Source of the DNA: an uncultured Clostridia bacterium
GTDB taxonomy: Bacteria > Bacillota > Clostridia > Christensenellales > UBA1242
Direction of reading: 5' to 3'
Assembly: GCA_934772445.1 (NCBI GenBank)
Contig: CAKVMJ010000003.1
Coordinates: forward strand, 1,672 to 65,671
Length of the DNA stretch: 64,000 nucleotides
Of this stretch, positions 1 to 64,000 are shown one piece after another. How positions within the stretch are numbered: position 1 is the first letter of the stretch; every line of letters begins with the position of its first letter. A program made the translations under genes and the position numbers. The notes under the pieces are model-generated. The model worked only from the letters and a program-made list of their open reading frames with translations, did not search any database and was not told where the DNA came from.

Positions 1-679
1 CAAGCGGTATCCCATATTTTATAGCAAAATTATAAGCCCTTGAATTATCTCCCATATCAATAGACCTATGTGAATCACTATTTGCAATAAATTTTACTCC
101 ACTCTCAAGCAAATCTTTTACTTCTTTTTCAGAAAATAAAATTCTTTTTCCATTTAATTCAATCAATATATTATGCTCTTTTGCATATTCAGCTATTCTT
201 TTAACATTTACCTTACAACCATAATTTAAATGTGCAATTATATCAATCTTATTGTTTTCAAGTGCTTTTATATAAGCATCTGTATTCTTTTCAATCTGCT
301 TTTCACTTTTTCCATAAAGCATTTTATAATGAGAAAATTTATGTTTGAAAAATCTACATCTTCTATGAAAGCCTAAAACAGCAATATCTAACAAAGATTG
401 CTCTTCTTTTGTTAGGTCAACATTGCCTTTTTCATCTAAAAGATTAATTTCCATACCCATATAAATCTTTAATTTAGGGTGCTTTTTTCGTGCAACCTCA
501 ACATCTGTAACAATTTTCTTCAAATCACCTTTCTTAATTCCGTTTAAATTTGAATATGCATGTTCAGTTACAGCAACTTCTTTTAACCCTTTTCTTTCTG
601 CGGATAGCATATTTTCTTCAATCGTGCTTTTCCCATCTGCAGAATATTTACTATGTGTGTGATAATCTCCTATAAACAT
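1..679 (-). CDS. PHP-domain metal-dependent phosphoesterase (histidinol-phosphatase-like); C-terminus lies outside the window
   Basis: Absent from the supplied track. My translation of the minus strand from ATG 679..677 gives MFIGDYHTHSKYSADGKSTIEENMLSAERKGLKEVAVTEHAYS...IANSDSHRSIDMG. The N-terminal H-x-H and a late D-x-H match PHP metal ligands. GGAGG lies 6 nt upstream. I checked that the frame stays open down to position 1. Confidence 0.6.
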   Translation of the reverse strand, partial: MFIGDYHTHSKYSADGKSTIEENMLSAERKGLKEVAVTEHAYSNLNGIKKGDLKKIVTDVEVARKKHPKLKIYMGMEINLLDEKGNVDLTKEEQSLLDIAVLGFHRRCRFFKHKFSHYKMLYGKSEKQIEKNTDAYIKALENNKIDIIAHLNYGCKVNVKRIAEYAKEHNILIELNGKRILFSEKEVKDLLESGVKFIANSDSHRSIDMGDNSRAYNFAIKYGIPL

Positions 680-750
680 AAAATTCCTCCAATTACTATT
701 TTATCACACAAATAATTTAATTCCAACAATTAATTAAAATCATATTGGGT

Positions 751-1650
751 TTATTTAATAATTTTTATTTCAGTTTCCAATTTTAAATTATATTTCTTTT
801 TTATAACCTTTTTAATATACGAGATAAGATTATAAACATCTTCAGCGGTTGCATTATTAGTTACAATAAAATTTGAATGTTTTCCGCTAACTTTTGCTCC
901 ACCGATTGAAAATCCCTTTAATCCAGCATCTTCTATAAGTTTTGCCACCTTTATTTCGCCTAAATTTTTAAAAACAGAACCTGCAGAATTTTCTTTTAAT
1001 GGTTGACTTTCCATTCTTTTATTAATTATAAAGTTTATTCTCTCTTGAAAATTAAAATTATTATCTTTCTCTAATTCTAACTCCACACGCAAAACAACTG
1101 CATCTAATTTTTGAAAAACACTTTTCCTATAATCAAATAAACAATCCTTTTTTTCAAATATCTTTACTTTCCCATCAATAATTGCCACCACACTTCTAAC
1201 CATCTTAGAAATTTCAAAACTATATGCGGAAACATTCATAGTAACTGCTCCACCAATTGTACCCGGTATACCAACACCATCTTCAATACCTTTTAAGTTG
1301 TTTTGTTTAGCAATAGATATAATTGCATTTAAACTTGCACCAGAATAAGCCGTTATTTTATTATCATTTACAAATATATTTGCAAATTTGTTAGATAACC
1401 TCAAAACTATTTTATCTTCAGGTTTTAAAAACAAAATATTAGAACCATTACCCAAAACCACAAATTTTTGTTTGTTTTCTTGCAAATACTTACAAACTTT
1501 TAAAACTTCTTCTAAATTTTTAGGTTCAATAAAAAGAAGAACTTTGGCTGGGATTTTATAAGAATTATAATCTTTCAAATCATAATTTTTTTTTATAAAT
1601 AATCCTTTACAAAGTTTCTTTAAATCATTATATATATTTAATCTTTTCAT
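751..1650 (-). CDS. murB: UDP-N-acetylenolpyruvoylglucosamine reductase
   Basis: 299 aa with MurB motifs GNGSNILF, GGAVTMNVSAY and AGSVFKN, and typical length. Confidence 0.9.
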   Translation of the reverse strand: MKRLNIYNDLKKLCKGLFIKKNYDLKDYNSYKIPAKVLLFIEPKNLEEVLKVCKYLQENKQKFVVLGNGSNILFLKPEDKIVLRLSNKFANIFVNDNKITAYSGASLNAIISIAKQNNLKGIEDGVGIPGTIGGAVTMNVSAYSFEISKMVRSVVAIIDGKVKIFEKKDCLFDYRKSVFQKLDAVVLRVELELEKDNNFNFQERINFIINKRMESQPLKENSAGSVFKNLGEIKVAKLIEDAGLKGFSIGGAKVSGKHSNFIVTNNATAEDVYNLISYIKKVIKKKYNLKLETEIKIIK

Positions 1651-1686
1651 ATAGATTTATATGTTAATCTCTAAATATTTGTTAGC

Positions 1687-3507
1687 CTACTTATTTTTAT
1701 GAAAATATTTAAATATGTTGTTTGCAAGTGTGTCGCCAATACCTTCCACCATTTTCAATTCTTGCACAGATGCACTTTTTATTGCCGTAACGCTTTTAAA
1801 ATATTTAATTAACGCTTTAGCTTTTTCTTTTCCTAGCATTTCAATATTATCCAGTTCGCTTATATAATCTTTCTTTGTTCTAACCTTTCTTTGAAAAGTT
1901 ATCGCAAATCTATGACTCTCATCACGCACATTTTGTAAAAGTTTTAATGCAACATTACTCCTAGATAATACCACTGGTTCACTTATCTTTGGCAAATATA
2001 TTTCTTCTTCTCTTTTTGCAAGCGAAATTATATCCACATCTATATTTTGTTTTTCCAAAACTGAATTAGCAAAAGATAATTGTCCTTTTCCGCCATCAAT
2101 TAGGATAAGGTCTGGCATCTTGGAAAAACTTACATCGCCTTTATTAAGTTCGCCCATTCGCCTTGTTAGAACTTGTCGCATACTCTCAAAGTCGTTTTGA
2201 ATAGCCAAATCAACTTTGAATTTTCTATAATTACTCTTTAATGGCACACCGTTTTCAAACACCACCATACTAGCCACAATGTTTCTTCCACCTAAGTTAC
2301 TTATATCGTAACCCTCAATTCTCTTTGGTAGGCGTCTTAATCCTAGAGTATCTTTTAAAATCCTCATAGCACCCATTGTTTTTTCTTCATAAAGCTTTTC
2401 TTTTTCAACGCTTTTATATAAATGCTCTTGTGCGTTATCTTCCGCCATCTTTAATAGTTTTAACTTAACAGACTTTTTAGGACACGACAATTGAATATTT
2501 TCCTTAGCTTGCTCACTTAACCAAGCATTTAAGTTTTCATCTTCAATATTTGCCACAATTTCTTTAGGTATTTTAGAATTTAGATAGTATTGTGAAATAA
2601 AATTTGAGATTGTATCAGATTCTTCCAAACTCGCATCAACAATATTATATGTGTTTACGCCTATCATCTTACCTGCACGAATACACAAAACCGCAATAGT
2701 TGAGTTTATTCCATTGCTTGCATATCCGAAAACATCTAAATCTAAAATTTTTCCTAAATCTGTGATTATAAGCGAATCCATTTCGTTTACAATTTTCAAA
2801 CATTCTTTCATTTCAATTGCTTTTTCAAAATTTAAGTCATCGGAATATGCTTTCATTCTTTGCTTCAATATTTCTCTAACCTCATTTGAGTCACCTTTCA
2901 AAAATGCAATTAATCTCTTAACTTCTTTATCATACTCAATTTTACTAACTCTGCCTGTGCAAGGTGCTAAGCATTTTCCAATATAATAATTTAAACACTC
3001 CCTACTTTTACATTTACCAGCAACTAAATTTAAGTTACATTCTCTTAATTTAAATGTGTTAGAAATAAGCAACATTAAATTATTTACATTAACCTTATTA
3101 AAATATGGTCCAAAATATAAAGCCCCATCTTTTCTAACCTTCCTTGTTACTTCAACTTTTGGGAAATCTACTTTTGTGTTTATCTTTATATAAGGAAATG
3201 CTTTGCCATCTTTTAGCAAAATATTATAAAAGGGTTGAACTTTATGAATTAAATTACTCTCTAAGTTTAAAGCCTCTAATTCACTATTGGTTAGAATATA
3301 ATCAAAATCGGCAACCATATTAACCATTTGTTGAACTTTCGCTTGCTTAACTGTGTTTAAAAAATATGAGCCAACTCTTCTTTTTAAATTTTTGGCTTTA
3401 CCTATATAAATAATATTTCCATCTATATCCAGCATCTTATAAACACCGCTAGTGGTTGGTAGTTTATAAACCTTAGATTTAATATATTCTAAAACTTGCT
3501 TTTCCAT
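1687..3507 (-). CDS. uvrC: Excinuclease ABC subunit C
   Basis: 606 aa. N-terminal GIY-YIG (GVYKMLDIDGNIIYIGKAKNLKRRVGSYF), central UvrC region and C-terminal helix-hairpin-helix. Confidence 0.95.
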   Translation of the reverse strand: MEKQVLEYIKSKVYKLPTTSGVYKMLDIDGNIIYIGKAKNLKRRVGSYFLNTVKQAKVQQMVNMVADFDYILTNSELEALNLESNLIHKVQPFYNILLKDGKAFPYIKINTKVDFPKVEVTRKVRKDGALYFGPYFNKVNVNNLMLLISNTFKLRECNLNLVAGKCKSRECLNYYIGKCLAPCTGRVSKIEYDKEVKRLIAFLKGDSNEVREILKQRMKAYSDDLNFEKAIEMKECLKIVNEMDSLIITDLGKILDLDVFGYASNGINSTIAVLCIRAGKMIGVNTYNIVDASLEESDTISNFISQYYLNSKIPKEIVANIEDENLNAWLSEQAKENIQLSCPKKSVKLKLLKMAEDNAQEHLYKSVEKEKLYEEKTMGAMRILKDTLGLRRLPKRIEGYDISNLGGRNIVASMVVFENGVPLKSNYRKFKVDLAIQNDFESMRQVLTRRMGELNKGDVSFSKMPDLILIDGGKGQLSFANSVLEKQNIDVDIISLAKREEEIYLPKISEPVVLSRSNVALKLLQNVRDESHRFAITFQRKVRTKKDYISELDNIEMLGKEKAKALIKYFKSVTAIKSASVQELKMVEGIGDTLANNIFKYFHKNK

Positions 3508-3611
3508 ATTTTTATTATATCATATTTTTTTAATTTTACAATTCTTCTTTATTTGTTAGTGACCAATTTGTTTATAAATTCATATAAATTAAAAAATAAG
3601 AGGAATAAATT

Positions 3612-3809
3612 ATGAATTTTCAAAACGATGTTTTATTAGTATTATTACTTTCAATCTTTTCTAGTTCCACCGATACAGACCTAAACACTAATACAAATTT
3701 TCTTTTGCTTCTTTTATTAATTTTGAGTTCTATCAACACAAATAATAATTTCAATAGCGGTTGCGGTTGCAGTACTTGTTCTGGTTCAAACTTCCTTACT
3801 AGTTTTTAG
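3612..3809 (+). CDS. Small hypothetical protein (65 aa) with two Leu-rich hydrophobic runs and a Cys/Gly/Ser C-terminus
   Basis: AAGAGGA RBS 7 nt before the ATG. Two L-rich runs are each followed by an S/T/N/D-rich stretch, and the protein ends GCGCSTCSGSNFLTSF. No family recognised. The 3' end overlaps the convergent lgt stop by 11 nt. Confidence 0.35.
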   Translation: MNFQNDVLLVLLLSIFSSSTDTDLNTNTNFLLLLLLILSSINTNNNFNSGCGCSTCSGSNFLTSF

Positions 3810-4590
3810 TTTGCTTAATTAATGGCGGTGTTTCTTTAAAAAACTTTGTTTTTTTAAGATTTGTGAAATATAAAACAAAGCCAAAGGCGATTAATAAAAT
3901 TGCTATCCATTGGCTTGTGGATAATATAAAAATTCCTCTAGTTTCATCGCCTCTAAAAAATTCAATCATAAATCTAAAAACACCATAACTAATCGAATAA
4001 ACTAATAAAATCAAATATTCTTTGGTTGTTTTCTTTGAAAGGATTATTAAAAATACAAATACTATTAAACAAAAACTCGCCTCTATAAGTTGGGTTGGTA
4101 ATAGTTTAACACCTTCTAAATTCTTATTTGTTATATATGGGAATACCAAGCCAAGTTTTTCGCTTTCTACTCCATAACAACACCCTGCACAAAAACAACC
4201 AATTCTACCGAAAACTTGTCCTAAAGGTAAAACTGCTATAACTTTATCCCAAATTTTTTCTGGTTTTAAGCCATAAAGCTTTATATATAATTCACCCATT
4301 AGAAACGCACCTAAAACTCCACCAAAATAGACCATACCACTATTCATTCCCCATTTAAAAAAGTTAAATGAAGCATTGAAAAAATAAGGAATTGCCACAA
4401 TCATAGCTAAGATTTTAGCTCCCACAAGTCCACCTAGAAAAACATATATTGAAAAAAGTATTTTATCAACAGTTTTTAATTCTTCTTTTATCAAAAGATT
4501 GAAAACTAAAAAAGCAAACAAAAAGCCTACCATTATCATAATGGCATACATCGGAATTTTTAAATTAAATATTTCTAAAAAAGGATACAT
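3799..4590 (-). CDS. lgt: Prolipoprotein diacylglyceryl transferase
   Basis: 263 aa polytopic membrane protein with the Lgt signature GRIGCFCAGCCYG. Confidence 0.9.
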   Translation of the reverse strand: MYPFLEIFNLKIPMYAIMIMVGFLFAFLVFNLLIKEELKTVDKILFSIYVFLGGLVGAKILAMIVAIPYFFNASFNFFKWGMNSGMVYFGGVLGAFLMGELYIKLYGLKPEKIWDKVIAVLPLGQVFGRIGCFCAGCCYGVESEKLGLVFPYITNKNLEGVKLLPTQLIEASFCLIVFVFLIILSKKTTKEYLILLVYSISYGVFRFMIEFFRGDETRGIFILSTSQWIAILLIAFGFVLYFTNLKKTKFFKETPPLIKQTKN

Positions 4591-4639
4591 AATTTTTCTT
4601 CAAACTAAAAAAGGAAAGCCCAAAACTTTCCAATATATT

Positions 4640-4906
4640 TTAACCTTTTGCAGATTTGCTAATAACTTCGCACAAAACCCCACAGCCCGTTCCAAAAATG
4701 CAACAAACTATTCCAATTATTCCTAGAATAAGACCTGTTACCACCAAGCCATTTGAGCCAGCCTTAATTTGCAACGAACCTAAGATTATTGCAACAATAG
4801 AACAAACAATAGCGATAGTGGCATATAATCCAAAAAATCCTAAAACACAACTTGCAACACCAAACATAAGTGAAGCAATGCTTAAAAATAAATTTTTACC
4901 ACTCAT
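4640..4906 (-). CDS. Small integral membrane protein (DUF4190-like)
   Basis: 88 aa, G/I/V/C-rich hydrophobic segments (GLILGIIGIVCCIFG). AGGAGA RBS 5 nt before the ATG. Confidence 0.5.
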   Translation of the reverse strand: MSGKNLFLSIASLMFGVASCVLGFFGLYATIAIVCSIVAIILGSLQIKAGSNGLVVTGLILGIIGIVCCIFGTGCGVLCEVISKSAKG

Positions 4907-5099
4907 ATTATTCTCCTAATCTGTGACTATTTATATAAGTATATCTAATAAAACTTTTTAAGTCAAATAATTTATTACTTATAAATAATATATTCTATCG
5001 ATATTTTTCTATGATAGAATCTTATTTTATTTTCAGAAATTTTAACATATTAAGAAAAATTTGAATACTATGAATTAGCATACTAGCTTTAGGAGGTGA

Positions 5100-5822
<723 letters not shown>

Positions 5823-5889
5823 ATATAAGTTTAAATTGTTGACAAATAAAAAAATATTTTATATTATAGAAACATAAAAAAGGAAAATT

Positions 5890-5967
5890 ATGTTTAAGTT
5901 TATTAATAATAACAACTCAAATAATAACTCAACTTCATATTTTATGGGTTTCATTTTGGTTGTTTAA
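5890..5967 (+). CDS. Possible 25-aa mini-ORF (MFKFINNNNSNNNSTSYFMGFILVV)
   Basis: AAAGGAAAA lies 4 nt before the ATG, and an intrinsic terminator follows. No other support. Confidence 0.15.
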   Translation: MFKFINNNNSNNNSTSYFMGFILVV

Positions 5968-5992
5968 TAAATGGTTATAATATTAATATTTA

Positions 5993-6028
5993 AACACTCT
6001 TTTGAAACTTTAAAAGAGTGTTTTTTAT
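5993..6028 (+). terminator. Rho-independent terminator
   Basis: ACACTCTTTT / AAAAGAGTGT 10-bp stem followed by a T run. Confidence 0.75.
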
Positions 6029-6052
6029 TTGAAATATATTTTTATTCATTTA

Positions 6053-6078
6053 GCACACTCTTTAAAGTGTGCCTTTTT
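6053..6078 (+). terminator. Second hairpin plus T-run, 25 nt after the first
   Basis: GCACACT / AGTGTGC stem followed by CTTTTT. Confidence 0.5.
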
Positions 6079-6218
6079 AATATTAAATCATATAGGAGAA
6101 CTTTATGGGAAAACTAAATGCCGTAGCGGGCGAAGAGGATAATTTAAAGCTGAGGAGATAAATAATTAAATCTCCTTCAAAAGATAAAGTAATATACAAA
6201 TTTAATAGGAGAAGTTTT

Positions 6219-7214
6219 ATGAAATTTACACAAGAAGAATACTTAAAATTAGATATTTTAGAAAAACAAAAATATATAAAGGAAATAAAAGATACCTTTG
6301 AGAAAGAGCTTGCAGATAAGTTAAACCTTATAAGAGTGTCTGCACCATTAATTGTAACTAAAGAAAGCGGTTTGCAAGATGATTTAAATGGCGTTGAACG
6401 ACCAGTTAGTTTTGATGTGGCTAAAGATGGAAAAACTTTGGAGATTGTTCAATCTTTGGCAAAATGGAAGAGAATGGCATTAGCAAAATATGGTATAGAA
6501 AGTGGTGCTGGATTATATACAGATATGCAAGCAATTAGAAGAGATGATCAAATTAATGAAACTCACTCAATATATGTTGACCAATGGGACTGGGAAAAAA
6601 TTATCACTAAAGATGATAGAAATTTAGACTTTTTAAAGAAAACTGTTCAAAAGATTGTTGATGCAATTTACGATACATATAAAACATTACCAGATAAGCT
6701 AACAAGTAAAATCACTATTTCTAAAGATATTTATTTTATAACCAGCCAAAAACTTTTAGATATGTATCCAAATTCAAGCGAAAAAGAGAGAGAATATTTA
6801 ATAACGAAAAAATATAAAACTGTGTTTATAATGCAAATAGGAGATAAACTATCTAATGGTATGCCCCACGATTTAAGAGCGCCAGACTATGATGATTGGC
6901 AATTAAACGGAGATTTATTCTTTTATCATCAAGTTTTAGATATGGCTTTAGAAGTTTCTAGTATGGGAATAAGAGTAGATAAATATAGCCTTATGAAACA
7001 ACTAGAAAAAGCAGATAAGATGGAACGACTAACCTATGCTTATCATAAAGCCATTATTGAAGATAAACTACCCCTAACTATTGGTGGCGGAATTGGTCAA
7101 AGCAGACTTTGTATGTTGCTTTTAGGTAGAGCACATATTGGCGAGGTTCAAGCGAGTTATTGGGATAAAGAAAATATTGAAAAATGCAAAGAATTAGATA
7201 TTAAATTATTATAA
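6219..7214 (+). CDS. asnA: Aspartate--ammonia ligase (asparagine synthetase A)
   Basis: 331 aa. AsnA-type class II synthetase-like core with SRLCMLLLGRAHIGEVQ. AGGAGAA RBS. Confidence 0.9.
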   Translation: MKFTQEEYLKLDILEKQKYIKEIKDTFEKELADKLNLIRVSAPLIVTKESGLQDDLNGVERPVSFDVAKDGKTLEIVQSLAKWKRMALAKYGIESGAGLYTDMQAIRRDDQINETHSIYVDQWDWEKIITKDDRNLDFLKKTVQKIVDAIYDTYKTLPDKLTSKITISKDIYFITSQKLLDMYPNSSEKEREYLITKKYKTVFIMQIGDKLSNGMPHDLRAPDYDDWQLNGDLFFYHQVLDMALEVSSMGIRVDKYSLMKQLEKADKMERLTYAYHKAIIEDKLPLTIGGGIGQSRLCMLLLGRAHIGEVQASYWDKENIEKCKELDIKLL

Positions 7215-7220
7215 CAAAAA

Positions 7221-7252
7221 ATCTTAAGCTTAATTGCTTAAGATTTTTATTT
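7221..7252 (+). terminator. Rho-independent terminator of asnA
   Basis: ATCTTAAGC-TTAATT-GCTTAAGAT perfect 9-bp stem followed by TTTTTATTT. Confidence 0.8.
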
Positions 7253-7298
7253 CTTCAACTTATTATTTTTCATTTATTTTAGATTTAATAAACATCTT

Positions 7299-8033
7299 TT
7301 ATAAGAATAATGTTTTAAAGAAAAACTCAACTTGGCTTATTCCGCCCGAATAAACTTTAACCACTTTCCCCTGAACACATTCGCTTTTAATAACGCCAAA
7401 ACTTTTGCTATCAAAACTATTGCTTCTATTATCACCCAAAACATAAACATAATTATTAGGAACAACCAATGTATCAAGAAGTCCATCATCATCAGTATCT
7501 ATAAAATGGTCTTTCTGAGCTTTTAATATATAATTAAATGGGTGGTAATCATAATGCTTACCATTTAATTCTATTGGCTTATATTTCCCCGTTGGACTAT
7601 TAACATCGGCTTGCCTTAAGGGATTAACTTGGTAATCTGGAATTAATTGTTCGCCATTGATAAATATTTGCCATTCAGAACCAATCAATTTCCAAGATAA
7701 TTTATCACCTGCCATTCCAACCACTCTTTTTATTAAATCCTTAGAAGTTGAACCAGTATCTTTAGCAAGTTTGTTGCCATCTATAACCACGATATCACCG
7801 TGCTCAAAAGAACCAAATCTCGAAACAACAACCAAATCGTTATTATCTCCACTATTTAGCGTTGGATTCATACTATCCCCTATAACTTGGGCTGAGATAT
7901 AAAAAACATTGAATATTATTAATCTTAAAATTATGATTGCGATTATAAAATAAATTAAAAATTCAAGAACATTAACCTTTCTAGGATTTTCCACATATTG
8001 AGTTTTAAAAATATTCTTCTTATTCATTTTCAA
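7299..8033 (-). CDS. lepB: Signal peptidase I
   Basis: 244 aa. N-terminal TM, catalytic Ser box GDSMNPTL, IKRVVGMAGD and VLGDNRSNSFDSKSFG. Confidence 0.85.
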   Translation of the reverse strand: MKMNKKNIFKTQYVENPRKVNVLEFLIYFIIAIIILRLIIFNVFYISAQVIGDSMNPTLNSGDNNDLVVVSRFGSFEHGDIVVIDGNKLAKDTGSTSKDLIKRVVGMAGDKLSWKLIGSEWQIFINGEQLIPDYQVNPLRQADVNSPTGKYKPIELNGKHYDYHPFNYILKAQKDHFIDTDDDGLLDTLVVPNNYVYVLGDNRSNSFDSKSFGVIKSECVQGKVVKVYSGGISQVEFFFKTLFL

Positions 8034-8131
8034 TACCTATTTTAATTTTAGCACAAATTACATATTTTAACAAGTTTATTTTTATTTTAATTACCAACAG
8101 CATAAAAATATTACAAATTGCGATTACTAAA

Positions 8132-8160
8132 TTTACAAAAAACCTAGATTATGCTATAAT
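8132..8160 (+). promoter_or_regulatory. Sigma-A-type promoter upstream of tRNA-Arg
   Basis: TTTACA, 17-nt spacer, TATAAT with an extended TGC. Lies 67 nt upstream of the tRNA 5' end. Confidence 0.6.
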
Positions 8161-8226
8161 ATTATTTGTGAGATAAAATATAATCAAATAATGTGAGAAA
8201 AAATAACAAATAATTAACCAAAACTT

Positions 8227-8303
8227 GCTCCACTAGCTCAACTGTATAGAGCATTGGTCTTCGGAACCAAGTGTTGGGGGTTAGAGTCCCTCGTGGAGCA
8301 CCA
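8227..8303 (+). tRNA. tRNA-Arg (anticodon TCG), CCA encoded
   Basis: Hand-folded cloverleaf. 7-bp acceptor GCTCCAC/GTGGAGC, D stem GCTC/GAGC, anticodon stem TTGGT/ACCAA with loop CTTCGGA, 5-nt variable loop, T stem GGGGG/CCCTC, discriminator A, then CCA. A20 and C35 (Arg identity elements) are present. The D loop lacks GG and the T loop is TTAGAGT (see findings). Confidence 0.85.
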
Positions 8304-8377
8304 AAAATGAAAAATTATTAAAGATAAAATAAATTTAATAAAAACAACTGAAATTTATAAATTAAAAAGGATTATTT

Positions 8378-8893
8378 ATGGAAAGAAAGAAATTTAATCG
8401 TGGTACGATTACAGGCGGAATTATTAGAATTGTTATTTCTATAATTGCATTGATAATCGCTAGCACAATATTGAAATCAACTATTAAAAATTGGGACTCT
8501 GAAGAGATTGGCGGTGGCATTTTTATGTGTTTTATCGCATCAGTAATTTTAATTACCAGCCTTGTATTCATTATTAATGGCATTAAAATGATTAACAATG
8601 GAAGAAAATCTCTTGAAGTGGCTAGAAAAGGTCACGAAGATAACGGAAAAATTATTGATTTATATGAAACAGAAGTTACAGAAACCAATAATGGCTGTGT
8701 TTCTCACTACACTATTTATACTTTAAAATTTGAATACACCGATGATGGTGGAAATCTATGCGAAAGTGAAGAACAAATAAGCGGAAAATTTTATGCAAAA
8801 ATGCAAAAAAAGAAACTTGTTCCTATTTTAGTTTATAAAGAGCGTGCTATTTTCGATAGAAAAAGATTTGAAAATGAGAACTTTTCAAAATAG
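8378..8893 (+). CDS. Membrane protein, DUF3592-like
   Basis: 171 aa. Two N-terminal TM segments, then a beta-rich soluble part (GKIIDLYETEVTETNNG...YTLKFEYTDDGGN). Confidence 0.5.
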   Translation: MERKKFNRGTITGGIIRIVISIIALIIASTILKSTIKNWDSEEIGGGIFMCFIASVILITSLVFIINGIKMINNGRKSLEVARKGHEDNGKIIDLYETEVTETNNGCVSHYTIYTLKFEYTDDGGNLCESEEQISGKFYAKMQKKKLVPILVYKERAIFDRKRFENENFSK

Positions 8894-8929
8894 TATTAAA
8901 ACATATTAATTCAAAATTCAATACAAAAT

Positions 8930-8966
8930 AAAAAACAGTTAGAAGAAGAATTTTAACTGTTTTTTA
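8930..8966. terminator. Bidirectional terminator between convergent genes
   Basis: ACAGTTA...TAACTGT stem flanked by an A run and a T run. Confidence 0.65.
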
Positions 8967-9398
8967 ATACCTACCAATTAAATAATCCATTGATGAATCA
9001 AAATAATTTGCAATTATATAAATAATATCCAATCTAGGAACTTTTCCCGCTTTCCAATGCCTTATAATACTCTCGTTAAATGGCTGATTTTTTGAAAATT
9101 TATAATGAGTTAAATTACTATTTTTAAGCAAATTCAAATATCGAGGTAAAAACTTAGAAATATCATAATTATATGTTTTATATTCATTAGAATTTCTTTT
9201 ATCATCTAAACCAAATAAATAATCTATAGAACAATTAAAAAATTTTGCAATTTTCAAAACAACATCTATTGTTGGTATGCTATCTTTTAAATATCTGCTA
9301 TATTGCATTGCTGAAACGCCACTAACCTTTTCAAGTTTCCTAAGAGATAAATTAGTTTCAACAATTAAATCTTTTAAATTTTCTCTAAATTGCTCCAT
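8964..9398 (-). CDS. XRE-family transcriptional regulator with two HTH modules
   Basis: 144 aa. Two Cro/C1-type HTH halves, each ending in the same box (CSIDYLFG and SSMDYLIG). Confidence 0.7.
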   Translation of the reverse strand: MEQFRENLKDLIVETNLSLRKLEKVSGVSAMQYSRYLKDSIPTIDVVLKIAKFFNCSIDYLFGLDDKRNSNEYKTYNYDISKFLPRYLNLLKNSNLTHYKFSKNQPFNESIIRHWKAGKVPRLDIIYIIANYFDSSMDYLIGRY

Positions 9399-9555
9399 AT
9401 CAATTCATTTCCCCTTATTTCGACAAAACTCGACAATATTAGAAGTCTAAAATTATCAAATCTATATTGATTTTATAGGAAATTGAGTTACAATAATTCC
9501 GTGTAACAGATGGGGCTAGTATGTCTGTTATACTTTATTAAAAGGAGGTTATTAT

Positions 9556-9699
9556 ATGGATTGTAATTCAATAATTGAAATTCTATCCCAATATTTTAAG
9601 ATGGAAATATCTAACAAAATAGAGATATTAAATAATGAAATAATTGTTAATCTTGAGAATGACAAAATAGTGAAAATTAAAGTTACCGAATTAAATTAA
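9556..9699 (+). CDS. Small hypothetical protein (47 aa)
   Basis: Not in the track. AAAGGAGG RBS 7 nt before the ATG. Product is MDCNSIIEILSQYFKMEISNKIEILNNEIIVNLENDKIVKIKVTELN. Divergent from the XRE gene. Confidence 0.4.
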   Translation: MDCNSIIEILSQYFKMEISNKIEILNNEIIVNLENDKIVKIKVTELN

Positions 9700-9742
9700 G
9701 TATTTACATATAAAAAAATAAATTTCATCAAAGGAGAAAATA

Positions 9743-9961
9743 ATGAAAATAAAAAATAGTAGAGATTATGTTTTAAATCATCAATATGGATATGGATTAG
9801 AAAAAGAAAAAAAAGAGCTTAACAAATTAAAGTTAAGAACTCTTGAAGATTTAAAAGTTTATTTAGAAGATATTTTAGAAAATGCGTTTAACGCAACCTA
9901 TAAAAATAATATACTTGAATTTAATATAGATAAATCCAAGTTTAACATAATAATAGAATAA
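9743..9961 (+). CDS. Hypothetical protein (72 aa)
   Basis: AAGGAGA RBS. No recognisable motif. Confidence 0.45.
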   Translation: MKIKNSRDYVLNHQYGYGLEKEKKELNKLKLRTLEDLKVYLEDILENAFNATYKNNILEFNIDKSKFNIIIE

Positions 9962-10053
9962 TTTATAATTACAATTTAAAACCATTAAACTATAAAATTA
10001 ATTAAAATAATTTTGAAATTGCCATATTAAAAATTTTATGTTATTATATTAAT

Positions 10054-10486
10054 ATGAAAACAAAAGAAAAAGTTTTAAACATATTAATAGCAATATGTGG
10101 AATTATCGCTTTATGGATTGTTGTTAGTCATATTTCACATTTCGAATATCCAGATTATTTTTATAAAAGTTAGAACTTTAGATTCAAAAAAATTACCATA
10201 TTTTATTGGTATTTCTTCATTTTTATTAACCTACTATCTAATCGTTAAACTAACTGGCGAATTTGCATACAATATTAGGTGGTTTCCTTATATAATTTTT
10301 GATGCAAAATCCTTTGGACAAATGCTCGGAATTTCAAATTATCCACTATGCGTTATCTTACTAATTATATGTTGTATAATCTTATTTATCCTATATTTTA
10401 CTTTATATTTATTTCTATTAAAACAAAAAATTTCTATTCAAAATTCAGATACAACATCTTTAAAATCTAATAAAAAAGAAGCTTAA
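10054..10486 (+). pseudogene. Membrane protein, apparently split by a frameshift
   Basis: ATG 10054 opens a 39-codon ORF (MKTKEKVLNILIAICGIIALWIVVSHISHFEYPDYFYKS) that ends at 10173. The +1 frame (the track ORF with a GTG start at 10097) carries the remaining TM-rich body to 10486. The frames cross at a T5/A4 run near 10155-10168. Confidence 0.35.
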
Positions 10487-10541
10487 TTTAAAGCAATTTT
10501 CCTATTAATGGAAATGCCATAAATTAGGCTTCATTTTTTTA

Positions 10542-13500
10542 TTATTTTTTCTTTGATTTTATAGGAAGAAGAGAACGGCTCTTTTCTATTTCCTTAACAA
10601 TATTCGCTATAACTTTGGATTTATGCAAGAAATAATCTCTGCTCCAAATCCTCATTATATTCCAACCTCTAGATTTTAGATATGCTGGTCTGAACACATC
10701 TCTTTCCAAAACAGATGGAGAAGATTTATATGCAGAATAATCACATTCCAAACCAAGCAAGTATTTATCCGATGGTCTATCATAAATAGCTAAGCCAATT
10801 TTATAATTAGTATTACCTAAATTCGTTTCAACCTTAAATCCAAGACTTTCAAGTTCGTTTTTAATATCCTGTTCAACTGCACTCAAGCTTGTATTTAAAA
10901 TAGAGACTTCCGAATTTGTACTAATTTGGTCTAGGATAACTTTTGTTTCGAAACTATCGCCATTTGAAACAGCACGAACATATTTTAAATAGCTTTTAAA
11001 TATCTTTGGTCCAAGATTTTTAGTACCTTCAACATTCAATTGCTCGGGCTCAATACTAGTTACAACATATATCTTTTCCTTAGCACGAGTTATTGCCACA
11101 TTAAGTCTATTTTCGCCACCTTCAGTTGATAATGGTCCGAAATTTGCCATAACTTTACCAAATTCATTTTTAGCGTAACCAATGCTAAATATTATTATAT
11201 CTCTTTCATCACCTTGTACATTTTCAAGGTTCTTAACAAATAGAGAAATATCCTCGCCATTTTCCTTACGGTTTTGTTCCCTTAAAAGAGCTTCTTTAAA
11301 TTTAGGATTAATACTTGCCTCACGATCTATTGCATCTTCGATTGTTGATTCTTGCTCCGCATTAAATGTGATAATTCCAATAGATTCATTATGTTTTCTG
11401 TTTGCAAAAATCTTTTTTAAAACGCCAACCACCGCTTGAGCTTCAGCCACATTACATCTATTTATCCATTTACCTTCAACTTTAATTCTCTCAATAGGTT
11501 TTGATGATCCCCTATTTTTGCTAGTGTTTGGAGAAATTTGCAATTTTCCATCATAGAAGCAAAGGTTTGAGAAATTTATAAGTTCCTCATTTTTACTACG
11601 ATAATGATATGTAAGATTTGCACTATTATATCTTGTCATTGCAAGGTCTAACAAACTCTCAACTTCCAAAGCTGCTTGAGTTGAATAATCTAGTTTATCA
11701 TCTATATCGCCACCTAAATATCTTTTCATAAATGTTGCTGATGGTCTAAGCTGTTTTGAATCACCCGCCACCACAATATTCTTTCCACGATAAATTACTG
11801 GCAATGTGTTTTCAATAAATACTTGTGATGCTTCATCAAATAATATCAAATCGAATAAGTTTTTAACCAATGGAAGAATATTGCAAACGCCCTCTGGAGA
11901 TAACAACCAGCAAGGGAAAAGTTTATATAGATAATCCCCATAAACTTCCATAAATTTCCTAATAGCCCATTGATTCTGAGTTTTATTTATTTGATATAAA
12001 TAGTTCTTACTTTCTGGGTCTTTTTCAAAATGCTTTTGATAATCTTCTATAAATTGATTAACACATATCTTTTTCGAGGTGTTATTTAAGTCTGCTTCAA
12101 GAGAAAGTATTCTATTTTTAATATTATCATAATCCAAGATATTAGATAATTCTTTCTTATGTTTATCTTCCAATTGAGTTATTTCGTGATAAATCCTAAT
12201 ATTCTTAATTTTGCTTAATGTTTCTAAATACTTACTCTTAGTATCTGTTGTTCTATATGCAAATTTTAAAATAACTTTTTCATTATCTGTAAGTGTGTCA
12301 ATACTTGCATTTAAATCTCTAAATTCAACATAACTTTCCAACGCTTTCAATAAATATCTTGGATACATCATATTTCCATTCAAGATATTATCTATCATCA
12401 TACTATATCCATTTGGAGTTAGGATATCTTCCAAAAATTCATATTCAGTTGTATATTCTTCAATAGCTTCAATAGTTTTAGAAAACTCAGATTTAATATT
12501 TCTTTCTAGTTTATTTTTTATGTGTAATGTGAAAGGAAGAGCTGGTAAGAATAATAGGCTTAATTTAACTTTTTTATAAACTTCTGGATAGTTTGTTTTA
12601 CCAACAAAATTAACTAATGGTTTTAGATTATTGTCTTTAGATTTATTATCCACAAAATATGCCACCAATTGTCTTGAGTTTGGATTTTTAGACATATCAA
12701 AAGGTGCAGTACGGTCTGCTAAAATCTTATTTAATCTCGATTTTGTTTCATTAACTATATGAAATTCCAAATCACCGCGAATGTTATCTACAAAAGGATT
12801 AACTTTTTTAGCTTCAACATATTTATAATAAAGTTCGGCTTTATTTTTCTCTTTAATAAGCCTTAAACTCTCATTTAATTCGTTATAGTGTAACGCCATA
12901 AGTTTAGAGTTTTTAAGCATATTTTGGTAGATTACATATTCATAACTCTTCTTACCAATAATTGTGGCGTTAGCATACATCTCACCTAACGACAAACCAA
13001 AATCTGTTTGCTCAAATAAAACATTGCTTATTTTTTGCAAAGCTTCTTTTTCACGATTTAACTTTTCTTCAATTCTAATATAATCGGATTCAGACTTGCT
13101 TATATCCTTTTTCATTGTTTCTTCGTGTATAGTTCTAACTCTTTCATAGAAAGCACCTTTTTTCTTCTCGGCATCTGTTAGAAACATAACTTTAGAATTA
13201 AGCATTCCCAATCTATTATAAACAACATCTAAAGCCGCTCTTTTTTGAGATACCACAAGCACTCTTTTATGCTTGGATATGGCATCGGTTATAATATTTA
13301 CAATTGTTTGAGATTTACCAGTTCCCGGAGGTCCATAAATAACCATATTACCATTCTTATTTATGCTAGAAATAGCATTTTCTTGAGCATAATCCAAATT
13401 TGAAATAGTATATAAATTCTCATCAACTTTCTTCGCTGGTTTTGATGCTTTTGCATATAAAAGCTCATCAATTGCATCGTTTGTAAGTCTTTTTTTCTCA

Positions 13501-14357
13501 AGCAATGTGTAATCATTATAAATAGAATTTGCTAGAGGATATTTTCCTAAAACGCAACAATGTTTTAATTCAAGCCATTGACCCAATTCCACATTTTTAG
13601 TTTTTTCGTAATCAAACAAGCCTTTTCTTGAACTATATGAAATTTTAATACCAAATTTCTTTAAGTATTCCAAAAGTTCTGGTACGCCTTTAAACCTGCT
13701 AGACATTGAACCTTTAAATTCCATATCCAAATTTTCCAAATCTTTAAGTTTATATCTTTGAGCATACGCTAATATTAAAACCTTATTTAAAAGTATGTTC
13801 TCATTTGGTCTAAATTCAATATTAACAGTGGTTTCATTAACAACATCTATTGTAACTGGAAATAAAACTAAAGGTGCTTTAACTTCAACATCTTTTGACA
13901 AATAACCTTGCACAAAAGGATAACCAACATATAATTCATATCTGCCAGTTTCTTTTTCAAACTCTTCAATTTCCCTTTTTAAAGCCTTAATTGAGCTAAC
14001 TTGTGAAATAATTGCTCTTTTAACTTCTTCTCTTCTTTTTCTCTCAAGTTTTAAAGCCTCTGAAGATTTTTCAACTCCTTCCAAATTTTCTAAATCAGTT
14101 TTTTGGCGAGTATATTTCTGTTCTAATCCAAGATTTTTAGCAATCCTATCGTTATTATCCTTGCTTATAATTGTAAACGCATCTTTATTGCCTTTCCATA
14201 AAAAGTCTATAAGGTTAGAAATACCCTCATAGTCGCCATCAAATAGTTTTCCTATATCAAAACTATTTTTCTTGCTTATTTTTTTAGAAAAAAGACTTCT
14301 ATTTTTTCCGCTAATCTCAACTAATCTTTCTTTATAATATGTATAAATACTCTTCAA
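10542..14357 (-). CDS. Superfamily-1 (UPF1/DNA2-like) helicase with DUF4011-type N-terminus and C-terminal DUF559/restriction-endonuclease-like domain
   Basis: 1,271 aa. TTG start with AAGGAG 6 nt upstream. Walker A GPPGTGKSQT, LFDEASQV, VVAGDSKQLRPS and NVAITRAKEKIYVV. The C-terminus LLGLECDYSAYKSSPSVLERDVFRPAYLKSRGWNIMRIWSRDYF matches the Vsr/DUF559-like fold signature. Confidence 0.85.
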   Translation of the reverse strand: MKSIYTYYKERLVEISGKNRSLFSKKISKKNSFDIGKLFDGDYEGISNLIDFLWKGNKDAFTIISKDNNDRIAKNLGLEQKYTRQKTDLENLEGVEKSSEALKLERKRREEVKRAIISQVSSIKALKREIEEFEKETGRYELYVGYPFVQGYLSKDVEVKAPLVLFPVTIDVVNETTVNIEFRPNENILLNKVLILAYAQRYKLKDLENLDMEFKGSMSSRFKGVPELLEYLKKFGIKISYSSRKGLFDYEKTKNVELGQWLELKHCCVLGKYPLANSIYNDYTLLEKKRLTNDAIDELLYAKASKPAKKVDENLYTISNLDYAQENAISSINKNGNMVIYGPPGTGKSQTIVNIITDAISKHKRVLVVSQKRAALDVVYNRLGMLNSKVMFLTDAEKKKGAFYERVRTIHEETMKKDISKSESDYIRIEEKLNREKEALQKISNVLFEQTDFGLSLGEMYANATIIGKKSYEYVIYQNMLKNSKLMALHYNELNESLRLIKEKNKAELYYKYVEAKKVNPFVDNIRGDLEFHIVNETKSRLNKILADRTAPFDMSKNPNSRQLVAYFVDNKSKDNNLKPLVNFVGKTNYPEVYKKVKLSLLFLPALPFTLHIKNKLERNIKSEFSKTIEAIEEYTTEYEFLEDILTPNGYSMMIDNILNGNMMYPRYLLKALESYVEFRDLNASIDTLTDNEKVILKFAYRTTDTKSKYLETLSKIKNIRIYHEITQLEDKHKKELSNILDYDNIKNRILSLEADLNNTSKKICVNQFIEDYQKHFEKDPESKNYLYQINKTQNQWAIRKFMEVYGDYLYKLFPCWLLSPEGVCNILPLVKNLFDLILFDEASQVFIENTLPVIYRGKNIVVAGDSKQLRPSATFMKRYLGGDIDDKLDYSTQAALEVESLLDLAMTRYNSANLTYHYRSKNEELINFSNLCFYDGKLQISPNTSKNRGSSKPIERIKVEGKWINRCNVAEAQAVVGVLKKIFANRKHNESIGIITFNAEQESTIEDAIDREASINPKFKEALLREQNRKENGEDISLFVKNLENVQGDERDIIIFSIGYAKNEFGKVMANFGPLSTEGGENRLNVAITRAKEKIYVVTSIEPEQLNVEGTKNLGPKIFKSYLKYVRAVSNGDSFETKVILDQISTNSEVSILNTSLSAVEQDIKNELESLGFKVETNLGNTNYKIGLAIYDRPSDKYLLGLECDYSAYKSSPSVLERDVFRPAYLKSRGWNIMRIWSRDYFLHKSKVIANIVKEIEKSRSLLPIKSKKK

Positions 14358-14530
14358 AATTTTCTCCTTGCGAATTATAGATAAATTAAATACATTTAAT
14401 TTAAACTAAATTGTCTTGTAAAAATAATTATATCAAAAAGAAAAAAAATATCAATATTTTTTATTGAATTTAATGTAATATATTTTATATGTTATAAAAA
14501 TCAATCATTGATTTACTAAATTTTAAATAA

Positions 14531-14568
14531 CAAAGAAAGTGTAACCTAAAAGCAGCTTAAGTTACACC
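14531..14568 (-). terminator. Terminator downstream of the SIMPL gene
   Basis: GTGTAAC...GTTACAC stem followed by TTTCTTTG on the minus strand. Confidence 0.55.
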
Positions 14569-14592
14569 CTATTTCAAATCTTTATATTCTTA

Positions 14593-15246
14593 TTATTTAA
14601 TTTCCCAAACAAATGTGGCTGTGTCATTAATTCTTATATCTTCTGGGGTTATATCCATATTAGCCAAACTATCTTCTTGTTGCATCATAACACATCTAGT
14701 TTCTAAACGAGTTGGAGAATATATGTTAATATCCGACCAATTATAATCAATTGTTTGCAATTCGCCTAGTTTAGCATTAGATGCTTTACATAAAACTTCA
14801 GCCTTTTTAGTTGCATTCTCAACCGCAGATTTTAAAAGCTCATCTCCGATAGCAGATGGGTCTTTAACTGTAAAATCAATAGAGATTTCAGGTTTTGCAA
14901 CACAGTTAGATAAAGCGGATAAAATCTTTGCAAGGCGTTTTGTATCAAAATCAAACTCCAATCTTAAACTATGAGAACACATATATCCTTTGAATACATT
15001 TTTATAAACGCCTTCTTGGGTTCTAATATTTTCATATCTTGTACGAACATTAAAATTGGTTGTTTTAATTGAATTTTTTTCAAAGCCAACTGTTTCTAAA
15101 GAACGATTTAATTCTTCAATCTTTTCTGCTGAAGTTTCCATTATCTTTTCATATTCTTTATCTTCAGTGTCTAATTTCATTGAAATCACAATTAAATCTG
15201 GTTTAACAGAAACTTTTCCAACACCCTTAACTGTAATAGTTTTCAT
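14593..15246 (-). CDS. SIMPL (DUF541) domain protein
   Basis: 217 aa. N-terminus MKTITVKGVGKVSVKPDLIVISMKL is typical of the SIMPL/YggE family. GGAGG RBS. Confidence 0.75.
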   Translation of the reverse strand: MKTITVKGVGKVSVKPDLIVISMKLDTEDKEYEKIMETSAEKIEELNRSLETVGFEKNSIKTTNFNVRTRYENIRTQEGVYKNVFKGYMCSHSLRLEFDFDTKRLAKILSALSNCVAKPEISIDFTVKDPSAIGDELLKSAVENATKKAEVLCKASNAKLGELQTIDYNWSDINIYSPTRLETRCVMMQQEDSLANMDITPEDIRINDTATFVWEIK

Positions 15247-15321
15247 TTGACTTACCTCCGATCAATAAATTATAAAAAATAATAACACAAAAAATATAAT
15301 TTGCAAATAAAACATAAATAT

Positions 15322-15348
15322 AAAAATTAAAAACCTTTCAAAGGTTTA
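15322..15348 (-). terminator. Terminator downstream of the GHMP kinase gene
   Basis: AAACCTT/AAGGTTT stem followed by TTAATTTTT on the minus strand. Confidence 0.6.
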
Positions 15349-15398
15349 CAACTTTTAAAAGGTTTTTAATATCAATAATTTTAAATCTTTATAATATA

Positions 15399-16457
15399 TT
15401 AATCAACTACCCAACTTTCAACGCCATTTTTTGTAAATTTAACTGGATAGATTTTGCCCGGAAGTTTTTCCATTGCGTTTATAACTTTTTGCCTATTCAT
15501 AGGATCACAATAAATCATTAAGAATCCTCCACCACCAGCACCAGATACTTTAACAGAATCTGCACCATTTTCAATTGCGTAATTTATTGTTTCTTCTAAT
15601 GATTTATTTGAAATAATGCTTGAAGTTTTCTTCTTTGCTTCCCAAGCCACTTTTAAGCAATTTGAAAAGCCTTCAAAGTTTCCAATCAACACGCAATCTT
15701 TCATAAGAAAAGCGTATTCTTTTAAAGATTTCATTGCATCAATTGTGGAAGATTTCTTTTCTTCAGTTTTTTGAACTTGGTCATTAATAATATTTTTTGC
15801 TAATTCTTTTTGAACTTCAGCAGATTTTCTACTAGTACCGCTATAATAAAGCAACAATGAACATTCAAGTTCTTCCACTCTACTTTTATCTAATCTTAAT
15901 GAGTTTACAATTGTTGTGCCATCAGTTCTAAATTCAATTAAATTAAACCCACCAAACACTGCTGCATATTGGTCTTGCTTACCCCCTGCAAGTTTTAAAT
16001 CAATTCTTTCAATCTCATAAGCAAGTTTTGCTTTTTGGTAATCATTCAAACCAAGACCTAACCATTTATTATATGCTTCCAAAATCGCAACAACCATTGT
16101 GGAAGATGTGCCAAGTCCTGAGCCAATTGGCGCATCATTACTTGTACTCATAATAAATGATAATGGTTTGCCATTGTTAAAATCCTTAACTATTCTATTA
16201 TAAACACCTTTATGTAAAATCAAAGTGTTATCATCATCAATTTCAAGATATGGAACACTATCTGTTATCAATGTATTTTTATTATCATACGCATAAAATT
16301 CTATTTTATTATTATCTGTTGGAATAATTGTGCAATATGCATACATACCAATTGTGGCATTAAAAACAGCTCCACCAAATTTATCGCTATATGATGCAAG
16401 GTCTGTTCCCCCACCAGCTAATCCTAATCTTAGAGGCGCTCTACTTCTTATTTTCAT
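15399..16457 (-). CDS. GHMP-family sugar kinase (heptose-7-phosphate kinase / fucokinase-like)
   Basis: 352 aa. N-terminus RAPLRLGLAGGGTDL, GHMP motif PIGSGLGTSSTMVVA, C-terminal GAGGGGF. Confidence 0.8.
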   Translation of the reverse strand: MKIRSRAPLRLGLAGGGTDLASYSDKFGGAVFNATIGMYAYCTIIPTDNNKIEFYAYDNKNTLITDSVPYLEIDDDNTLILHKGVYNRIVKDFNNGKPLSFIMSTSNDAPIGSGLGTSSTMVVAILEAYNKWLGLGLNDYQKAKLAYEIERIDLKLAGGKQDQYAAVFGGFNLIEFRTDGTTIVNSLRLDKSRVEELECSLLLYYSGTSRKSAEVQKELAKNIINDQVQKTEEKKSSTIDAMKSLKEYAFLMKDCVLIGNFEGFSNCLKVAWEAKKKTSSIISNKSLEETINYAIENGADSVKVSGAGGGGFLMIYCDPMNRQKVINAMEKLPGKIYPVKFTKNGVESWVVD

Positions 16458-16654
16458 TTTAACTCCTAATTATTTAAGTTTGTAATATTATCTTACATTA
16501 AAACAAATAAAAAAGCAATTTTAAAATATGGTTTATAAAAATTTTAATAAAAAAATGATAAAATTTAAAGTAAGGCTTTCAAGATAAAAAAGTAAGTTCC
16601 TAAAACCTACTCAAACTTTAACAATTTTCTAAAATCAAAACTAACACAAATTTA

Positions 16655-16689
16655 AAAAAATAAAAAAAGCAATATTTCTATTGCTTTCA
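16655..16689 (-). terminator. Rho-independent terminator
   Basis: AAAGCAAT-loop-ATTGCTTT followed by a long T run on the minus strand. Confidence 0.8.
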
Positions 16690-16693
16690 ATCA

Positions 16694-17209
16694 CTACATT
16701 GTGTAGTCATCATCTTTTCTTCTTGATTCCTTATTCTTTTCATACAAATCAATTCCGATATAGCAAGCACCAGCGGAAGCTAAAACTGTTGATGAAACTA
16801 ATCCTGCTCCAACTAAACCAGCTGCAACCTTATCCTTAACATCAAGGTCTTGCATTTTTTCTTTTTCTTCTTTGCCAGCAAAAACATCAAACATAGCTTC
16901 TGCTAATTCATCTGAATGTAAGTCGTGAAGATGTTCATCAAATTCTTGGTAAGCCACTTCACCATCAATAAATGCTTTTGCAGTTTTTAAATCTTCATTT
17001 TCAACCACTTCTCTATATTCTTGGTTTCTTGCTCTGAAGTAGTCTAAAGTTGTTTGTTTTTCCTCTTTAATACCTTCTCTTGTATTTGCAACAAGACCAG
17101 TACCTAATCCAACAACTAATCCAGCACTTATTAAAGCAATAGCCTTTCCTTTGGCTTCCATTGCTCTTCTATTTTTTAGTTTCGCTTTATTAATTCTTTC
17201 GTTATTCAT
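16694..17209 (-). CDS. Two-TM hypothetical protein, paralogue A
   Basis: 171 aa. Basic N-terminus, TM, soluble region with LDYFR...EF(D/N)E...LHDLHSD, second TM, acidic tail. Paralogue of 17390..17890. Confidence 0.6.
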   Translation of the reverse strand: MNNERINKAKLKNRRAMEAKGKAIALISAGLVVGLGTGLVANTREGIKEEKQTTLDYFRARNQEYREVVENEDLKTAKAFIDGEVAYQEFDEHLHDLHSDELAEAMFDVFAGKEEKEKMQDLDVKDKVAAGLVGAGLVSSTVLASAGACYIGIDLYEKNKESRRKDDDYTM

Positions 17210-17293
17210 TATTCTTACCCTTACCTTTTAAAATGTGATTTGATTTTACCATATCTTTTTAATTATTTCAATACCCATAATTATATATTTTTT
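17197..17293. repeat. 97-nt direct repeat, copy 1 (promoter, 5'UTR and first 4 codons)
   Basis: Matches 17878..17974 at 96 of 97 positions. The single difference is A at 17238 versus C at 17919. Confidence 0.9.
17243..17271 (-). promoter_or_regulatory. Sigma-A-type promoter of paralogue A
   Basis: Minus strand reads TTGAAA, 17-nt spacer, TAAAAT with extended TGG. About 27-nt 5'UTR. Confidence 0.6.
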
Positions 17294-17324
17294 AAATTTG
17301 CATTAAAAATTATTGGAAAAAGCC

Positions 17325-17357
17325 AATAAAAAAGGAACTTCTTAAAAATAGTTCCTC
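17325..17357 (-). terminator. Rho-independent terminator
   Basis: AGGAACT...AGTTCCT stem followed by TTTTTTATT on the minus strand. Confidence 0.75.
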
Positions 17358-17389
17358 TTTTCTTTATAAGCTTTATTTTACTCCACTTC

Positions 17390-17890
17390 TTACATAAAAA
17401 ATTCATCATCTAAATCAATATCTTTTTTTAACTTGTAATCAGTTAGAGTATATGCGGCAGCGAGTGTCATTCCAGATGTTAGAAATAAACCAACGCCAGA
17501 ACCAACGCTAGAAAGTACTAATTCTTTATCAATTTCATCAATCTTAGCATTTTCTTCATCACTAGCATAAGTTTTCATCATTTCTTCTGTTGGTTTATCT
17601 GAATGTAGGTCGTGTAAAAGTCTATCATATTCATTAAAACTTATTTCACCATTAAGAAAAGCTTCTGCATTTTTGCTATCCTCATCTATAGTTGATTCTC
17701 TATAAACAGGATTGTTCTCTCTAAAATAATCTAAAACGCTTTGTTTTTCTTCGTGTAAATCATTTACATTTTTAAAAGCTAAGTAAGTGCCTGCAAAACT
17801 CACTGTTGTTGCAGCAACAAATGCCATTGCTTTCCCTGCTCTTTTTAAATTAGCCTTAATTTTTCTTTCATTTTTATTTTCGTTATTCAT
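17390..17890 (-). CDS. Two-TM hypothetical protein, paralogue B
   Basis: 166 aa with the same layout and LHDLHSD box as 16694..17209. Protein identity is roughly 35-40% by eye. Confidence 0.6.
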   Translation of the reverse strand: MNNENKNERKIKANLKRAGKAMAFVAATTVSFAGTYLAFKNVNDLHEEKQSVLDYFRENNPVYRESTIDEDSKNAEAFLNGEISFNEYDRLLHDLHSDKPTEEMMKTYASDEENAKIDEIDKELVLSSVGSGVGLFLTSGMTLAAAYTLTDYKLKKDIDLDDEFFM

Positions 17891-17974
17891 TATTCTTACC
17901 CTTACCTTTTAAAATGTGCTTTGATTTTACCATATCTTTTTAATTATTTCAATACCCATAATTATATATTTTTT
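17878..17974. repeat. 97-nt direct repeat, copy 2
   Basis: See 17197..17293. Confidence 0.9.
17924..17952 (-). promoter_or_regulatory. Sigma-A-type promoter of paralogue B
   Basis: Identical TTGAAA-17-TGGTAAAAT element inside repeat copy 2. Confidence 0.6.
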
Positions 17975-18033
17975 GTTTTTATATCGAATTTTGTATAGAT
18001 TAAAAAAAACTTTTAAAACTTTATAAAAAACAC

Positions 18034-18087
18034 TTGACAGTTGAATAGTCTTTCAATTATAATACAAACAGTTGAATGTTTATTCAA
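18034..18087 (+). promoter_or_regulatory. Promoter with two ArsR/SmtB-type operator dyads
   Basis: TTGACA (18034-18039), 18-nt spacer, TATAAT (18058-18063). Dyad TTGAATAGTCTTTCAA (18041-18056) fills the spacer. A second dyad, TTGAATGTTTATTCAA (18072-18087), lies just downstream. Confidence 0.65.
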
Positions 18088-18179
18088 TCGTTTTCGTAAT
18101 ATAAATAATTTAAAAATTCAAATTGATATTATTAAAATATTGTAATGCGAATTAGGGAGAACAATAAAAAGGAGAGAAT

Positions 18180-18557
18180 ATGAGAAAAATAGAAGTGTAT
18201 TGCGATTGCGATGTTATTCATAAGGAGAAGGTGGCTAAAGCTAAAAAGAATATGCTTGATGATGATAAATTACTTTTGATTAGCGATTTTTACAAGGCAT
18301 TATCTGATAGTACAAGAATTAAAATTATAAACTTGCTTGAGAAAAACGAACTTTGTGTTTGTGATATTTCATCTATCTTGAATATGACTAAATCTGCAGT
18401 TTCGCATCAATTAAGAAACCTAAGAGAACTAAACTTAGTAAAAGCTAAAAGAGTTGGAAAAGAAGTTTGGTACACCCTTTCTGATTCACATGTAAGCGAG
18501 GTTTTCGAGATAAGCTTAGAGCATATATTGGAGAATGAAGATGAAAAAGATTTTTAA
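18180..18557 (+). CDS. ArsR/SmtB-family metal-responsive repressor (CadC-like)
   Basis: 125 aa. ELCVCDISSILNMTKSAVSHQLRNLRELNLV winged-HTH with the C-V-C metal site, plus N-terminal Cys pairs. Confidence 0.85.
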   Translation: MRKIEVYCDCDVIHKEKVAKAKKNMLDDDKLLLISDFYKALSDSTRIKIINLLEKNELCVCDISSILNMTKSAVSHQLRNLRELNLVKAKRVGKEVWYTLSDSHVSEVFEISLEHILENEDEKDF

Positions 18558-20571
18558 GATAAACGGATTAGATTGTCCTAATTGCGCAAAAATGCTTGAA
18601 ACAAAAATTGGCGAATTGAAATCTATTGATTCTTGCGAAATAGACTTTTTAAAATCTACACTAGCCCTAGATTGCAAGAACCCCGATGCCACAATTAGCG
18701 AGGTTATATTGCTTGCAAAGAAAGTTGAACCAGAAGCTGAAATAGTGGTTGAGAAAGAGAATAAAAAATCTAAAAAGAACTTAGTTTTAGATATTGCCTT
18801 ATTATTTATTGGTTTATGCGTGGGACTTGTGGATATATTAGCTCCATTACCAACTTGGCTAACTTGGGTTTTATTTGGAGTGAGTGCTATTCTTATGGGA
18901 TATAAGACATTCTATAAAGCATATCAACTACTACTTAAGAAAACCATAAATGAAAATTTCCTTGTAACAGTTTCAGTTATTGGAGCGGGATTAGTTGGCG
19001 AGAGAATGGATGCATTAATGGTTATTTTACTATATTCAATCGGAAAAATCCTTGAGAGTTTAGCACTAGATAAATCAAGAAAATCTATTGAAGAATTAAC
19101 AAATCTAAAACCTGAAAAAGTTACAAGATTAAATGGCGAAGAGGAAGAAATTGTTACACCAAACGATATAAAATTAAATGATATTATAATCGTAAAACCC
19201 GGTGAGAAAGTGGCAATTGATGGCGTGGTAATTGAAGGAACTGCTAGCCTTGATGTTCAAAGCCTAACTGGAGAAAGCTTACCTCAAACTGTTAGAAAAG
19301 GTGTGGAAATTCTATCTGGTTCTATAGTTTTAGATAGTGTTTTAAAAATAAAAGCAACTAGCATCTATGAAAATAGTACAGTTCATAAAATTTTAGACTT
19401 AATTGAAAACGCAAGCGATAAAAAATCTAAAACCGAAACAGTTATTTCAAAAATGTCTAAATGGTACACTTTAGGAGTTGTGGCTCTAGCATTCGTGGTT
19501 TGGGGAATTATTTGGGCGATTACAAAGAATATAAACACAGCTATCTATAGAGGTTTAATTTTCTTAGTTGTATCCTGCCCTTGCGCATTTGCTATATCAG
19601 TTCCGCTTGCATATTTCTCTGGAATTGGTAACGCATCTAAGAAAGGTATTTTAATTAAAGGTTCAAATTATCTTGATGCCACTGCATCATTATCCACAAT
19701 TGCTTTTGATAAAACTGGAACTATCACCACTGGTGAATTTAAGATAACTAAAATAAACAACCTATCTAAAGATAAAACAGATGAAGAAATCGTATATCTA
19801 TCTGCCTTAGGCGAACAATATTCATTGCACCCTATTGCAAAGGCAATTGTTAAAGCAAATGAAAAGAAACTACAACATATAAAAGATGTTAGAGAAGAAT
19901 CTGGAAAAGGCGTTTATTATAACTATAAAGATAATTCATATTTTATCGGTAGAAAAACAACCAAAAACGATTCAACAAGCGTTGAACTTTATGAAAACGA
20001 TAAGAAAATTGCAGAAATTTTACTTGAAGATGAGATTAAAGAAACAGCAAAAACAGCTTGCTTAGAACTTAAGAATATGAACATAAAAACAATAATGTTA
20101 TCTGGAGATAACGATAAGATTGTTCAAAGAGTGGCTGAAGAAGTTGGAATAGACAAAGCTTATTCAAAATGCCTTCCTCAAGATAAATTTAATTATATTG
20201 AAAAAGAAAAAGAAAATTCTAAAATTGGATATGTTGGCGATGGAATAAACGATGCCCCTGCCCTAACATTATCTGATGTTGGATTTAGTATGGGTTTAAA
20301 TGGAAGTAGTGCAAGCATTGAAGCGAGCGATATTGTTTTAGCAAACGATAACCCATTAAAGATTGTTGAGAGTATAAAAATTTCAAGATTTACAAAGAAA
20401 ATTGTTTGGCAAAATATAATTCTATCTGCTGGAATTAAGATTATCTTCTTAACTTTAGGTGCTTTAGGAATTACTGGTATGCTAAGTGCGGTTATTGCCG
20501 ATGTTGGTGTTACACTTGTTGCCATTTTAAACTCTCTAAGGGCTTTAAAATACGATATTAAGAAAAAATAA
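18541..20571 (+). CDS. P1B-type heavy-metal-translocating ATPase (Cd/Zn/Co class, CadA/ZntA-like)
   Basis: N-terminal HMA domain with CPNC, TM CPC motif (SCPCAF), DKTGTIT and GDGINDAPAL. The start is moved to ATG 18541 because GGAGA lies 6 nt upstream; the track start at 18535 abuts the RBS. Confidence 0.9.
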   Translation: MKKIFKINGLDCPNCAKMLETKIGELKSIDSCEIDFLKSTLALDCKNPDATISEVILLAKKVEPEAEIVVEKENKKSKKNLVLDIALLFIGLCVGLVDILAPLPTWLTWVLFGVSAILMGYKTFYKAYQLLLKKTINENFLVTVSVIGAGLVGERMDALMVILLYSIGKILESLALDKSRKSIEELTNLKPEKVTRLNGEEEEIVTPNDIKLNDIIIVKPGEKVAIDGVVIEGTASLDVQSLTGESLPQTVRKGVEILSGSIVLDSVLKIKATSIYENSTVHKILDLIENASDKKSKTETVISKMSKWYTLGVVALAFVVWGIIWAITKNINTAIYRGLIFLVVSCPCAFAISVPLAYFSGIGNASKKGILIKGSNYLDATASLSTIAFDKTGTITTGEFKITKINNLSKDKTDEEIVYLSALGEQYSLHPIAKAIVKANEKKLQHIKDVREESGKGVYYNYKDNSYFIGRKTTKNDSTSVELYENDKKIAEILLEDEIKETAKTACLELKNMNIKTIMLSGDNDKIVQRVAEEVGIDKAYSKCLPQDKFNYIEKEKENSKIGYVGDGINDAPALTLSDVGFSMGLNGSSASIEASDIVLANDNPLKIVESIKISRFTKKIVWQNIILSAGIKIIFLTLGALGITGMLSAVIADVGVTLVAILNSLRALKYDIKKK

Positions 20572-20722
20572 TATAATTTATCAAGCAAATATAAAAGAGC
20601 TTTTAGAAGATAATCTACGGCTCTTTTTATATAGTTTTTCATATTTCCAATAAACTATTAAAATTTATTCTATATCTAAGCAAAAAAATATAATTTAATT
20701 GAAAAGATAATATAAATAAAAG

Positions 20723-20754
20723 CAAAAAGAACTTCAATAAGAAGTTCTTTTTTT
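20723..20754. terminator. Bidirectional terminator
   Basis: AGAACTTC-AATAA-GAAGTTCT 8-bp stem flanked by an A run and a T run. Confidence 0.75.
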
Positions 20755-20755
20755 A

Positions 20756-22132
20756 TTAATTATCCATTGAATAAGTTTCTTCTGGATTTTCTTTTAGATA
20801 ATCCAAAATATCTTGTTCTTTAATACCGAAAACGCATCTATCTTCATCTTTGATTTCCTTACCATCAATATCATATAGAGTTGCATCGCCATCTTGAGTT
20901 ATAACCAAAGTTTCACCATTTAATAAGAATGTGTTATCGCCAGTATTTTTATCAAAAGCAATTGTTTGGATAGCACCATCTTTTGATTCATACAAAACAT
21001 TACCATCATAATCTCTTAAATCATAAGAGCCATCAAACCAAGCTCTTACCCAACAATTTTCATAGTGAACATCTGTGATTTCAGCATCTGTTTTCTCATC
21101 TTTCATTCTAAGAACTGTATCAACTTTTTGGTTCTTATAATCATCAACAGAAAATTCTGTAGTTTGTTCGCTTGTTTCAATTGCAGAGGTTTCTTCTTTA
21201 GTTGTTTCTTCGGGAGCTTTCTCAGTTTCATCTGCTTTAGTTGATTCAATTGGAGAAACTACAAATCCATTATCCTCTTTAGATGTTGTATCTTCAGAAA
21301 CTGTGGATTGAGTGGTTTCAGGAGCTGAAGTTTCGGTTTGTTCTTTATCTTCTTTTTTGCCAGCACCTAAAATAGCACCAGTAATAATTGTTCCAGCAAC
21401 TAATCCGCCAACAACCCAAGGAAGCCATTTGAAGTTTCTTTTCTTCTCATCTTCTTTTTCTGGAATAACTTTTGGCTCGATTGCTAAGATAGGTTCTTTA
21501 TAAATTGCCACTTGAGTTTGACCATCTCTTGGAACAATTTTTCCGCCACCAGCTTGAACAACATATCCGCCTTTGCCATCTGGAAGCATTACATCGCCTG
21601 TTTGAGTAACAAATTCACCATTACCATTTGGTTGAATCGATTCACCAGTTTTAGAATCCTTAAATAATGAACGGAAATAATCCATTGTATCATTTTTAGG
21701 AAGCTTTTGATGAACAAGATTAATTGAAGAAGTTTTTTCTCCATCAAAACAAGTTACAGTACCATCGGTATAAACTTTAATATATGGATTTTCATCAACT
21801 TTATCTTTTTCAAAATAACTATGAGCACTAAAACTTACGCTTTCCCTAGACTCACCCGGCATTAAAGGTTTATCTCTTTTTATATCATAAGTTCTTTCAA
21901 AAACACCATCTCTTGCAAATTCAACGAAAGGTCTGCCATTTTTATCTTTGCCTTCGTAAGCATAAGTACCATCATCATACCTATATTGATTAAATACAGA
22001 ATCTTCAACTCTAATAATTTCACTATCGGTTAATTTAACGCCTTTAGCAGGTCTGCCTAAATGAAATTCACCGCTTTTTAATCTCTCTATATATTCTTTA
22101 AGTTTTTCAATCTCAAATCTATCGTAAGCCAT
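20756..22132 (-). CDS. Hypothetical bitopic membrane protein
   Basis: 458 aa. AGAGGTG RBS. No signal peptide. A single central TM (WLPWVVGGLVAGTIITGAILGAG) is followed by an E/T/S-rich linker and a beta-rich C-domain. It starts 18 nt after the upstream gene, so the pair is probably bicistronic. Confidence 0.6.
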   Translation of the reverse strand: MAYDRFEIEKLKEYIERLKSGEFHLGRPAKGVKLTDSEIIRVEDSVFNQYRYDDGTYAYEGKDKNGRPFVEFARDGVFERTYDIKRDKPLMPGESRESVSFSAHSYFEKDKVDENPYIKVYTDGTVTCFDGEKTSSINLVHQKLPKNDTMDYFRSLFKDSKTGESIQPNGNGEFVTQTGDVMLPDGKGGYVVQAGGGKIVPRDGQTQVAIYKEPILAIEPKVIPEKEDEKKRNFKWLPWVVGGLVAGTIITGAILGAGKKEDKEQTETSAPETTQSTVSEDTTSKEDNGFVVSPIESTKADETEKAPEETTKEETSAIETSEQTTEFSVDDYKNQKVDTVLRMKDEKTDAEITDVHYENCWVRAWFDGSYDLRDYDGNVLYESKDGAIQTIAFDKNTGDNTFLLNGETLVITQDGDATLYDIDGKEIKDEDRCVFGIKEQDILDYLKENPEETYSMDN

Positions 22133-22149
22133 TTTTCACCTCTTTTATC

Positions 22150-23376
22150 TTATCTACCATCGTTTACTTGGTAACTAATAACATCTGAATTTTCTTTTTT
22201 ATCATCATTAACAGTGTAATCAGTAACTTCTTCTTTTTCGTTGTTTTCAGAACCAACATTTGAGTTATCTTCGCCAACAGAATAATGCAATTCAGCATCT
22301 GGCTCTGGTCTAATAATAACTTCGTTATCTTCATTAACTGTTACATTATAAACTCCATCATAATCTGGGTCTGGTTTAACAGTGTCATCTTCACCCGGTG
22401 TGTAATCAGGAACTTGGTCATCGTAACCATCGTTAACAACATAATCAATAACGCCATCATCTGGTTTGTAACTATCATCATAACTAGGACCATCATAGCT
22501 TGGACCAGAAACTCTAATAACCTCGTTGCCATCATCAACTCTGTATGTTCCATCATCGCTAGAGCCACCGTGAGAACCGCCGTTTGAATCTCCATCAACA
22601 ACATAAGAGTTGTCATCAACTTGAGTTACATCATTGCCCTCATCAACTCTATATGTTCCGCCATCATTTGTACCGCCAGTAGAACCACCACTTGTATCTC
22701 CGCCGATAACATAAGAATTATCATCAACTTGGCTTACATTGTTTCCTTCATCAACCCTGTAAGTTCCACCATTAGAGCCACCACCTGTTGTACCCCCAGA
22801 TGTGTTATCTCCAATTACTTGAGAACTGCCATCAACTCTTGAAACATTGTTGCCCTCATCAACTCTGTAAACTCCACCAGAAGTTCCAGAATTTGATGGA
22901 GTGGAAGGTTTAGAAGGAGCAGTATTTACATTTTGATTACCAGTAACTTGAGTTACTTTATTACCTTCATCAACTCTATATGTTCCGCCATTAGTATTGT
23001 TATTAGAATTGATAGTTGCACCTTGATGTTCGCCTTCAACTATAACGCCATCTTGGTTTACAATTACATTTATAACTTGACCACCAGTTTCTTTACCTTT
23101 TTCAGTAACTGGAATTAAGCAAGCCTCTTCAGAATTGTACATAACCACTTTATATTGCCTACCATCTAAATAAGTATAATTAACAGTAACTGGATTAGTA
23201 CAGCTAGTTAAAGCACCCATAGAAATAGCACCTGCAATTGCTAAAGCACCTGCTTTTTTGTAAACTCCGCTATTTTTCAAAGATTTAGAAACATTTTCCC
23301 ACTTGTTCTTTGCTTCTTCTCTTAATCTTTGTTCTTTCTCAACAACATAACCTTTAAAATCATCAAAAAATCCCAT
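22150..23376 (-). CDS. Hypothetical membrane-anchored or lipoprotein-like repeat protein (G-T-Y-R-V-D-E-G-N repeats)
   Basis: 408 aa. GGGGAGAA RBS. About 40 cytoplasmic residues, then a hydrophobic segment ending in a lipobox-like LTSC. Five ~36-aa repeats G-[TV]-Y-R-V-D-[ED]-G-N-x-V-x-[QR]-V, then shorter Y-x-V-N-D units. The composition is rich in D, N, G and Y. Confidence 0.65.
   Translation of the reverse strand: MGFFDDFKGYVVEKEQRLREEAKNKWENVSKSLKNSGVYKKAGALAIAGAISMGALTSCTNPVTVNYTYLDGRQYKVVMYNSEEACLIPVTEKGKETGGQVINVIVNQDGVIVEGEHQGATINSNNNTNGGTYRVDEGNKVTQVTGNQNVNTAPSKPSTPSNSGTSGGVYRVDEGNNVSRVDGSSQVIGDNTSGGTTGGGSNGGTYRVDEGNNVSQVDDNSYVIGGDTSGGSTGGTNDGGTYRVDEGNDVTQVDDNSYVVDGDSNGGSHGGSSDDGTYRVDDGNEVIRVSGPSYDGPSYDDSYKPDDGVIDYVVNDGYDDQVPDYTPGEDDTVKPDPDYDGVYNVTVNEDNEVIIRPEPDAELHYSVGEDNSNVGSENNEKEEVTDYTVNDDKKENSDVISYQVNDGR
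22510..23000 (-). repeat. Five imperfect tandem coding repeats, period about 107-108 nt
   Basis: The core TCATCAAC(T/C)CT(A/G)TA(T/A)G(T/A)TCC(G/A)CCA recurs near 22537, 22644, 22752, 22859 and 22967. Confidence 0.8.
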
Positions 23377-23428
23377 TTTTCTCCCCTTTTTCTTTTAAAA
23401 TTTCTAGTACATTCCTTTTATTATATGA

Positions 23429-23457
23429 ATTATACCATAAATCTCAAAAAAAATCAA
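23429..23457 (-). promoter_or_regulatory. Sigma-A-type promoter with a T8 run across the -35/spacer junction
   Basis: Minus strand reads TTGATT, 17-nt spacer (TTTTTTGAGATTTATGG), TATAAT with extended TGG. Lies 53 nt upstream of ATG 23376. Confidence 0.6.
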
Positions 23458-23513
23458 TAGTATGCTAATAATATTATTATAACTCAAAAATCCATAAAAT
23501 TCTATATAAAAAT

Positions 23514-23550
23514 GAAAAAAGCAGATTTAAAATAAAATCTTAAATTCTGC
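23514..23550 (-). terminator. Terminator downstream of the LRR protein gene
   Basis: GCAGATTT...AAATTCTGC stem with one bulge, followed by a T run on the minus strand. Confidence 0.6.
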
Positions 23551-23573
23551 TTTAAACTATTATTTTTTATATT

Positions 23574-25088
23574 TTATAACGCATCATACTCTGCACGAGT
23601 TACTTCCCAAGTGACATTTAATTGATTTCCGGAATCATAATAAAATCCTCCTTGCCACCCGCTTGGCTTACTACTTGCTTCACAATAAACTTGTAAGTTT
23701 GAAGAGCAACCCATAAAAGGAGACTGATAATAGAGATACCCCAATATTTCTGTAACAGATTTTGGTATAAATATTTTAGTTAATTTAGTGCAACTCATAA
23801 ATGCATTAACTCCTATACTCGTTATACTATCTGGTATAACCACATTTAATAACTCTCTACACTGACCAAAAGCACAGCTGCTTATGCTTGTCACACTATT
23901 TGGTATTTCAACATTTACTATTCCACTCCTACAAAATGCTTCATCTCCTATACTCGTTACACTATCTGGTATTGTTACATTTGATATGTTTGAACAAAAA
24001 TAAAATGTATAATCAGCAATACCAGTCATCGTATTAGGCAAAATGACACTAGTTATATTTTTATTTTGTTTAAAAGTTGAAGTTGAAGAATTTGTTCCAG
24101 CAACAAACCCACTCACTGGTTTACCATTATATATATTTGGAATAACCACTTCTCCGCTAGGAGATGTGGCACTCTCAGCAGAAACCAGATACGAATTACT
24201 ATCATCGGATAATGCAAAACTTAAGCCCTCAATGCCAGCAGTTTTGCAATAAAAAGAAGAAATTGAAGAATCTTTTAGAGAATCATTTAAGTAATCATCT
24301 GAAACAACTTTAGTTAGTCCTTCATCAAAGAACCAGCCTGTGGAATATTCGGCAGTTTGTTGAGTGGCTAAATATTCGCCTAGAGTTTGACCTGCCAATG
24401 TACTTGAACTTACAGTTGTTGGAGAAGCTCCATCAACAGAGGTTACTATTGTTCCATTATTATCTCCACCAACTTTGAAATTAAAGGTTACGCCTGCATC
24501 AAAGTTTGGTGCTAAGCCAAAATCTGCATTTATTGTTCCTGTTCCACCTTTGGCTAGAGATAGAGTTACTGAATATGTAAATATATCTCCTGCTTTTAGG
24601 TCATAACCTGAAGTGCTTGATACAGCAGTTAGAGTACTTGTTCCATCAGTTTCTGAATTTAGAGTTACTTTTGGTTTATGGTTTTCTGCTCCCGTTCCGC
24701 TTTCTTCTGCCTCTGCTGGAGTTTTAGTTACTCTTATATTCAATGGTGTTAGGCTCTTATTTCTTACATAATATGTAAACTTTATTGCATTTGGATTATT
24801 TACACCATCATCAGTGGTATCTGTAAAATTACAAGATAAATCTCCGATTATATTTGCATCTGTATTGGTAGTAGTTGGAGTGATAGTAGTTTTAGCTATT
24901 TCTTTACTCTCATCTCCCCCGGTTGCTTTAGCCCAAAACTCTAGATTTACTCCTGCTTGAGCAGTCCAAGATACATTTGCACTTATATTTGCATTTCCAG
25001 CTGTTGCTGCATAGATTGCAACTAACATTGCCGTAATTACAAGCGTTACTGCTATTACTGTTGCAATAACCTTTGTTGACTTTTTCAT
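23574..25088 (-). CDS. Surface protein with C-terminal BspA-type leucine-rich repeats
   Basis: N-terminal signal/anchor KVIATVIAVTLVITAMLVAIYAATAG. C-terminal LRR_5-type units (IPDSVTSIGDEAFCRSGIVNVEIPNSVTSISSCAFGQCRELLNVVIPDSITSIGVNAFMSCTKL). The start is set at ATG 25088 because GGAGA lies 6 nt upstream; the track ATG at 25094 abuts the RBS. Confidence 0.8.
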   Translation of the reverse strand: MKKSTKVIATVIAVTLVITAMLVAIYAATAGNANISANVSWTAQAGVNLEFWAKATGGDESKEIAKTTITPTTTNTDANIIGDLSCNFTDTTDDGVNNPNAIKFTYYVRNKSLTPLNIRVTKTPAEAEESGTGAENHKPKVTLNSETDGTSTLTAVSSTSGYDLKAGDIFTYSVTLSLAKGGTGTINADFGLAPNFDAGVTFNFKVGGDNNGTIVTSVDGASPTTVSSSTLAGQTLGEYLATQQTAEYSTGWFFDEGLTKVVSDDYLNDSLKDSSISSFYCKTAGIEGLSFALSDDSNSYLVSAESATSPSGEVVIPNIYNGKPVSGFVAGTNSSTSTFKQNKNITSVILPNTMTGIADYTFYFCSNISNVTIPDSVTSIGDEAFCRSGIVNVEIPNSVTSISSCAFGQCRELLNVVIPDSITSIGVNAFMSCTKLTKIFIPKSVTEILGYLYYQSPFMGCSSNLQVYCEASSKPSGWQGGFYYDSGNQLNVTWEVTRAEYDAL

Positions 25089-25145
25089 CTTCATTCTCCT
25101 TATATTTATTTTTCCACAGTTTGTAAGTTTATTTCTATTTTCTCA

Positions 25146-25174
25146 ATTATATTACTTTTTTTTTTTTTAGTCAA
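25146..25174 (-). promoter_or_regulatory. Consensus sigma-A promoter whose spacer is A13+GTAA
   Basis: Minus strand reads TTGACT (25174-25169), AAAAAAAAAAAAAGTAA (17 nt), TATAAT (25151-25146). About 45-nt 5'UTR to the RBS of the LRR gene. Confidence 0.7.
25156..25168. repeat. Homopolymer tract, T13 on plus strand (A13 on the coding strand)
   Basis: Counted directly: 5 T at 25156-25160 plus 8 T at 25161-25168. Confidence 0.95.
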
Positions 25175-25415
25175 GTAAAATCCAGCTTATTTTAAAAGTT
25201 TTTTTAATTTTTTAACTTTTTTACAATTATTTTTGAAATTTTATTAATTTTATATAAAAATTAAAGTATTTAACCTTAAAATTATAAGATTAAAAATTAA
25301 ATGAAAATGTTTACTTAGAAACTTATTTAATTTAAAGTTTTCTATTAAATTTTTATGTTAATTATTCAAATTTTAATTAATTTAATGATTAAATCTTTTA
25401 GTTTTCTATTTATAA

Positions 25416-25448
25416 AGAAAAAACTTGCCTAAAATCTCAAGCAAGTTT
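25416..25448 (-). terminator. Terminator downstream of 25458..26105
   Basis: AACTTGC...GCAAGTT stem with a T run on the minus strand. It isolates the LRR gene as its own transcription unit. Confidence 0.65.
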
Positions 25449-25457
25449 TTATAATTT

Positions 25458-26105
25458 TTATTCAGCACATAGAGTCTCTAAGAAGTTATATAAATCAATT
25501 GTATAACCTTGAACACTCAATCTATAGTTTGAAACAAACTCTTCAGGAGTTGTTTTATCAGATTCTTCAAGATAAATTGTGATTTCACCAAAATCTTTTG
25601 AATCTGTGATTTCCATAATCATTTTTGAATATTTAACTGTTGCTTTGCTTTCATCTTCAACATCTTCAAGCTTATATTCTGAACCATTAACTTTTAAAGT
25701 TTTCATAGCATCATCTAAATTTAAAGCACCAAGAGTGTAATCAAAAATTAGATAATAATTATTTGTATTTGATTCTATGATACTTTTTAAATTTTCAGAA
25801 CCAGTGGCAGTTTTATGAGTTACAGTTGGTTTATTTCCATAATAACCTAAGAAAACTGAAGATAAAATCTTTTCTTTATAACCTTTAGAATTTTCTTCTA
25901 AAATATTTTCAATAATTGGTTTTTGTTCATCATCTGACATATAATATCCTAAAACTTTTTCTCCATTATGCCAAACTTCAACCTTTTTCAAATCATCTTT
26001 CTCAATTGGATTATAGAAAGAACTTGGAACTATTGCTAGAACGATTACTGCTAATAATATAACCGCTAACACACCTGTAATAATATAACTTAATGTCTTT
26101 TTCAT
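25458..26105 (-). CDS. Hypothetical N-terminally anchored protein
   Basis: 215 aa. Single N-terminal TM (YIITGVLAVILLAVIVLAIV). No recognisable motif. Confidence 0.55.
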   Translation of the reverse strand: MKKTLSYIITGVLAVILLAVIVLAIVPSSFYNPIEKDDLKKVEVWHNGEKVLGYYMSDDEQKPIIENILEENSKGYKEKILSSVFLGYYGNKPTVTHKTATGSENLKSIIESNTNNYYLIFDYTLGALNLDDAMKTLKVNGSEYKLEDVEDESKATVKYSKMIMEITDSKDFGEITIYLEESDKTTPEEFVSNYRLSVQGYTIDLYNFLETLCAE

Positions 26106-26200
26106 AATATTTCCTTTTAGCCTTTAATCTAACTACTATAGATTAACCTAAATAATTTAATTTGTCAATTAATTTAAACTTAAATTTTACTAATAAAATC

Positions 26201-28537
26201 CTATTCTTTATCTATTTTTTCTTTTTCAGATTTAGATTTAGATTTCTTCTTGGCAGATTTATCCGTTTTTTCTTTTGAACCCTTTGAATCTTTAGAACTT
26301 ACTTTCTTTTTTGTTTCTTTAACTGTTTCTTTTTTCTCTAAATCTTCTTTTGGTTCTTCTACCTTTTCTTTCTTTTCGCCTTCTTCTTTCTTTGGTTCTT
26401 CTGCCTTACCAAAGATTTTTTCACTACTTTCTTTTAGCAATTTTTCATTTGCTTGTCTTAAAATTGCAGTTTCTTTCTTTATCATCTCAAATTCGCTATC
26501 TGAGATAACCCCTGCCTTTTTAAACGCTGCAGCAGTTTGTTCTTTTAATTCTTGCATTTTCTCTTCGTGCAATAATTTTGTTTCCAACTGCTTATACTCA
26601 TCTCTTTCTTTTCTTTGTTCTAATTTTTCAGTTAGTTGTCTGGCAACTTCTTTATAATCCTTACCTTCTAATATTGCATTAACTTCATCTTCATAGATAG
26701 TTTCTTTCTCAATCAAAAGGTTTGCCATATTATCTAAGATTGCTCTTTTTTCTGTTAGAATTTCTTTTGCTTTTTTATAGTTTTTATCAAGAATTTTCTT
26801 AACTTCTTCATCTATAATACTTGCTGTTTTTTCGCTATATGTGTTATGAACTTGGTAATCTCTACCTATAAACACTTCCTCGCCTTTACCAAAGTTTTGG
26901 AAACCAAGTTTTTCGCTCATACCCCATTCTGTAACCATTTTCTTGGCAATTTCTGTGGCTCTTTGAATATCTGAGCTTGCTCCAGCTGTAATATCTCCAA
27001 ATACCAATTCTTCAGCCATTCTTCCACCCATAGTCATACAAATACGACTATTTAGTTTAGAGAATGTGTAATGATTTTCATCATCAGCTGGTCTGGTTGA
27101 AGTATAACCACCAGCCATTCCTCTTGGTATAATAGAAACTTCGTGAACAGAATCGCCTGTATCTAAAGTTTTTGCAATAATTGCGTGACCAGCCTCGTGG
27201 TAAGCAGTTAATCTTTTATCTTTTTCAGTTATAATTCTGCTTTTCTTTTGAGGTCCCATCAAAACTTTATTAATACCTTCAGTAATATCTTCCATATTAA
27301 TTGTGGCGTGATTTCTTCTTGCTGCCATAATTGCTGCTTCATTTAAGAAATTCTCAATATCCGCACCAGTAAAGCCACTAGTTAATCTAGCCAACGATTT
27401 AAAATCTACATCGCTTTCAATTGGTTTATTTTTAGCGTGAATTTTAATAATTCCTTCCCTACCCTTAACATCTGGAGGATTTACATAAATTTGTCTATCA
27501 AATCTACCCGGTCTTAACAACGCTGGATCTAGAACATCAGCTCTATTTGTTGCAGCTAAAACGATAATTCCCTCATTGCTCTCAAAACCATCCATTTCAA
27601 CTAGCAATTGGTTTAGAGTTTGCTCTCTTTCATCGTTTCCGCCACCTAAACCAGCACCACGCTGTCTGCCCACAGCATCAATTTCATCAATAAATACGAT
27701 ACAAGGTGCATTTTTCTTAGCATTATCAAATAAATCTCTAACACGGCTTGCACCAACACCAACATAAAGTTCTACGAAATCTGAACCAGAAATGCTAAAG
27801 AATGGAACATTACTTTCCCCAGCAACTGCCTTTGCAAGCAATGTTTTACCAGTACCTGGAGGGCCAACTAACAATGCACCTTTAGGGATTCTAGCACCAA
27901 GTTCTTTAAACTTTGCAGGATTTTTTAAAAATTCAACCAATTCTGCAGTTTCTTCTTTTTCTTCATCAGCACCAGCAATATCATCAAATTTAACTTTGCT
28001 TTTCTCAACCATTCTTGCTTTGCTTCTACTAAATGAATTTGCTCCGCCCTTACCAGAGAACATTCTTATAATAAAAAATGCAACAATAATTAAAATCAAG
28101 ATAGATAAGTAAGGATAAACTTTATTTATAAAACTCTCGCCAGCGTTTGCCTCATAATAAGAATCAATGCCCGCTTTAGTTACTAAGTTTCCAGCACCAT
28201 CTTTTTCTTTGAATATATCAGATAATGAAGAATAAGAAGTGTAACTAAAATGATAATCCGCATATTTAGGGAATCTTTCTTTTTGCTTATCTGAAAGTTT
28301 ACTATCAAGAGTTATGATATAACCAGTACCATTAATAACATAAACTTCTTTTACCTTTCCCTCATCAACGAGCTTTTCAACGGTAATTTCAGTACCCGAA
28401 CCCGCTAAGGCAATATATTCTCCCTTATCACCTTTATTATAAACATAATACATCAATCCAACAAATACGACTAAAATTAGGAATATTGAAAATATAGATT
28501 TCCAAGAAACGCCGTTATTTTTCTTTTTATTGTCCAA
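26201..28537 (-). CDS. ftsH: ATP-dependent zinc metalloprotease FtsH with a long Lys/Glu-rich C-terminal tail
   Basis: Walker [21 protein letters not shown] region and HEAGHA zinc site. The likely start is TTG 28537 with AAGGAG 7 nt upstream; the track start at 28570 has no RBS. The last ~150 aa are K/E-rich low complexity. Confidence 0.9.
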
Positions 28538-28747
28538 TTTAAAACTCCTTTTAAAAAAGTAAATTTTCAAATCCTAACGATAATTAGGCTATTTTACTTT
28601 AAACTTAATTTTAACATAAAATCCAGCCTTTGTAAACCAAAAAAATATTAACTTTTTCTTTTTAGTAACATTATATTTATTTTAATACAAATATTATCTA
28701 ATTATTAACCATTTTTTAATTAATATCTCAAAAAAGGTTTTACAGAT

Positions 28748-28776
28748 TTGCAATTATGCGTATTTTATTATACAAT
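28748..28776 (+). promoter_or_regulatory. Candidate sigma-A promoter of the SDR gene
   Basis: TTGCAA, 17-nt spacer, TACAAT. Lies 28 nt upstream of ATG 28804. Confidence 0.4.
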
Positions 28777-28803
28777 TAATCAAATATTGTTATTGGAGAA
28801 GAT

Positions 28804-29586
28804 ATGGATAGAATTGTTGTTATTACTGGCGGTTCAAGCGGTATTGGTCTTGAAACCAAGAAAAAATTTTTAGAAGCTGGAGATAAAGTTATAACCATTG
28901 CAAAAGATAATATTTCAGATAATGGTATGGAATATATTTGCGATGTTGCCGATGAAAAAGCAGTTTCAGGCATTTTCGAAGATATTGGCAAGAGATTTGG
29001 AAGAATAGATGTTTTAATAAATGGTGCGGGCTTTGGAATGAGCAGTATTTGCGAATTAACCACTTCAGAAGAGGCTAGAAGAATATTTGATGTTAATTTC
29101 TTTGGACTTTGGCTTTGCACAAAATATGCCCTACCTTTCATTCAAAAAGGCGGAAAAATTATAAATATAAGCTCCGCTATGGCAATTTTTCCAGTTTGCT
29201 ATAGAAGTTTTTATGGAGCATCAAAAAGTGCCGTTAGCGCGCTTACATTCTCTCAGAGAATGGAACTGAAAGCATTGGGTATTGATTTATGCGCAGTTTG
29301 CCCTGGAGATATAAAAACTAATTTCACTGCAAACCGAGTTAAAGATTTTACCACAAATGAAAGATACGGCTCTAAAATGAAAGAAGTTACCCACAAAATG
29401 GATAAAAAAGAGGATAAACGAATGAGCCCTTGCGTGGTTGGAAAAGCAATATTCAAAATTGCAAACAAGAGGAAAACTAAGCCTTTTTATATAATTGGCG
29501 GAAAATATAAATTCTTAAACTTCTTAAAACATATTGTACCTTTCTCTTGGCTTCTTTGGGGTTGTGAAAAATTTACTGCTAAGTAA
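28804..29586 (+). CDS. Short-chain dehydrogenase/reductase (SDR)
   Basis: 260 aa. Cofactor motif TGGSSGIGLE, NGAG, and catalytic Y-x-x-x-K (YGASKSAV). Confidence 0.85.
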   Translation: MDRIVVITGGSSGIGLETKKKFLEAGDKVITIAKDNISDNGMEYICDVADEKAVSGIFEDIGKRFGRIDVLINGAGFGMSSICELTTSEEARRIFDVNFFGLWLCTKYALPFIQKGGKIINISSAMAIFPVCYRSFYGASKSAVSALTFSQRMELKALGIDLCAVCPGDIKTNFTANRVKDFTTNERYGSKMKEVTHKMDKKEDKRMSPCVVGKAIFKIANKRKTKPFYIIGGKYKFLNFLKHIVPFSWLLWGCEKFTAK

Positions 29587-29616
29587 AAAAGTAGGATTCA
29601 AGATCCTACTTTTTAT
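29585..29616. terminator. Bidirectional terminator between convergent genes
   Basis: AGTAGGAT-TCAAG-ATCCTACT stem flanked by an A run and a T run. Confidence 0.75.
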
Positions 29617-32273
29617 TTTACTAATTTCTTCTTTTTCTTTTCATTATAAACAATAATTCCAATCGCTGTTGCTATAACAATAAGTCCGACACAAATTACA
29701 ATTATAACCCATAAATATCCAAATGGCTCTTTTTCGACTTCAAAGCCTTTTTCAATTATTTTGTTATACACATTATATGTTTCGTTTTCATTTGAAATTC
29801 TTAATCTAACATCATAAACGCCAACTTCTTTTGGAATGTTTGTTGACCAATTGTCTGTACCAGTTTTTGCGTATTCAACGATTATACCGCAATTTTCTGG
29901 AACAACAAATCCACCTTTTTCGCCCTCAGTTACTTTTTGAGGAGTTTCATTTTCTAAAACAAAATCTTTTTTAACAATTTCAAATGTACATTCATCTAAG
30001 CAACCATTATAATTATCTGTTTCTAAAACACTTGCAATTAGTTTGTAACTACCAGCTTTTGTTGGTGCAACATTACTATTATAATTAGAATTTAAGCCAA
30101 CATATTTATATGTAATTTCTCCAAACTTAACATATCCATTAGGAGTTTTTGCAGTTTCGCCAATTACCCAATTAGAAATTGATAAGTTTGTTATCATATT
30201 ATATGCATATTTCTCAATCTCGAAATTTAGTGTAATTGTTTGCTCCGCTTCATCTTTCCAAGCATAGTTTTTAAAACTATCATCAGATATTTTTAGGATA
30301 ACTTCATAATTTCCAACATTAATTCCGCCATCGTTTTTAATTACGATTATTCTATTATCTTCAGCAATATCTGCAATTTGAATTTCTCCATTATATGCTT
30401 TAGAATCTAAATTAGGAATTGAAATTGATGCTTTATTTATAACAAAATTAAAAGTTAGGTTATCTATCGTGGAATCACTCCATATATAATTGCTTTTATC
30501 TTTTAATGCAACTGTTACAAAATATAAGCCTGTATCTGTTTGTTTATTATTTGTAATTGTATAAGCACTATTTTCAACTAACAAATATATTTGTTCAGAA
30601 CCATTATATATAAACTTGTTTTTATTTTCTGTAGGTTTATCTATTTGTTTTTTCAATATTTTGAAAGAAACTTGCTCTGAAGCACCAACATAATTATCTG
30701 TTTCTTCAACTTTTGCAATTAATGTATAATTTCCAGCTGGTGCATTTGCTATATTTTCAACAACTTCACCATTGAAATTTTTATAAGTATATACAATTTC
30801 GCCCAGATTTGCATTTCCGCTTGGTTTATTAAACCCTTCATCATATTCGCTATACGCCCAATCTGTGATAGCTAAATTTGCTATATAATTTGTATAATTT
30901 TTCTTTATTTCAAATATAACTTTAACAGTTTCACTATCTCCTACTGTATCATCGCCCCATCTATAATTTTTTGCATCTTTTAATTGGAATATTACATCAT
31001 AATTTCCAGCATTTATTCCGCCCAAATTACCCGTGTTTTTAACCACACCATATAAATTACTAACGCTTACATCTGCAACTTGTAACCTACCATTATAATC
31101 CTTAGAATTAACGACAGGAACAGAAACAGATTGTTTTTCGATTATAAATTCAAATTCTAGCCTATCGGTTGAACCATCAGTCCATTCATAGCAATTCTCT
31201 TTTTTAAATTCAACATAAACAGTATAATTTCCAGCATCTGTTTGTTTATTTCCTGTTATGATATAAGCATCGTTTTCGGCTATATCATAAGTTTGTTCCA
31301 TTCCATTATATGTAAACAAACTACTATCTTTTTCAGGCTTACCCACAGTTTGCTTTGCGATTTCAAACGATATTGTTTCTGTAACGCCACTATGGTTATC
31401 CGTTTCTTCAACTTTTGCTTCAAGAGTATATAAACCAGCAGGTGCGTTTGCTATATCTTCAACAACTTCCGAATTGCTATTATAATATGTGTAAACAATT
31501 TCACCTACAGTTGATGTTGCACTTGGTGCATTAACCACTGCATCGTATTGTCCATAATTCCAAGAGGTGATTTTTAAACCTGAAATTTGGTTATTTGTTT
31601 CTTTTAAGATTTGAAACTTTGCAGTAACTGTATCTTGAGTTTTATCTTCAACACCATTCCAAAAGAATACCTCAACATTTTTGCTTTTTAATGTTACTTC
31701 GTATTCGCCAACATTAATTCCGCCTTCATTTGCTAGAACATCATATTTTGCATCAGTTGGAATTGTGGCAACTTGTTGCTTGCCATTATATGTGGCGGTA
31801 AATGTTGGAATATCCATTCCCTCTTCATCGGCAACTATAAAATAATCTTCAATGGTTACTTCATATTTTGCATAATTATTCCTTGTATCTGTAATAGTTA
31901 TATATAAATCGTAGTATCCTTTATTGCCAACGAAACCCACTACCCAACTCTCACCTGCATCATTATGAGATTTAACTAAAGCGGAATAATTTAGAGTGGA
32001 AACATATTTATATCTGTTTCCATCAATACCTGTTGTTCTCTCTGCAATTAAATCTTCATTTTCAACAACGAAATATTCGTTCGGATTTAAATCAACCTCT
32101 GAGCCTCCTTTATACTTAATATAAGCAGGCTTTTCATCAATGATTACATTCATCTGTTTTAATTCACCCTCAGCCAAAACTTCTTTTTTAGGACTTACAG
32201 TACCCAAACAAAAAGCAAGCGCTAAAATTAACACTGGCATAATTAAACTACATATTCTTTTCACATTTTTCAT
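29613..32273 (-). CDS. Cell-surface repeat protein (MBG-like modules), signal peptide plus C-terminal TM anchor
   Basis: 886 aa. Signal peptide ending LAEGE. Three ~230-aa super-repeats (ANAPAG(L/N)YTL(E/I)AKVEETDN..., YNG-x-xQ..., GINVG(E/N)YEV) reminiscent of MBG domains. C-terminal TM LWVIIVICVGLIVIATAIGIIVY followed by a KKKKK stop-transfer. Confidence 0.7.
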   Translation of the reverse strand: MKNVKRICSLIMPVLILALAFCLGTVSPKKEVLAEGELKQMNVIIDEKPAYIKYKGGSEVDLNPNEYFVVENEDLIAERTTGIDGNRYKYVSTLNYSALVKSHNDAGESWVVGFVGNKGYYDLYITITDTRNNYAKYEVTIEDYFIVADEEGMDIPTFTATYNGKQQVATIPTDAKYDVLANEGGINVGEYEVTLKSKNVEVFFWNGVEDKTQDTVTAKFQILKETNNQISGLKITSWNYGQYDAVVNAPSATSTVGEIVYTYYNSNSEVVEDIANAPAGLYTLEAKVEETDNHSGVTETISFEIAKQTVGKPEKDSSLFTYNGMEQTYDIAENDAYIITGNKQTDAGNYTVYVEFKKENCYEWTDGSTDRLEFEFIIEKQSVSVPVVNSKDYNGRLQVADVSVSNLYGVVKNTGNLGGINAGNYDVIFQLKDAKNYRWGDDTVGDSETVKVIFEIKKNYTNYIANLAITDWAYSEYDEGFNKPSGNANLGEIVYTYKNFNGEVVENIANAPAGNYTLIAKVEETDNYVGASEQVSFKILKKQIDKPTENKNKFIYNGSEQIYLLVENSAYTITNNKQTDTGLYFVTVALKDKSNYIWSDSTIDNLTFNFVINKASISIPNLDSKAYNGEIQIADIAEDNRIIVIKNDGGINVGNYEVILKISDDSFKNYAWKDEAEQTITLNFEIEKYAYNMITNLSISNWVIGETAKTPNGYVKFGEITYKYVGLNSNYNSNVAPTKAGSYKLIASVLETDNYNGCLDECTFEIVKKDFVLENETPQKVTEGEKGGFVVPENCGIIVEYAKTGTDNWSTNIPKEVGVYDVRLRISNENETYNVYNKIIEKGFEVEKEPFGYLWVIIVICVGLIVIATAIGIIVYNEKKKKKLVK

Positions 32274-32464
32274 ATTGTTTTTTCCTTTAGTTTATTTATA
32301 TATAAAAGTTTTGCATAAAACAAAACACTTATAACCTAATAAAATACCCAAAAGCCTACATTTATCAATTCTATATTATCAACTTTTTAACTAAAGTGCA
32401 AACAAATAAAATAAAACTTAGAAAATCTACAAATTAGGTTTTATTGCTAATTTTATATTAAAAA

Positions 32465-32490
32465 CATAAAAAGTGTGATATAATCACACC
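32465..32490 (-). terminator. Terminator of aspS
   Basis: GTGTGAT-ATA-ATCACAC stem followed by TTTTTAT on the minus strand. Confidence 0.75.
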
Positions 32491-32494
32491 TTTT

Positions 32495-34237
32495 TTACTT
32501 TTTATCTATCAATTCAAGGCCAACATCTTTTAATTGTTTTTCGCTAACCTTACTTGGAGCACCCATCATTAAATCTCTTGCGTTTTTATTCAATGGGAAT
32601 GCTATAACTTCTCTTATAAATTCATTATCTGTTAAAATCATAAGAAGTCTTTCAAGACCGAATGCACCGCCAGCGTGAGGTGGAGCACCATATTGGAATG
32701 CATTATATAATGCACCAAATTTATCTTTAACTGTTTGCTCATCATATCCAGCCATTTCAAAAGCTTTAACCATTAAATCTGTTTGGTGGTTTCTAACCGC
32801 ACCAGACAATGTTTCATAACCATTTATAACCATATCATATTGGTAAGCTAAAATCTCGAAAGGATTTTTAGAATTTAATGCTTCCATTCCGCCTTGTGGC
32901 ATAGAGAACGGATTATGAGCAAAGTCTATATCTCCTGTTTCTTCATTCTTTTCAAAGAATGGGAAATCACAAATCCAACAACAAGCAATTTTATTTTTAT
33001 CTATCAAATTTAATTGTTTACCAAGTTCGTTTCTAAGAACATTTGTAAGTTTTATAACTTGGTCTTTTTCATCAGCAATCATCAAAACAGATTCGCCATC
33101 TTTTAAATCAAATTCTTTAATTAAATCTGCTTTATTCTGTTCTGTTAAGAATTTTGAAATTCCGCCAGCAAATTCTCCATTTTCAAATTTAACCCAAGCA
33201 ACGCCCTTACCTTCATAAGAAACTATTAGAGTTGTTAATTCATCATAGAATTTTCTAGTTTTTTCTTTTGCATTAACAGAAATACCTTTAATTGTTTTGC
33301 CTTTAAATGCATTAAATTCAGTACCTTCAAACATATTTGTTAAATCGTGAACAATTAGAGGGTTTCTTAAATCTGGTTTATCTGAACAATATTTATCTAT
33401 TGCCTCTTTATATGGTATTCTAACAAATGGTTTACCGCACATTTCCTTATCTGAGAATGTTTTGAAAAATTCTGTTATAAATTCCTCGCCAGCTCTCATA
33501 ACATCATCTTGTGTGGCAAAACTCATTTCAAAATCCACTTGGTAGAACTCGCCCGGTGACCTATCCGCTCTCGCAGCCTCGTTTCTAAAACAAGGTGCGA
33601 TTTGGAAATATTTATCAAAACCTGAAATCATCAAAAGTTGCTTAAATTGTTGGGGTGCTTGAGGAAGCGCATAAAACTCTCCCGGAGCATTAACCGTTGG
33701 AACAATATAATCTCTAGCACCTTCTGGGCTTGATGATGTTAGGATTGGAGTTTGAACTTCTAAGAATCCCATTTGGGTTAGTTTGTTTCTAATCCAACTT
33801 AAAACTTTAGCTCTAAGCACAATAATTTTATGAGTAAGAGGATTTCTTAAATCCAAATACCTATAAGTTAATCTTAATTCTTCTTTTGTGTTTTGAGAAT
33901 CGTTTATTTCGAAAGGAAGAACTGGAAGGCTCTTACCAAGCAAAGTTACATTTTTTGCAACAACTTCAATATCGCCTGTTTCCATCTTAGGATTTTTACT
34001 GCTTCTTTCTTCCACTGTTCCAGTAATACTAACAGTACTTTCTTTACAAATATCTTTCAACATTTCTTCATTATCAAAAACTACTTGTGTTAAGCCAAAA
34101 TGGTCACGCAAAGTTAGAAATGTGATACCGCCAAGTTTTCTTATTGAGTTTACCCAACCAGCAAGCCTAACTTCCTTCTTACAATCTTCTATTCTTAACT
34201 CACCACAATTATGAGTTCTATAAACATTTTCTTGCAT
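32495..34237 (-). CDS. aspS: Aspartate--tRNA ligase
   Basis: Class IIb motifs FQIAPCFRNEAARADRSPGEFYQVD and GGAFGLERL, with bacterial-type insertion. The start is set at ATG 34237 (MQENVYRTHNCGELR) because GGAGA lies 5 nt upstream. Confidence 0.9.
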   Translation of the reverse strand: MQENVYRTHNCGELRIEDCKKEVRLAGWVNSIRKLGGITFLTLRDHFGLTQVVFDNEEMLKDICKESTVSITGTVEERSSKNPKMETGDIEVVAKNVTLLGKSLPVLPFEINDSQNTKEELRLTYRYLDLRNPLTHKIIVLRAKVLSWIRNKLTQMGFLEVQTPILTSSSPEGARDYIVPTVNAPGEFYALPQAPQQFKQLLMISGFDKYFQIAPCFRNEAARADRSPGEFYQVDFEMSFATQDDVMRAGEEFITEFFKTFSDKEMCGKPFVRIPYKEAIDKYCSDKPDLRNPLIVHDLTNMFEGTEFNAFKGKTIKGISVNAKEKTRKFYDELTTLIVSYEGKGVAWVKFENGEFAGGISKFLTEQNKADLIKEFDLKDGESVLMIADEKDQVIKLTNVLRNELGKQLNLIDKNKIACCWICDFPFFEKNEETGDIDFAHNPFSMPQGGMEALNSKNPFEILAYQYDMVINGYETLSGAVRNHQTDLMVKAFEMAGYDEQTVKDKFGALYNAFQYGAPPHAGGAFGLERLLMILTDNEFIREVIAFPLNKNARDLMMGAPSKVSEKQLKDVGLELIDKK

Positions 34238-34266
34238 AACTTTCTCCATATATGTATGATTTAGTG

Positions 34267-34296
34267 ATTATACAACTAATTAAGTTTGTTTGTCAA
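34267..34296 (-). promoter_or_regulatory. Sigma-A promoter of aspS
   Basis: Minus strand reads TTGACA, 18-nt spacer, TATAAT. The short ~25-nt leader leaves no room for a T-box. Confidence 0.6.
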
Positions 34297-34330
34297 GAAA
34301 AAGATAATTAAAAGAGGCTTATAAAGGATT

Positions 34331-34366
34331 AAAAACAAAAAAGTTGGAATAAATCCAACTTTTTTT
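34331..34366. terminator. Terminator after rplL
   Basis: AGTTGGA-ATAAA-TCCAACT stem flanked by an A run and a T run. Confidence 0.8.
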
Positions 34367-34405
34367 CAACTAAATAATATAAAGATTTTTAATTATTAAA
34401 TGAAA

Positions 34406-34780
34406 CTATTTAAGTTCAACAGTTGCGCCAGCTTCTTTTAATTTAGCTTCGATAGCTTTAGCTTCTTCAGCTGGAACATTTTCTTTAATAACTTTTGGAG
34501 CACCATCAACTAATGCTTTTGCTTCACCAAGACCTAAGCCAGTGATTTCTTTAACAACTTTGATAACTGCAATTTTATTTGCGCCAGCTTCTTTCAATTC
34601 AATATTGAATTCGCTCTTTTCTTCTGCAGCTGCAGCAGCACCTGCACCAGCGTTACCAGCAACTGCAACTTGAGCAGCAGCACTAACACCAAATTTTTCT
34701 TCTAACATTTTTACTAAATCATTTAATTCTAAAACTGATAATTTTTCGATTTCTTCTACAAATTTATTTAAATCTGCCAT
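34406..34780 (-). CDS. rplL: 50S ribosomal protein L7/L12
   Basis: [32 protein letters not shown]... with an Ala-rich hinge and C-terminal [10 protein letters not shown]. The start is ATG 34780 with a GGGAGA RBS; the track ORF extends 10 codons too far. Confidence 0.95.
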
Positions 34781-34950
34781 TTTAATTTCTCCCTTATTTT
34801 TAATTTGCAAGCCATATATTATTTTGCTTGCTTAATATTTTTTAGCGTAAACCACTATTCGTTTTATTTGATTTACACGATATTAATTATGTTCAAATCA
34901 TATTGCCCATAATTTCGCAAGTTTAAAAACTTGCCAATAATTTTAATCAA

Positions 34951-35442
34951 TTAGTTTGCTTTTGTTTTTGCAATTTCGTTTAATGCTCTAGCAAATGCAG
35001 AAACAGGCGCTTGAAGCATACCCATAAGCATAGCAACAAGTACAGGTTTTGAAGGAACTTTTGCAAGTGCTTCCATTTGCGCCGAATTCATAATTTCGCC
35101 ATTTACAACACCAAACTTAACAGACATTTTATTGAACTTATCTTTTGCTTCGCAGAAAATTCTAGCTGGAGCTGTTTCATCTGATGAGAAAGCAACAGCT
35201 GTTGTACCTTCAAAGCATTTTGGATCGTAACCAGTGATTCCAAGTTCATCTAAAACTCTAGTAAGCAATCTATTTTTGAATACTTTATAAGTAACATTTT
35301 CATTTCTGAAATTTTTTCTTAAAGCAGTATCCTCAGCAACTGTGATGCCACGATAATCAACAAAAAGCATACTTTTTGCATCTTTTAATTGCTCTTTTAA
35401 TTCGCTAACTAATTGTTTTTTAGCCTCTAAATTCTCGCTCAT
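34951..35442 (-). CDS. rplJ: 50S ribosomal protein L10
   Basis: 163 aa. Typical L10 N-terminus (KKQLVSELKEQLKDAKSMLFVDYRGITV). Immediately upstream of rplL. Confidence 0.95.
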   Translation of the reverse strand: MSENLEAKKQLVSELKEQLKDAKSMLFVDYRGITVAEDTALRKNFRNENVTYKVFKNRLLTRVLDELGITGYDPKCFEGTTAVAFSSDETAPARIFCEAKDKFNKMSVKFGVVNGEIMNSAQMEALAKVPSKPVLVAMLMGMLQAPVSAFARALNEIAKTKAN

Positions 35443-35612
35443 TATATCTCCTTTATTTAGTTATTATTAAAATAAAAATTCCTTAACGCCGAAATAAGCA
35501 TTAAGGGATATAATCTCTATAACAACTTACCTCGGCAAGATGGGATAACACCCTAATTAAACTGGCTTAAACCAGCTCTTGCGGTCTTAGGCAAAAGGAA
35601 TATTTAATTCAA
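35443..35612 (-). promoter_or_regulatory. Ribosomal protein L10 leader (cis-regulatory RNA with attenuator)
   Basis: About 170-nt leader between the promoter and the rplJ ATG. The GC-enriched structured core (GCCTAAGACCGCAAGAGCTGGTTTAAGCCAG...GGGTGTTATCCCATCTTGCCGAGG) stands out from the AT-rich background. A terminator hairpin follows, in the position and with the logic of the Firmicute L10 leader. Confidence 0.6.
35469..35507 (-). terminator. Leader attenuator terminator upstream of rplJ
   Basis: Minus strand reads CCTTAATGC-TTATTTCG-GCGTTAAGG (9 bp including one G-U) followed by AATTTTTATTTT. It ends about 25 nt before the rplJ RBS. Confidence 0.65.
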
Positions 35613-35619
35613 CGCGTAT

Positions 35620-35648
35620 ATTATATTATGTTTTTTAAATTTTGTCAA
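35620..35648 (-). promoter_or_regulatory. Sigma-A promoter of rplJL
   Basis: Minus strand reads TTGACA, 17-nt spacer, TATAAT (both hexamers at consensus). Confidence 0.7.
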
Positions 35649-35721
35649 GACTTACATCTAAAATTATTTAACATTTTAAGAAGTTTTGTAATTAAAATTA
35701 ATATTTAATATTTTCAATATT

Positions 35722-36141
35722 TTATTTCACAACCTTTTTCATAATAGAAATTAATTCTGAAATGGCAGGCGAAAATCTGCTTTTTCTATATGCGTAACCT
35801 ATATTTGTGGCTGGCAATTTAAAATCTAGCTCCACTTCATATAGTTCATTTGAGCTATTTTTTATAGAATCTTTCAATGCCCAACCAATCCCCACGCCCT
35901 CTTTTACAAGAGAAATCATAGCCTCTGTGGAATAAACATAAATATTAGATTTTACATTCAAATTTCTTTCTTTAAAAACTTTTATCAAGGATTCACTCGT
36001 TGAAAATCCATTTAAAGGTAATATAAGAGGAATGTCACCACCATTAAGTACCTTTTGTTTTGACTCAACAGATAAATCATAAATTTTTTTGTTTGCAAAA
36101 AAACAACTTTCTAATGATGCTAATTTTTCTTGAAAACAAGA
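35722..36141 (-). pseudogene. LysR-family regulator remnant (C-terminal half of the substrate-binding domain only)
   Basis: The frame is open for 139 codons but has no ATG or GTG; the first usable start is TTG 35988. The product (...DIPLILPLNGFSTSESLIKVFKERNLNVKSNIYVYSTEAMISLVKEGVGIGWAL...) matches the LysR effector domain. The HTH domain and the first ~150 residues are missing. Confidence 0.6.
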
Positions 36142-36283
36142 TTATGTTTCATACTTTTACACCTCTTTAGTAGTATTAAAGAATTATTTTATATTTATGT
36201 CAATCCTTTTATCTAAATATAAATAAATTTTATATATAAATAAAAGCAAAAAAACATTAAAGAATATTAATTCTTTCAAATAA

Positions 36284-36313
36284 ACAACAAAAAAACACCA
36301 TAAAAATGGTGTT
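36284..36313 (-). terminator. Terminator after rplA
   Basis: Minus strand reads AACACCA-TTTTT-TGGTGTT followed by TTTTTTGTTGTTT. Confidence 0.8.
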
Positions 36314-36318
36314 TTTAA

Positions 36319-37002
36319 CTAACCTCTGTAATCTAATTTGATACCAGGGCCCATTGTTGATGACAATGTTACACTCTTGATATAAGTTCCTTTTGCAGCA
36401 GCTGGTTTAGCTCTTACAATTGCTTCCATTAATGTATTTAAGTTTTCAGCAATTTTTTCTGCTCCAAATGAAACTTTACCAATTCTTACATGAATGATAT
36501 TATTTTTATCTAGTCTGTATTCAACTTTACCAGCTTTAATATCATTTAAAGCTTTTTTAACATCAGTTGTAACAGTACCGCTCTTTGGGCTTGGCATTAA
36601 ACCTTTTGGTCCTAAAATTTTAGCAACTCTACCAAGTTGAGCCATCATATCTGGAGTTGTAACGCAAGCATCGAAATCTGTCCAACCGCCTTGGATTTTA
36701 GCAATCATATCTTCTGCGCCAACGAAATCTGCACCATTTGCTGTTGCAATATCTGCGTTTTCGCCTTTAGCAATTACTAAAACTCTAACAGTTTTACCAG
36801 TTCCGTTTGGAAGAACTACAACACCTCTAACTTGTTGGTCAGCATTTCTACCATCAACGCCAAGTCTTATGTGAAGTTCCATTGTTTCATCAAACTTTGC
36901 ATTTGCTGTTTTAAGGGCAAGTTGAATACCCTCGTTTGTTTCGTAAAGTTTTGTTCTATCAACAAGTTCAGCACTTGCTGTATATCTTTTACCTTTCTTC
37001 AT
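36319..37002 (-). CDS. rplA: 50S ribosomal protein L1
   Basis: 227 aa. KKGKRY...[13 protein letters not shown]...[20 protein letters not shown]. Confidence 0.95.
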
Positions 37003-37051
37003 AATTTTCTTTTCCTTTTGTGGTATTCTCGAATAAAATTAAATAGATTTT

Positions 37052-37489
37052 TTATTCTCCCACTTCTTCTACGGTAACACCCATACTTCTGCAAGTACCT
37101 TCAATCATACTCATTGCACTTTCTAAGCTTGCAGCATTTAAGTCAGGCATTTTCAATTCAGCGATTTCTTTAACTTGTGCTTTTGTAATTTTAGCAACTT
37201 TATTTTTAATTGAATTTGCAGAACCGCTTTCGATTTTGCAAGCTTTCTTAATTAAAACAGCTGCTGGTGGAGTTTTTAGCACAAATGTGAAAGATCTATC
37301 CTGATATATTGTAATAACAACTGGAATAATCATTCCTTCTTGTCCAGAAGTTTTTTCATTAAATTCCTTTGTGAAAGCTGGAATATTAATTCCGTGAGGA
37401 CCTAATGAAGAACCTACTGGAGGACCTGCTGTTGCCTTACCTGCTGGTAGTTGTAATTTAACAACTGCGTTTATCTTTTTCTCTGCCAT
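37052..37489 (-). CDS. rplK: 50S ribosomal protein L11
   Basis: [36 protein letters not shown]... The start is ATG 37489 with a GGAGGA RBS; the track start is 10 codons too far upstream. Confidence 0.95.
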
Positions 37490-37690
37490 ATTTTTCCTCC
37501 TGCCTTTAAACCAAGGCATTTTGTGGTGTAAACAAAATGCATATAAGATTTACATTTCTCCCACGATTAGCAAAATGCTATATATTGAACTAGTTTTAAA
37601 CTAGGCTCAATCAAAAATCAAATTTGCCTGCAATTTTCATTGCAAACTATAGTATATTAGCAAATTTCTAAACAAATTACAATAGAATTT

Positions 37691-38401
37691 TTAATTTATT
37701 TTCTTAATTTGCTCTAAAGTTAGATCAACTGGTGTTTCTCTACCAAACATTTCAACCATAACTCTGCATTTATTGGCTTCGGTATCAATTCCAACAATTT
37801 CTCCCTCAAAACCAAATAATGCACCTTCCAACACTTCAACTTTATCGCCAACCGATAAATCTGTATTGATAACTGCAACTTTTTCAAGTCTTAGCTTTTT
37901 AATTTCATCAGGACCTAAAGGTAGTGGCCTACCCTTTGGACCAACGAAACCTGTAATTCCTCTAGTTCTTGTAACTGCGTGCCAAATATCATCACCATAA
38001 ATCATTTTAACGATAATATAACCCGGCATTAATTTTCTTTGAACGATTTTTCTTTTTCCGTTCTTTTCCTCAACGCAATCTTCCATAGGAATAAGAATAT
38101 CAAAAATTCTTTCGTGCAAGTTGTATTTATCAGTAACGATTTGTAAATTCTCTTTTGCAACATTTTCATAGCCTGAGAATGTATGCAAAACATACCATTT
38201 TGCTTCTTCTCTTAAAGCTTTTAAATGTTCATCTTCTTCGGTATTTTCTGAAACTTCATTTGCTTCTGCAGTTTCATTTGTTTGAACTGGTTCACTTACT
38301 TCGTTTTGACCATCATTATTTTCAACAACTGTTTCATTGTTTTCAGCCAAAACATCTTCGGAATTTACGATTTCTTCTATATTGTTATTTTCATCAATCA
38401 T
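37691..38401 (-). CDS. nusG: Transcription termination/antitermination factor NusG with ~65-aa acidic N-terminal extension
   Basis: NGN core KWYVLHTFSGYENVAKENL and KOW VGDKVEVLEGALFGFEGEIVGID, preceded by an E/N/V-rich low-complexity extension. Confidence 0.9.
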   Translation of the reverse strand: MIDENNNIEEIVNSEDVLAENNETVVENNDGQNEVSEPVQTNETAEANEVSENTEEDEHLKALREEAKWYVLHTFSGYENVAKENLQIVTDKYNLHERIFDILIPMEDCVEEKNGKRKIVQRKLMPGYIIVKMIYGDDIWHAVTRTRGITGFVGPKGRPLPLGPDEIKKLRLEKVAVINTDLSVGDKVEVLEGALFGFEGEIVGIDTEANKCRVMVEMFGRETPVDLTLEQIKKIN

Positions 38402-38422
38402 ATTTTCTTCTCCGTTTTATTT

Positions 38423-38851
38423 TTAGCCGATAATTTGGTCATAAATGCCATATTTTAATGCCATATCCAAACCAAATAAAATAAGAGTACAAATTAAAAC
38501 TACTAAGATTACAACGCCAGTTGTTTTAACAACTTTAGAAAACTTAGGCCAAGAAACTTTCTTAAGTTCGCTATTAACTTCTTTAATTTTAGAACCTAAA
38601 GATTTCTTTGGTTGTTTAGCTTTCTTAGCATCTTTCTTTTTATCTTTTTCCTTAGAAGCTTTTTTATCTGCATTTTTATCTACATTTTTATCGTTTGTTG
38701 TTTCATTAGCAGAAACTTCTTCTGCTGGCATATCAGGTATTTCAACCTCAACATCTTCTGCCACTTCAACTTTAGTTTCAACCTCAGTTGCCTTATTAAC
38801 TTGTTGATTTTTTGGCTTTGTGTTTTTGTTTTTCTTTTTATTTTTAGCCAT
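38423..38851 (-). CDS. secE: Preprotein translocase subunit SecE with ~85-aa Lys-rich N-terminal extension
   Basis: C-terminal SecE core ELKKVSWPKFSKVVKTTGVVILVVLICTLILFGLDMAL. The position between rpmG and nusG is the conserved one. Confidence 0.85.
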   Translation of the reverse strand: MAKNKKKNKNTKPKNQQVNKATEVETKVEVAEDVEVEIPDMPAEEVSANETTNDKNVDKNADKKASKEKDKKKDAKKAKQPKKSLGSKIKEVNSELKKVSWPKFSKVVKTTGVVILVVLICTLILFGLDMALKYGIYDQIIG

Positions 38852-38891
38852 TATAAAAACTCCTTAAAATTTATTAGCAATTTAATTAAAA

Positions 38892-39041
38892 CTATTTAGT
38901 TTCTTTATGCATAGTGTGCTTTTTGCAAGCTGGGCAGAATTTTTTAAATTCAACTCTTTCTGGATTGTTTTTCTTATTTTTTTCACTAGCATAATTTCTA
39001 TTTTTGCATTCAGTACATTCCAAAATAATATTTTCTCTCAT
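38892..39041 (-). CDS. rpmG: 50S ribosomal protein L33
   Basis: Not in the track (49 aa). My translation is [49 protein letters not shown], with the two CxxC pairs of zinc-ribbon L33. AGGAGA RBS. Conserved position upstream of secE. Confidence 0.9.
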
Positions 39042-39164
39042 CTTTTTTCTCCTAAAAAACTTTACTATTTAAAACCGCAAATCTTTCTAACAAATTAAAA
39101 ATTCGTTATTCATAAAAAAAAGAGCCAAAACTCTTAAAAAATGTTAGTTTTAAATTCTGATTAG

Positions 39165-39193
39165 ATTATACCATAACAATTTTTAATTGTAAA
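39165..39193 (-). promoter_or_regulatory. Sigma-A promoter of rpmG-secE-nusG
   Basis: Minus strand reads TTTACA, 17-nt spacer, TATAAT with extended TGG. Confidence 0.55.
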
Positions 39194-39269
39194 CCCTTTT
39201 TTATAACTTTTTTATTTAAACCTAAAGTATTTTAAATTGAGCTTCAAATTTCATCAAAAAAATTGAGAA

Positions 39270-39770
39270 TTATTTATTTTTTTGGTTAATTTTCTTTCTA
39301 TGTACCTTTTTTAGCAAACCTTCAGTATCTAAATATTCTGGTTTTATAAAAACCTTTTCTTTCCAAACAAAAATATCAAATGTTCTTAGTTCTTTTAATT
39401 CATTTGCTTGGTTTTTTGTAAAATTTGATTGAGTCCAAGCCGATTTTTTCTTATTATCTTTATCTAAATAATTTACTTTTATTTTATATCCCCTATATAA
39501 TAAGTTTTTTAATTCTTCCATATCTTCAAATCTAGCATTTACAAATATATCATTTTTTATAGCTTTCTTTTCATCAACATAATATTTAATCTCTTGAATT
39601 AAGCAAAACAATGGCAAAATAGCTAACAATGGTATTAAATATAAAATAACATCATATCCATTCTTTACCATACCAATCTTTCCATAGATTTCAAATCCAA
39701 TTAGCATAGCTTCTATCAATAAAATAAACGCAATAAAAATACTATAATAAGCAATTCTTAATTTTCTCAT
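39270..39770 (-). CDS. Membrane protein, DUF3592-like
   Basis: 166 aa. Two N-terminal TMs, then a beta-rich soluble domain. Same layout as its neighbour and as 8378..8893. Confidence 0.5.
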   Translation of the reverse strand: MRKLRIAYYSIFIAFILLIEAMLIGFEIYGKIGMVKNGYDVILYLIPLLAILPLFCLIQEIKYYVDEKKAIKNDIFVNARFEDMEELKNLLYRGYKIKVNYLDKDNKKKSAWTQSNFTKNQANELKELRTFDIFVWKEKVFIKPEYLDTEGLLKKVHRKKINQKNK

Positions 39771-39779
39771 AATATCCCC

Positions 39780-40265
39780 CTAAAATTCTATTTTCTCATA
39801 AACCAATATAGCCATTTTTTCATCTAACTTATATAAAACAAAACTTCCCATATTCTCAATACTTCTAGCTTGTTCGCTATCAAATAAAGCCCTTGTTTCC
39901 AAGATTATAGTTTCGCCATTATCGTTTTCAAAACTATATTGTATTTTATATCTTGTATTAACAAAACTTGTATCCAAACTCTTATTAAATCTATATGCAG
40001 ATTTTTTGTTTAAATAAATACCTTGCACTTTATCATCTTTTCTTAATGCTTTCCTCTCTAGCGAATAATCGCTAAACGCATTTATGAATAAGATTATTTG
40101 AATAATTAAGATAAATGCAATAATAAGCATAATTGCTATATAAAGTGGGTTTTTAATTTTAAATATTAGCATTGATGCAATACCTATAATAAATAACAAG
40201 CCCATAATAACTAACCATAGCAATTTCTCAATAAATAAACTTTTTCTCATCTTCTCACCTTTCAA
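39780..40265 (-). CDS. Membrane protein, DUF3592-like
   Basis: 161 aa. Two N-terminal TMs, then RKDDKVQGIYLNKK...RYKIQYSFENDNGETIILETR. Confidence 0.5.
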   Translation of the reverse strand: MKGEKMRKSLFIEKLLWLVIMGLLFIIGIASMLIFKIKNPLYIAIMLIIAFILIIQIILFINAFSDYSLERKALRKDDKVQGIYLNKKSAYRFNKSLDTSFVNTRYKIQYSFENDNGETIILETRALFDSEQARSIENMGSFVLYKLDEKMAILVYEKIEF

Positions 40266-40410
40266 TTATTTTAACATAAAATATTGAATATAAAAAACAA
40301 ATAAAGCAATAATGTTTTTATTATTTAACTTTAGTTAAATCTTATAAAATAGTTTGGTAAAAACAAAAATTAAGTTATAATAAATAAAAGTTTAATAGTA
40401 GGAGAAATTT

Positions 40411-40977
40411 ATGATAATTACAATCTCAGGCAAAGCAGCATCGGGCAAAACTACTCTTGCCTACAAAATAAAAGATAACTTTAAAAATGTGGAAGTAATT
40501 AGCCTTGATGAAACAAATAGCTATTTAATGTCTAATGATGCAAGTGTTAAAGAATTCGCTTTAAAACTTTTTGGAGAAGAAGTTTTTGAAGGTGAAGATA
40601 TTATTAAAGCAAGAGTTGCAAGAAAAATTTATAACGATGAAAGCCTTTATAACGCTTGGTGTTCGTTTATGAAAACAAGATGCGAAAAAGTGGTTTTAGA
40701 ACAAATAGATAAGAAACCTAATAAAATATATATAATCGAGCATATTCTTGCCAACGAAACTAAATTCTCAAGCCTTGCAGATTATAAAATCTTAGTTATT
40801 GCAGATGAGCAAGAGAGAATATTCAGAGTTATAAATAGAGATGATTTAACAATTGAACAATTGCAATTAAGAGAAAGATTTTTAAAGGTTTATAACCTTA
40901 ATGAATTTAACCTTATTTATGATGGCAAAGACCCAAGTGTTGTAATAGATAATTTAATGAATGTTATTCCACAATAA
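40411..40977 (+). CDS. P-loop nucleotide kinase, dephospho-CoA-kinase-like
   Basis: 188 aa. N-terminal P-loop MIITISGKAASGKTTLA. Overall spacing (LDE..., FGEEVF, IIEH, RVINRD) resembles CoaE, but the assignment is tentative. Confidence 0.45.
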   Translation: MIITISGKAASGKTTLAYKIKDNFKNVEVISLDETNSYLMSNDASVKEFALKLFGEEVFEGEDIIKARVARKIYNDESLYNAWCSFMKTRCEKVVLEQIDKKPNKIYIIEHILANETKFSSLADYKILVIADEQERIFRVINRDDLTIEQLQLRERFLKVYNLNEFNLIYDGKDPSVVIDNLMNVIPQ

Positions 40978-41010
40978 TTACCCACATAAAGGCATAAATT
41001 GTGGATAAAC

Positions 41011-41050
41011 AAAAAACAAAAGCATAAGAAAACTTATGCTTTTATTTTTT
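41011..41050. terminator. Bidirectional terminator between convergent genes
   Basis: AAGCATAAG-AAAA-CTTATGCTT 9-bp stem flanked by an A run and a T run. Confidence 0.8.
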
Positions 41051-44000
41051 AGAATTTATAAAGAACTAATTCAAACATTGGAGTTGTTTCATCATCTGCA
41101 TTTACAAAACTATCGTATTTCCATTGATGATTATTATAGAAACTAATTAATGTTGTAGAATTTCCATTACTATAAACATAATCGAAAGTTGCTAAATTAA
41201 CATCATTTTTACCCTCAATATTTTTATTATCCTTACCACCAAACAATCTAACATCTTTAAATGAATTGTTTGTGCTATTACCAGCCATACTTTGACTAAT
41301 TACTTCTTTACTCTTAAATTCAAATAAGTTTGTTGAATTTGCGATTTGAGCCTTACCTATCAACGCACCAGAGTTAGTTGTTTCAACTGTAACACTACCA
41401 ATATTTTGAATGTTTTTAACTTCTGTTACGCCATAATAGAACCATTTAAACGAACCAGCTTCTTGCTTTCTTTCGCCATAGATTTCTAAGTAACCAAGTA
41501 AGCCACCAATATTATTTAGAGTAACTTCTTCTTCATTTATAATATCGCCAAAGTTTTTAGCCACATTCAACTTACCTCTAAGCGAACCAAATAATCCGCC
41601 AACATAAGATGCATCGCCTAATAATGAGATACTTGCATAATTTGCCACAACTTCGTTTATAGAAACTGCATCACCTGCAATACCTCCCACAAACTCTCTT
41701 GCAGTAATATTTCCATTATTAACCAAATATTTTAACCCATTATTTTCATAATTGAAATCTGCATTGAAATTATCATTATTAGTTTGAGATACCACGCCAT
41801 CAGTTTCAACAGATATTGTTTCAAAATAATCATTTGAACTTGCTGTGTGGTTTAATTTACCAATTATACCACCAACATTTGCGTAACCTTCAACATTTCC
41901 CATATTTCTTAGGTAGTAAACCGATTTATCAACTTGTTTACCAACAATGCTTGTTTTCATACCAAATCCGATAAATCCACCAACATAATTATTACCTTTA
42001 ATATTACCCTTATTTAGAGTTTGATAATAATTATTGATTATGATTTCACCACTAATATAATAAAGTCCTGTTGCATCATCAACTAAATAATTATTGTTTT
42101 CATCTTTTTCAAAATCGTTATATCCTGAATCTGTTTCTTTTGAATATGTGTTTCCACTTAAAGTTAAGTTTTCAACATAACCAAATAATCCGCCAACATA
42201 ATTTAAGCCAGTTACATTTCTTGAATTTAGAATATCAACTGCTTGAACATTATTTGCAATCATCACACCAGCCATACCACCAACAAAACTATAATTATTA
42301 GCAGTGATTAAACCAGAATTTGTGATGTTATTTAATTCAACAACTGATTGGCTACCGCTAGAGTAAAGTTTTTGAGTGAAATTACCAGTAATTTCATTTG
42401 CAATTATTTCAGTTCCAACGAAACCAAATATTCCACCAACATAGCTTGCTAACGAATTAGAAGTTTCAATATCTCCAGCATTAGCTATATTATTTGCAAT
42501 CAAACTATTTGAGCAATCTACAAAACCTATAATTCCACCAGCAAAACTACCTTTTGAGGTTACTTTTGCAATGTTATTTAAGTTTGTAAGTTCGATTGTT
42601 TCAGCTTTGATGCTTGCAACGATTGAACCTGAATAATCGCCATTTGCATTGATTGAACCAGTGTTTGTAATTTCTCCATTTACGCCTTGAATAGTTGAAG
42701 ATTTTGCATCAATGAAACCAATTAAACCAGCAACATAAGTTGAACCAGTAATTCTACCAGTATTTTGACAATTATTTACAACACAACTTACGCCATTATC
42801 ATAACTAGATACAATTTTTCCAGCCAAACCACCAACATAATCTTTACCAGTAACGCTATTATTATTGAAGCAAGCTACAAACTGAACCACCTCAGCAGAT
42901 GAATTTCTTATTGCAATTAATCCGCCAGCAGATTCACTTGCAGTGATTAACCCAGAGTTTTTACTATTACTAATTAAAACTTTTCCATCAACAATTGCAA
43001 CAAATCCACCAACATTTATTCCATTCAAATCGCTTTTATTAATGCAATCTTGAATATCCAAGCTTCCTGTAACATATCCAGCAAGTCCACCAATATTGCC
43101 TGCGGATTTATAGTTAAATTTACCATTGTTTTCACAATTTTTAAATATAACATTTTCAGCTTTACCAATTAATCCACCTATATTTGTAGTTGCAACTAAG
43201 CCTGTTAGAGTTGCATCATTTGTAATATTTTCAATTACGCAATCTCCTGTGGCTATAAATGCAATTATACCAGCAGAATCTTCATCTATAGATGTAACAG
43301 AAACTGAATTTGTACTTGAGAACCCTATGTATCCAATTTTTGAATTTTGAATTGCATAGAATAATCCACCATCTGAAACTGTTAAATTGCTTAGAGTTCG
43401 CTCAACTTTTGTATTTGAAGCTAAGTTATATCCAAATAAGTTACCTTTAAAGATATATGGTTTTTCACCAATTGAAGCCCAAACTTTAGAACTAAAATCT
43501 AAGTCATTTAAGATTCTTACATCAATACCAGCAAAATCATACTCGCCATTATTAACTATTCTTGCAATCCAAGCAAGTTCGCTTGGTTCTTGAATATCCA
43601 CATAACCATTTGTTTTGATTGTTTCAATGAAAGTTTTTTCTTCATCTGTGATAACATTCTCATTATGATACTTATCTTCACCCGGCATTTTAGTACCATA
43701 AATCCAATAATCGAAATAAACTGGGTAACCATTATTTAAACTATTAACCCTACACCAAATCTTACCAAATCTAAATCCGTCAATAGAGTTATCTGTTTTT
43801 AAAGTATCCGAACTTATATTTATAAGTTTGTTATCTCCGCCAACTGTGGCTAGAGAAGAAATTGTATAAATCTTTCCTGCAATTCGAGAGTGGTTTACAT
43901 TCTCACCAGAACTTAAAGCATCAATTTCAGTTGAGATATAGATTACACCATCAACCCAAATATTAAATGAAGTTTCAGCAAATCCAAATAATCCGCCCAC

Positions 44001-47000
44001 ATTCTGCTTACCTTCAATATTTCTAGCATTAATATTTGTTGTTATATCACCATTTGAAATATAGCAATCTGAGAATGATATACCTGAATTAGAACTTCCA
44101 ACAAATCCGCCAGCAGTATTACCATAAGCATAGCCTTCAAATGAACATTGACTTAATATTGGTTGGTCAAAGTTTTTACCAATAATTCCGCCAACAGTTT
44201 CGCCATAAAGCATTACTTTGCTTGTACCATTATATGTTCTTATTTGAACACGAGAATAATTTGATGCGCCATTATTTTGTCCAGCTAATGTACCGGCATA
44301 AGTTTCAGTGCCACCAGCAAGCAAGATACCGCTACTTAAAACTAAATTTGAAATTTTAGCATTTCTAGTATAACCAAATAAACCAATAACTTTTCCGCTA
44401 ACAAATCTACCAGAAACGGATAAATCTGTGGTTACATTAATTCCGCTTATTCTTCTATTGTTTCCAATGAATGTACCATTAAATGGTCTTGCACTTGTTC
44501 CGATTGGTGACCAAATATATCCAGTTAAATCTATATCAGCCATAATTTCAACTTTAGCACCATTTGCCACTGTTCCATTATTCCAATCGCTAGCAAATTT
44601 TGCTAATTGATTAGCATTTATAATTGAATAAGTGCCTGTGGATTTATCATACGCTTCTTGATAATTACTCCATAATTGATTAGTTGTAATTAACCAACGA
44701 AGCTCAACTCTTCCATCTTTATCTAAAGCCCAAGTTTTTTCAAAATCAAATTTTGCTTGGTTTTTACCTGCTTCATATTCATTTAAGAAAGATTTTATAT
44801 CTATATTAGCTATATCCAAAACGCTTACTTTTTCGTTCTTATCGTTTCTATAATCATAAGAAGAACCATAAGCCATATAACTATTATACATTGTTTTTTC
44901 TTGATTAAAGATAGCCTGACTTTCCGTTGTGATACGGCTCTTTATAAACACGCCATTAAAGCTTGTTAGATTATTTACATCGGCTTCACTAATTATACCA
45001 TTATTAACCAATGTTTCCATTCCGCCATCTTTTAATCCTATTACAACACTTAAACAATCTAAGCTTACATTCTTTGCACCACTTTGAGTGAATGTTGATG
45101 ATAAATAAATTGTTTTATTTTCTAGGCTTAAATCTTCTGGCAATACTGTACCGCCATATCTAATAGCCGAATATTTATCTTTGTCATCACCTGTTAGCAA
45201 TGTTATATCTGTTGTAATCTTAACATTTTGATTATTTCTATTACCTAGCTGAATTTCTGTTAGAGTATCTTTAATCGTTGGAAACCTCATATTTGTTGTT
45301 CCAACACTACCCTTAACCCATTCAGCATTTTCTGTTCCACCTAACTTTAAGCTATTCAAACTGCCTTCAGTAAATTCTTTATAACCTTTTGCAAGTCCAT
45401 AGCCATTATGATTTGGAATGAAATCGTAAACATAGCAAATATTATTGAATAAACCATCTTTACGAACTTCGTTTCTTTTATATTCACCAATAATACCGCC
45501 AACTTTCTCTTCTTTCTTTAATATACCAATCTTACTTAATGAATAACTGCTTGATATATTAATTCCATCACCGATAACATCACCCATAGTTTCGCTTACT
45601 AATCCAATTAATCCGCCAACAGTATTATAACTAATACCATTAGATTCTTTTGCTTTAATTGAACCAGCAGAATATGTTACTAAGAATATATCTGTGGCTA
45701 AATTATTAGATTTAATATAACCAACAAGTCCACCAATATTATTTCCATAACCATCTTCAGTTTTAATATTTAAATTGCTTACAGATTTTTGAATTATAAT
45801 ACCGATATTCTTATCAACTGCATCACCTGCAGCATCAAAGCTTTCAAACTTACCAACAAGTCCGCCAATATTTGAATTGTTTGCCTTATTTAAGACAACA
45901 TCTCCACAAGCAGAACCACTATTGAATATCCTAACCGACCTACCATAACCGATTAGGCCACCAATATTAGTTTCATCAACATTTGTTCCTTCAATATTAA
46001 CGCTTGCAACACCATTTATAAATATTGCACATTCAGTTTTACCAACAAGTCCACCAATTGTGGCATTGGATTTATCTCCATTCAATACAATATTACCAAC
46101 GGCATTTGCGATAATCGGAATTTCATCTTCATCTTCACATTGAACATAACCAGCAACTAATCCTACATTCACACTAGCATTTGAAATTATAAAGCTCTTA
46201 GCTATTCCATTTGCAAAACTAATCTGACAATTTTCAACCCTGCTCTTATTACCAGTTAGGCTACCAACTAGTCCACCAGCATTTAACGCACTTGTTGCTA
46301 TATCATCAATAATACTTAGATTTAAATTCGTAAACTTTGTGTTATTTGCTTGGTTTACCAAAACACCAAAGTTATCTCCGCCCGCACTTATTATCTTTCC
46401 GCTAGCTGTTTCTATATTGAAATCTTTAAATGTTGCACCATCAGCACATTCAAATATAGAAGCTCTCACATTTAGAATTGTACTATCGTTATATGATTTA
46501 ATAACACCTGTGAATGGATTATTGATTGAGTTTAATGGGTTCCAACTCTCTCTATAATTATCCATATCAATATCGTTTAATAAAACATAAGTTTTGCTTG
46601 GATAGTTTGCTGTATTATTTACTAAATCATAAATAGTTTGAACATAAATTACATCTTCATAAACCTTAGTTCTAACTCTTGGGAACACATAAGTTTCGTT
46701 TTCCGACCTAGTACCTGTGGTCTCACTCATACTAACACCAAACCAAGTATCTTGTCGCCAGTTATCATAAATATTTTGAGGTCTTGAATTTTTACCATTA
46801 TAAGAGAATTGTAATGTTACCTCTCTTTCATCACCAGTTTTGGTTGTATCTAATAAAATCTTTGTTAGGTCGTATTCGCCTAATTCTGATTCGCCATAGT
46901 TTCTTACAATATAATGATTATCTATTGCATTACCTTTAATATATTCTGCATCATAAATTCTAGCAGTTAAACCATCGGTTTTTGTTTCATTAATCATATA

Positions 47001-50000
47001 TTTACCAGTGATAAATTCTTTAATTGTTCTAAATGAACCATAATTTGCTAATCTTGAGAACCTATAATAATTGAATGCATCATCTGTATCACCAATTGCA
47101 TCTTTATTTTTCAATTTAGATGTGAAGTCGCCAGAATAAGCATAAGTGGAAGGAATAGAATTTGAACCTTCAAACATTATATATTTAGTTAAGTTTCTAA
47201 CCAAATACTCATTTTCTCTATTCGCCTCATTTTGGTATTCACCAATAATATTCAAATCATCTGTGCCATTTAATATTGCTTTAACGCTTGTTGCATTACC
47301 AATTTCTAAGATAAGTTTTTTACTATTACTCTTTGCATACGCCATCATAAAGTAAACACTCTCACTCTTAACTCTTTGGTTTGTTGGGTTTTTAGATGTG
47401 TTATACCATTCAACATCGCCATATAGATATGCACTATTTGTGTTATAAGACATTGCCCTACCAATAAACGAACCAATTTCTGCTTGATATGCATCAATTC
47501 TATAAGTTTTTCTATTTACAACTTTATGAGAATCTTTCCATAAGTTTGCTCCAACAACTGAACCTAGAGAAATGGTTGTGTTCATATTATTACGATGAAT
47601 ATCTGACCAATTCTTAATATAATAATCGTTGTTTCTGCTTGCATTTAATAAATCATAATTATTAAAGGCATCTTCCATTGTTTGGATACCAATAAGTCCA
47701 CCATAAGAAATGAATGAGAATACAGATGCAGTTGTATAAACATCTTTCAAAGATAAACCAATAGATAATCCAACAATACCACCTGCAAATTTAGAATTTA
47801 TGCTTGCAACATCAACTCTATTATAACTAAATTCAATATTACCACTATAAGATAATCCTGCAAGACCACCTATATAATGAGCATTCGCATTAGATGCCCC
47901 AAATAGGTTTGGATTTTCGCCTTCAAACAAGCCATCATCATCGCCAACAGCAACTCCCCATTCAATTGAGATAGTTGATTTTGCATCGTTTGAATCGAAA
48001 TTCTTAACTTTGTTATAAATTTCCGAATCCATTGCAGTTTGATTTTCGTGAGTTACTTCACTGCTAGTTATATCGCCTTCTAAGTGACCAACTAATCCGC
48101 CACCAACTGCACTTGCTATTATTCTTGTGTTTTCAGAAACCACCAATTTTGAATTACTAATTAATGAGTTTCTTCCAACATAACCAAATAATCCACCAAC
48201 AACCTCGCCTCTTAAGCTAATATCGGATAGAACTTGGTTACTTCTAATATTTGCATTGCTAACCACATCGCTTCCAAGGTCTATTGTTTTTGCCTCTAAT
48301 ATTCCAGCAATACCACCAGCATAAGAAACTTCATCAATATTTGAAATATAATTTCCTTCATCGTTTGTTGAATAATGATATAGATTAAATCTATGAGTTG
48401 GGTCATCAACTTTAGCCGAATATCTATTTGCTGGACCAGTGTACATATTAGATTTAATAGAAACAGAAGATTTTATATTTGTAACTATAGTTTCATCGCC
48501 AGAGATTTTTCCAGCAAGTCCACCAGTTGCATTAAATCCATTGATTAATGAATTTTCATCGCCAAGAATTTGAATATTTTCAATATCTCCGCCCTCAATT
48601 CTTCCTGCCAATGCTCCAACATATTTAACGGCTGTGGCACTGATTGTATTTATATCCAAATTAAGATTTCTAACATTAGAACCTCTTAATCCATCTTCTT
48701 CGCCTTTCAAAACTTTAAATAAACCAATTTCTTCAATTGCTTCTTCTTTAACCTTTTCATTTTCAGCAACTATCTTTAAATCTTGAATGGTCATACCATT
48801 ACCCTCTAAATCGCCTCTAAATGTAAGTTTATAAGTTTTTACAGACTCTAGAACATTATCAAAATAAATATCTTTAACAAATCTTAAATATGCATCTTGG
48901 TCAACAGTTGTTTCTTCGCCCATATTATTGATTTGTAATGAGTAAATATTAAATTTTGATGCAGATGTTATAAGATATGGATTTAATACACTTTCGCCAT
49001 AAATTATATTAACACCTTTTGAATTTTCTTGAACATAACTATATGTATAAGAACTCTCGCTATTTTCATCAATTGCATTGATTGAGTTTACAGCAACTAG
49101 CAAGATTTCTAATATATCTTTATCACTTAATTCTTTATAATTTGTACCTTGTATAGAACCAGTATAAGTAATGCCATTTATGAAATAATTATTCATTATA
49201 TTCTGAACGGTATTATTACCAGAAATAATTAAATCTGTTTTGATAAGTGGGTTTTTAACAGTTATATAAGCATCTATTATTGCCTCACCAAGTTTAGTTG
49301 CATAACCGCAAGACCTATTTTCATCTTCTTCTATACTATTAGATGTGTTGTTTCCAATTAATCCAATAAATATTTCTTTATTTGAAATTCCATTATCTGG
49401 ATATCCAACGCCATCATTTGTTGTTGCTTCCAAAATTCTTGATTTTACTCTAATATATCCCATATCTGATGCTAATGTTTCAAGCACAGCTTTTATATCA
49501 CTATTAGATGGCAATTGAGGAATAAAGTTTGCCTTTCTCAAACTCATAGTTTTTAAGTTTGCAGAAACAAGTTCTGGAACTCTTGAAGTATAACTATTAT
49601 GTTTGAAATAATTTGCAATTGCTTTATTTTCGCTTGCTTTGTTATTATTTGCATCTGGAATAAACCAAACTGCTCTTGCCAATTTCTCCGGGTCTTTTGT
49701 ACCATTCTCAGCATAATCACTATTAAATGAATATGTTGCAAAACTTGTATAGGCTGCAAATTCCACAGATGATAATCCAATTGCAGTACTATCGCCTGAG
49801 CCAAATGGATCTGACCATAGTTTTTCTTGGTTAACCACGAATTGTAAGTTCTTACCACCTTGACCAGTTGTTAAGAATATTTCTTGCAATCCAACATAAA
49901 GTTTGCCATAGTTTTCTTCAAAACCTTCATCATCTTTATGGCTATATAATGCACTAAATATATCAAATAATTGTTGATAATCGTTTTTATTTACTTGCAT

Positions 50001-53000
50001 ATAATAGCTATTTTCAATCTTACCTTCATTCAAACTTTGTGAAGTTGAACCTTCAAATATAACACCTGTGAAAGGTTTATGATAAGTATCGTTTGTTTGA
50101 ACAGAAGATAATGTGAAGGAATTATTAATAGAAGCTGAAGCACCATTTGCAAATACGAATCCACTCGAACCACTTGCTAATATCAAGATATTAGAATATG
50201 AATTTGATACCACACCACTATTTGAATATATAAATCCAGAAGCATTTCCAGCTGAATTAATAACTGAACCTACAGCTCTTTGATTTAAAATATTTGTGTA
50301 AGTTAATTTAGTATCGGTTTGGCTATTTAAGAATTTATTTAATTCATAACTTGTACCATTTGTGATTTCATTATATGTATATTTCAAACCTACATATCTT
50401 TTATCAAATGTATCACCATTTTCAAGTTCCGTACTTCCAGTAACACCTGAAATATTTGGAGTTTGAGTAAATTCACCTTGAACTATTCCTCTACCATAAA
50501 CATAAGAATAATTAATTTCTCCGCTATTAAATATCGCAAAACCTGCAGTACCATTAGATGTATAACTTCCAGCACCTTTTTCGGAAATATTATAGATGTT
50601 TCCGCCTTTGAAATAACTTGAAGCCACCTTACCGCCACTAGCATTTTCGCATACAAATCCAGCAACATAAACATTACCAATAATTGAAACATTTTCAATA
50701 GCACTATTTGTTATATATCCGCTGTTAACACCAACCACTCCGCCAATTCTTATATCTTCGCTAGAACTAATTGTGTTACCAGATATTTTTATAATACTTG
50801 TTGTTCTATTTGAATTATCTAGCAATGGATTATTGCTTTTATATGTTGAATAATATGATGCTTTAATTCCATCTGCTTTTCCAAGCAAGCCATCTCTTTC
50901 TTCTCTGAATTTATCCGCATCGTAAGTTACATAAGCATTTGTAATTGTACCTTGGTTTTCACCAGCAATTAAGCCAAATCTTATCTGACTTAAATCTTGA
51001 ACTACAACATTAATATCGCCTTCTGCGTTTTTGATTTCTAATGTATCATCAAAGTTTCTATTATATGGAACTGCTTCCAAAATAATATTTTTAAGAATTG
51101 TTGCTTCGGATACCACTCCGAATAAACCAATATTTGTTTGGCTATTTTCAACAAAGTTTGCAAAAGATTTTAATCTTAAAACATAACTATTACCATCAAG
51201 GCTTGCAATTGCGGTGTTTAATGGAACCCAGTTTTCTAATTCCAAATCTTCCATTAATATATAGTGTACGCCCGCTTGCATATTTTTCAATTCTTCAACA
51301 GTATAGATAGGTTCTGGATTTTCTTCGTTTGACAATTGAATTGCATTAAATCCAAACTCACAATCAAAACTCTTTGAGTATTTATTTTGTTCACGATTTA
51401 CAATATCTTCAGCGCTATCCGCAAGTCCAACGCTTGTTTTACCATTTATATCTTTACCATATCCAATTGAAACGCTTAAAGCAAGTTTTGTTTGAGTATT
51501 TATATTAGTAACCCTAACATTCAAAGTTGCATAAGGTTCTAATAATTCCATCATACTATTTTCACCGATTGAAACTGAAATTCCAGTATTTAATCTGCTT
51601 GCTCTAGCATTTGTAATTTGAACGCCATTATAATTGCCTTCAACAGATAATGTTTCATAACTATCACCATCAACATATTTCCAATAAGCAGACCTATATA
51701 GATAATAAGCATCAGATAATGTACCTTTATTTAAAACGCCAGTTTGATTTGCATATTCATCAATTCTATTTGATAAAACATCAATAGTTGTTCTATCCAT
51801 TTCCACTTCTCCGAAGTTGCCCGCTTGATTTTGCCAAGTGGAAATTAAATTCGAACCATTAGCACCATCATTTTTCATTAAGTCTTCTAGGCTTATATAT
51901 TCACCAAATAAACCTCTTGAAGTTATTAATGCTTCTAATTTTGTAATATCTTTTCTAATGTTTGCTAAAATTGTATCCGCATTTTTAGCAATTTCATCAG
52001 CAGAATTTCCAAGAGCTGTTCCAAATTTTATGGTTAAATCTTTATAAGAAACATATTTTGCATCTATAACCGCTTTTAACGCATATTCTTGATTATAATT
52101 ACCATTTAATTCGTATTCTCCAGAATCGTTTTTCTCAACTCTTTCTGCTACAACATTATTAATAACATATTCAGAAATTATAAATGAAACTTTCTTTTTA
52201 GATTCATATCTATTATTGTTTATTATCTTATAAACCGTTACTTCAAGCGAAAATTCTTCGCCAATAATATCTCGATTATAAGGAACATAGAACCTATAAG
52301 TTTCGCCATCTTTATCTGGCATTACCTGTCTATTTAAAATATATCTCTCAACCGCTTCATCTTGCAATGAATAAGTTTTATTTGCAAGAATAATTGATTC
52401 TATATTTTTATCAACAGTTAGATTAAATAATTTACTTTCATCAATCGTACCATTTGTTCTAACAGTTAATTCAACTTCAGTTCCAATAGCAATTGCTGTT
52501 TCGGTTTCGCCATTAGAATTAAATACTAAATCTGGAGTTAATTGAGGAGAGATAATTAATTTTTCATCTATAACTTTCTTTCCATCTGCATAACCAACTA
52601 AATGTAATTCAAATTTAATGCTTGCATCACTAAATGTTGGAATACTTGTTTTTACATAATAATTACCATTATATTGGTATTCCACCAAATCTTCATTTGG
52701 ATAACCATAACTTATTTGTTTTAAGTTTAATGAATTTGAAACTTCAACATTCCCCTCATCATCAGCAAGAGATGTATAGTAACCACCAAATAAGTAATTA
52801 TTGTTTATTTCTCCGCTCTGATTTGTTATATAATTTGCATACATCTGCTCTAATGAAACAGAATATCCGCTAACCACATTTGAGCTTAGAGTTAGAGTGT
52901 CAACCTTACTATAACCTGGGTGAATATTTATATGCAATAATCCCGGTTGACCACAAACCAATGTGTTTGAAATAAAGCTTTGATTTATGCTTGTGATTAC

Positions 53001-56000
53001 ATTTGGTTTACCAGTTTCAACATCATAAGATTGCAATGTTATATCAGCATAATGATTTAGTGTAACTTTTTCCACAGCTTGTGAATTAATTGCATAATCA
53101 AATGAAACTGCTTCCACTCTACCATTGTTATCACCATACTTTTCTGAGTTGTTTACTAATGCAAAGAATGAAAATTTTAGATTTTCAGTTTCGGAAATAT
53201 AATATTTATATTCATCTAAAACTGTGATTGTGAAACTATATTTAATATATTTAGTTTCATCATAATTTTCTTCTAATTGGATTACATTATGATTTTTATC
53301 AAATCTTTGTATTGATGTTAATAAAACTCTAAATTTATCAACAGTAAATCCTTCAAACACCTTATCATTTAAAGGCAATTCATAAACTTTAGCACCATCT
53401 AATCGGCTTGTACCTTTATCTGTGATAAATGAATCTATATCTTTATTTGTAAATTCATCATATATGCTTTCAACAGTTTCGAATGTAAATTCTTCTGGCA
53501 TTATAACATCACCAGTTAAATCTAAATATTCGTTTTTATTATTTTGAACCGCAATATAAAGTTTTGCATTTGGATTATCTGTGGTGATTGTGGTTTCAAA
53601 ACTGCTTGGACTGAATGGGTTTGTTTTTGAATCTATAATTGTGGAAACAGATTTTGTACCATTAATAATATTGATATTAAACTTATCCCCACTATCCACA
53701 CTAAGTTCATTACTATTCTTATAAATTAAAACTCTTGTATTATCATTAATTTTAATATAAGGAACTGCCATTAAACTATAAGTTGTGGCATTAAGTCCGC
53801 TTATTACAGCTTCTGTTGCGTTATCACAATCAATATAAATTAATTCGCCTTTATCTTGAACCTTATTTACCTTAAACACTTGATTATTAATAGTAAATCC
53901 ATCTGGAATACCTGTTAAGCCTTCGTGGTAAACTTCAGTTCCTCCATTTGCTAAAACATAAAATCTAACGCCAAAATCAAAATAATTATTATTTTCAAGA
54001 GGAACTGCACCATAAAGTTTTATCAATGTTTTATCAACGCCATCTTGAGCAGTTAAACTCTCTGAAATACTAAAGTATAATCCGCTTGAAGTATTCTTAA
54101 TTATATTTAATGTTGGGTTATTCTTTGAAAGCTTTGTAGTTCTTGAAGAATCACTATAAATATCAATATTAGAAATTGCATTTATAATATTTACTTTTAT
54201 TATTTTGCTAAATTCTGTGTTTAATTTACTTGTGATTGATAATTCTGCCACACCACTTCCGCTAACAACCAAATATGCTTTGCCATTTTCATTTACAATT
54301 TTTACCAAGTTTGAATTACTCTTGATTGTAAGTTCGCTTGAAGAAATAAATGAAGGAGTGGCAATTGCTTTAATTACATCATTAAGCAAATATCTATTTT
54401 TCAAAGCTATTAATGAATTAATATGAGATGTAAATACTTTTTCATTTTGAGTTATCTTATCTAAATTGCCATCGTGATTGAAATCGTAATAGCCAAATTT
54501 TAATGGAAGCTTTTCTGTATCTACACTAAAGTAGGATAATGTTATTTCATCTGCTTTAACTTGAGATTCAACGCGTTTTGCAATAAGTTTATTTGATGTT
54601 GCATCATAAGTTTCTTCTAAGATTTCTTCTGTTTCAATAACTTTAACAATTGTACCAGTTTCAACCTCACCTTCTGATGGATAAGTTTTATCAACGAAAT
54701 TACATTCAATGCTCAAATTCTTCGGAGGTAAATCAACCACAAATTGAACTTTACCATTCTTTTCTTTATCTTTAGAAAGCACAATTGGGAAACCATTATT
54801 AACTTCTTGATTTAAGTAATAATCTTTTTTATCTAAATTTGCTGGTTTGCCATTAGTTTTATCCCAACCAGTTTCATTATCTATAACATCAATAATTTCT
54901 AAATTCCAAGAAGAATTTCTAAAGTTAGAATAATAATTAATATTTGAAATAATCAAATTTGTTAGGAATAAATTATCTTGATAAAGTTTAACATCAACAA
55001 GTGTACGAGAAAATCTTTCAATACTATCATAATAATATAATTGATTGTTAATCTTTATAAACTTACCATTACTATCCGCATCACCATTCTCATCACAACG
55101 AAGAGTTTTAGATTCTTCAATATAATGTAAGCTTAAATCACTACCTATATAAGATACATAATTACCATTTATTTGTTTTTTATAAGTTTCTAAAACTATA
55201 TTGCCATTTTTAGCATAACTTTCATTAATTGTAATTAAATTAGCACCAATTTCATAATTGCTTCCATTTTTAATTACAACAAAACTTTCAAATCCAATAT
55301 AGAAACTATTTAAAATTAGAATATTTGGAACTCTAAACTTTTTATTAATTGTGGTTGTGCTAACAACTTTTGAATAATTGCCCGTGTTTCCATTATCATC
55401 AAGTTTTGCATAAGAAGGAAGAGTTTCATAAGTTGTGTAATATAAAGTTTCAACTTTAGATGAAATTGTTTTTTCATTAACAATTCTAATAGTTAGAACA
55501 ACTTTATATTGCAAATTAGATAATAATTCGCACCAACTATCAAAGCTTCTATTATTTTCAACTTTATCATCTATCACAAAGCCATAGCCATTTAACATAC
55601 TTGCAAATGCACCGCTATCAACAGTATCAATTGTTTGATTAAATATATTTGATACCACAGTTTTAGCTTGAGTTAGATTTGTTACAGTTGTTTTTGCAAA
55701 ATATTGTCTGTTAAATTTCACCAAATCTAAAGATTCTGAAACAATTTTCTCTGAATATTCGTTAATTCCAGCAAAATTTTGTACAACATTTGTTGTTCCA
55801 TATTCTTTCAATAATGAATATGAATTTATAATATTATACGCACCGAAGTTTTCATCACCATATTTATAAGATTTACTTAATGAATAAGTGATATTACCTC
55901 CACTACTTCGAATTGATGCATTGCTAATAATACCTGTGGCATCACCAATAAATCCGCCTGCTTTTAGGTTATCATTTTTAAAGTAACCATCAACAACCAT

Positions 56001-59000
56001 ATTCTTAAGCACAATTGCAATAGAATTATCTTCGCCTTGCAATCCGCCAACAGCACCTCCAACATACGCAAACACTGCTGAATCATCTAATCTAAATGCG
56101 TTAAATTTAACATTTATCTGACAATTTTGAAGCACTAAATTCTTTGCTCTACCAACAAGTCCGCCAGCCACATTTCCTTCTTCGGCTTTTATTACAATAT
56201 CGCCAAAGTATAATTTATTCCTATCGGCTAACGAATATTTTTCATTTGAAATAACTTTATCCACATAAGAATAAACTGAAGAATATTTTATAACACCAGA
56301 AAGTATTATCTGAGAACCACTTGAAGCACTGGTTACATTTAATCCAACAAGTCCACCAACTGAGTCCTCACCCATAACAGCTGTGTTGAAATAACTAAAT
56401 CTATCATCGTTATCAATAAATTGAACTTTAATGCTATCAATCTCTGCTCTGAATTCGGTTAAGGAATTAATTGCAAAGCCATTTTCTAAAGATAATTCGA
56501 TTAATGGAGAATTTGTATCACCTTCACCATTTAAGTTTACACCAACAGCACCACCAATATTTTTTATACCAATAATCGTTGGCTCTACAACTGCACCAGT
56601 TATCTTGCCTGCATTTACACCAGCCACGCCACCAATATTGTTATTTCCATAGATAAATGCTCTAACTTGGCCATTTACAATCTCGCCTAAGTTTAAGCCA
56701 GCCACACCGCCAAAAGCAAATTTAGATGTTGCGGAAATATTTTCAGCATTTTCTAGGCTTGGATTTAAGCAAGAATAAATATCAAATTCAGCTAGACTAC
56801 TATCTTTAACTTCAAAACTAATTCTACTTTCTTTTCCAATATAACCAATCATTCCACCAACAAGCATATTGATAGAATCTATTGATGGGAAACCGCTTGC
56901 GATTTTAACTTTAACAGATGAGTTTACCACTGCTCCGCCTTGAATTGCACCCGCAAGTCCACCAACTAAAATATTTTTAGAGTTTGCACCAATATTTAGA
57001 TTTATTCCATATTGATTATTTTGAATTGAATAAATCTTTTGACCAGATAAGTTTTCTAATGAATTACCATCATCAATGAAAACATTTTCAATTCTTGATT
57101 GAATTGCTAAACCAACTAACGAACCAATTACTGCATTTTCATTAGTTGTGTTTATATTCATTTTTATATTCTTAATTGCAATATCTGCAATTTTAGCACC
57201 TTGTATTACACCAAACAAACCAATAAATTCCAATTCTTCTGTGTTGTTTAATTCAATGCTAATGCTTGGAATTGTACCAAATCTAGTTGAACCTACAAAC
57301 GAGCCTGTGAAAGGGGCAGTTAGCGAACCAATTGGTTTAAAACTTGAATTAGATAATGTAATATTATTAACTAAAACATAGTTTTGAGAATATGCTGAAG
57401 CATTATTTGAAAGTTTTAACAAATCTTCTTCTGTTGAGATTTCGTAAGGAACTTCCAATCCATCTTGAACAACCACTTGAATATCTATCCATTTCCTATA
57501 ATCGTTATTTTCCATAGCACTATCAAGCGCACAAAGTCTTAAATTAAACGATGGAGTTACATAACTTTCATTAATAGGTAAGCTAACAATCCAAACTTTA
57601 ACAACTTGGTTCTCGCTATCCACTTCAACCTCAATACTTGCATCATATATTTGTGCAACAATTGTTTTATTTTCTGGGTTTAATGGATTTAATACATAAG
57701 AAAATTCAAACATACTTTTTTCGTTTTTAACAAAATATATTCTGCTATCTGTTTCGTTTTCAACATCAAGTTCTCTTTTATCAAAAGTTATTCTATTTAA
57801 TGCCACATCTGGAATTATCTCACTAACCAATTTTGCGTTTGCCACTGTAATTCTGGTATGATTTGAAAATCCAGATTGATATGTGTTGCCATAGAAATCT
57901 TCATATTGCTCAGTTACATAAGCATAAACATAGAAATACGAACTAAAATCAAGATATTTATTAGCTGAGCTATCATTTAATATTCTTGTATAAAGGGTTA
58001 GAGTTTTGAAATCCGAACTTAATCTATAGTTTACCACTATATTAATTAAGTTACCTTCTAAAACAACTTCGCCCGACATATTATTTTTATCAATTTTGGT
58101 TTGACCAACTGGAAGTAACGATTCGCCATTTAATTTATTTAATAAATTCCAAGTTACTTCATATCTGCTCTTAACATCAATTGGTGCGATATTAATTGCA
58201 ACTTTTGTTATACCCTTCTTTTCTCTCTCTTCAATATTTAATGTATCTAATGTGAAGATTGAAGGATTTGAAGCGGTGGTTTTTACAGAACCGATTAATG
58301 ATTTTACATGAACATAAAATCTAAATTTAAATTCTTTTTGTGTTGGTTCAATATCAATATTATCATCTTCCCAAGAATAACCTCGGATTGTTATTTCAAT
58401 TTGAGTTTTATAAGCTGAAATATTTTTTGCAATTATATTCTTACCCTGAACTAAAACGCTTTCTGGAGCAGAACTTATTATCCTATAAGTTGTGTAGCCC
58501 CTATTAATATCAAGCAAGTAGGAATTTCCATTTTCATTAAATTTGATTGCAACGGTTTGCTTATTTCCAACCAAGGCTGAATATTCATTAAAGTTATCAT
58601 CATACATTCCGATTTCTTTAATTTCTTTTAAATCTTTATCAGAATAACTTCCAAGTTCCGCCACCAAATTTTCTGATTTTAAATTCATCAAAACTAAAAC
58701 TTTAATTTTAAATACATATCCATTTGGAGTTTGAACTAAAATTTCGCTATTGCCAAGTTTTATTTTTGTAACCTTTATATCAAAACCTGTTAGAGTTTTA
58801 TTACTAATTTCAACTAACTCGTTATCACTATTTGTAAATTTAAAATTATCAATTTTCAAATCTGCATATCTAGCATCAACTTGTCCATCAATATTAATCC
58901 AAGATGGGTTTCTTAATGGATTATTTAATTGCATAAAATTAAATGTTACAGGAAGGTCAGATAAGAAATTCAAATAAATTGTGGCTTCACTATCACCAAT

Positions 59001-60569
59001 ATCAGACCACTTAACATCATCTGGAACAATCCTTACATTAATTTCTTTTGAAATCTCTTCCATTGTTACAGACTTAAATCTTATTCTACATTCTGTAATA
59101 CTAGTTGACTTGGTAACAGTTCTAAGATATAGTTGAGTTCCACTATTTACTTTCGCACCATTTAAAATCTTTTCATAAGTAGCACCCCTTCTTACAACTA
59201 ATTCAAGTTCACTATTATCATCTAAAATTTCGCAAGTAAATTTTTCTAAATCTAATTGGTTTTTATCTGGACCTAAAACGCTTATAAATATTGGTGTACC
59301 AACTAAACCATTTGTATATGTGTTATAAACATAAATTGTATCTGCATTTTTGATTTCTTTTCCATTTTCAGTTTCATAAATTCCTATATCCTCTGGAAAC
59401 GGGGAAACTTCAACTTGCATTGAAATTACTAAATCTTGAAAATATTCTTCATAACCCAAGAAATTTACATAGAATTTTATAGTTTCTGGAGCGATGATAT
59501 TTTTATGTACGATATTAAATACCCCTCCATTTTCTCCCGAAACTTTTGAAACATCAATAAGATTTGATGGAGAAGATATAACCGATGGGTTCTTTTCTCT
59601 CTCAGTTTTTATGGAGTACTTAGTTGAAGTTGATAAATGTTCGGAAATATATAAATAATCCAAAGCATTAACAGTTTCATTTCCATAGTTATACATAAAA
59701 GCAAGAGAAGCTTTCAAACTATCTGCATAGTTTGTGGATAATTTCAATTTATAATAACCATTTGCCTTATCATATTCCAAACTTGGTTTTTCTGCAAGAG
59801 TTAGATTTTGAATTTGTAATTTATTCATATCAAATGGTGATAAAACTTTAAATGTGGCAGAATTAGTAACTTTTTCTTCTCCAGCCTCATTTTTATATCT
59901 GGCCACTAATTGAAAACTATCAACATTTGAATTTTCGCTAATTGTAATTTTTGTTCCATTAATTGTAACGCCATTAACTTGAGTGTTATTAACAAATTCA
60001 AATTTAATACTATCTTTTTGGTTTGTGTTTGCAGGAACAAAAGTTAGATAATCATAAGCAGAAGATTCGTTTAACAATTCTTCCGTGATATTAGTTGTTC
60101 TGCCTTTCAAGATTGGAATAGTATCATTTTTGAAGCTTAATTCATTAATTGGGATTACAACAAACACTTTATATGTTAGTTTTAATCCACCCTCTTTAGA
60201 AATGAAATTGATAGTTGCGTATCCACCATTCTTTGCCACAAAAGAAGCCGATGTTTCTTCACCCGAATGAGAAATACTCTCTCCATCAGTTGTAAGAAAT
60301 TCTATAACATCGCTTGGCTGTTCGATAGATATATCCACTCTTCTATCAATTGAACTATCTCCACCCGTAACTTTAGCGGTTAGTGTAAAGGTTGATGAAG
60401 AAGAAGTGAGAACAAACTCATTTCTTTTCATTTCCTCATTATATTCAACAGATGAAGAACTTATTTCCATTTTTAAATTTTTATACGGATTACCGCAAGC
60501 CACTAATGTGCAACCCGTAACCATAAACATAACAAAAATAAATAATAAATTTTTCGCAAGTTTTTTCAT
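41049..60569 (-). CDS. Giant (~6,500 aa) surface lipoprotein: Ig-like stalk regions plus six GLUG-motif beta-helix-like modules
   Basis: A single open frame of 6,512 codons. The likely start is ATG 60569 (GAGGA 8 nt upstream), giving MKKLAKNLLFIFVMFMVTGC with a V-T-G-C lipobox. G-G-[LIF]-[VAI]-G turns recur in dense arrays (NIGGLIGYG, YVGGLAGKI, YVAGLIGFI, FVGGMAGVM...). No LPXTG and no C-terminal TM. Confidence 0.85.
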   Translation of the reverse strand: MKKLAKNLLFIFVMFMVTGCTLVACGNPYKNLKMEISSSSVEYNEEMKRNEFVLTSSSSTFTLTAKVTGGDSSIDRRVDISIEQPSDVIEFLTTDGESISHSGEETSASFVAKNGGYATINFISKEGGLKLTYKVFVVIPINELSFKNDTIPILKGRTTNITEELLNESSAYDYLTFVPANTNQKDSIKFEFVNNTQVNGVTINGTKITISENSNVDSFQLVARYKNEAGEEKVTNSATFKVLSPFDMNKLQIQNLTLAEKPSLEYDKANGYYKLKLSTNYADSLKASLAFMYNYGNETVNALDYLYISEHLSTSTKYSIKTEREKNPSVISSPSNLIDVSKVSGENGGVFNIVHKNIIAPETIKFYVNFLGYEEYFQDLVISMQVEVSPFPEDIGIYETENGKEIKNADTIYVYNTYTNGLVGTPIFISVLGPDKNQLDLEKFTCEILDDNSELELVVRRGATYEKILNGAKVNSGTQLYLRTVTKSTSITECRIRFKSVTMEEISKEINVRIVPDDVKWSDIGDSEATIYLNFLSDLPVTFNFMQLNNPLRNPSWINIDGQVDARYADLKIDNFKFTNSDNELVEISNKTLTGFDIKVTKIKLGNSEILVQTPNGYVFKIKVLVLMNLKSENLVAELGSYSDKDLKEIKEIGMYDDNFNEYSALVGNKQTVAIKFNENGNSYLLDINRGYTTYRIISSAPESVLVQGKNIIAKNISAYKTQIEITIRGYSWEDDNIDIEPTQKEFKFRFYVHVKSLIGSVKTTASNPSIFTLDTLNIEEREKKGITKVAINIAPIDVKSRYEVTWNLLNKLNGESLLPVGQTKIDKNNMSGEVVLEGNLINIVVNYRLSSDFKTLTLYTRILNDSSANKYLDFSSYFYVYAYVTEQYEDFYGNTYQSGFSNHTRITVANAKLVSEIIPDVALNRITFDKRELDVENETDSRIYFVKNEKSMFEFSYVLNPLNPENKTIVAQIYDASIEVEVDSENQVVKVWIVSLPINESYVTPSFNLRLCALDSAMENNDYRKWIDIQVVVQDGLEVPYEISTEEDLLKLSNNASAYSQNYVLVNNITLSNSSFKPIGSLTAPFTGSFVGSTRFGTIPSISIELNNTEELEFIGLFGVIQGAKIADIAIKNIKMNINTTNENAVIGSLVGLAIQSRIENVFIDDGNSLENLSGQKIYSIQNNQYGINLNIGANSKNILVGGLAGAIQGGAVVNSSVKVKIASGFPSIDSINMLVGGMIGYIGKESRISFEVKDSSLAEFDIYSCLNPSLENAENISATSKFAFGGVAGLNLGEIVNGQVRAFIYGNNNIGGVAGVNAGKITGAVVEPTIIGIKNIGGAVGVNLNGEGDTNSPLIELSLENGFAINSLTEFRAEIDSIKVQFIDNDDRFSYFNTAVMGEDSVGGLVGLNVTSASSGSQIILSGVIKYSSVYSYVDKVISNEKYSLADRNKLYFGDIVIKAEEGNVAGGLVGRAKNLVLQNCQINVKFNAFRLDDSAVFAYVGGAVGGLQGEDNSIAIVLKNMVVDGYFKNDNLKAGGFIGDATGIISNASIRSSGGNITYSLSKSYKYGDENFGAYNIINSYSLLKEYGTTNVVQNFAGINEYSEKIVSESLDLVKFNRQYFAKTTVTNLTQAKTVVSNIFNQTIDTVDSGAFASMLNGYGFVIDDKVENNRSFDSWCELLSNLQYKVVLTIRIVNEKTISSKVETLYYTTYETLPSYAKLDDNGNTGNYSKVVSTTTINKKFRVPNILILNSFYIGFESFVVIKNGSNYEIGANLITINESYAKNGNIVLETYKKQINGNYVSYIGSDLSLHYIEESKTLRCDENGDADSNGKFIKINNQLYYYDSIERFSRTLVDVKLYQDNLFLTNLIISNINYYSNFRNSSWNLEIIDVIDNETGWDKTNGKPANLDKKDYYLNQEVNNGFPIVLSKDKEKNGKVQFVVDLPPKNLSIECNFVDKTYPSEGEVETGTIVKVIETEEILEETYDATSNKLIAKRVESQVKADEITLSYFSVDTEKLPLKFGYYDFNHDGNLDKITQNEKVFTSHINSLIALKNRYLLNDVIKAIATPSFISSSELTIKSNSNLVKIVNENGKAYLVVSGSGVAELSITSKLNTEFSKIIKVNIINAISNIDIYSDSSRTTKLSKNNPTLNIIKNTSSGLYFSISESLTAQDGVDKTLIKLYGAVPLENNNYFDFGVRFYVLANGGTEVYHEGLTGIPDGFTINNQVFKVNKVQDKGELIYIDCDNATEAVISGLNATTYSLMAVPYIKINDNTRVLIYKNSNELSVDSGDKFNINIINGTKSVSTIIDSKTNPFSPSSFETTITTDNPNAKLYIAVQNNKNEYLDLTGDVIMPEEFTFETVESIYDEFTNKDIDSFITDKGTSRLDGAKVYELPLNDKVFEGFTVDKFRVLLTSIQRFDKNHNVIQLEENYDETKYIKYSFTITVLDEYKYYISETENLKFSFFALVNNSEKYGDNNGRVEAVSFDYAINSQAVEKVTLNHYADITLQSYDVETGKPNVITSINQSFISNTLVCGQPGLLHINIHPGYSKVDTLTLSSNVVSGYSVSLEQMYANYITNQSGEINNNYLFGGYYTSLADDEGNVEVSNSLNLKQISYGYPNEDLVEYQYNGNYYVKTSIPTFSDASIKFELHLVGYADGKKVIDEKLIISPQLTPDLVFNSNGETETAIAIGTEVELTVRTNGTIDESKLFNLTVDKNIESIILANKTYSLQDEAVERYILNRQVMPDKDGETYRFYVPYNRDIIGEEFSLEVTVYKIINNNRYESKKKVSFIISEYVINNVVAERVEKNDSGEYELNGNYNQEYALKAVIDAKYVSYKDLTIKFGTALGNSADEIAKNADTILANIRKDITKLEALITSRGLFGEYISLEDLMKNDGANGSNLISTWQNQAGNFGEVEMDRTTIDVLSNRIDEYANQTGVLNKGTLSDAYYLYRSAYWKYVDGDSYETLSVEGNYNGVQITNARASRLNTGISVSIGENSMMELLEPYATLNVRVTNINTQTKLALSVSIGYGKDINGKTSVGLADSAEDIVNREQNKYSKSFDCEFGFNAIQLSNEENPEPIYTVEELKNMQAGVHYILMEDLELENWVPLNTAIASLDGNSYVLRLKSFANFVENSQTNIGLFGVVSEATILKNIILEAVPYNRNFDDTLEIKNAEGDINVVVQDLSQIRFGLIAGENQGTITNAYVTYDADKFREERDGLLGKADGIKASYYSTYKSNNPLLDNSNRTTSIIKISGNTISSSEDIRIGGVVGVNSGYITNSAIENVSIIGNVYVAGFVCENASGGKVASSYFKGGNIYNISEKGAGSYTSNGTAGFAIFNSGEINYSYVYGRGIVQGEFTQTPNISGVTGSTELENGDTFDKRYVGLKYTYNEITNGTSYELNKFLNSQTDTKLTYTNILNQRAVGSVINSAGNASGFIYSNSGVVSNSYSNILILASGSSGFVFANGASASINNSFTLSSVQTNDTYHKPFTGVIFEGSTSQSLNEGKIENSYYMQVNKNDYQQLFDIFSALYSHKDDEGFEENYGKLYVGLQEIFLTTGQGGKNLQFVVNQEKLWSDPFGSGDSTAIGLSSVEFAAYTSFATYSFNSDYAENGTKDPEKLARAVWFIPDANNNKASENKAIANYFKHNSYTSRVPELVSANLKTMSLRKANFIPQLPSNSDIKAVLETLASDMGYIRVKSRILEATTNDGVGYPDNGISNKEIFIGLIGNNTSNSIEEDENRSCGYATKLGEAIIDAYITVKNPLIKTDLIISGNNTVQNIMNNYFINGITYTGSIQGTNYKELSDKDILEILLVAVNSINAIDENSESSYTYSYVQENSKGVNIIYGESVLNPYLITSASKFNIYSLQINNMGEETTVDQDAYLRFVKDIYFDNVLESVKTYKLTFRGDLEGNGMTIQDLKIVAENEKVKEEAIEEIGLFKVLKGEEDGLRGSNVRNLNLDINTISATAVKYVGALAGRIEGGDIENIQILGDENSLINGFNATGGLAGKISGDETIVTNIKSSVSIKSNMYTGPANRYSAKVDDPTHRFNLYHYSTNDEGNYISNIDEVSYAGGIAGILEAKTIDLGSDVVSNANIRSNQVLSDISLRGEVVGGLFGYVGRNSLISNSKLVVSENTRIIASAVGGGLVGHLEGDITSSEVTHENQTAMDSEIYNKVKNFDSNDAKSTISIEWGVAVGDDDGLFEGENPNLFGASNANAHYIGGLAGLSYSGNIEFSYNRVDVASINSKFAGGIVGLSIGLSLKDVYTTASVFSFISYGGLIGIQTMEDAFNNYDLLNASRNNDYYIKNWSDIHRNNMNTTISLGSVVGANLWKDSHKVVNRKTYRIDAYQAEIGSFIGRAMSYNTNSAYLYGDVEWYNTSKNPTNQRVKSESVYFMMAYAKSNSKKLILEIGNATSVKAILNGTDDLNIIGEYQNEANRENEYLVRNLTKYIMFEGSNSIPSTYAYSGDFTSKLKNKDAIGDTDDAFNYYRFSRLANYGSFRTIKEFITGKYMINETKTDGLTARIYDAEYIKGNAIDNHYIVRNYGESELGEYDLTKILLDTTKTGDEREVTLQFSYNGKNSRPQNIYDNWRQDTWFGVSMSETTGTRSENETYVFPRVRTKVYEDVIYVQTIYDLVNNTANYPSKTYVLLNDIDMDNYRESWNPLNSINNPFTGVIKSYNDSTILNVRASIFECADGATFKDFNIETASGKIISAGGDNFGVLVNQANNTKFTNLNLSIIDDIATSALNAGGLVGSLTGNKSRVENCQISFANGIAKSFIISNASVNVGLVAGYVQCEDEDEIPIIANAVGNIVLNGDKSNATIGGLVGKTECAIFINGVASVNIEGTNVDETNIGGLIGYGRSVRIFNSGSACGDVVLNKANNSNIGGLVGKFESFDAAGDAVDKNIGIIIQKSVSNLNIKTEDGYGNNIGGLVGYIKSNNLATDIFLVTYSAGSIKAKESNGISYNTVGGLIGLVSETMGDVIGDGINISSSYSLSKIGILKKEEKVGGIIGEYKRNEVRKDGLFNNICYVYDFIPNHNGYGLAKGYKEFTEGSLNSLKLGGTENAEWVKGSVGTTNMRFPTIKDTLTEIQLGNRNNQNVKITTDITLLTGDDKDKYSAIRYGGTVLPEDLSLENKTIYLSSTFTQSGAKNVSLDCLSVVIGLKDGGMETLVNNGIISEADVNNLTSFNGVFIKSRITTESQAIFNQEKTMYNSYMAYGSSYDYRNDKNEKVSVLDIANIDIKSFLNEYEAGKNQAKFDFEKTWALDKDGRVELRWLITTNQLWSNYQEAYDKSTGTYSIINANQLAKFASDWNNGTVANGAKVEIMADIDLTGYIWSPIGTSARPFNGTFIGNNRRISGINVTTDLSVSGRFVSGKVIGLFGYTRNAKISNLVLSSGILLAGGTETYAGTLAGQNNGASNYSRVQIRTYNGTSKVMLYGETVGGIIGKNFDQPILSQCSFEGYAYGNTAGGFVGSSNSGISFSDCYISNGDITTNINARNIEGKQNVGGLFGFAETSFNIWVDGVIYISTEIDALSSGENVNHSRIAGKIYTISSLATVGGDNKLINISSDTLKTDNSIDGFRFGKIWCRVNSLNNGYPVYFDYWIYGTKMPGEDKYHNENVITDEEKTFIETIKTNGYVDIQEPSELAWIARIVNNGEYDFAGIDVRILNDLDFSSKVWASIGEKPYIFKGNLFGYNLASNTKVERTLSNLTVSDGGLFYAIQNSKIGYIGFSSTNSVSVTSIDEDSAGIIAFIATGDCVIENITNDATLTGLVATTNIGGLIGKAENVIFKNCENNGKFNYKSAGNIGGLAGYVTGSLDIQDCINKSDLNGINVGGFVAIVDGKVLISNSKNSGLITASESAGGLIAIRNSSAEVVQFVACFNNNSVTGKDYVGGLAGKIVSSYDNGVSCVVNNCQNTGRITGSTYVAGLIGFIDAKSSTIQGVNGEITNTGSINANGDYSGSIVASIKAETIELTNLNNIAKVTSKGSFAGGIIGFVDCSNSLIANNIANAGDIETSNSLASYVGGIFGFVGTEIIANEITGNFTQKLYSSGSQSVVELNNITNSGLITANNYSFVGGMAGVMIANNVQAVDILNSRNVTGLNYVGGLFGYVENLTLSGNTYSKETDSGYNDFEKDENNNYLVDDATGLYYISGEIIINNYYQTLNKGNIKGNNYVGGFIGFGMKTSIVGKQVDKSVYYLRNMGNVEGYANVGGIIGKLNHTASSNDYFETISVETDGVVSQTNNDNFNADFNYENNGLKYLVNNGNITAREFVGGIAGDAVSINEVVANYASISLLGDASYVGGLFGSLRGKLNVAKNFGDIINEEEVTLNNIGGLLGYLEIYGERKQEAGSFKWFYYGVTEVKNIQNIGSVTVETTNSGALIGKAQIANSTNLFEFKSKEVISQSMAGNSTNNSFKDVRLFGGKDNKNIEGKNDVNLATFDYVYSNGNSTTLISFYNNHQWKYDSFVNADDETTPMFELVLYKF

Positions 60570-60750
60570 TTCCATTTTCCTCTGCATTTATGTTTTGTAA
60601 ATTCAAAACAATTATTTAATTTATATATAAATATTATATATACATAACGCAAAATATCAAAATAAAATTAAATAAAACATAAAAAAATAGAAAAGAATTT
60701 TACTTTAAATCTTTCCTATTTTTAATTTTTAGAAATGTTTACATTTCTAA

Positions 60751-62085
60751 TTAAAATAATAAATCACCATTTTCAGTATGCACAACTCTCATTATATCCA
60801 ATTCTTCACCAGTTGATGAATCTAAATAAACATAATAGGTATAATCTTTCCAAACACAAACATATTCATAAGCAAAACTCTCACCAACATACTTATTGGG
60901 AATGATTGCATAATTTCGTTCTTTAACCTCTAGTTCACTATTTAAAAGTTTTTGCGCTTCGGCAATTCCAAGTTTATCTAAAAACGCATTTCTTTCAATA
61001 TGATTATATGCATAATTTGTGGCCTCTAATCCAACCACCACTCCGCTCGATTTATCAACCTTAACTTTAATCAAATCTGGATAATAAATTACACCATCTA
61101 CAATTGGGGCAAAATTAAAATAATAATCTGTGGCTGTGGCCTGACTCCAAACTTCATACATATTTTCAAAACCAAACTCAGCTAAAATATTTTTAGATAA
61201 CTGCTTTGCATTATCTTTTGTTATTTCAGTTCTTTTTTCATCGGTACTACTTACAATGCTTAATAGCTGACCACCCTTTTTAGTTAATTGAACATACAAT
61301 TTCATCTTATCTTTTTTCAAATAGAAATTATATGTTTGAATTTTTCCATCACCCTCGTTTATATATTCAACAGAATAACCCTCATAATATTTTAAAAGCT
61401 TTTGCATTTTTTCTAATGCTTGAACTTTTGTGATTTCACTTTTATTTAAACCTTTAACTTCTTTATTCACAACACTATCTGAAAACGGTCCATCAAAGAT
61501 AAGCGATGGAACTTTGCTTGAAGGATTTTCAATATTTATAAATCCAGCATCAAAGTTACTTTCACTCTCACGATTAAAATCCACATTATCCAAAATTGAA
61601 TAATCCGATTTCAAACTAGAGATGAAACTATTTAAATCATAAAGTGTTTGCCTACTCTCATCAAACAAATCTGAAATATTTTTAAAATCATCAGAGGATA
61701 ATTTTTCTCCATTTTCTAATTTTTCAATTAAGCTTACAACATACCCACCAACAATGTTTATATGATTATTAACTTTTGTTAGTTTTTTATTTTGAATTGG
61801 TAACGCATTTAAGTTTGCTCCAGCCAACACACAAGAAACATAAACGCCTTGCAAAATCTCTTCTTGTTTTGATGAAGAATTTGTTGCCACCACCTTACTC
61901 ATTTCCAAACTTACCGATTCAATATTATCCACCAATTCATAAAAATTTTTTTGATATAAGTTTTCCAATTGCATAGTATATTTATTGTTTTGAACCACTA
62001 ATGTAACACTCAAAACACATACAGCAACGAAACTAAAAAAACCAACCAAACTTAATATCAAAATAGCAACATTTTGCTTACTCAT
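60751..62085 (-). CDS. ypeB: Germination protein YpeB
   Basis: 444 aa. N-terminal TM, LENLYQKNFYELVDNIESVSLEMSKV, C-terminal PepSY-like repeats. Immediately downstream of sleB, as in Bacillus and Clostridium. Confidence 0.8.
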   Translation of the reverse strand: MSKQNVAILILSLVGFFSFVAVCVLSVTLVVQNNKYTMQLENLYQKNFYELVDNIESVSLEMSKVVATNSSSKQEEILQGVYVSCVLAGANLNALPIQNKKLTKVNNHINIVGGYVVSLIEKLENGEKLSSDDFKNISDLFDESRQTLYDLNSFISSLKSDYSILDNVDFNRESESNFDAGFINIENPSSKVPSLIFDGPFSDSVVNKEVKGLNKSEITKVQALEKMQKLLKYYEGYSVEYINEGDGKIQTYNFYLKKDKMKLYVQLTKKGGQLLSIVSSTDEKRTEITKDNAKQLSKNILAEFGFENMYEVWSQATATDYYFNFAPIVDGVIYYPDLIKVKVDKSSGVVVGLEATNYAYNHIERNAFLDKLGIAEAQKLLNSELEVKERNYAIIPNKYVGESFAYEYVCVWKDYTYYVYLDSSTGEELDIMRVVHTENGDLLF

Positions 62086-62163
62086 AACTCTCCCTTCTCT
62101 AACTTTATGACAAAAAATTTAATATTTTTGACATAATAATATATTAAAACATACAATAAACCA

Positions 62164-62814
62164 CTATAACGCAAATACATGATTACCTATAGTTGTTACC
62201 ACTTGCCTACTATAAATCCAACTACTTGTTGCCACTTTTGGATTATAATAAAACAAGCAACCATAAGTGGGGTCCCAACCATTCAAGGCGTCTTGAGCAG
62301 CCTTATATGCAGTTTGATTTGGCTCTAAATTTATCTGTCCATCATTAACTGCAGTGAAAGCCCAAGGCTGATAAATTACACCATAAACAGTGTTTGGAAA
62401 ATCTGGACTATTAACTCTATTTAATATTACTGCACCAACTGCAACCATACCTTCATAAACCTCGCCTCTCGATTCTGCATAAATACATTTCGCAAGCAAA
62501 TATAAATCGTTATTATTTTGCGTTCCAATATTTATGCCAAGAGCATTTGCAGTTGCACCATCTATAACGCCACTTTGTGTTAGATTATGTTTTCTTTGAA
62601 AATAGATAATTGCATCAATTGTGGCTTGGTCGTTTACACCAGTTATAGCACCATCATAATATCCCCAATCTCTTAATCTTATTTGAACCTCTTCATAATC
62701 AATTGCACTCGCCCAAAGCTTATTTTGGTTTGGCAATATAGAGAAAACTAACATCATAGTTAGAATAAAAATTAATAATATTGAAGCCAAAATTCCTGTT
62801 AAATACTTTTTCAT
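62164..62814 (-). CDS. sleB: Spore cortex-lytic enzyme SleB
   Basis: 216 aa. Signal/TM, peptidoglycan-binding domain (LRDWGYYDGAITGVNDQATIDAIIYFQRKHNL) and Hydrolase_2 catalytic domain (CIYAESRGEVYEGMVAVGAVILNRV). Confidence 0.85.
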   Translation of the reverse strand: MKKYLTGILASILLIFILTMMLVFSILPNQNKLWASAIDYEEVQIRLRDWGYYDGAITGVNDQATIDAIIYFQRKHNLTQSGVIDGATANALGINIGTQNNNDLYLLAKCIYAESRGEVYEGMVAVGAVILNRVNSPDFPNTVYGVIYQPWAFTAVNDGQINLEPNQTAYKAAQDALNGWDPTYGCLFYYNPKVATSSWIYSRQVVTTIGNHVFAL

Positions 62815-62825
62815 TGAATCACCTT

Positions 62826-63341
62826 TTAATTAAAGAATTGTTTAATTATTTCCAACAACCTACTTTTATAAACCACCTTACTTGTAGAATTTTCAACAAA
62901 ACATAAAGGCGGATAAACCACACACCACCAATTATCCCCACTACCCGTTCCAAGATTTACAATTAAAGCATCATAGTAATCACTCTCTAGCAAAAACTCG
63001 CCATAATATCTGGTTGGGAATAATTCGTTATTTATTTCAATATGACTTTTATAATTAAATCCATTTTCTTTTAAAACTTTATTAGCCACATTTTCCATAT
63101 TCCTAAAGTTATTCTCCAAAACATCTATAAGTTCTTCCTTGCTTTGAACATTGCAGATTAATGGTGTGATATATTCCACCAACTTATCTTTAACTTTATA
63201 TTTAACTTCTTGGTCTATTTCAGCATTGCTATTTGCCCTTATATGCAATCTTAAATAATCTGTATTTTTTAAAGTGTTGCAAGCACCAATAAACATCATA
63301 CAAACAAACAATAAAAATATGTAAACTAATTTCTTTTTCAT
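62826..63341 (-). CDS. spoIIR: Stage II sporulation protein R
   Basis: LRLHIRANSNAEIDQEVKYKVKDKLV and GTGSGDNWWCVVYPPLCF are SpoIIR signatures. The start is ATG 63341 with an AGGAGA RBS; the track GTG at 63368 is less likely. Confidence 0.85.
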   Translation of the reverse strand: MKKKLVYIFLLFVCMMFIGACNTLKNTDYLRLHIRANSNAEIDQEVKYKVKDKLVEYITPLICNVQSKEELIDVLENNFRNMENVANKVLKENGFNYKSHIEINNELFPTRYYGEFLLESDYYDALIVNLGTGSGDNWWCVVYPPLCFVENSTSKVVYKSRLLEIIKQFFN

Positions 63342-63478
63342 AACATCTCCTAAGAAATTAATTGACACTAATGAAAAATTAATAATGTTTTTGTCAAAAA
63401 ACCAATATTAAAAAACAAAAAAACGACAATATATAACAATATCATCGCTTTTTATTTTTTATTTATATAATTAACTTA

Positions 63479-64000
63479 TTAAAATTCAATTAATCTTTGC
63501 TTATAAATAACAATCTTTGTACCTGCTTTTAAAGGTAATTCTAAATCTGGATTTTGCTCTAAAATCATATCAGGTGAAACATTCATTTCTTTAGCTATAT
63601 CCCAAATTGTATCTCCATCTTTAACGATATAAATACTTAAAACTAAATCATCATAAGGTTTTTCTTCGCCCTCACTAGCTTCATTTATAACACATTCTTT
63701 AAGGCTAGTATAAAAATCTGCATAGATAAATAATTTAGCATTTATTTCTATTTCCTTACCTCTCTTACCCTTTGCAACAACTTCGCCAATTCCAATATTT
63801 ATAACTGGTTGAAAATCATTAGGAATATCGTTTGCATTCAATAGCAATGAGAATGGCATCTCCACTTCATAAGAAATTGTGGCATTATCTTCTTTATTAA
63901 AGTAGATAACGGTTGTGTTTGCAACACCTTCTAAAAGCAATCTATTATCCATAATCCTTGCATTTGCTAAAGTGATATGATTGCAACAATTTCCAAGCAC
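63479..64000 (-). CDS. SpoVID-like spore coat morphogenetic protein (SPOCS/DUF3794 domain plus C-terminal LysM); N-terminus outside the window
   Basis: C-terminal LysM (YIVKDGDTIWDIAKEMNVSPDMILEQNPDLELPLKAGTKIVIYK) preceded by a SPOCS-like beta region. Sporulation gene neighbourhood. Confidence 0.55.
   Translation of the reverse strand: MLGNCCNHITLANARIMDNRLLLEGVANTTVIYFNKEDNATISYEVEMPFSLLLNANDIPNDFQPVINIGIGEVVAKGKRGKEIEINAKLFIYADFYTSLKECVINEASEGEEKPYDDLVLSIYIVKDGDTIWDIAKEMNVSPDMILEQNPDLELPLKAGTKIVIYKQRLIEF

Follow-up and report, generated by a model that had tools for sequence, protein, structure and literature searches.

In Neisseria meningitidis, poly-C/G tracts lie in or adjoin the promoter spacers of opc and porA, and Bordetella fim has a poly-C tract that separates the activator site from the −10 hexamer. 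Each of these is a single gene whose product is an outer-membrane or fimbrial protein of a Gram-negative bacterium, and the length of the tract sets the promoter geometry, which results in graded or on/off expression of the surface protein. The vlp genes of Mycoplasma hyorhinis belong to a multigene family whose 5′ cassette is conserved and whose distal part, which contains repeats, varies. Insertions and deletions in the −35/−10 spacer switch the transcription of vlp and also of maa2 in M. arthritidis and vmm in M. mycoides (PMC2268961). For vpma of M. agalactiae, which has a T tract directly upstream of the −10 hexamer, experiments revealed no role of the tract, and switching is brought about by Xer1-mediated inversion (PMC2268961). 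In Helicobacter pylori, the length of a T tract near the core elements of the sabA promoter tunes transcription stepwise, as a "rheostat" (PMC4081817). In "Candidatus Mycoplasma girerdii," BspA-like LRR surface proteins form a large family, for which phase variation by simple sequence repeats was inferred from metagenomic data (PMC5476646). Control by replication slippage is also described as the on/off switch of a pilus gene in Bifidobacterium breve, a Gram-positive commensal of the human gut (PMC9187656).

The locus analyzed here is the promoter of a gene for a BspA-type LRR protein in an uncultured member of the Clostridia. The window, that is, the whole 64,000-nucleotide stretch of DNA that was analyzed, also encodes YpeB, UvrC, AspS, and FtsH and is, as indicated by YpeB, the chromosome of a spore-forming Firmicute. 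On the minus strand, positions 25174..25146 read TTGACT-AAAAAAAAAAAAAGTAA-TATAAT, with a spacer of 17 nt that consists of A13 and GTAA, and this site lies 58 nt upstream of the ATG start codon. The elements are as follows.

25169..25174, minus strand: −35 hexamer TTGACT, assigned from the sequence; conserved, with ACTTGACT in the paralogous cassettes and TTGACA in the poly-G relatives
25156..25168, minus strand: A13 homopolymer, which reads T13 on the plus strand, fills 13 of the 17 spacer positions, and is the proposed site of slippage
25152..25155, minus strand: remainder of the spacer, GTAA, invariant and adjoining the −10 hexamer; GTAATATAAT is conserved among the poly-A cassettes, and its counterpart in the poly-G relatives is (C/T)(G/A)TGATATAAT
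25146..25151, minus strand: −10 hexamer TATAAT, assigned from the sequence, the consensus scan, and the alignment of paralogs
25089..25139, minus strand: predicted short 5′ untranslated region (UTR), with a putative transcription start at about 25139; unstructured, with no stable fold (z = +0.4)
23574..25088, minus strand: coding sequence of the LRR protein (ORF of 504 aa), with an ATG at 25088 that is preceded, at a distance of 7 nt, by the ribosome-binding site AAGGAG (25101-25096)

A reading of the ORF with 506 aa was rejected: the true start is the second ATG, and the 504-aa version is correct, since all homologues begin with MKKSTK. The −35 hexamer matches the consensus TTGACA in five of six positions and the −10 hexamer matches in all six, and the site had the top sigma-70-like score (11/12) of a consensus scan from 22.5 to 27.5 kb. 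Both the re-read sequence and the scan confirm what the first-pass annotation had reported, a near-consensus promoter with a 17-nt spacer of which 13 nt are a single homopolymer. Judging from the sequence patterns described below, we consider it probable that this element is a promoter-spacer contingency locus, in which slippage in the A tract alters the −35/−10 spacing.

The product had been called a BspA-type LRR protein, and this assignment held up. Pfam LRR_5 (PF13306, BspA type) matches aa 338 to 458 with an E value of 1e-30 (106.7 bits, compared to a gathering cutoff of 27.7), and the AF2 model (mean pLDDT of 83) has an N-terminal hydrophobic membrane helix (aa 5 to 29), a beta-sandwich, and an LRR solenoid (pLDDT of >90) with the TpLRR fold. 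In Foldseek searches, the solenoid matched TpLRR of T. pallidum (6mlx; E = 9e-8, TMt = 0.64 to 0.69) and also 4gt6, an LRR cell surface protein of F. prausnitzii, and pneumococcal PcpA (4cp6), while in NCBIfam there was only a subthreshold LRR match, to the adhesin HupY/LrrG. After the helix, the conserved N-domain extends to about aa 315; the LRR module, of the BspA/TpLRR type, comes next, and a conserved cap forms the C terminus. The N-domain (~310 aa) had no match in Pfam, no sequence match in the PDB, and no significant match in a fold search; in this search, the pLDDT of the model was only 67, and the domain is an unannotated beta-sandwich. The N terminus (MKKSTKVIATVIAVTLVITAMLVAIYAATAGNANIS) is without cysteine and, hence, without a lipobox, and neither Pfam nor the sequence revealed a recognizable wall-anchoring domain. 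The likeliest topology would be an N-terminal membrane anchor that holds the LRR module distally, and from the helix and the TpLRR/BspA architecture of the model, we infer that the product is probably surface exposed.

The main rival to a contingency locus is a static promoter, in which the A tract would be a mere spacer of suitable length or a rigid or curved element and the tract lengths 13, 14, and 15 would be miscalls from sequencing or assembly or else slow neutral polymorphism that does not affect regulation. We regard it as unlikely, with a small but appreciable chance of being right. The A13 tract is the longest homopolymer in the 64 kb, followed by one run of 9 and five runs of 8. Under a naive first-order Markov model (analytic), ~0.7 runs of at least 13 nt are expected per window, and a run of this length is thus not very improbable, as a static promoter would have it. 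The same model, however, predicts ~23 A/T runs of at least 9 nt, compared to 2 observed; it overpredicts long runs about 10-fold, is a poor null, and was not used as a significance test. The scarcity of such runs indicates that the genome avoids them and that the A13 tract is the exception, which argues against a static promoter.

To compare tract lengths, we used ENA/Logan contigs and one GTDB MAG as material. All related contigs derive from human gut metagenomes, mostly of the Hadza; scans of JGI metagenomes gave no match for the exact cassette and none for the N-domain profile, and IMG/VR scans with both cassettes gave no match. With the conserved upstream gene as the anchor, nine contigs from other assemblies were obtained. 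Over an alignment of 570 nt (intergenic region and gene start), these contigs are identical to the window except for the tract and except for L006, which has a few clustered mismatches just after the tract, as is typical of post-homopolymer errors. The tract is A13 in the window, L001, L002, and L003 and A14 in L005 to L009; it is A15 in L023, a strain about 94 to 95% identical, with a well-assembled contig of 86 kb and a spacer of 19 nt. In L005 (2,224 nt) and L009 (1,468 nt), the 1-nt indel in the tract is the sole difference from the window, and the nearby A7 and A8 runs are invariant in every contig. Independent alleles are fewer than contigs, since several of the latter may stem from samples that were assembled more than once. 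Polymorphism of the tract between assemblies is real, and its length is not invariant among strains and MAGs, with A13, A14, and A15 at this one locus. Contigs that end in the tract (L003, L004, and L008) or start in the 5′ UTR (L031 and L037) were considered as signs of read heterogeneity but rejected: this evidence is ambiguous, as the paralogs have the cassette in common, and a repeat of >31 nt would break de Bruijn graphs anyway. With the 408-aa downstream gene as the anchor, no new alleles were found, only known contigs or breaks inside the LRR gene.

Several points favor a static promoter. All tract lengths are consensus calls from short-read (Illumina) metagenome assemblies, several of them at about 3 to 7× coverage, and homopolymers of 13 to 16 nt, especially poly-G, are easily miscalled in length in low-coverage Illumina assemblies. 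The error cluster of L006 lies after the tract, and a spacer of 18 nt is often tolerated. Furthermore, the T tract of vpma is a known nonfunctional look-alike (PMC2268961). The A15 allele, on the other hand, occurs in a well-assembled contig, and the pattern across paralogs and species speaks against a static promoter.

Full-length homologues of the protein are 45 to 85% identical and 409 to 875 aa long; their N-domain and C-terminal cap are highly conserved, and their LRR block is hypervariable in length and sequence. The contig neighborhoods reveal at least five further, scattered chromosomal sites for the family in the window's species, namely, next to pnp/ftsK (L025 and L036), after rplQ (L024), after recO (L038), next to asd/lysC (L037), and one more (L028). 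Two paralog contigs come from samples that also carry the window locus, at similar coverage. The pnp/ftsK copy has the cassette AAGCG.AATTTTACTTGACT-A14-GTAATATAAT in two independent samples, and its similarity to the window ends ~20 nt upstream of the −35 hexamer, with unrelated sequence beyond. A long tract at the same position in a paralogous locus, in front of which the sequence is unrelated, speaks against a static promoter. Other copies have an altered tract: the rplQ copy reads TTAACC-AAAAGAAAAAAAAAGCTG-TATAAT, with an interrupted tract (A4GA9) and a spacer of 18 nt, the recO copy reads TTGACT-AGAAGGTAAAAAGTAAT.., with the tract absent and a spacer of ~17 to 18 nt, and in L028 the tract has collapsed to A7.

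A search with the N-domain profile through one genome per GTDB species matched a single genome, the MAG CAKVHY01 (uncultured Clostridia, Hadza). It contains 12 loci with 46 to 75% identity to the N-domain of the window (best tblastn segment), and at five of the 12, the promoter reads TTGACA-Gn-(C/T)(G/A)TGA-TATAAT (TAAAAT in L014). The tract is G12 with CGTGA in L017 (spacer of 17 nt), G14 with CGTGA in L012 (19 nt), G15 with CGTGA or TATGA in L014 and L022, respectively (20 nt), and G16 with TATGA in L019 (21 nt); hence, only one of the five copies with an intact G tract has the optimal spacer length. Two further loci, L020 and L018, have a broken tract, GGGTGTTGGGGG(G), with CGTGA and TATGA and spacers of 17 and 18 nt, respectively, and four (L011, L013, L015, and L016) have no homopolymer near the start. 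For L021, the twelfth locus, the sequence starts within the coding part, and its upstream region lies outside the comparison. The five G tracts are the only G runs of at least 7 nt in ~66 kb of DNA with roughly 30% GC, and their 3′ flank, GT[G/A]ATATAAT, is homologous to GTAATATAAT of the window. The poly-G promoters have an extended −10 element (TGnTATAAT), which can reduce the dependence on the −35 hexamer and its spacing. The poly-G paralogs have a 5′ UTR that is long and conserved, and a search of Rfam revealed no known RNA element in it.

Across the family, spacers measure 17 to 18 nt in copies with a broken or absent tract and 17 to 21 nt in copies with an intact tract. The former look like locked derivatives, and since all of them are at 17 to 18 nt, they indicate the spacing that the promoter needs; spacers of 19 to 21 nt are outside the working range. 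These long spacers speak against a static promoter, as does the replacement of the A tract by G12 to G16 in five paralogs of a related species. In their structural properties, A tracts are the opposite of G tracts, and thus it is the repetitiveness that is conserved and not the shape of the DNA. The simplest feature that both kinds of tract have in common is replication slippage, and a homopolymer that recurs at one position of the promoter in paralogs and in another species, whichever its base, is indicative of selection for mutability. The tract has been retained as species diverged and genes were duplicated, although its base switched between A and G, in one direction or the other. In sum, the static promoter is weakened by the cross-paralog and cross-species pattern. 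The reading of the first-pass annotation as a slipped-strand expression switch is supported by the A13, A14, and A15 alleles, the A14 paralog, and the G12 to G16 tracts of the relative.

A second rival, which we consider quite improbable, is that transcription starts elsewhere and that the tract acts in another way, for instance, as an A-tract element farther upstream or, if it is transcribed, by making RNA polymerase slip. To weigh it, the surroundings of the gene have to be considered.

25419..25450, minus strand: intrinsic terminator of the upstream 215-aa gene, a 14-bp stem followed by a T run (−14.2 kcal/mol, z = −4.6)
25175..25418, minus strand: upstream intergenic region of 244 nt, very AT-rich and identical in all same-strain contigs
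~23515..23553, minus strand: AT-rich terminator-like hairpin with a T run, directly after the LRR stop codon (−14.5 kcal/mol, z = −3.2)

The 244-nt region is extremely AT-rich, and the consensus scan found other, weak promoter-like sites in it, which favors a start elsewhere. Moreover, in AT-rich DNA of 30% GC, the hexamer pair by itself is not remarkable: the window has six pairs that are spaced by 17 nt and deviate from the consensus in no more than one position, whereas about two (2.1) are expected by chance, an enrichment of only about 3-fold, and six or more were reached in 5 of 100 shuffles. The near-consensus pairs do cluster at spacings of 16 to 18 nt (15 of 26 in the window), which fits a sigma-A-type promoter grammar in the host organism. 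What speaks against a start elsewhere is, first, that conservation among the paralogs peaks at the two hexamers and falls immediately upstream of −35; only the promoter-proximal ~20 nt of the intergenic region (AAGC.G.ATTTTAC) is common to them. Second, in the poly-G relatives the variable tract is still flanked by TTGACA and TGATATAAT. Third, the terminator lies ~245 nt upstream of the element, with no better-scoring site in between. From the sequence and its conservation across paralogs, we infer that TTGACT/TATAAT is the active promoter of the LRR gene. The motif TGTGGA(A/T)AAA in the 5′ UTR is likewise conserved among paralogs.

The upstream terminator insulates the promoter from read-through; such insulation had been claimed before, and a terminator was indeed located at 25450..25419 (z = −4.6). 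The second hairpin, at ~23553..23515, was missed by the consensus scan because its stem has too few G-C pairs. With terminator hairpins on both sides of the gene, the unit is monocistronic, and the earlier claim that the promoter drives only the LRR gene is borne out by these flanking structures and is most likely correct. The gene downstream of the LRR gene has its own promoter-like sites.

The family also bears signs of recombination. The identities of N-domain and LRR part are discordant between members, with 73% versus 98% for P0001/P0005, 99.7% versus 64% for P0005/P0013, and 73% versus 99% for P0004/P0011. Single-nucleotide polymorphisms that distinguish strain-level contigs are concentrated where the gene encodes the N-domain, and a remnant of the family C terminus is found upstream of another family gene. 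This pattern suggests that LRR modules are exchanged between copies, and a chimeric assembly of the repeated family is also possible. Such observations would suit a third and least probable rival, for which we see very little chance, namely, that the cassette of promoter, 5′ UTR, and N-domain serves mainly as the homology arm with which paralogs undergo gene conversion, that variation arises when LRR modules recombine, and that the homopolymer is there only incidentally. However, recombination explains neither a long homopolymer of either base exactly between −35 and −10 nor tract length as the only difference between otherwise identical contigs, the mosaic proteins could partly be assembly chimeras, and both mechanisms can coexist, as in known antigenic-variation systems.

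In our model of a promoter-spacer contingency locus, replication slippage would add or remove single A's. A13 gives a spacer of 17 nt and, as sequenced, a promoter that is predicted to be ON. A12 or A14 would result in 16 or 18 nt and a promoter predicted to be weaker, and A15 or more in 19 nt or more and a promoter predicted to be off. A spacer of 18 nt is usually still functional; A14 therefore probably weakens the promoter and does not abolish it, and the switch may be graded, a stepwise dimmer, instead of a strict ON/OFF device. The model implies that slippage within a population would be frequent and that expression would follow the spacer length. At the level of the family, multiple copies at scattered sites share a homologous cassette of promoter, 5′ UTR, and N-domain, with a tract of A's in the window's species and of G's in the related one; some copies would have become fixed by interruption or loss of the tract, and the LRR modules would be mosaic between copies. 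Independent tracts on several paralogs may then give rise, in a combinatorial manner, to cells with different subsets or variants of the surface protein, and the mixed population may be a form of bet-hedging against host antibody, phage, or changing ligands.

A broader proposal is that in an uncultured, spore-forming Clostridia lineage of the human gut one mobile cassette, whose tract is A or G in sister species and still hypermutable, toggles ~6 to 12 scattered BspA-LRR adhesin genes independently while recombination shuffles the LRR modules, giving a two-tier antigenic and adhesive variation, of a kind regarded as typical of pathogens, in a commensal. We put it forward tentatively, with confidence that falls somewhat short of even. 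Multi-locus phase variation driven by simple sequence repeats has been documented almost exclusively in pathogens, and known phase variation in gut Firmicutes is mostly DNA inversion. If confirmed, the locus would extend contingency loci to gut Firmicutes and would suggest that IgA, phage, or a change of ligands exerts diversifying pressure on this family of surface proteins. It also bears on the question of whether multi-locus phase variation is restricted to pathogens, as it seems to be according to a 2025 review that asks whether this restriction is real or a bias of databases and sampling (PMC11868660). The A or G tract at homologous promoters may be regarded as a natural experiment on selection for mutability over a particular sequence. 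For metagenomics, a confirmed locus would be a warning, in that such loci fragment assemblies and a consensus hides the on/off state.

Among the described systems, the locus resembles vlp in having a homopolymer in the promoter spacer; single-base indels turn vlp transcription on and off (PMC2268961, citing Citti & Wise 1995). The differences are considerable: Vlps are lipoproteins of a wall-less mollicute, whereas the window protein is of the BspA-type LRR kind, comes from a spore-forming Clostridia lineage, and has no sequence homology to Vlps; its tract fills 13 of the 17 spacer positions, and the copies of its family are scattered and not clustered. Since the protein has no lipobox, the locus is vlp-like in its working but is not a member of the Vlp family. 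The poly-G paralogs of CAKVHY01 look like opc and porA, but in contrast to these genes and to fim, we find here a paralogous family in a Gram-positive-type lineage, with one common cassette and a tract whose base depends on the species. The sabA tract adjoins or lies upstream of −35 and acts via the alignment of flanking elements, whereas the tract of the window is the spacer itself. In B. breve, the tract is a run of G's within the reading frame and works through frameshifts, as opposed to a change in promoter spacing at the window locus. With vpma, the locus shares a homopolymer near the −10 hexamer of a promoter for a variable surface protein; it differs in that length polymorphism was observed and that no recombinase gene was identified among the few genes flanking the examined loci. 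In "Ca. Mycoplasma girerdii," the repeats are mainly CA dinucleotides and the control is translational, by frameshift (PMC5476646), whereas here a mononucleotide tract in the spacer would act on transcription. Hence, by analogy with these systems, the switching mechanism itself appears to be of an already known kind; what is new is the host, an uncultured gut Clostridia bacterium, the protein family, with a helix, an unannotated beta-sandwich, and a BspA LRR module, and the interchange of A and G tracts.

The LRR surface protein family is, judged from its sequences, a mosaic. Among the member proteins P0001 to P0013, the identities of the N-terminal domain and of the LRR modules are discordant, with pairs of values such as 73% versus 98% and 99.7% versus 64%, and the SNPs that separate near-identical contigs cluster in the region coding for the N-domain (window 24684-24813). 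Together, the discordant identities and the SNP clusters could be the result of gene conversion between paralogs or of mis-assembly across paralogs. A further trace lies in L038, the contig that carries the tract-free paralog at the recO site. There, the promoter of a complete family gene (gene at 2501) is preceded closely by a fragment left from the 3' end of a second member (~2170-2260, its translation ending in TAIWGVTRAEFNAL before the stop). This arrangement suggests that a copy once stood in tandem here or that recombination left a scar.

The family members also have different leaders. In the paralogs with poly-G promoter tracts from the related MAG CAKVHY01 (L012, L014, and L017 to L020), promoter and ATG are ~190 nt apart, and these copies have in common a long, conserved 5' UTR that carries a hairpin (TTTCAATCCGCAGGATTGAAA) and a run of C residues differing by one base among copies (C6 versus C7). 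A scan of this 5' UTR against Rfam gave no match. The predicted 5' UTR of the LRR gene in the window is just ~50 nt long and unstructured. Matches to the family and to its cassette of promoter, 5' UTR, and N-domain were found only in human-gut assemblies from ENA/Logan, most of them Hadza, and in one GTDB species; there were none in the JGI metagenome collection, and the representative genomes matched in GTDB did not include that of the species to which the window belongs.

The LRR gene is flanked by the following genes:

window 20756-23376, minus strand: genes for a 408-aa and a 458-aa protein, downstream of the LRR gene
window 25458-26105, minus strand: gene for a 215-aa protein, upstream of the LRR gene

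Synteny of the two downstream genes with the LRR gene is kept in all strains compared. Neither gave a match in Pfam or NCBIfam, and the 408-aa gene contains a tandem repeat with a unit of 108 nt (36 aa) in 2.3 copies (window 22526-22772). The upstream protein had no family match in a family-profile scan. The short contigs L005 to L007, which carry the same locus in three different samples, all start at the identical position, window coordinate 26851, within ftsH.

Two large genes lie elsewhere in the window:

window 10542-14357, minus strand: 1,271-aa protein with DUF4011, AAA_11/AAA_12 helicase domains, and a C-terminal REase_MTES_1575 nuclease domain
window 41049-60587, minus strand: 6,512-aa ORF, no Pfam match at E ≤ 1e-5 (scanned as two overlapping pieces)

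By domain content, the former is a helicase-nuclease fusion. The product of the latter would be a very large protein, unannotated throughout its sequence in the Pfam scan.

Finally, only 2 A/T runs of at least 9 nt were observed in the whole window, compared to ~23 expected from a first-order Markov model, a strong depletion despite an AT content of 70%. This depletion would fit a selective pressure against slippery runs other than those in contingency loci.

What the first reader, a model, noticed from the sequence alone, without database searches (positions are those of the whole stretch)
41049..60587. Uninterrupted 19.5-kb ORF: a ~6,500-residue modular lipoprotein occupying 30% of the window
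One minus-strand frame stays open for 6,512 codons in sequence that is about 70% A+T. Every overlapping alternative ORF is about 100 codons or shorter, so this is coding, not chance. After the RBS-supported start at 60569, the N-terminus MKKLAKNLLFIFVMFMVTGC is a lipoprotein signal with a V-T-G-C lipobox. Residues ~30-1045 and ~1900-3080 read like beta-sandwich (Ig/BIG2-like) stalk. Six modules are interspersed. Each opens with the same entry motif (I-x-[ST]-x-E-[DE]-L..L......Y-x-L-x-N-D-I-D-L....W-x-P-I-G....P-F-x-G-x-F-x-G). Their first codons lie near 57452, 51315, 48990 (the weakest match), 46655, 44630 and 43605. Each module continues as degenerate 20-25-residue turns carrying G-G-[LIF]-[VAI]-G, the Pfam GLUG-type motif known from IgA1-protease-family and other large Firmicute surface proteins. 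The last ~1,000 residues are an almost continuous array of such turns. I see no LPXTG, C-terminal TM, SLH or choline-binding repeats, or catalytic motif. Function is unknown. Its size, lipid anchor and reiterated module grammar make it the outlier of the window.
Basis: partly seen in the sequence, partly recalled or inferred. Interest (0 to 1): 0.75.

Follow-up and report, generated by a model that had tools for sequence, protein, structure and literature searches.

The report
Giant lipid-anchored GLUG-repeat surface protein
This is a real, intact and selectively maintained 6,506-residue gene of an uncultured spore-forming human-gut Clostridia bacterium; it encodes a membrane-tethered surface protein with six capped GLUG beta-solenoid modules separated by long stretches with no known relatives, probably an adhesin-like fibre, and its function is untested.

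Summary
Window 41049..60587(-) is one open frame of 6,512 codons (chance about 1e-266). The true start is the ATG at 60569, giving 6,506 aa.

The gene is real. More than ten independent gut-metagenome assemblies carry it without a frameshift. Strain variants give pN/pS of 0.12-0.21. Full-length collinear orthologues (6,527 aa at about 70-75% identity, 6,285 aa at 37%) lie in the same chromosomal neighbourhood in two other uncultured Clostridia MAGs.

All six "entry motifs" are real. They are the N-terminal cap of GLUG-type solenoids. GLUG (PF07581) reaches Pfam's cut-off. A cap profile hits the solved solenoid 3N6Z (E=1e-4) and GLUG-annotated proteins. About 47 turns follow the six caps.

About half of the protein (residues 26-1045 and about 1600-3087) is orphan. 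An exhaustive search of 1.84 billion representatives found only the two orthologues. A beta-sandwich fold is weakly supported, for one short stretch only, and there is no Big_2 match.

No catalytic, LPXTG, SLH or barrel element was found. The membrane-distal C-terminal array evolves fastest.

Best reading: an N-terminally lipid-anchored adhesin-like fibre. It is a new member of a known kind, of moderate interest.

The parts
60633..60660 (-). Sigma-70-like promoter candidate: TTGATA, 16 nt, TATAAT
   Evidence: 11/12 consensus match. The -10 box and the TTGA of the -35 box are conserved in the 77% orthologue L014. It is a consensus match only and expression is untested.
60591..60610 (-). Perfect 7-bp palindrome TGTTTTG-AATTTA-CAAAACA in the conserved 5' leader (operator site or RNA hairpin candidate)
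   Evidence: Read. The ~100 nt upstream of the start are nearly identical between the window and L014, while the proteins are only about 70-75% identical.
60579..60582 (-). Ribosome-binding site GAGG, 9 nt upstream of the ATG at 60569
   Evidence: Sequence read; conserved in L014.
41049..60569 (-). Coding sequence of the giant protein: 6,506 aa plus a TAA stop. The stop-free frame extends 18 nt further, to 60587.
   Evidence: Independent 6,506/6,508-aa gene calls. pN/pS 0.12-0.21.
60495..60569 (-). Lipoprotein signal peptide MKKLAKNLLFIFVMFMVTGCTLVAC. The conserved lipobox is L-V-A-C25, so the mature protein would start at the lipidated Cys25 followed by GNPY.
   Evidence: It is the only hydrophobic segment in the protein. 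The lipobox pattern matches in all three orthologues and only C25 is invariant. Lgt is encoded at 3799-4590.
57453..60494 (-). N-terminal non-repeat region ('stalk 1', residues 32-1045 in 6,512 numbering). It is all-beta in the partial model and has no known family.
   Evidence: No Pfam, NCBIfam or PDB sequence hit. AF2 pLDDT is 70-88 for residues about 810-1045, strands only. Weak Foldseek hits to tandem beta-sandwich ectodomains. 69-86% identical to P0001.
55788..57452 (-). Module 1 (residues 1046-1600): cap plus about 9 GLUG-like turns
   Evidence: Cap alignment, turn HMM, Pfam GLUG 21.7 bits. The AF2 model is moderately confident for the cap and first turns. Foldseek hits to a phage 'putative IgA1 protease' and to pectate-lyase-superfamily beta-helices.
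51327..55787 (-). Orphan middle region (residues 1601-3087): a variable linker (1601-1900) followed by 'stalk 2'
   Evidence: Exhaustive HMMER of residues 1900-3090 against 1.84e9 representatives found only P0001 and P0002. No Pfam or PDB hit. AF2 model unusable. No internal repeats by hhalign.
48993..51326 (-). Module 2 (residues 3088-3865): the strongly conserved cap QLSNEENPEPIY..., degenerate turns, then a conserved non-repeat C-terminal part
   Evidence: It is among the best-conserved stretches against P0002 (43-53% identity in several 100-residue bins). Strain pN/pS 0.03.
46668..48992 (-). Module 3 (residues 3866-4640): a weak cap, about 8 turns, then a non-repeat part
   Evidence: Pfam GLUG 26.4 bits over 4 stretches. 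Up to 93% identity to P0001.
44637..46667 (-). Module 4 (residues 4641-5317): cap, about 8 turns, then a non-repeat part
   Evidence: Pfam GLUG 20.6 bits.
43611..44636 (-). Module 5 (residues 5318-5659): the most canonical cap plus about 4 turns
   Evidence: An in-frame 6-nt indel at codon 5335 in strain L006.
41388..43610 (-). Module 6 (residues 5660-6400): cap plus about 15 turns. This is the membrane-distal array and the fastest-evolving part.
   Evidence: pN/pS is 0.28 here against 0.03-0.11 elsewhere. Only 41-60% identical to P0001.
41052..41387 (-). C-terminal non-repeat tail (residues 6401-6512), ending ...ELVLYKF
   Evidence: No Pfam hit. No non-synonymous strain variants. Too short for an autotransporter barrel, and no sorting signal.
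41018..41043 (.). Bidirectional terminator-like hairpin between the giant gene and the convergent CoaE-like gene

Best explanation
The gene encodes a very large cell-surface lipoprotein of an uncultured, spore-forming, low-GC Clostridia bacterium of the human gut.

Proposed mechanism, with each step marked as shown or inferred:
1. The protein is made from its own conserved promoter and leader (candidate only) and exported by Sec (inferred from the signal peptide).
2. Cys25 of the conserved L-V-A-C lipobox is diacylglycerol-modified by Lgt, which is encoded in the window. The signal peptide is then removed, leaving the N-terminus tethered to the outer face of the cytoplasmic membrane (inferred; the motif and its conservation are shown).
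3. About 1,000 residues of beta-rich, family-less sequence follow and would carry the rest of the protein through and beyond the cell wall (inferred).
4. Six beta-solenoid modules follow. Each opens with the cap I-x-T-x-E-[ED]-L...[DN]-[IL]-[DT]-[LM]...W-x-P-[IL]-[GN]...F-x-G-x-[FL]-x-G...I-G-L-F-G and continues with 25-30-residue GLUG-type turns (shown at the sequence level; the fold is moderately supported). The modules are separated by non-repeat regions.
5. The C-terminal, membrane-distal array (module 6) is the least constrained part, both within and between species. That is the pattern expected for an exposed ligand-binding or antigenic tip.

I therefore read it as an adhesin-like surface fibre that binds host or dietary glycans, mucus or other cells (inferred; no ligand is known for any GLUG protein). 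It is not a protease, despite the 'IgA1 protease / peptidase M26' names that GLUG proteins often carry.
For: Real, selected gene:
- Chance is excluded and the coding periodicity is strong.
- More than ten independent assemblies carry it with no frameshift.
- pN/pS is 0.12-0.21.
- End-to-end collinear orthologues of 6,527 and 6,285 aa exist. Intact ORFs sit in the same neighbourhood (SipL-spoIIR-[sleB-ypeB]-giant) in two GTDB MAGs.

Lipoprotein:
- There is a single N-terminal hydrophobic segment.
- The lipobox pattern and the invariant Cys25 are present in all three orthologues.
- Lgt and a type I signal peptidase are encoded in the window.

GLUG solenoids:
- PF07581 scores at or above the gathering score in three tiles of the window protein and two tiles of the 37% orthologue.
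- About 47 turns, consensus NITGNNNVGGLIGYIEGSIISNSQISN, fall in six blocks, each behind a cap.
- The caps align with external GLUG-annotated proteins.
- The cap profile retrieves PF07581-annotated proteins and one named 'peptidase M26'.
- The cap profile hits PDB 3n6z_A at E=1e-4. 3N6Z is described as a solenoid distantly related to GLUG (PMC4021314).
- The AF2 model of module 1 is moderately confident for the cap and first turns. Its Foldseek hits include a phage 'putative IgA1 protease' and pectate-lyase-superfamily helices (E 2e-7 to 5e-4) and a GH28 beta-helix.

Distal tip evolving fastest:
- pN/pS is 0.28 in module 6 against 0.03-0.11 in modules 2-5.
- Identity to P0001 is 41-60% at the C-terminus against 74-86% over most of the N-terminal 1,000 residues.

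Adhesion role: GLUG proteins in gut archaea have been proposed as adhesin-like (PMC9723798). Giant bacterial proteins are often implicated in adhesion (bioRxiv 10.1101/2023.11.21.568195).
Against: - There is no direct evidence of expression, lipidation, surface exposure or binding.
- The GLUG motif has no demonstrated function, so 'adhesin' is an argument from architecture and analogy.
- Pfam GLUG scores are only marginally above the cut-off.
- About half of the protein has no detectable relatives and no reliable model (pLDDT 33 for residues 2490-3340). An enzymatic or other domain could be hidden there.
- The beta-solenoid fold is also the fold of many polysaccharide-degrading enzymes.
- The cell-envelope type of this lineage (monoderm or diderm) was not established.
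- Conserved synteny with sporulation and germination genes could mean a spore-related role instead.
Confidence: 0.5

Rival explanations
1. It is a spore-associated structural protein, either a forespore-membrane lipoprotein or an outer spore-surface fibre. It would be made during sporulation and act in spore attachment, germinant access or spore-surface architecture.
For: In all three species the gene lies immediately downstream of, and on the same strand as, sporulation and germination genes: SipL-like, spoIIR, sleB and ypeB in the window and L014, and SipL-spoIIR in L015. A collagen-repeat protein (Pfam Collagen) is also encoded in the window. On general knowledge, not tested here, collagen-like repeat proteins such as BclA form exosporium filaments in some spore formers.
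Against: The gene has its own sigma-70-like promoter candidate and sits behind a terminator-like hairpin after ypeB. No sporulation-sigma consensus was identified. The distant orthologue has lost sleB-ypeB but kept the giant gene, so the two are not functionally inseparable. On general knowledge, exosporium proteins are assembled in the mother cell without Sec or lipoprotein signals. Synteny next to the nusG-rplKAJL cluster may simply reflect a stable chromosomal region.
Confidence: 0.12
2. It is a surface-tethered multi-enzyme. One or more solenoid modules, or the orphan regions, would be carbohydrate-active (a pectate-lyase/GH28-like beta-helix) or otherwise catalytic, degrading host or dietary polymers at the cell surface.
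For: Foldseek matches of the module-1 model include a GH28 exopolygalacturonase (2uve, E 4.7e-3, 763 columns). They also include 'pectate lyase superfamily', GH5 and cellulase-annotated phage proteins. About 3,000 residues are unannotated and could hide catalytic domains.
Against: No Pfam, NCBIfam or PDB sequence match to any enzyme family. The fold matches have very low TM-scores (0.13-0.22) and low probabilities for the enzyme hits. No conserved HExxH. The closest relatives of the cap are GLUG proteins with no known activity.
Confidence: 0.15
3. It is an IgA1-protease-type (peptidase M26) virulence or colonisation factor.
For: Relatives of the cap are named 'peptidase M26' or 'putative immunoglobulin A1 protease' in databases.
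Against: No HExxH or HxxEH motif occurs in the window protein or in P0001. The single HExxH in P0002 is not conserved. There is no Peptidase_M26 Pfam match, no G5 domain and no LPXTG. The database names derive from the shared non-catalytic repeat region.
Confidence: 0.02
4. It is an artefact: a chimeric assembly, a decaying pseudogene, or a non-coding region that happens to be open.
For: Giant ORFs in metagenome assemblies are sometimes chimeras. All the evidence here comes from short-read assemblies.
Against: The probability of the open frame by chance is about 1e-266. Identical or 99%-identical copies occur in more than ten assemblies from several studies. Purifying selection is evident. There are no long DNA repeats to seed chimeras. 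Intact collinear orthologues exist at 37% identity.
Confidence: 0.01

Closest known systems
GLUG-motif (Pfam PF07581) solenoid proteins, including the solved structure PDB 3N6Z ('putative immunoglobulin A1 protease'; Uniprot A7LZL0, attributed to B. thetaiotaomicron in PMC4021314)
   Same: They share the same N-terminal cap motif (...ADIDL...W.PIG...F.G.FDG.GH.I..L...IGLFG) and the same 25-30-residue turns carrying G-G-[LIV]-[VA]-G. The cap profile hits 3n6z_A at E=1e-4 and PF07581-annotated proteins. PF07581 reaches its gathering score.
   Different: The proteins retrieved as relatives here are 100-620 residues long and 3N6Z is 363, each apparently with a single solenoid. This protein strings six separately capped solenoids, only 32% identical to each other or less, along 6,506 residues. 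It interleaves them with about 3,000 residues that have no relatives outside its own orthologues, and it is lipid-anchored.
IgA1-specific metalloproteases of streptococci (MEROPS/Pfam peptidase M26; ZmpA/B/C family)
   Same: They share the GLUG-type repeat region. Database names of the nearest relatives come from this family (PMC4021314).
   Different: There is no M26 catalytic domain, no HExxH, no LPXTG and no G5. It works like the non-catalytic part at most and is not a member of the protease family.
Adhesin-like proteins with GLUG motifs in gut-associated archaea (Methanimicrococcus blatticola; PMC9723798)
   Same: Both are membrane-bound GLUG-containing proteins of gut microbes, proposed to mediate attachment.
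   Different: Those are far smaller, some carry Flg_new domains, and their function is equally untested.
Giant surface adhesins of Gram-positive bacteria and other giant bacterial proteins (for example those surveyed in bioRxiv 10.1101/2023.11.21.568195; Ebh-type proteins, from general knowledge)
   Same: It is multi-thousand-residue, modular, secreted and repeat-rich, with a presumed role in adhesion.
   Different: Anchoring is by an N-terminal lipobox rather than LPXTG, a C-terminal TM segment or multiple TM segments. The repeats are old and divergent, with no DNA-level repeats, rather than near-identical tandem copies. There is no SecA-like or other recognisable domain.

Membership tests
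GLUG-motif solenoid proteins (Pfam PF07581) | Match to the PF07581 profile at or above its gathering score (20.5 bits) | tested here: met
   Window tiles score 21.7, 26.4 and 20.6 bits, with 19.5 just below the cut-off. Orthologue P0002 tiles score 25.5 and 28.7 bits. The margin is small, and the match was missed when 3,300-3,400-residue halves were scanned at E<=0.01.
GLUG-motif solenoid proteins (Pfam PF07581) | Reiterated 25-30-residue turns carrying G-G-[LIV]-[VA]-G | tested here: met
   37 exact motifs. About 47 turns by a self-trained HMM, confined to six blocks.
GLUG-motif solenoid proteins (Pfam PF07581) | The N-terminal cap motif shared with other family members and with the solved solenoid 3N6Z | tested here: met
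   Alignment with P0003, P0005 and P0007. The profile retrieves PF07581-annotated proteins and 3n6z_A at E=1e-4.
GLUG-motif solenoid proteins (Pfam PF07581) | Beta-solenoid three-dimensional fold | tested here: inconclusive
   The AF2 model of residues 760-1640 has mean pLDDT 55, with 70-88 only for the cap and first turns. Foldseek hits to beta-helix proteins have good E-values but low TM-scores.
Bacterial lipoproteins (Lgt/LspA pathway) | Signal peptide with a positively charged n-region, a hydrophobic h-region and a lipobox ending in an invariant Cys | tested here: met
The pattern matches in the window protein, P0001 and P0002.
Bacterial lipoproteins (Lgt/LspA pathway) | The organism encodes the modification machinery | tested here: met
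   Lgt (PF01790, E=7e-45) lies at 3799-4590(-). LspA was not seen in the 64-kb window and the rest of the genome was not available.
Bacterial lipoproteins (Lgt/LspA pathway) | Actual diacylglycerol modification and signal peptidase II cleavage | not testable with these tools
   This needs a biochemical assay.
Peptidase M26 (IgA1-specific metalloendopeptidase) | Zinc-binding HExxH motif within an M26 catalytic domain | tested here: not met
   There is no HExxH or HxxEH in the window protein or P0001, and none is conserved. There is no M26 Pfam match.
Bacterial Ig-like domain arrays (Big_2 and related Pfam families) | Profile match to an Ig-like family | tested here: not met
   No Big or Ig family appears at E<=10 in any tile of the window protein. 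P0002 shows only sub-threshold Filamin and Calx-beta noise.
Bacterial Ig-like domain arrays (Big_2 and related Pfam families) | Tandem beta-sandwich fold | tested here: inconclusive
   Residues about 810-1045 are modelled as all-beta with pLDDT 70-88. The best PDB matches are cadherin and pilus ectodomains at E=4.5e-4 and weaker, with TM about 0.1. The rest of both stalks is not modelled. No internal repeats were found by hhalign.
Wall-anchored Gram-positive surface proteins (LPXTG / SLH / choline-binding / CWB) | C-terminal sorting signal or a wall-binding repeat domain | tested here: not met
   There is no LPxTG in the window protein or P0001 and no C-terminal hydrophobic segment. There are no SLH, CW_binding or similar Pfam matches.
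Autotransporters / trimeric autotransporter adhesins | C-terminal beta-barrel translocator domain | tested here: not met
   No Pfam match in the last tile. Only 112 non-repeat residues follow the last turn. The N-terminus is a lipoprotein signal.

The most novel reading that the evidence does not exclude
The family could be a new class of megadalton-scale, N-terminally lipid-anchored surface organelle. It would be restricted to one uncultured lineage of spore-forming gut Clostridia. Its roughly 3,000 orphan residues would contain new folds or activities, for example a spore or germination-linked surface structure, or a tethered polymer-degrading machine. The GLUG solenoids would be scaffolding rather than the functional part.
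Probability: 0.15. Interest if true: 0.65.

Novelty: new member of a known kind. Interest (0 to 1): 0.4.

Why it matters
The gene takes about 19.5 kb of a presumably small genome, is kept intact under purifying selection in at least three species of an uncultured human-gut Clostridia lineage, and recurs in gut metagenomes from several studies (Hadza samples among them). The organism therefore invests heavily in it, and it is likely to be the dominant structure on its surface. It offers three things:
- A tractable set of six divergent GLUG solenoids for finally testing what the GLUG motif does.
- An unusually long candidate for a lipid-anchored bacterial protein.
- About 3,000 residues of sequence with no relatives among 1.84 billion representatives, a good target for structure discovery.

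Large Gram-positive surface proteins with solenoid repeats are a known theme, and nothing here points to a new mechanism, so the interest is moderate.

Tried and rejected
- Whole-protein and 5,000-aa queries to the word-index protein search failed: one was too long and one timed out.
- The 1,900-aa N-terminal query gave no hit at E<=1e-5 and did not even find the orthologues. Giant proteins seem not to be reachable through that index.
- Pfam and NCBIfam on 3,300-3,400-aa halves gave nothing. Only 720-aa tiles exposed GLUG.
- phmmer and profile searches of PDB sequences with both halves and with alignments A2 and A3 gave only noise. Only the short cap profile A5 found 3N6Z.
- The AF2 model of residues 2490-3340 with a 3-sequence alignment was useless (pLDDT 33), so I ran no fold search on it.
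- Whole-protein self-BLAST returned no off-diagonal hits. Tiled BLAST showed the modules are 32% identical or less.
- hhalign self-comparison of stalk tiles found no repeated domain at probability 80% or higher. The 3-sequence profiles are weak, so this is not strong evidence of absence.
- A megablast of the ribosomal-protein cluster against plasmids was uninformative for taxonomy.
- A literature search for 'GLUG' as a single word returned mostly noise.
- Rejected readings: IgA1 protease (no catalytic domain), autotransporter (no barrel), LPXTG or SLH anchoring, prophage tail fibre (housekeeping context that is syntenic across species), polymorphic toxin (no C-terminal toxin domain; the tail shows no non-synonymous variation among strains), and recent repeat expansion or assembly collapse (no DNA repeats).


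Full report
**1. Observation**

The window contains one ORF at 41049..60587 on the minus strand, 6,512 codons long. It has a single terminal TAA and no in-frame TGA or TAG. The coding strand is 69.7% A+T. With its base composition a random codon is a stop with probability 0.090, so a 6,512-codon open frame has a chance of about 10^-266. The other five frames stay open for at most 105, 42, 75, 109 and 81 codons. GC content is 39.6 / 34.8 / 16.7% at codon positions 1/2/3.

The functional start is the ATG at 60569. GAGG lies 9 nt upstream of it. The upstream ATG at 60587 is ATA in the orthologous locus L014. Independent gene calls give 6,506 residues.

**2. Is it a real, continuous gene?**

Exact look-ups of the two flanking proteins found the same locus in many independent human-gut metagenome assemblies from several studies, Hadza samples among them.
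- The first 9.3-9.8 kb of the gene is identical in five assemblies.
- The last 5.7-9.9 kb is 99.2-100% identical in eight assemblies. There is no frameshift or stop, and one in-frame 6-nt indel at codon 5335.
- Complete products of 6,506 or 6,508 aa were called in at least four assemblies.
- Strain variants give pN/pS of 0.12-0.21.
- The gene contains no tandem repeats. Its only direct DNA repeats are 25-54-nt imperfect matches, many of them over the codons of the G-G-L-x-G motif. Repeat-mediated chimerism is therefore not a concern.

**3. Orthologues and distribution**

I ran an exhaustive HMMER search with the non-GLUG middle region (residues 1900-3090) against 1.84 billion cluster representatives. 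It returned only two proteins: P0001 (6,527 aa, 75% identical over the query) and P0002 (6,285 aa, 37%). Over the full-length alignment the identities are 69% and 37%.

All three proteins are collinear from the signal peptide to the last residues. Both orthologues are encoded as intact ORFs in GTDB species genomes labelled 'uncultured Clostridia bacterium' (L014 and L015).

Synteny is conserved. The window and L014 have SipL-like, spoIIR, sleB, ypeB, then the giant gene. L015 has SipL-spoIIR, an ~830-bp spacer, then the giant gene. Downstream lie a convergent CoaE-like gene, two small membrane ORFs and the rpmG-nusG-rplKAJL cluster.

The gene is thus an old, vertically inherited chromosomal gene of a narrow lineage of spore-forming, ~30% GC gut Clostridia. 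It is not a mobile or phage element.

**4. Anatomy**

(a) Signal. The only hydrophobic segment is N-terminal. MKKLAKNLLFIFVMFMVTGCTLVAC contains two possible lipoboxes.

(b) Caps. The same motif heads unrelated GLUG-annotated proteins found with module 5. A profile of the caps retrieves further PF07581-annotated proteins, one of them named 'peptidase M26'. It also hits the solved structure 3n6z_A, 'putative immunoglobulin A1 protease', at E=1e-4 across the whole motif. 3N6Z has been described as a previously unrecognised solenoid whose repeats are distantly related to GLUG (PMC4021314).

(c) Turns. A self-trained HMM finds about 47 turns with the consensus NITGNNNVGGLIGYIEGSIISNSQISN. They occur only in six blocks behind the caps and never in residues 1-1045 or 1600-3090. 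Pfam GLUG reaches its gathering score in three 720-aa tiles of the window protein (21.7, 26.4 and 20.6 bits against 20.5) and in two tiles of P0002 (25.5 and 28.7 bits). The modules are only 32% identical to each other or less, so the array is ancient.

(d) Fold. The AF2 model of residues 760-1640 (3-sequence alignment) has mean pLDDT 55. It reaches 70-88 for residues about 810-1260, the last part of stalk 1 plus the cap and first turns of module 1. Against the PDB the model gives weak hits to tandem beta-sandwich ectodomains (desmocollin and cadherins at E=4.5e-4 and weaker; CupB6, FimC, PapD) and to a GH28 right-handed beta-helix. Against predicted viral structures it gives better hits (E=2e-7 to 5e-4). 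These include a phage 'putative immunoglobulin A1 protease' and, at weaker E-values, pectate-lyase-superfamily proteins. TM-scores are low throughout, so this is supporting evidence, not proof.

(e) Orphan parts. Residues 26-1045 and about 1600-3087, plus the non-repeat stretches behind each solenoid, match nothing in Pfam, NCBIfam or PDB sequences. They show no internal repeats by profile-profile comparison. The model of residues 2490-3340 was unusable (pLDDT 33).

(f) Absent features. There is no conserved HExxH, LPxTG, second TM segment, SLH or choline-binding repeat, and no barrel domain.

**5. Evolutionary pattern**

Identity to P0001 is 74-86% over most of the N-terminal 1,000 residues, 74-93% in modules 2-3, and only 41-60% in module 6. 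Among strains, pN/pS is 0.03-0.11 in modules 2-5 but 0.28 in module 6. Non-synonymous density there is 3-12 times higher. The 112-residue tail shows no non-synonymous change. If the N-terminus is the anchor, the fastest-evolving part is the distal tip.

**6. Regulation**

A terminator-like hairpin follows ypeB. A TTGATA-16-TATAAT promoter candidate lies at 60660-60633. The ~100 nt upstream of the start codon are almost identical between the window and L014, although the proteins are only about 70-75% identical. This stretch contains a perfect palindrome, TGTTTTG-AATTTA-CAAAACA, at 60610-60591. It suggests a conserved regulatory leader, but its meaning is unknown. A bidirectional terminator-like hairpin (41018-41043) closes the gene.

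**7. Interpretation**

Shown:
- It is a real, conserved gene.
- It has a lipoprotein-type signal with a conserved Cys.
- It has six capped GLUG-type repeat modules.
- No known catalytic or wall-anchoring domain is present.
- The distal end is the most variable part.

Inferred:
- Sec export and Lgt/Lsp processing, leaving an N-terminally tethered fibre.
- The orphan beta-rich N-terminal region acts as a spacer through the wall.
- The solenoids act as display or binding surfaces.
- The overall function is adhesion or surface interaction in the gut. This follows the proposals for GLUG proteins of gut archaea (PMC9723798) and for giant bacterial proteins in general (bioRxiv 10.1101/2023.11.21.568195).

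I put about 0.85 on the structural description and about 0.5 on the adhesin-like function. Rivals, with my estimates:
- A spore-associated role, from the synteny: 0.12.
- A tethered carbohydrate-active or other enzyme hidden in solenoids or orphan regions: 0.15.
- An IgA1 protease: 0.02, since the catalytic domain is absent.
- An artefact: 0.01.

**8. Comparison with the known, and novelty**

It is a member of the GLUG-motif solenoid world: the profile, the turns and the cap are all met, and the fold is moderately supported. It is not a member of peptidase M26, Big_2/Ig arrays, LPXTG or SLH proteins, or autotransporters, because their defining features were tested and not met.

Within the GLUG world it stands out in four ways: its size, six separately capped solenoids, the lipobox anchor, and about 3,000 residues of orphan sequence.

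Giant modular surface proteins are an established theme, and nothing indicates a new mechanism. I therefore file it as a new member of a known kind, with moderate interest (0.4). The main open value is that it is a conserved, heavily invested-in surface structure of an uncultured gut bacterium, and a good handle on the unknown function of GLUG.

Noticed in passing
window 60570-60700 (-), especially 60591-60610: The 5' leader and promoter region of the giant gene is nearly identical between the window and the orthologous locus L014, although the proteins are only about 70-75% identical. It contains a perfect 7-bp palindrome, TGTTTTG-AATTTA-CAAAACA, between the -10 box and the RBS, which could be an operator or an RNA hairpin.
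   Followed up: partly
window 10542-14357 (-): A 1,271-aa protein with DUF4011, AAA_11/AAA_12 helicase and MTES_1575 nuclease domains. It matches the PADLOC candidate defence models PDC-S37 (E=1.8e-162) and Hhe (E=2.8e-91).
   Followed up: partly
window 5103-5822 (+): A 239-aa protein with collagen triple-helix repeats (Pfam Collagen, E=1.4e-10). On general knowledge, not tested here, such repeats occur in BclA-type exosporium filament proteins of some spore formers.
   Followed up: no
window 23574-25094 (-): A 506-aa protein with an N-terminal hydrophobic segment and BspA-type leucine-rich repeats (LRR_5, E=1e-30). It is another putative surface or adhesion protein.
   Followed up: no
window 29613-32273 (-), 20756-22132 (-), 22150-23376 (-): Three sizeable ORFs (886, 458 and 408 aa) with no Pfam match. 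The 886-aa one has an N-terminal signal-like segment. None is similar to the giant protein by tblastn.
   Followed up: partly
L006 3474-5647 compared with window 35443-36318: One strain (Hadza/Nepal assembly ERZ4567745) carries a two-gene insertion, a LysR regulator and a CYTH/HAD protein, between rplJ and rplA. The insertion is absent from the window and from L007.
   Followed up: no
L001-L005 compared with window 50750-60569: Five assemblies with three different ENA record-naming schemes (apparently three studies) show zero differences from the window over 9.3-9.8 kb. Other strains differ by about 0.7%. The look-up by exact YpeB sequence biases towards identical strains, but such clonality across samples is notable.
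   Followed up: partly
L015 2290-2450: The ~830-bp spacer that replaces sleB-ypeB upstream of the distant orthologue contains a direct repeat of about 75 bp (ATTTAAGTAAAACGAATTAATTTACTCACTTAAAGAAAAA...), seen by eye.
   Followed up: no
window 32495-37519 (-): The rplK-rplA-rplJ-rplL cluster, with its L10 leader at 35465-35609, is followed by aspS rather than by rpoB-rpoC. On general knowledge, rpoBC usually follows rplL in Firmicutes.
   Followed up: no
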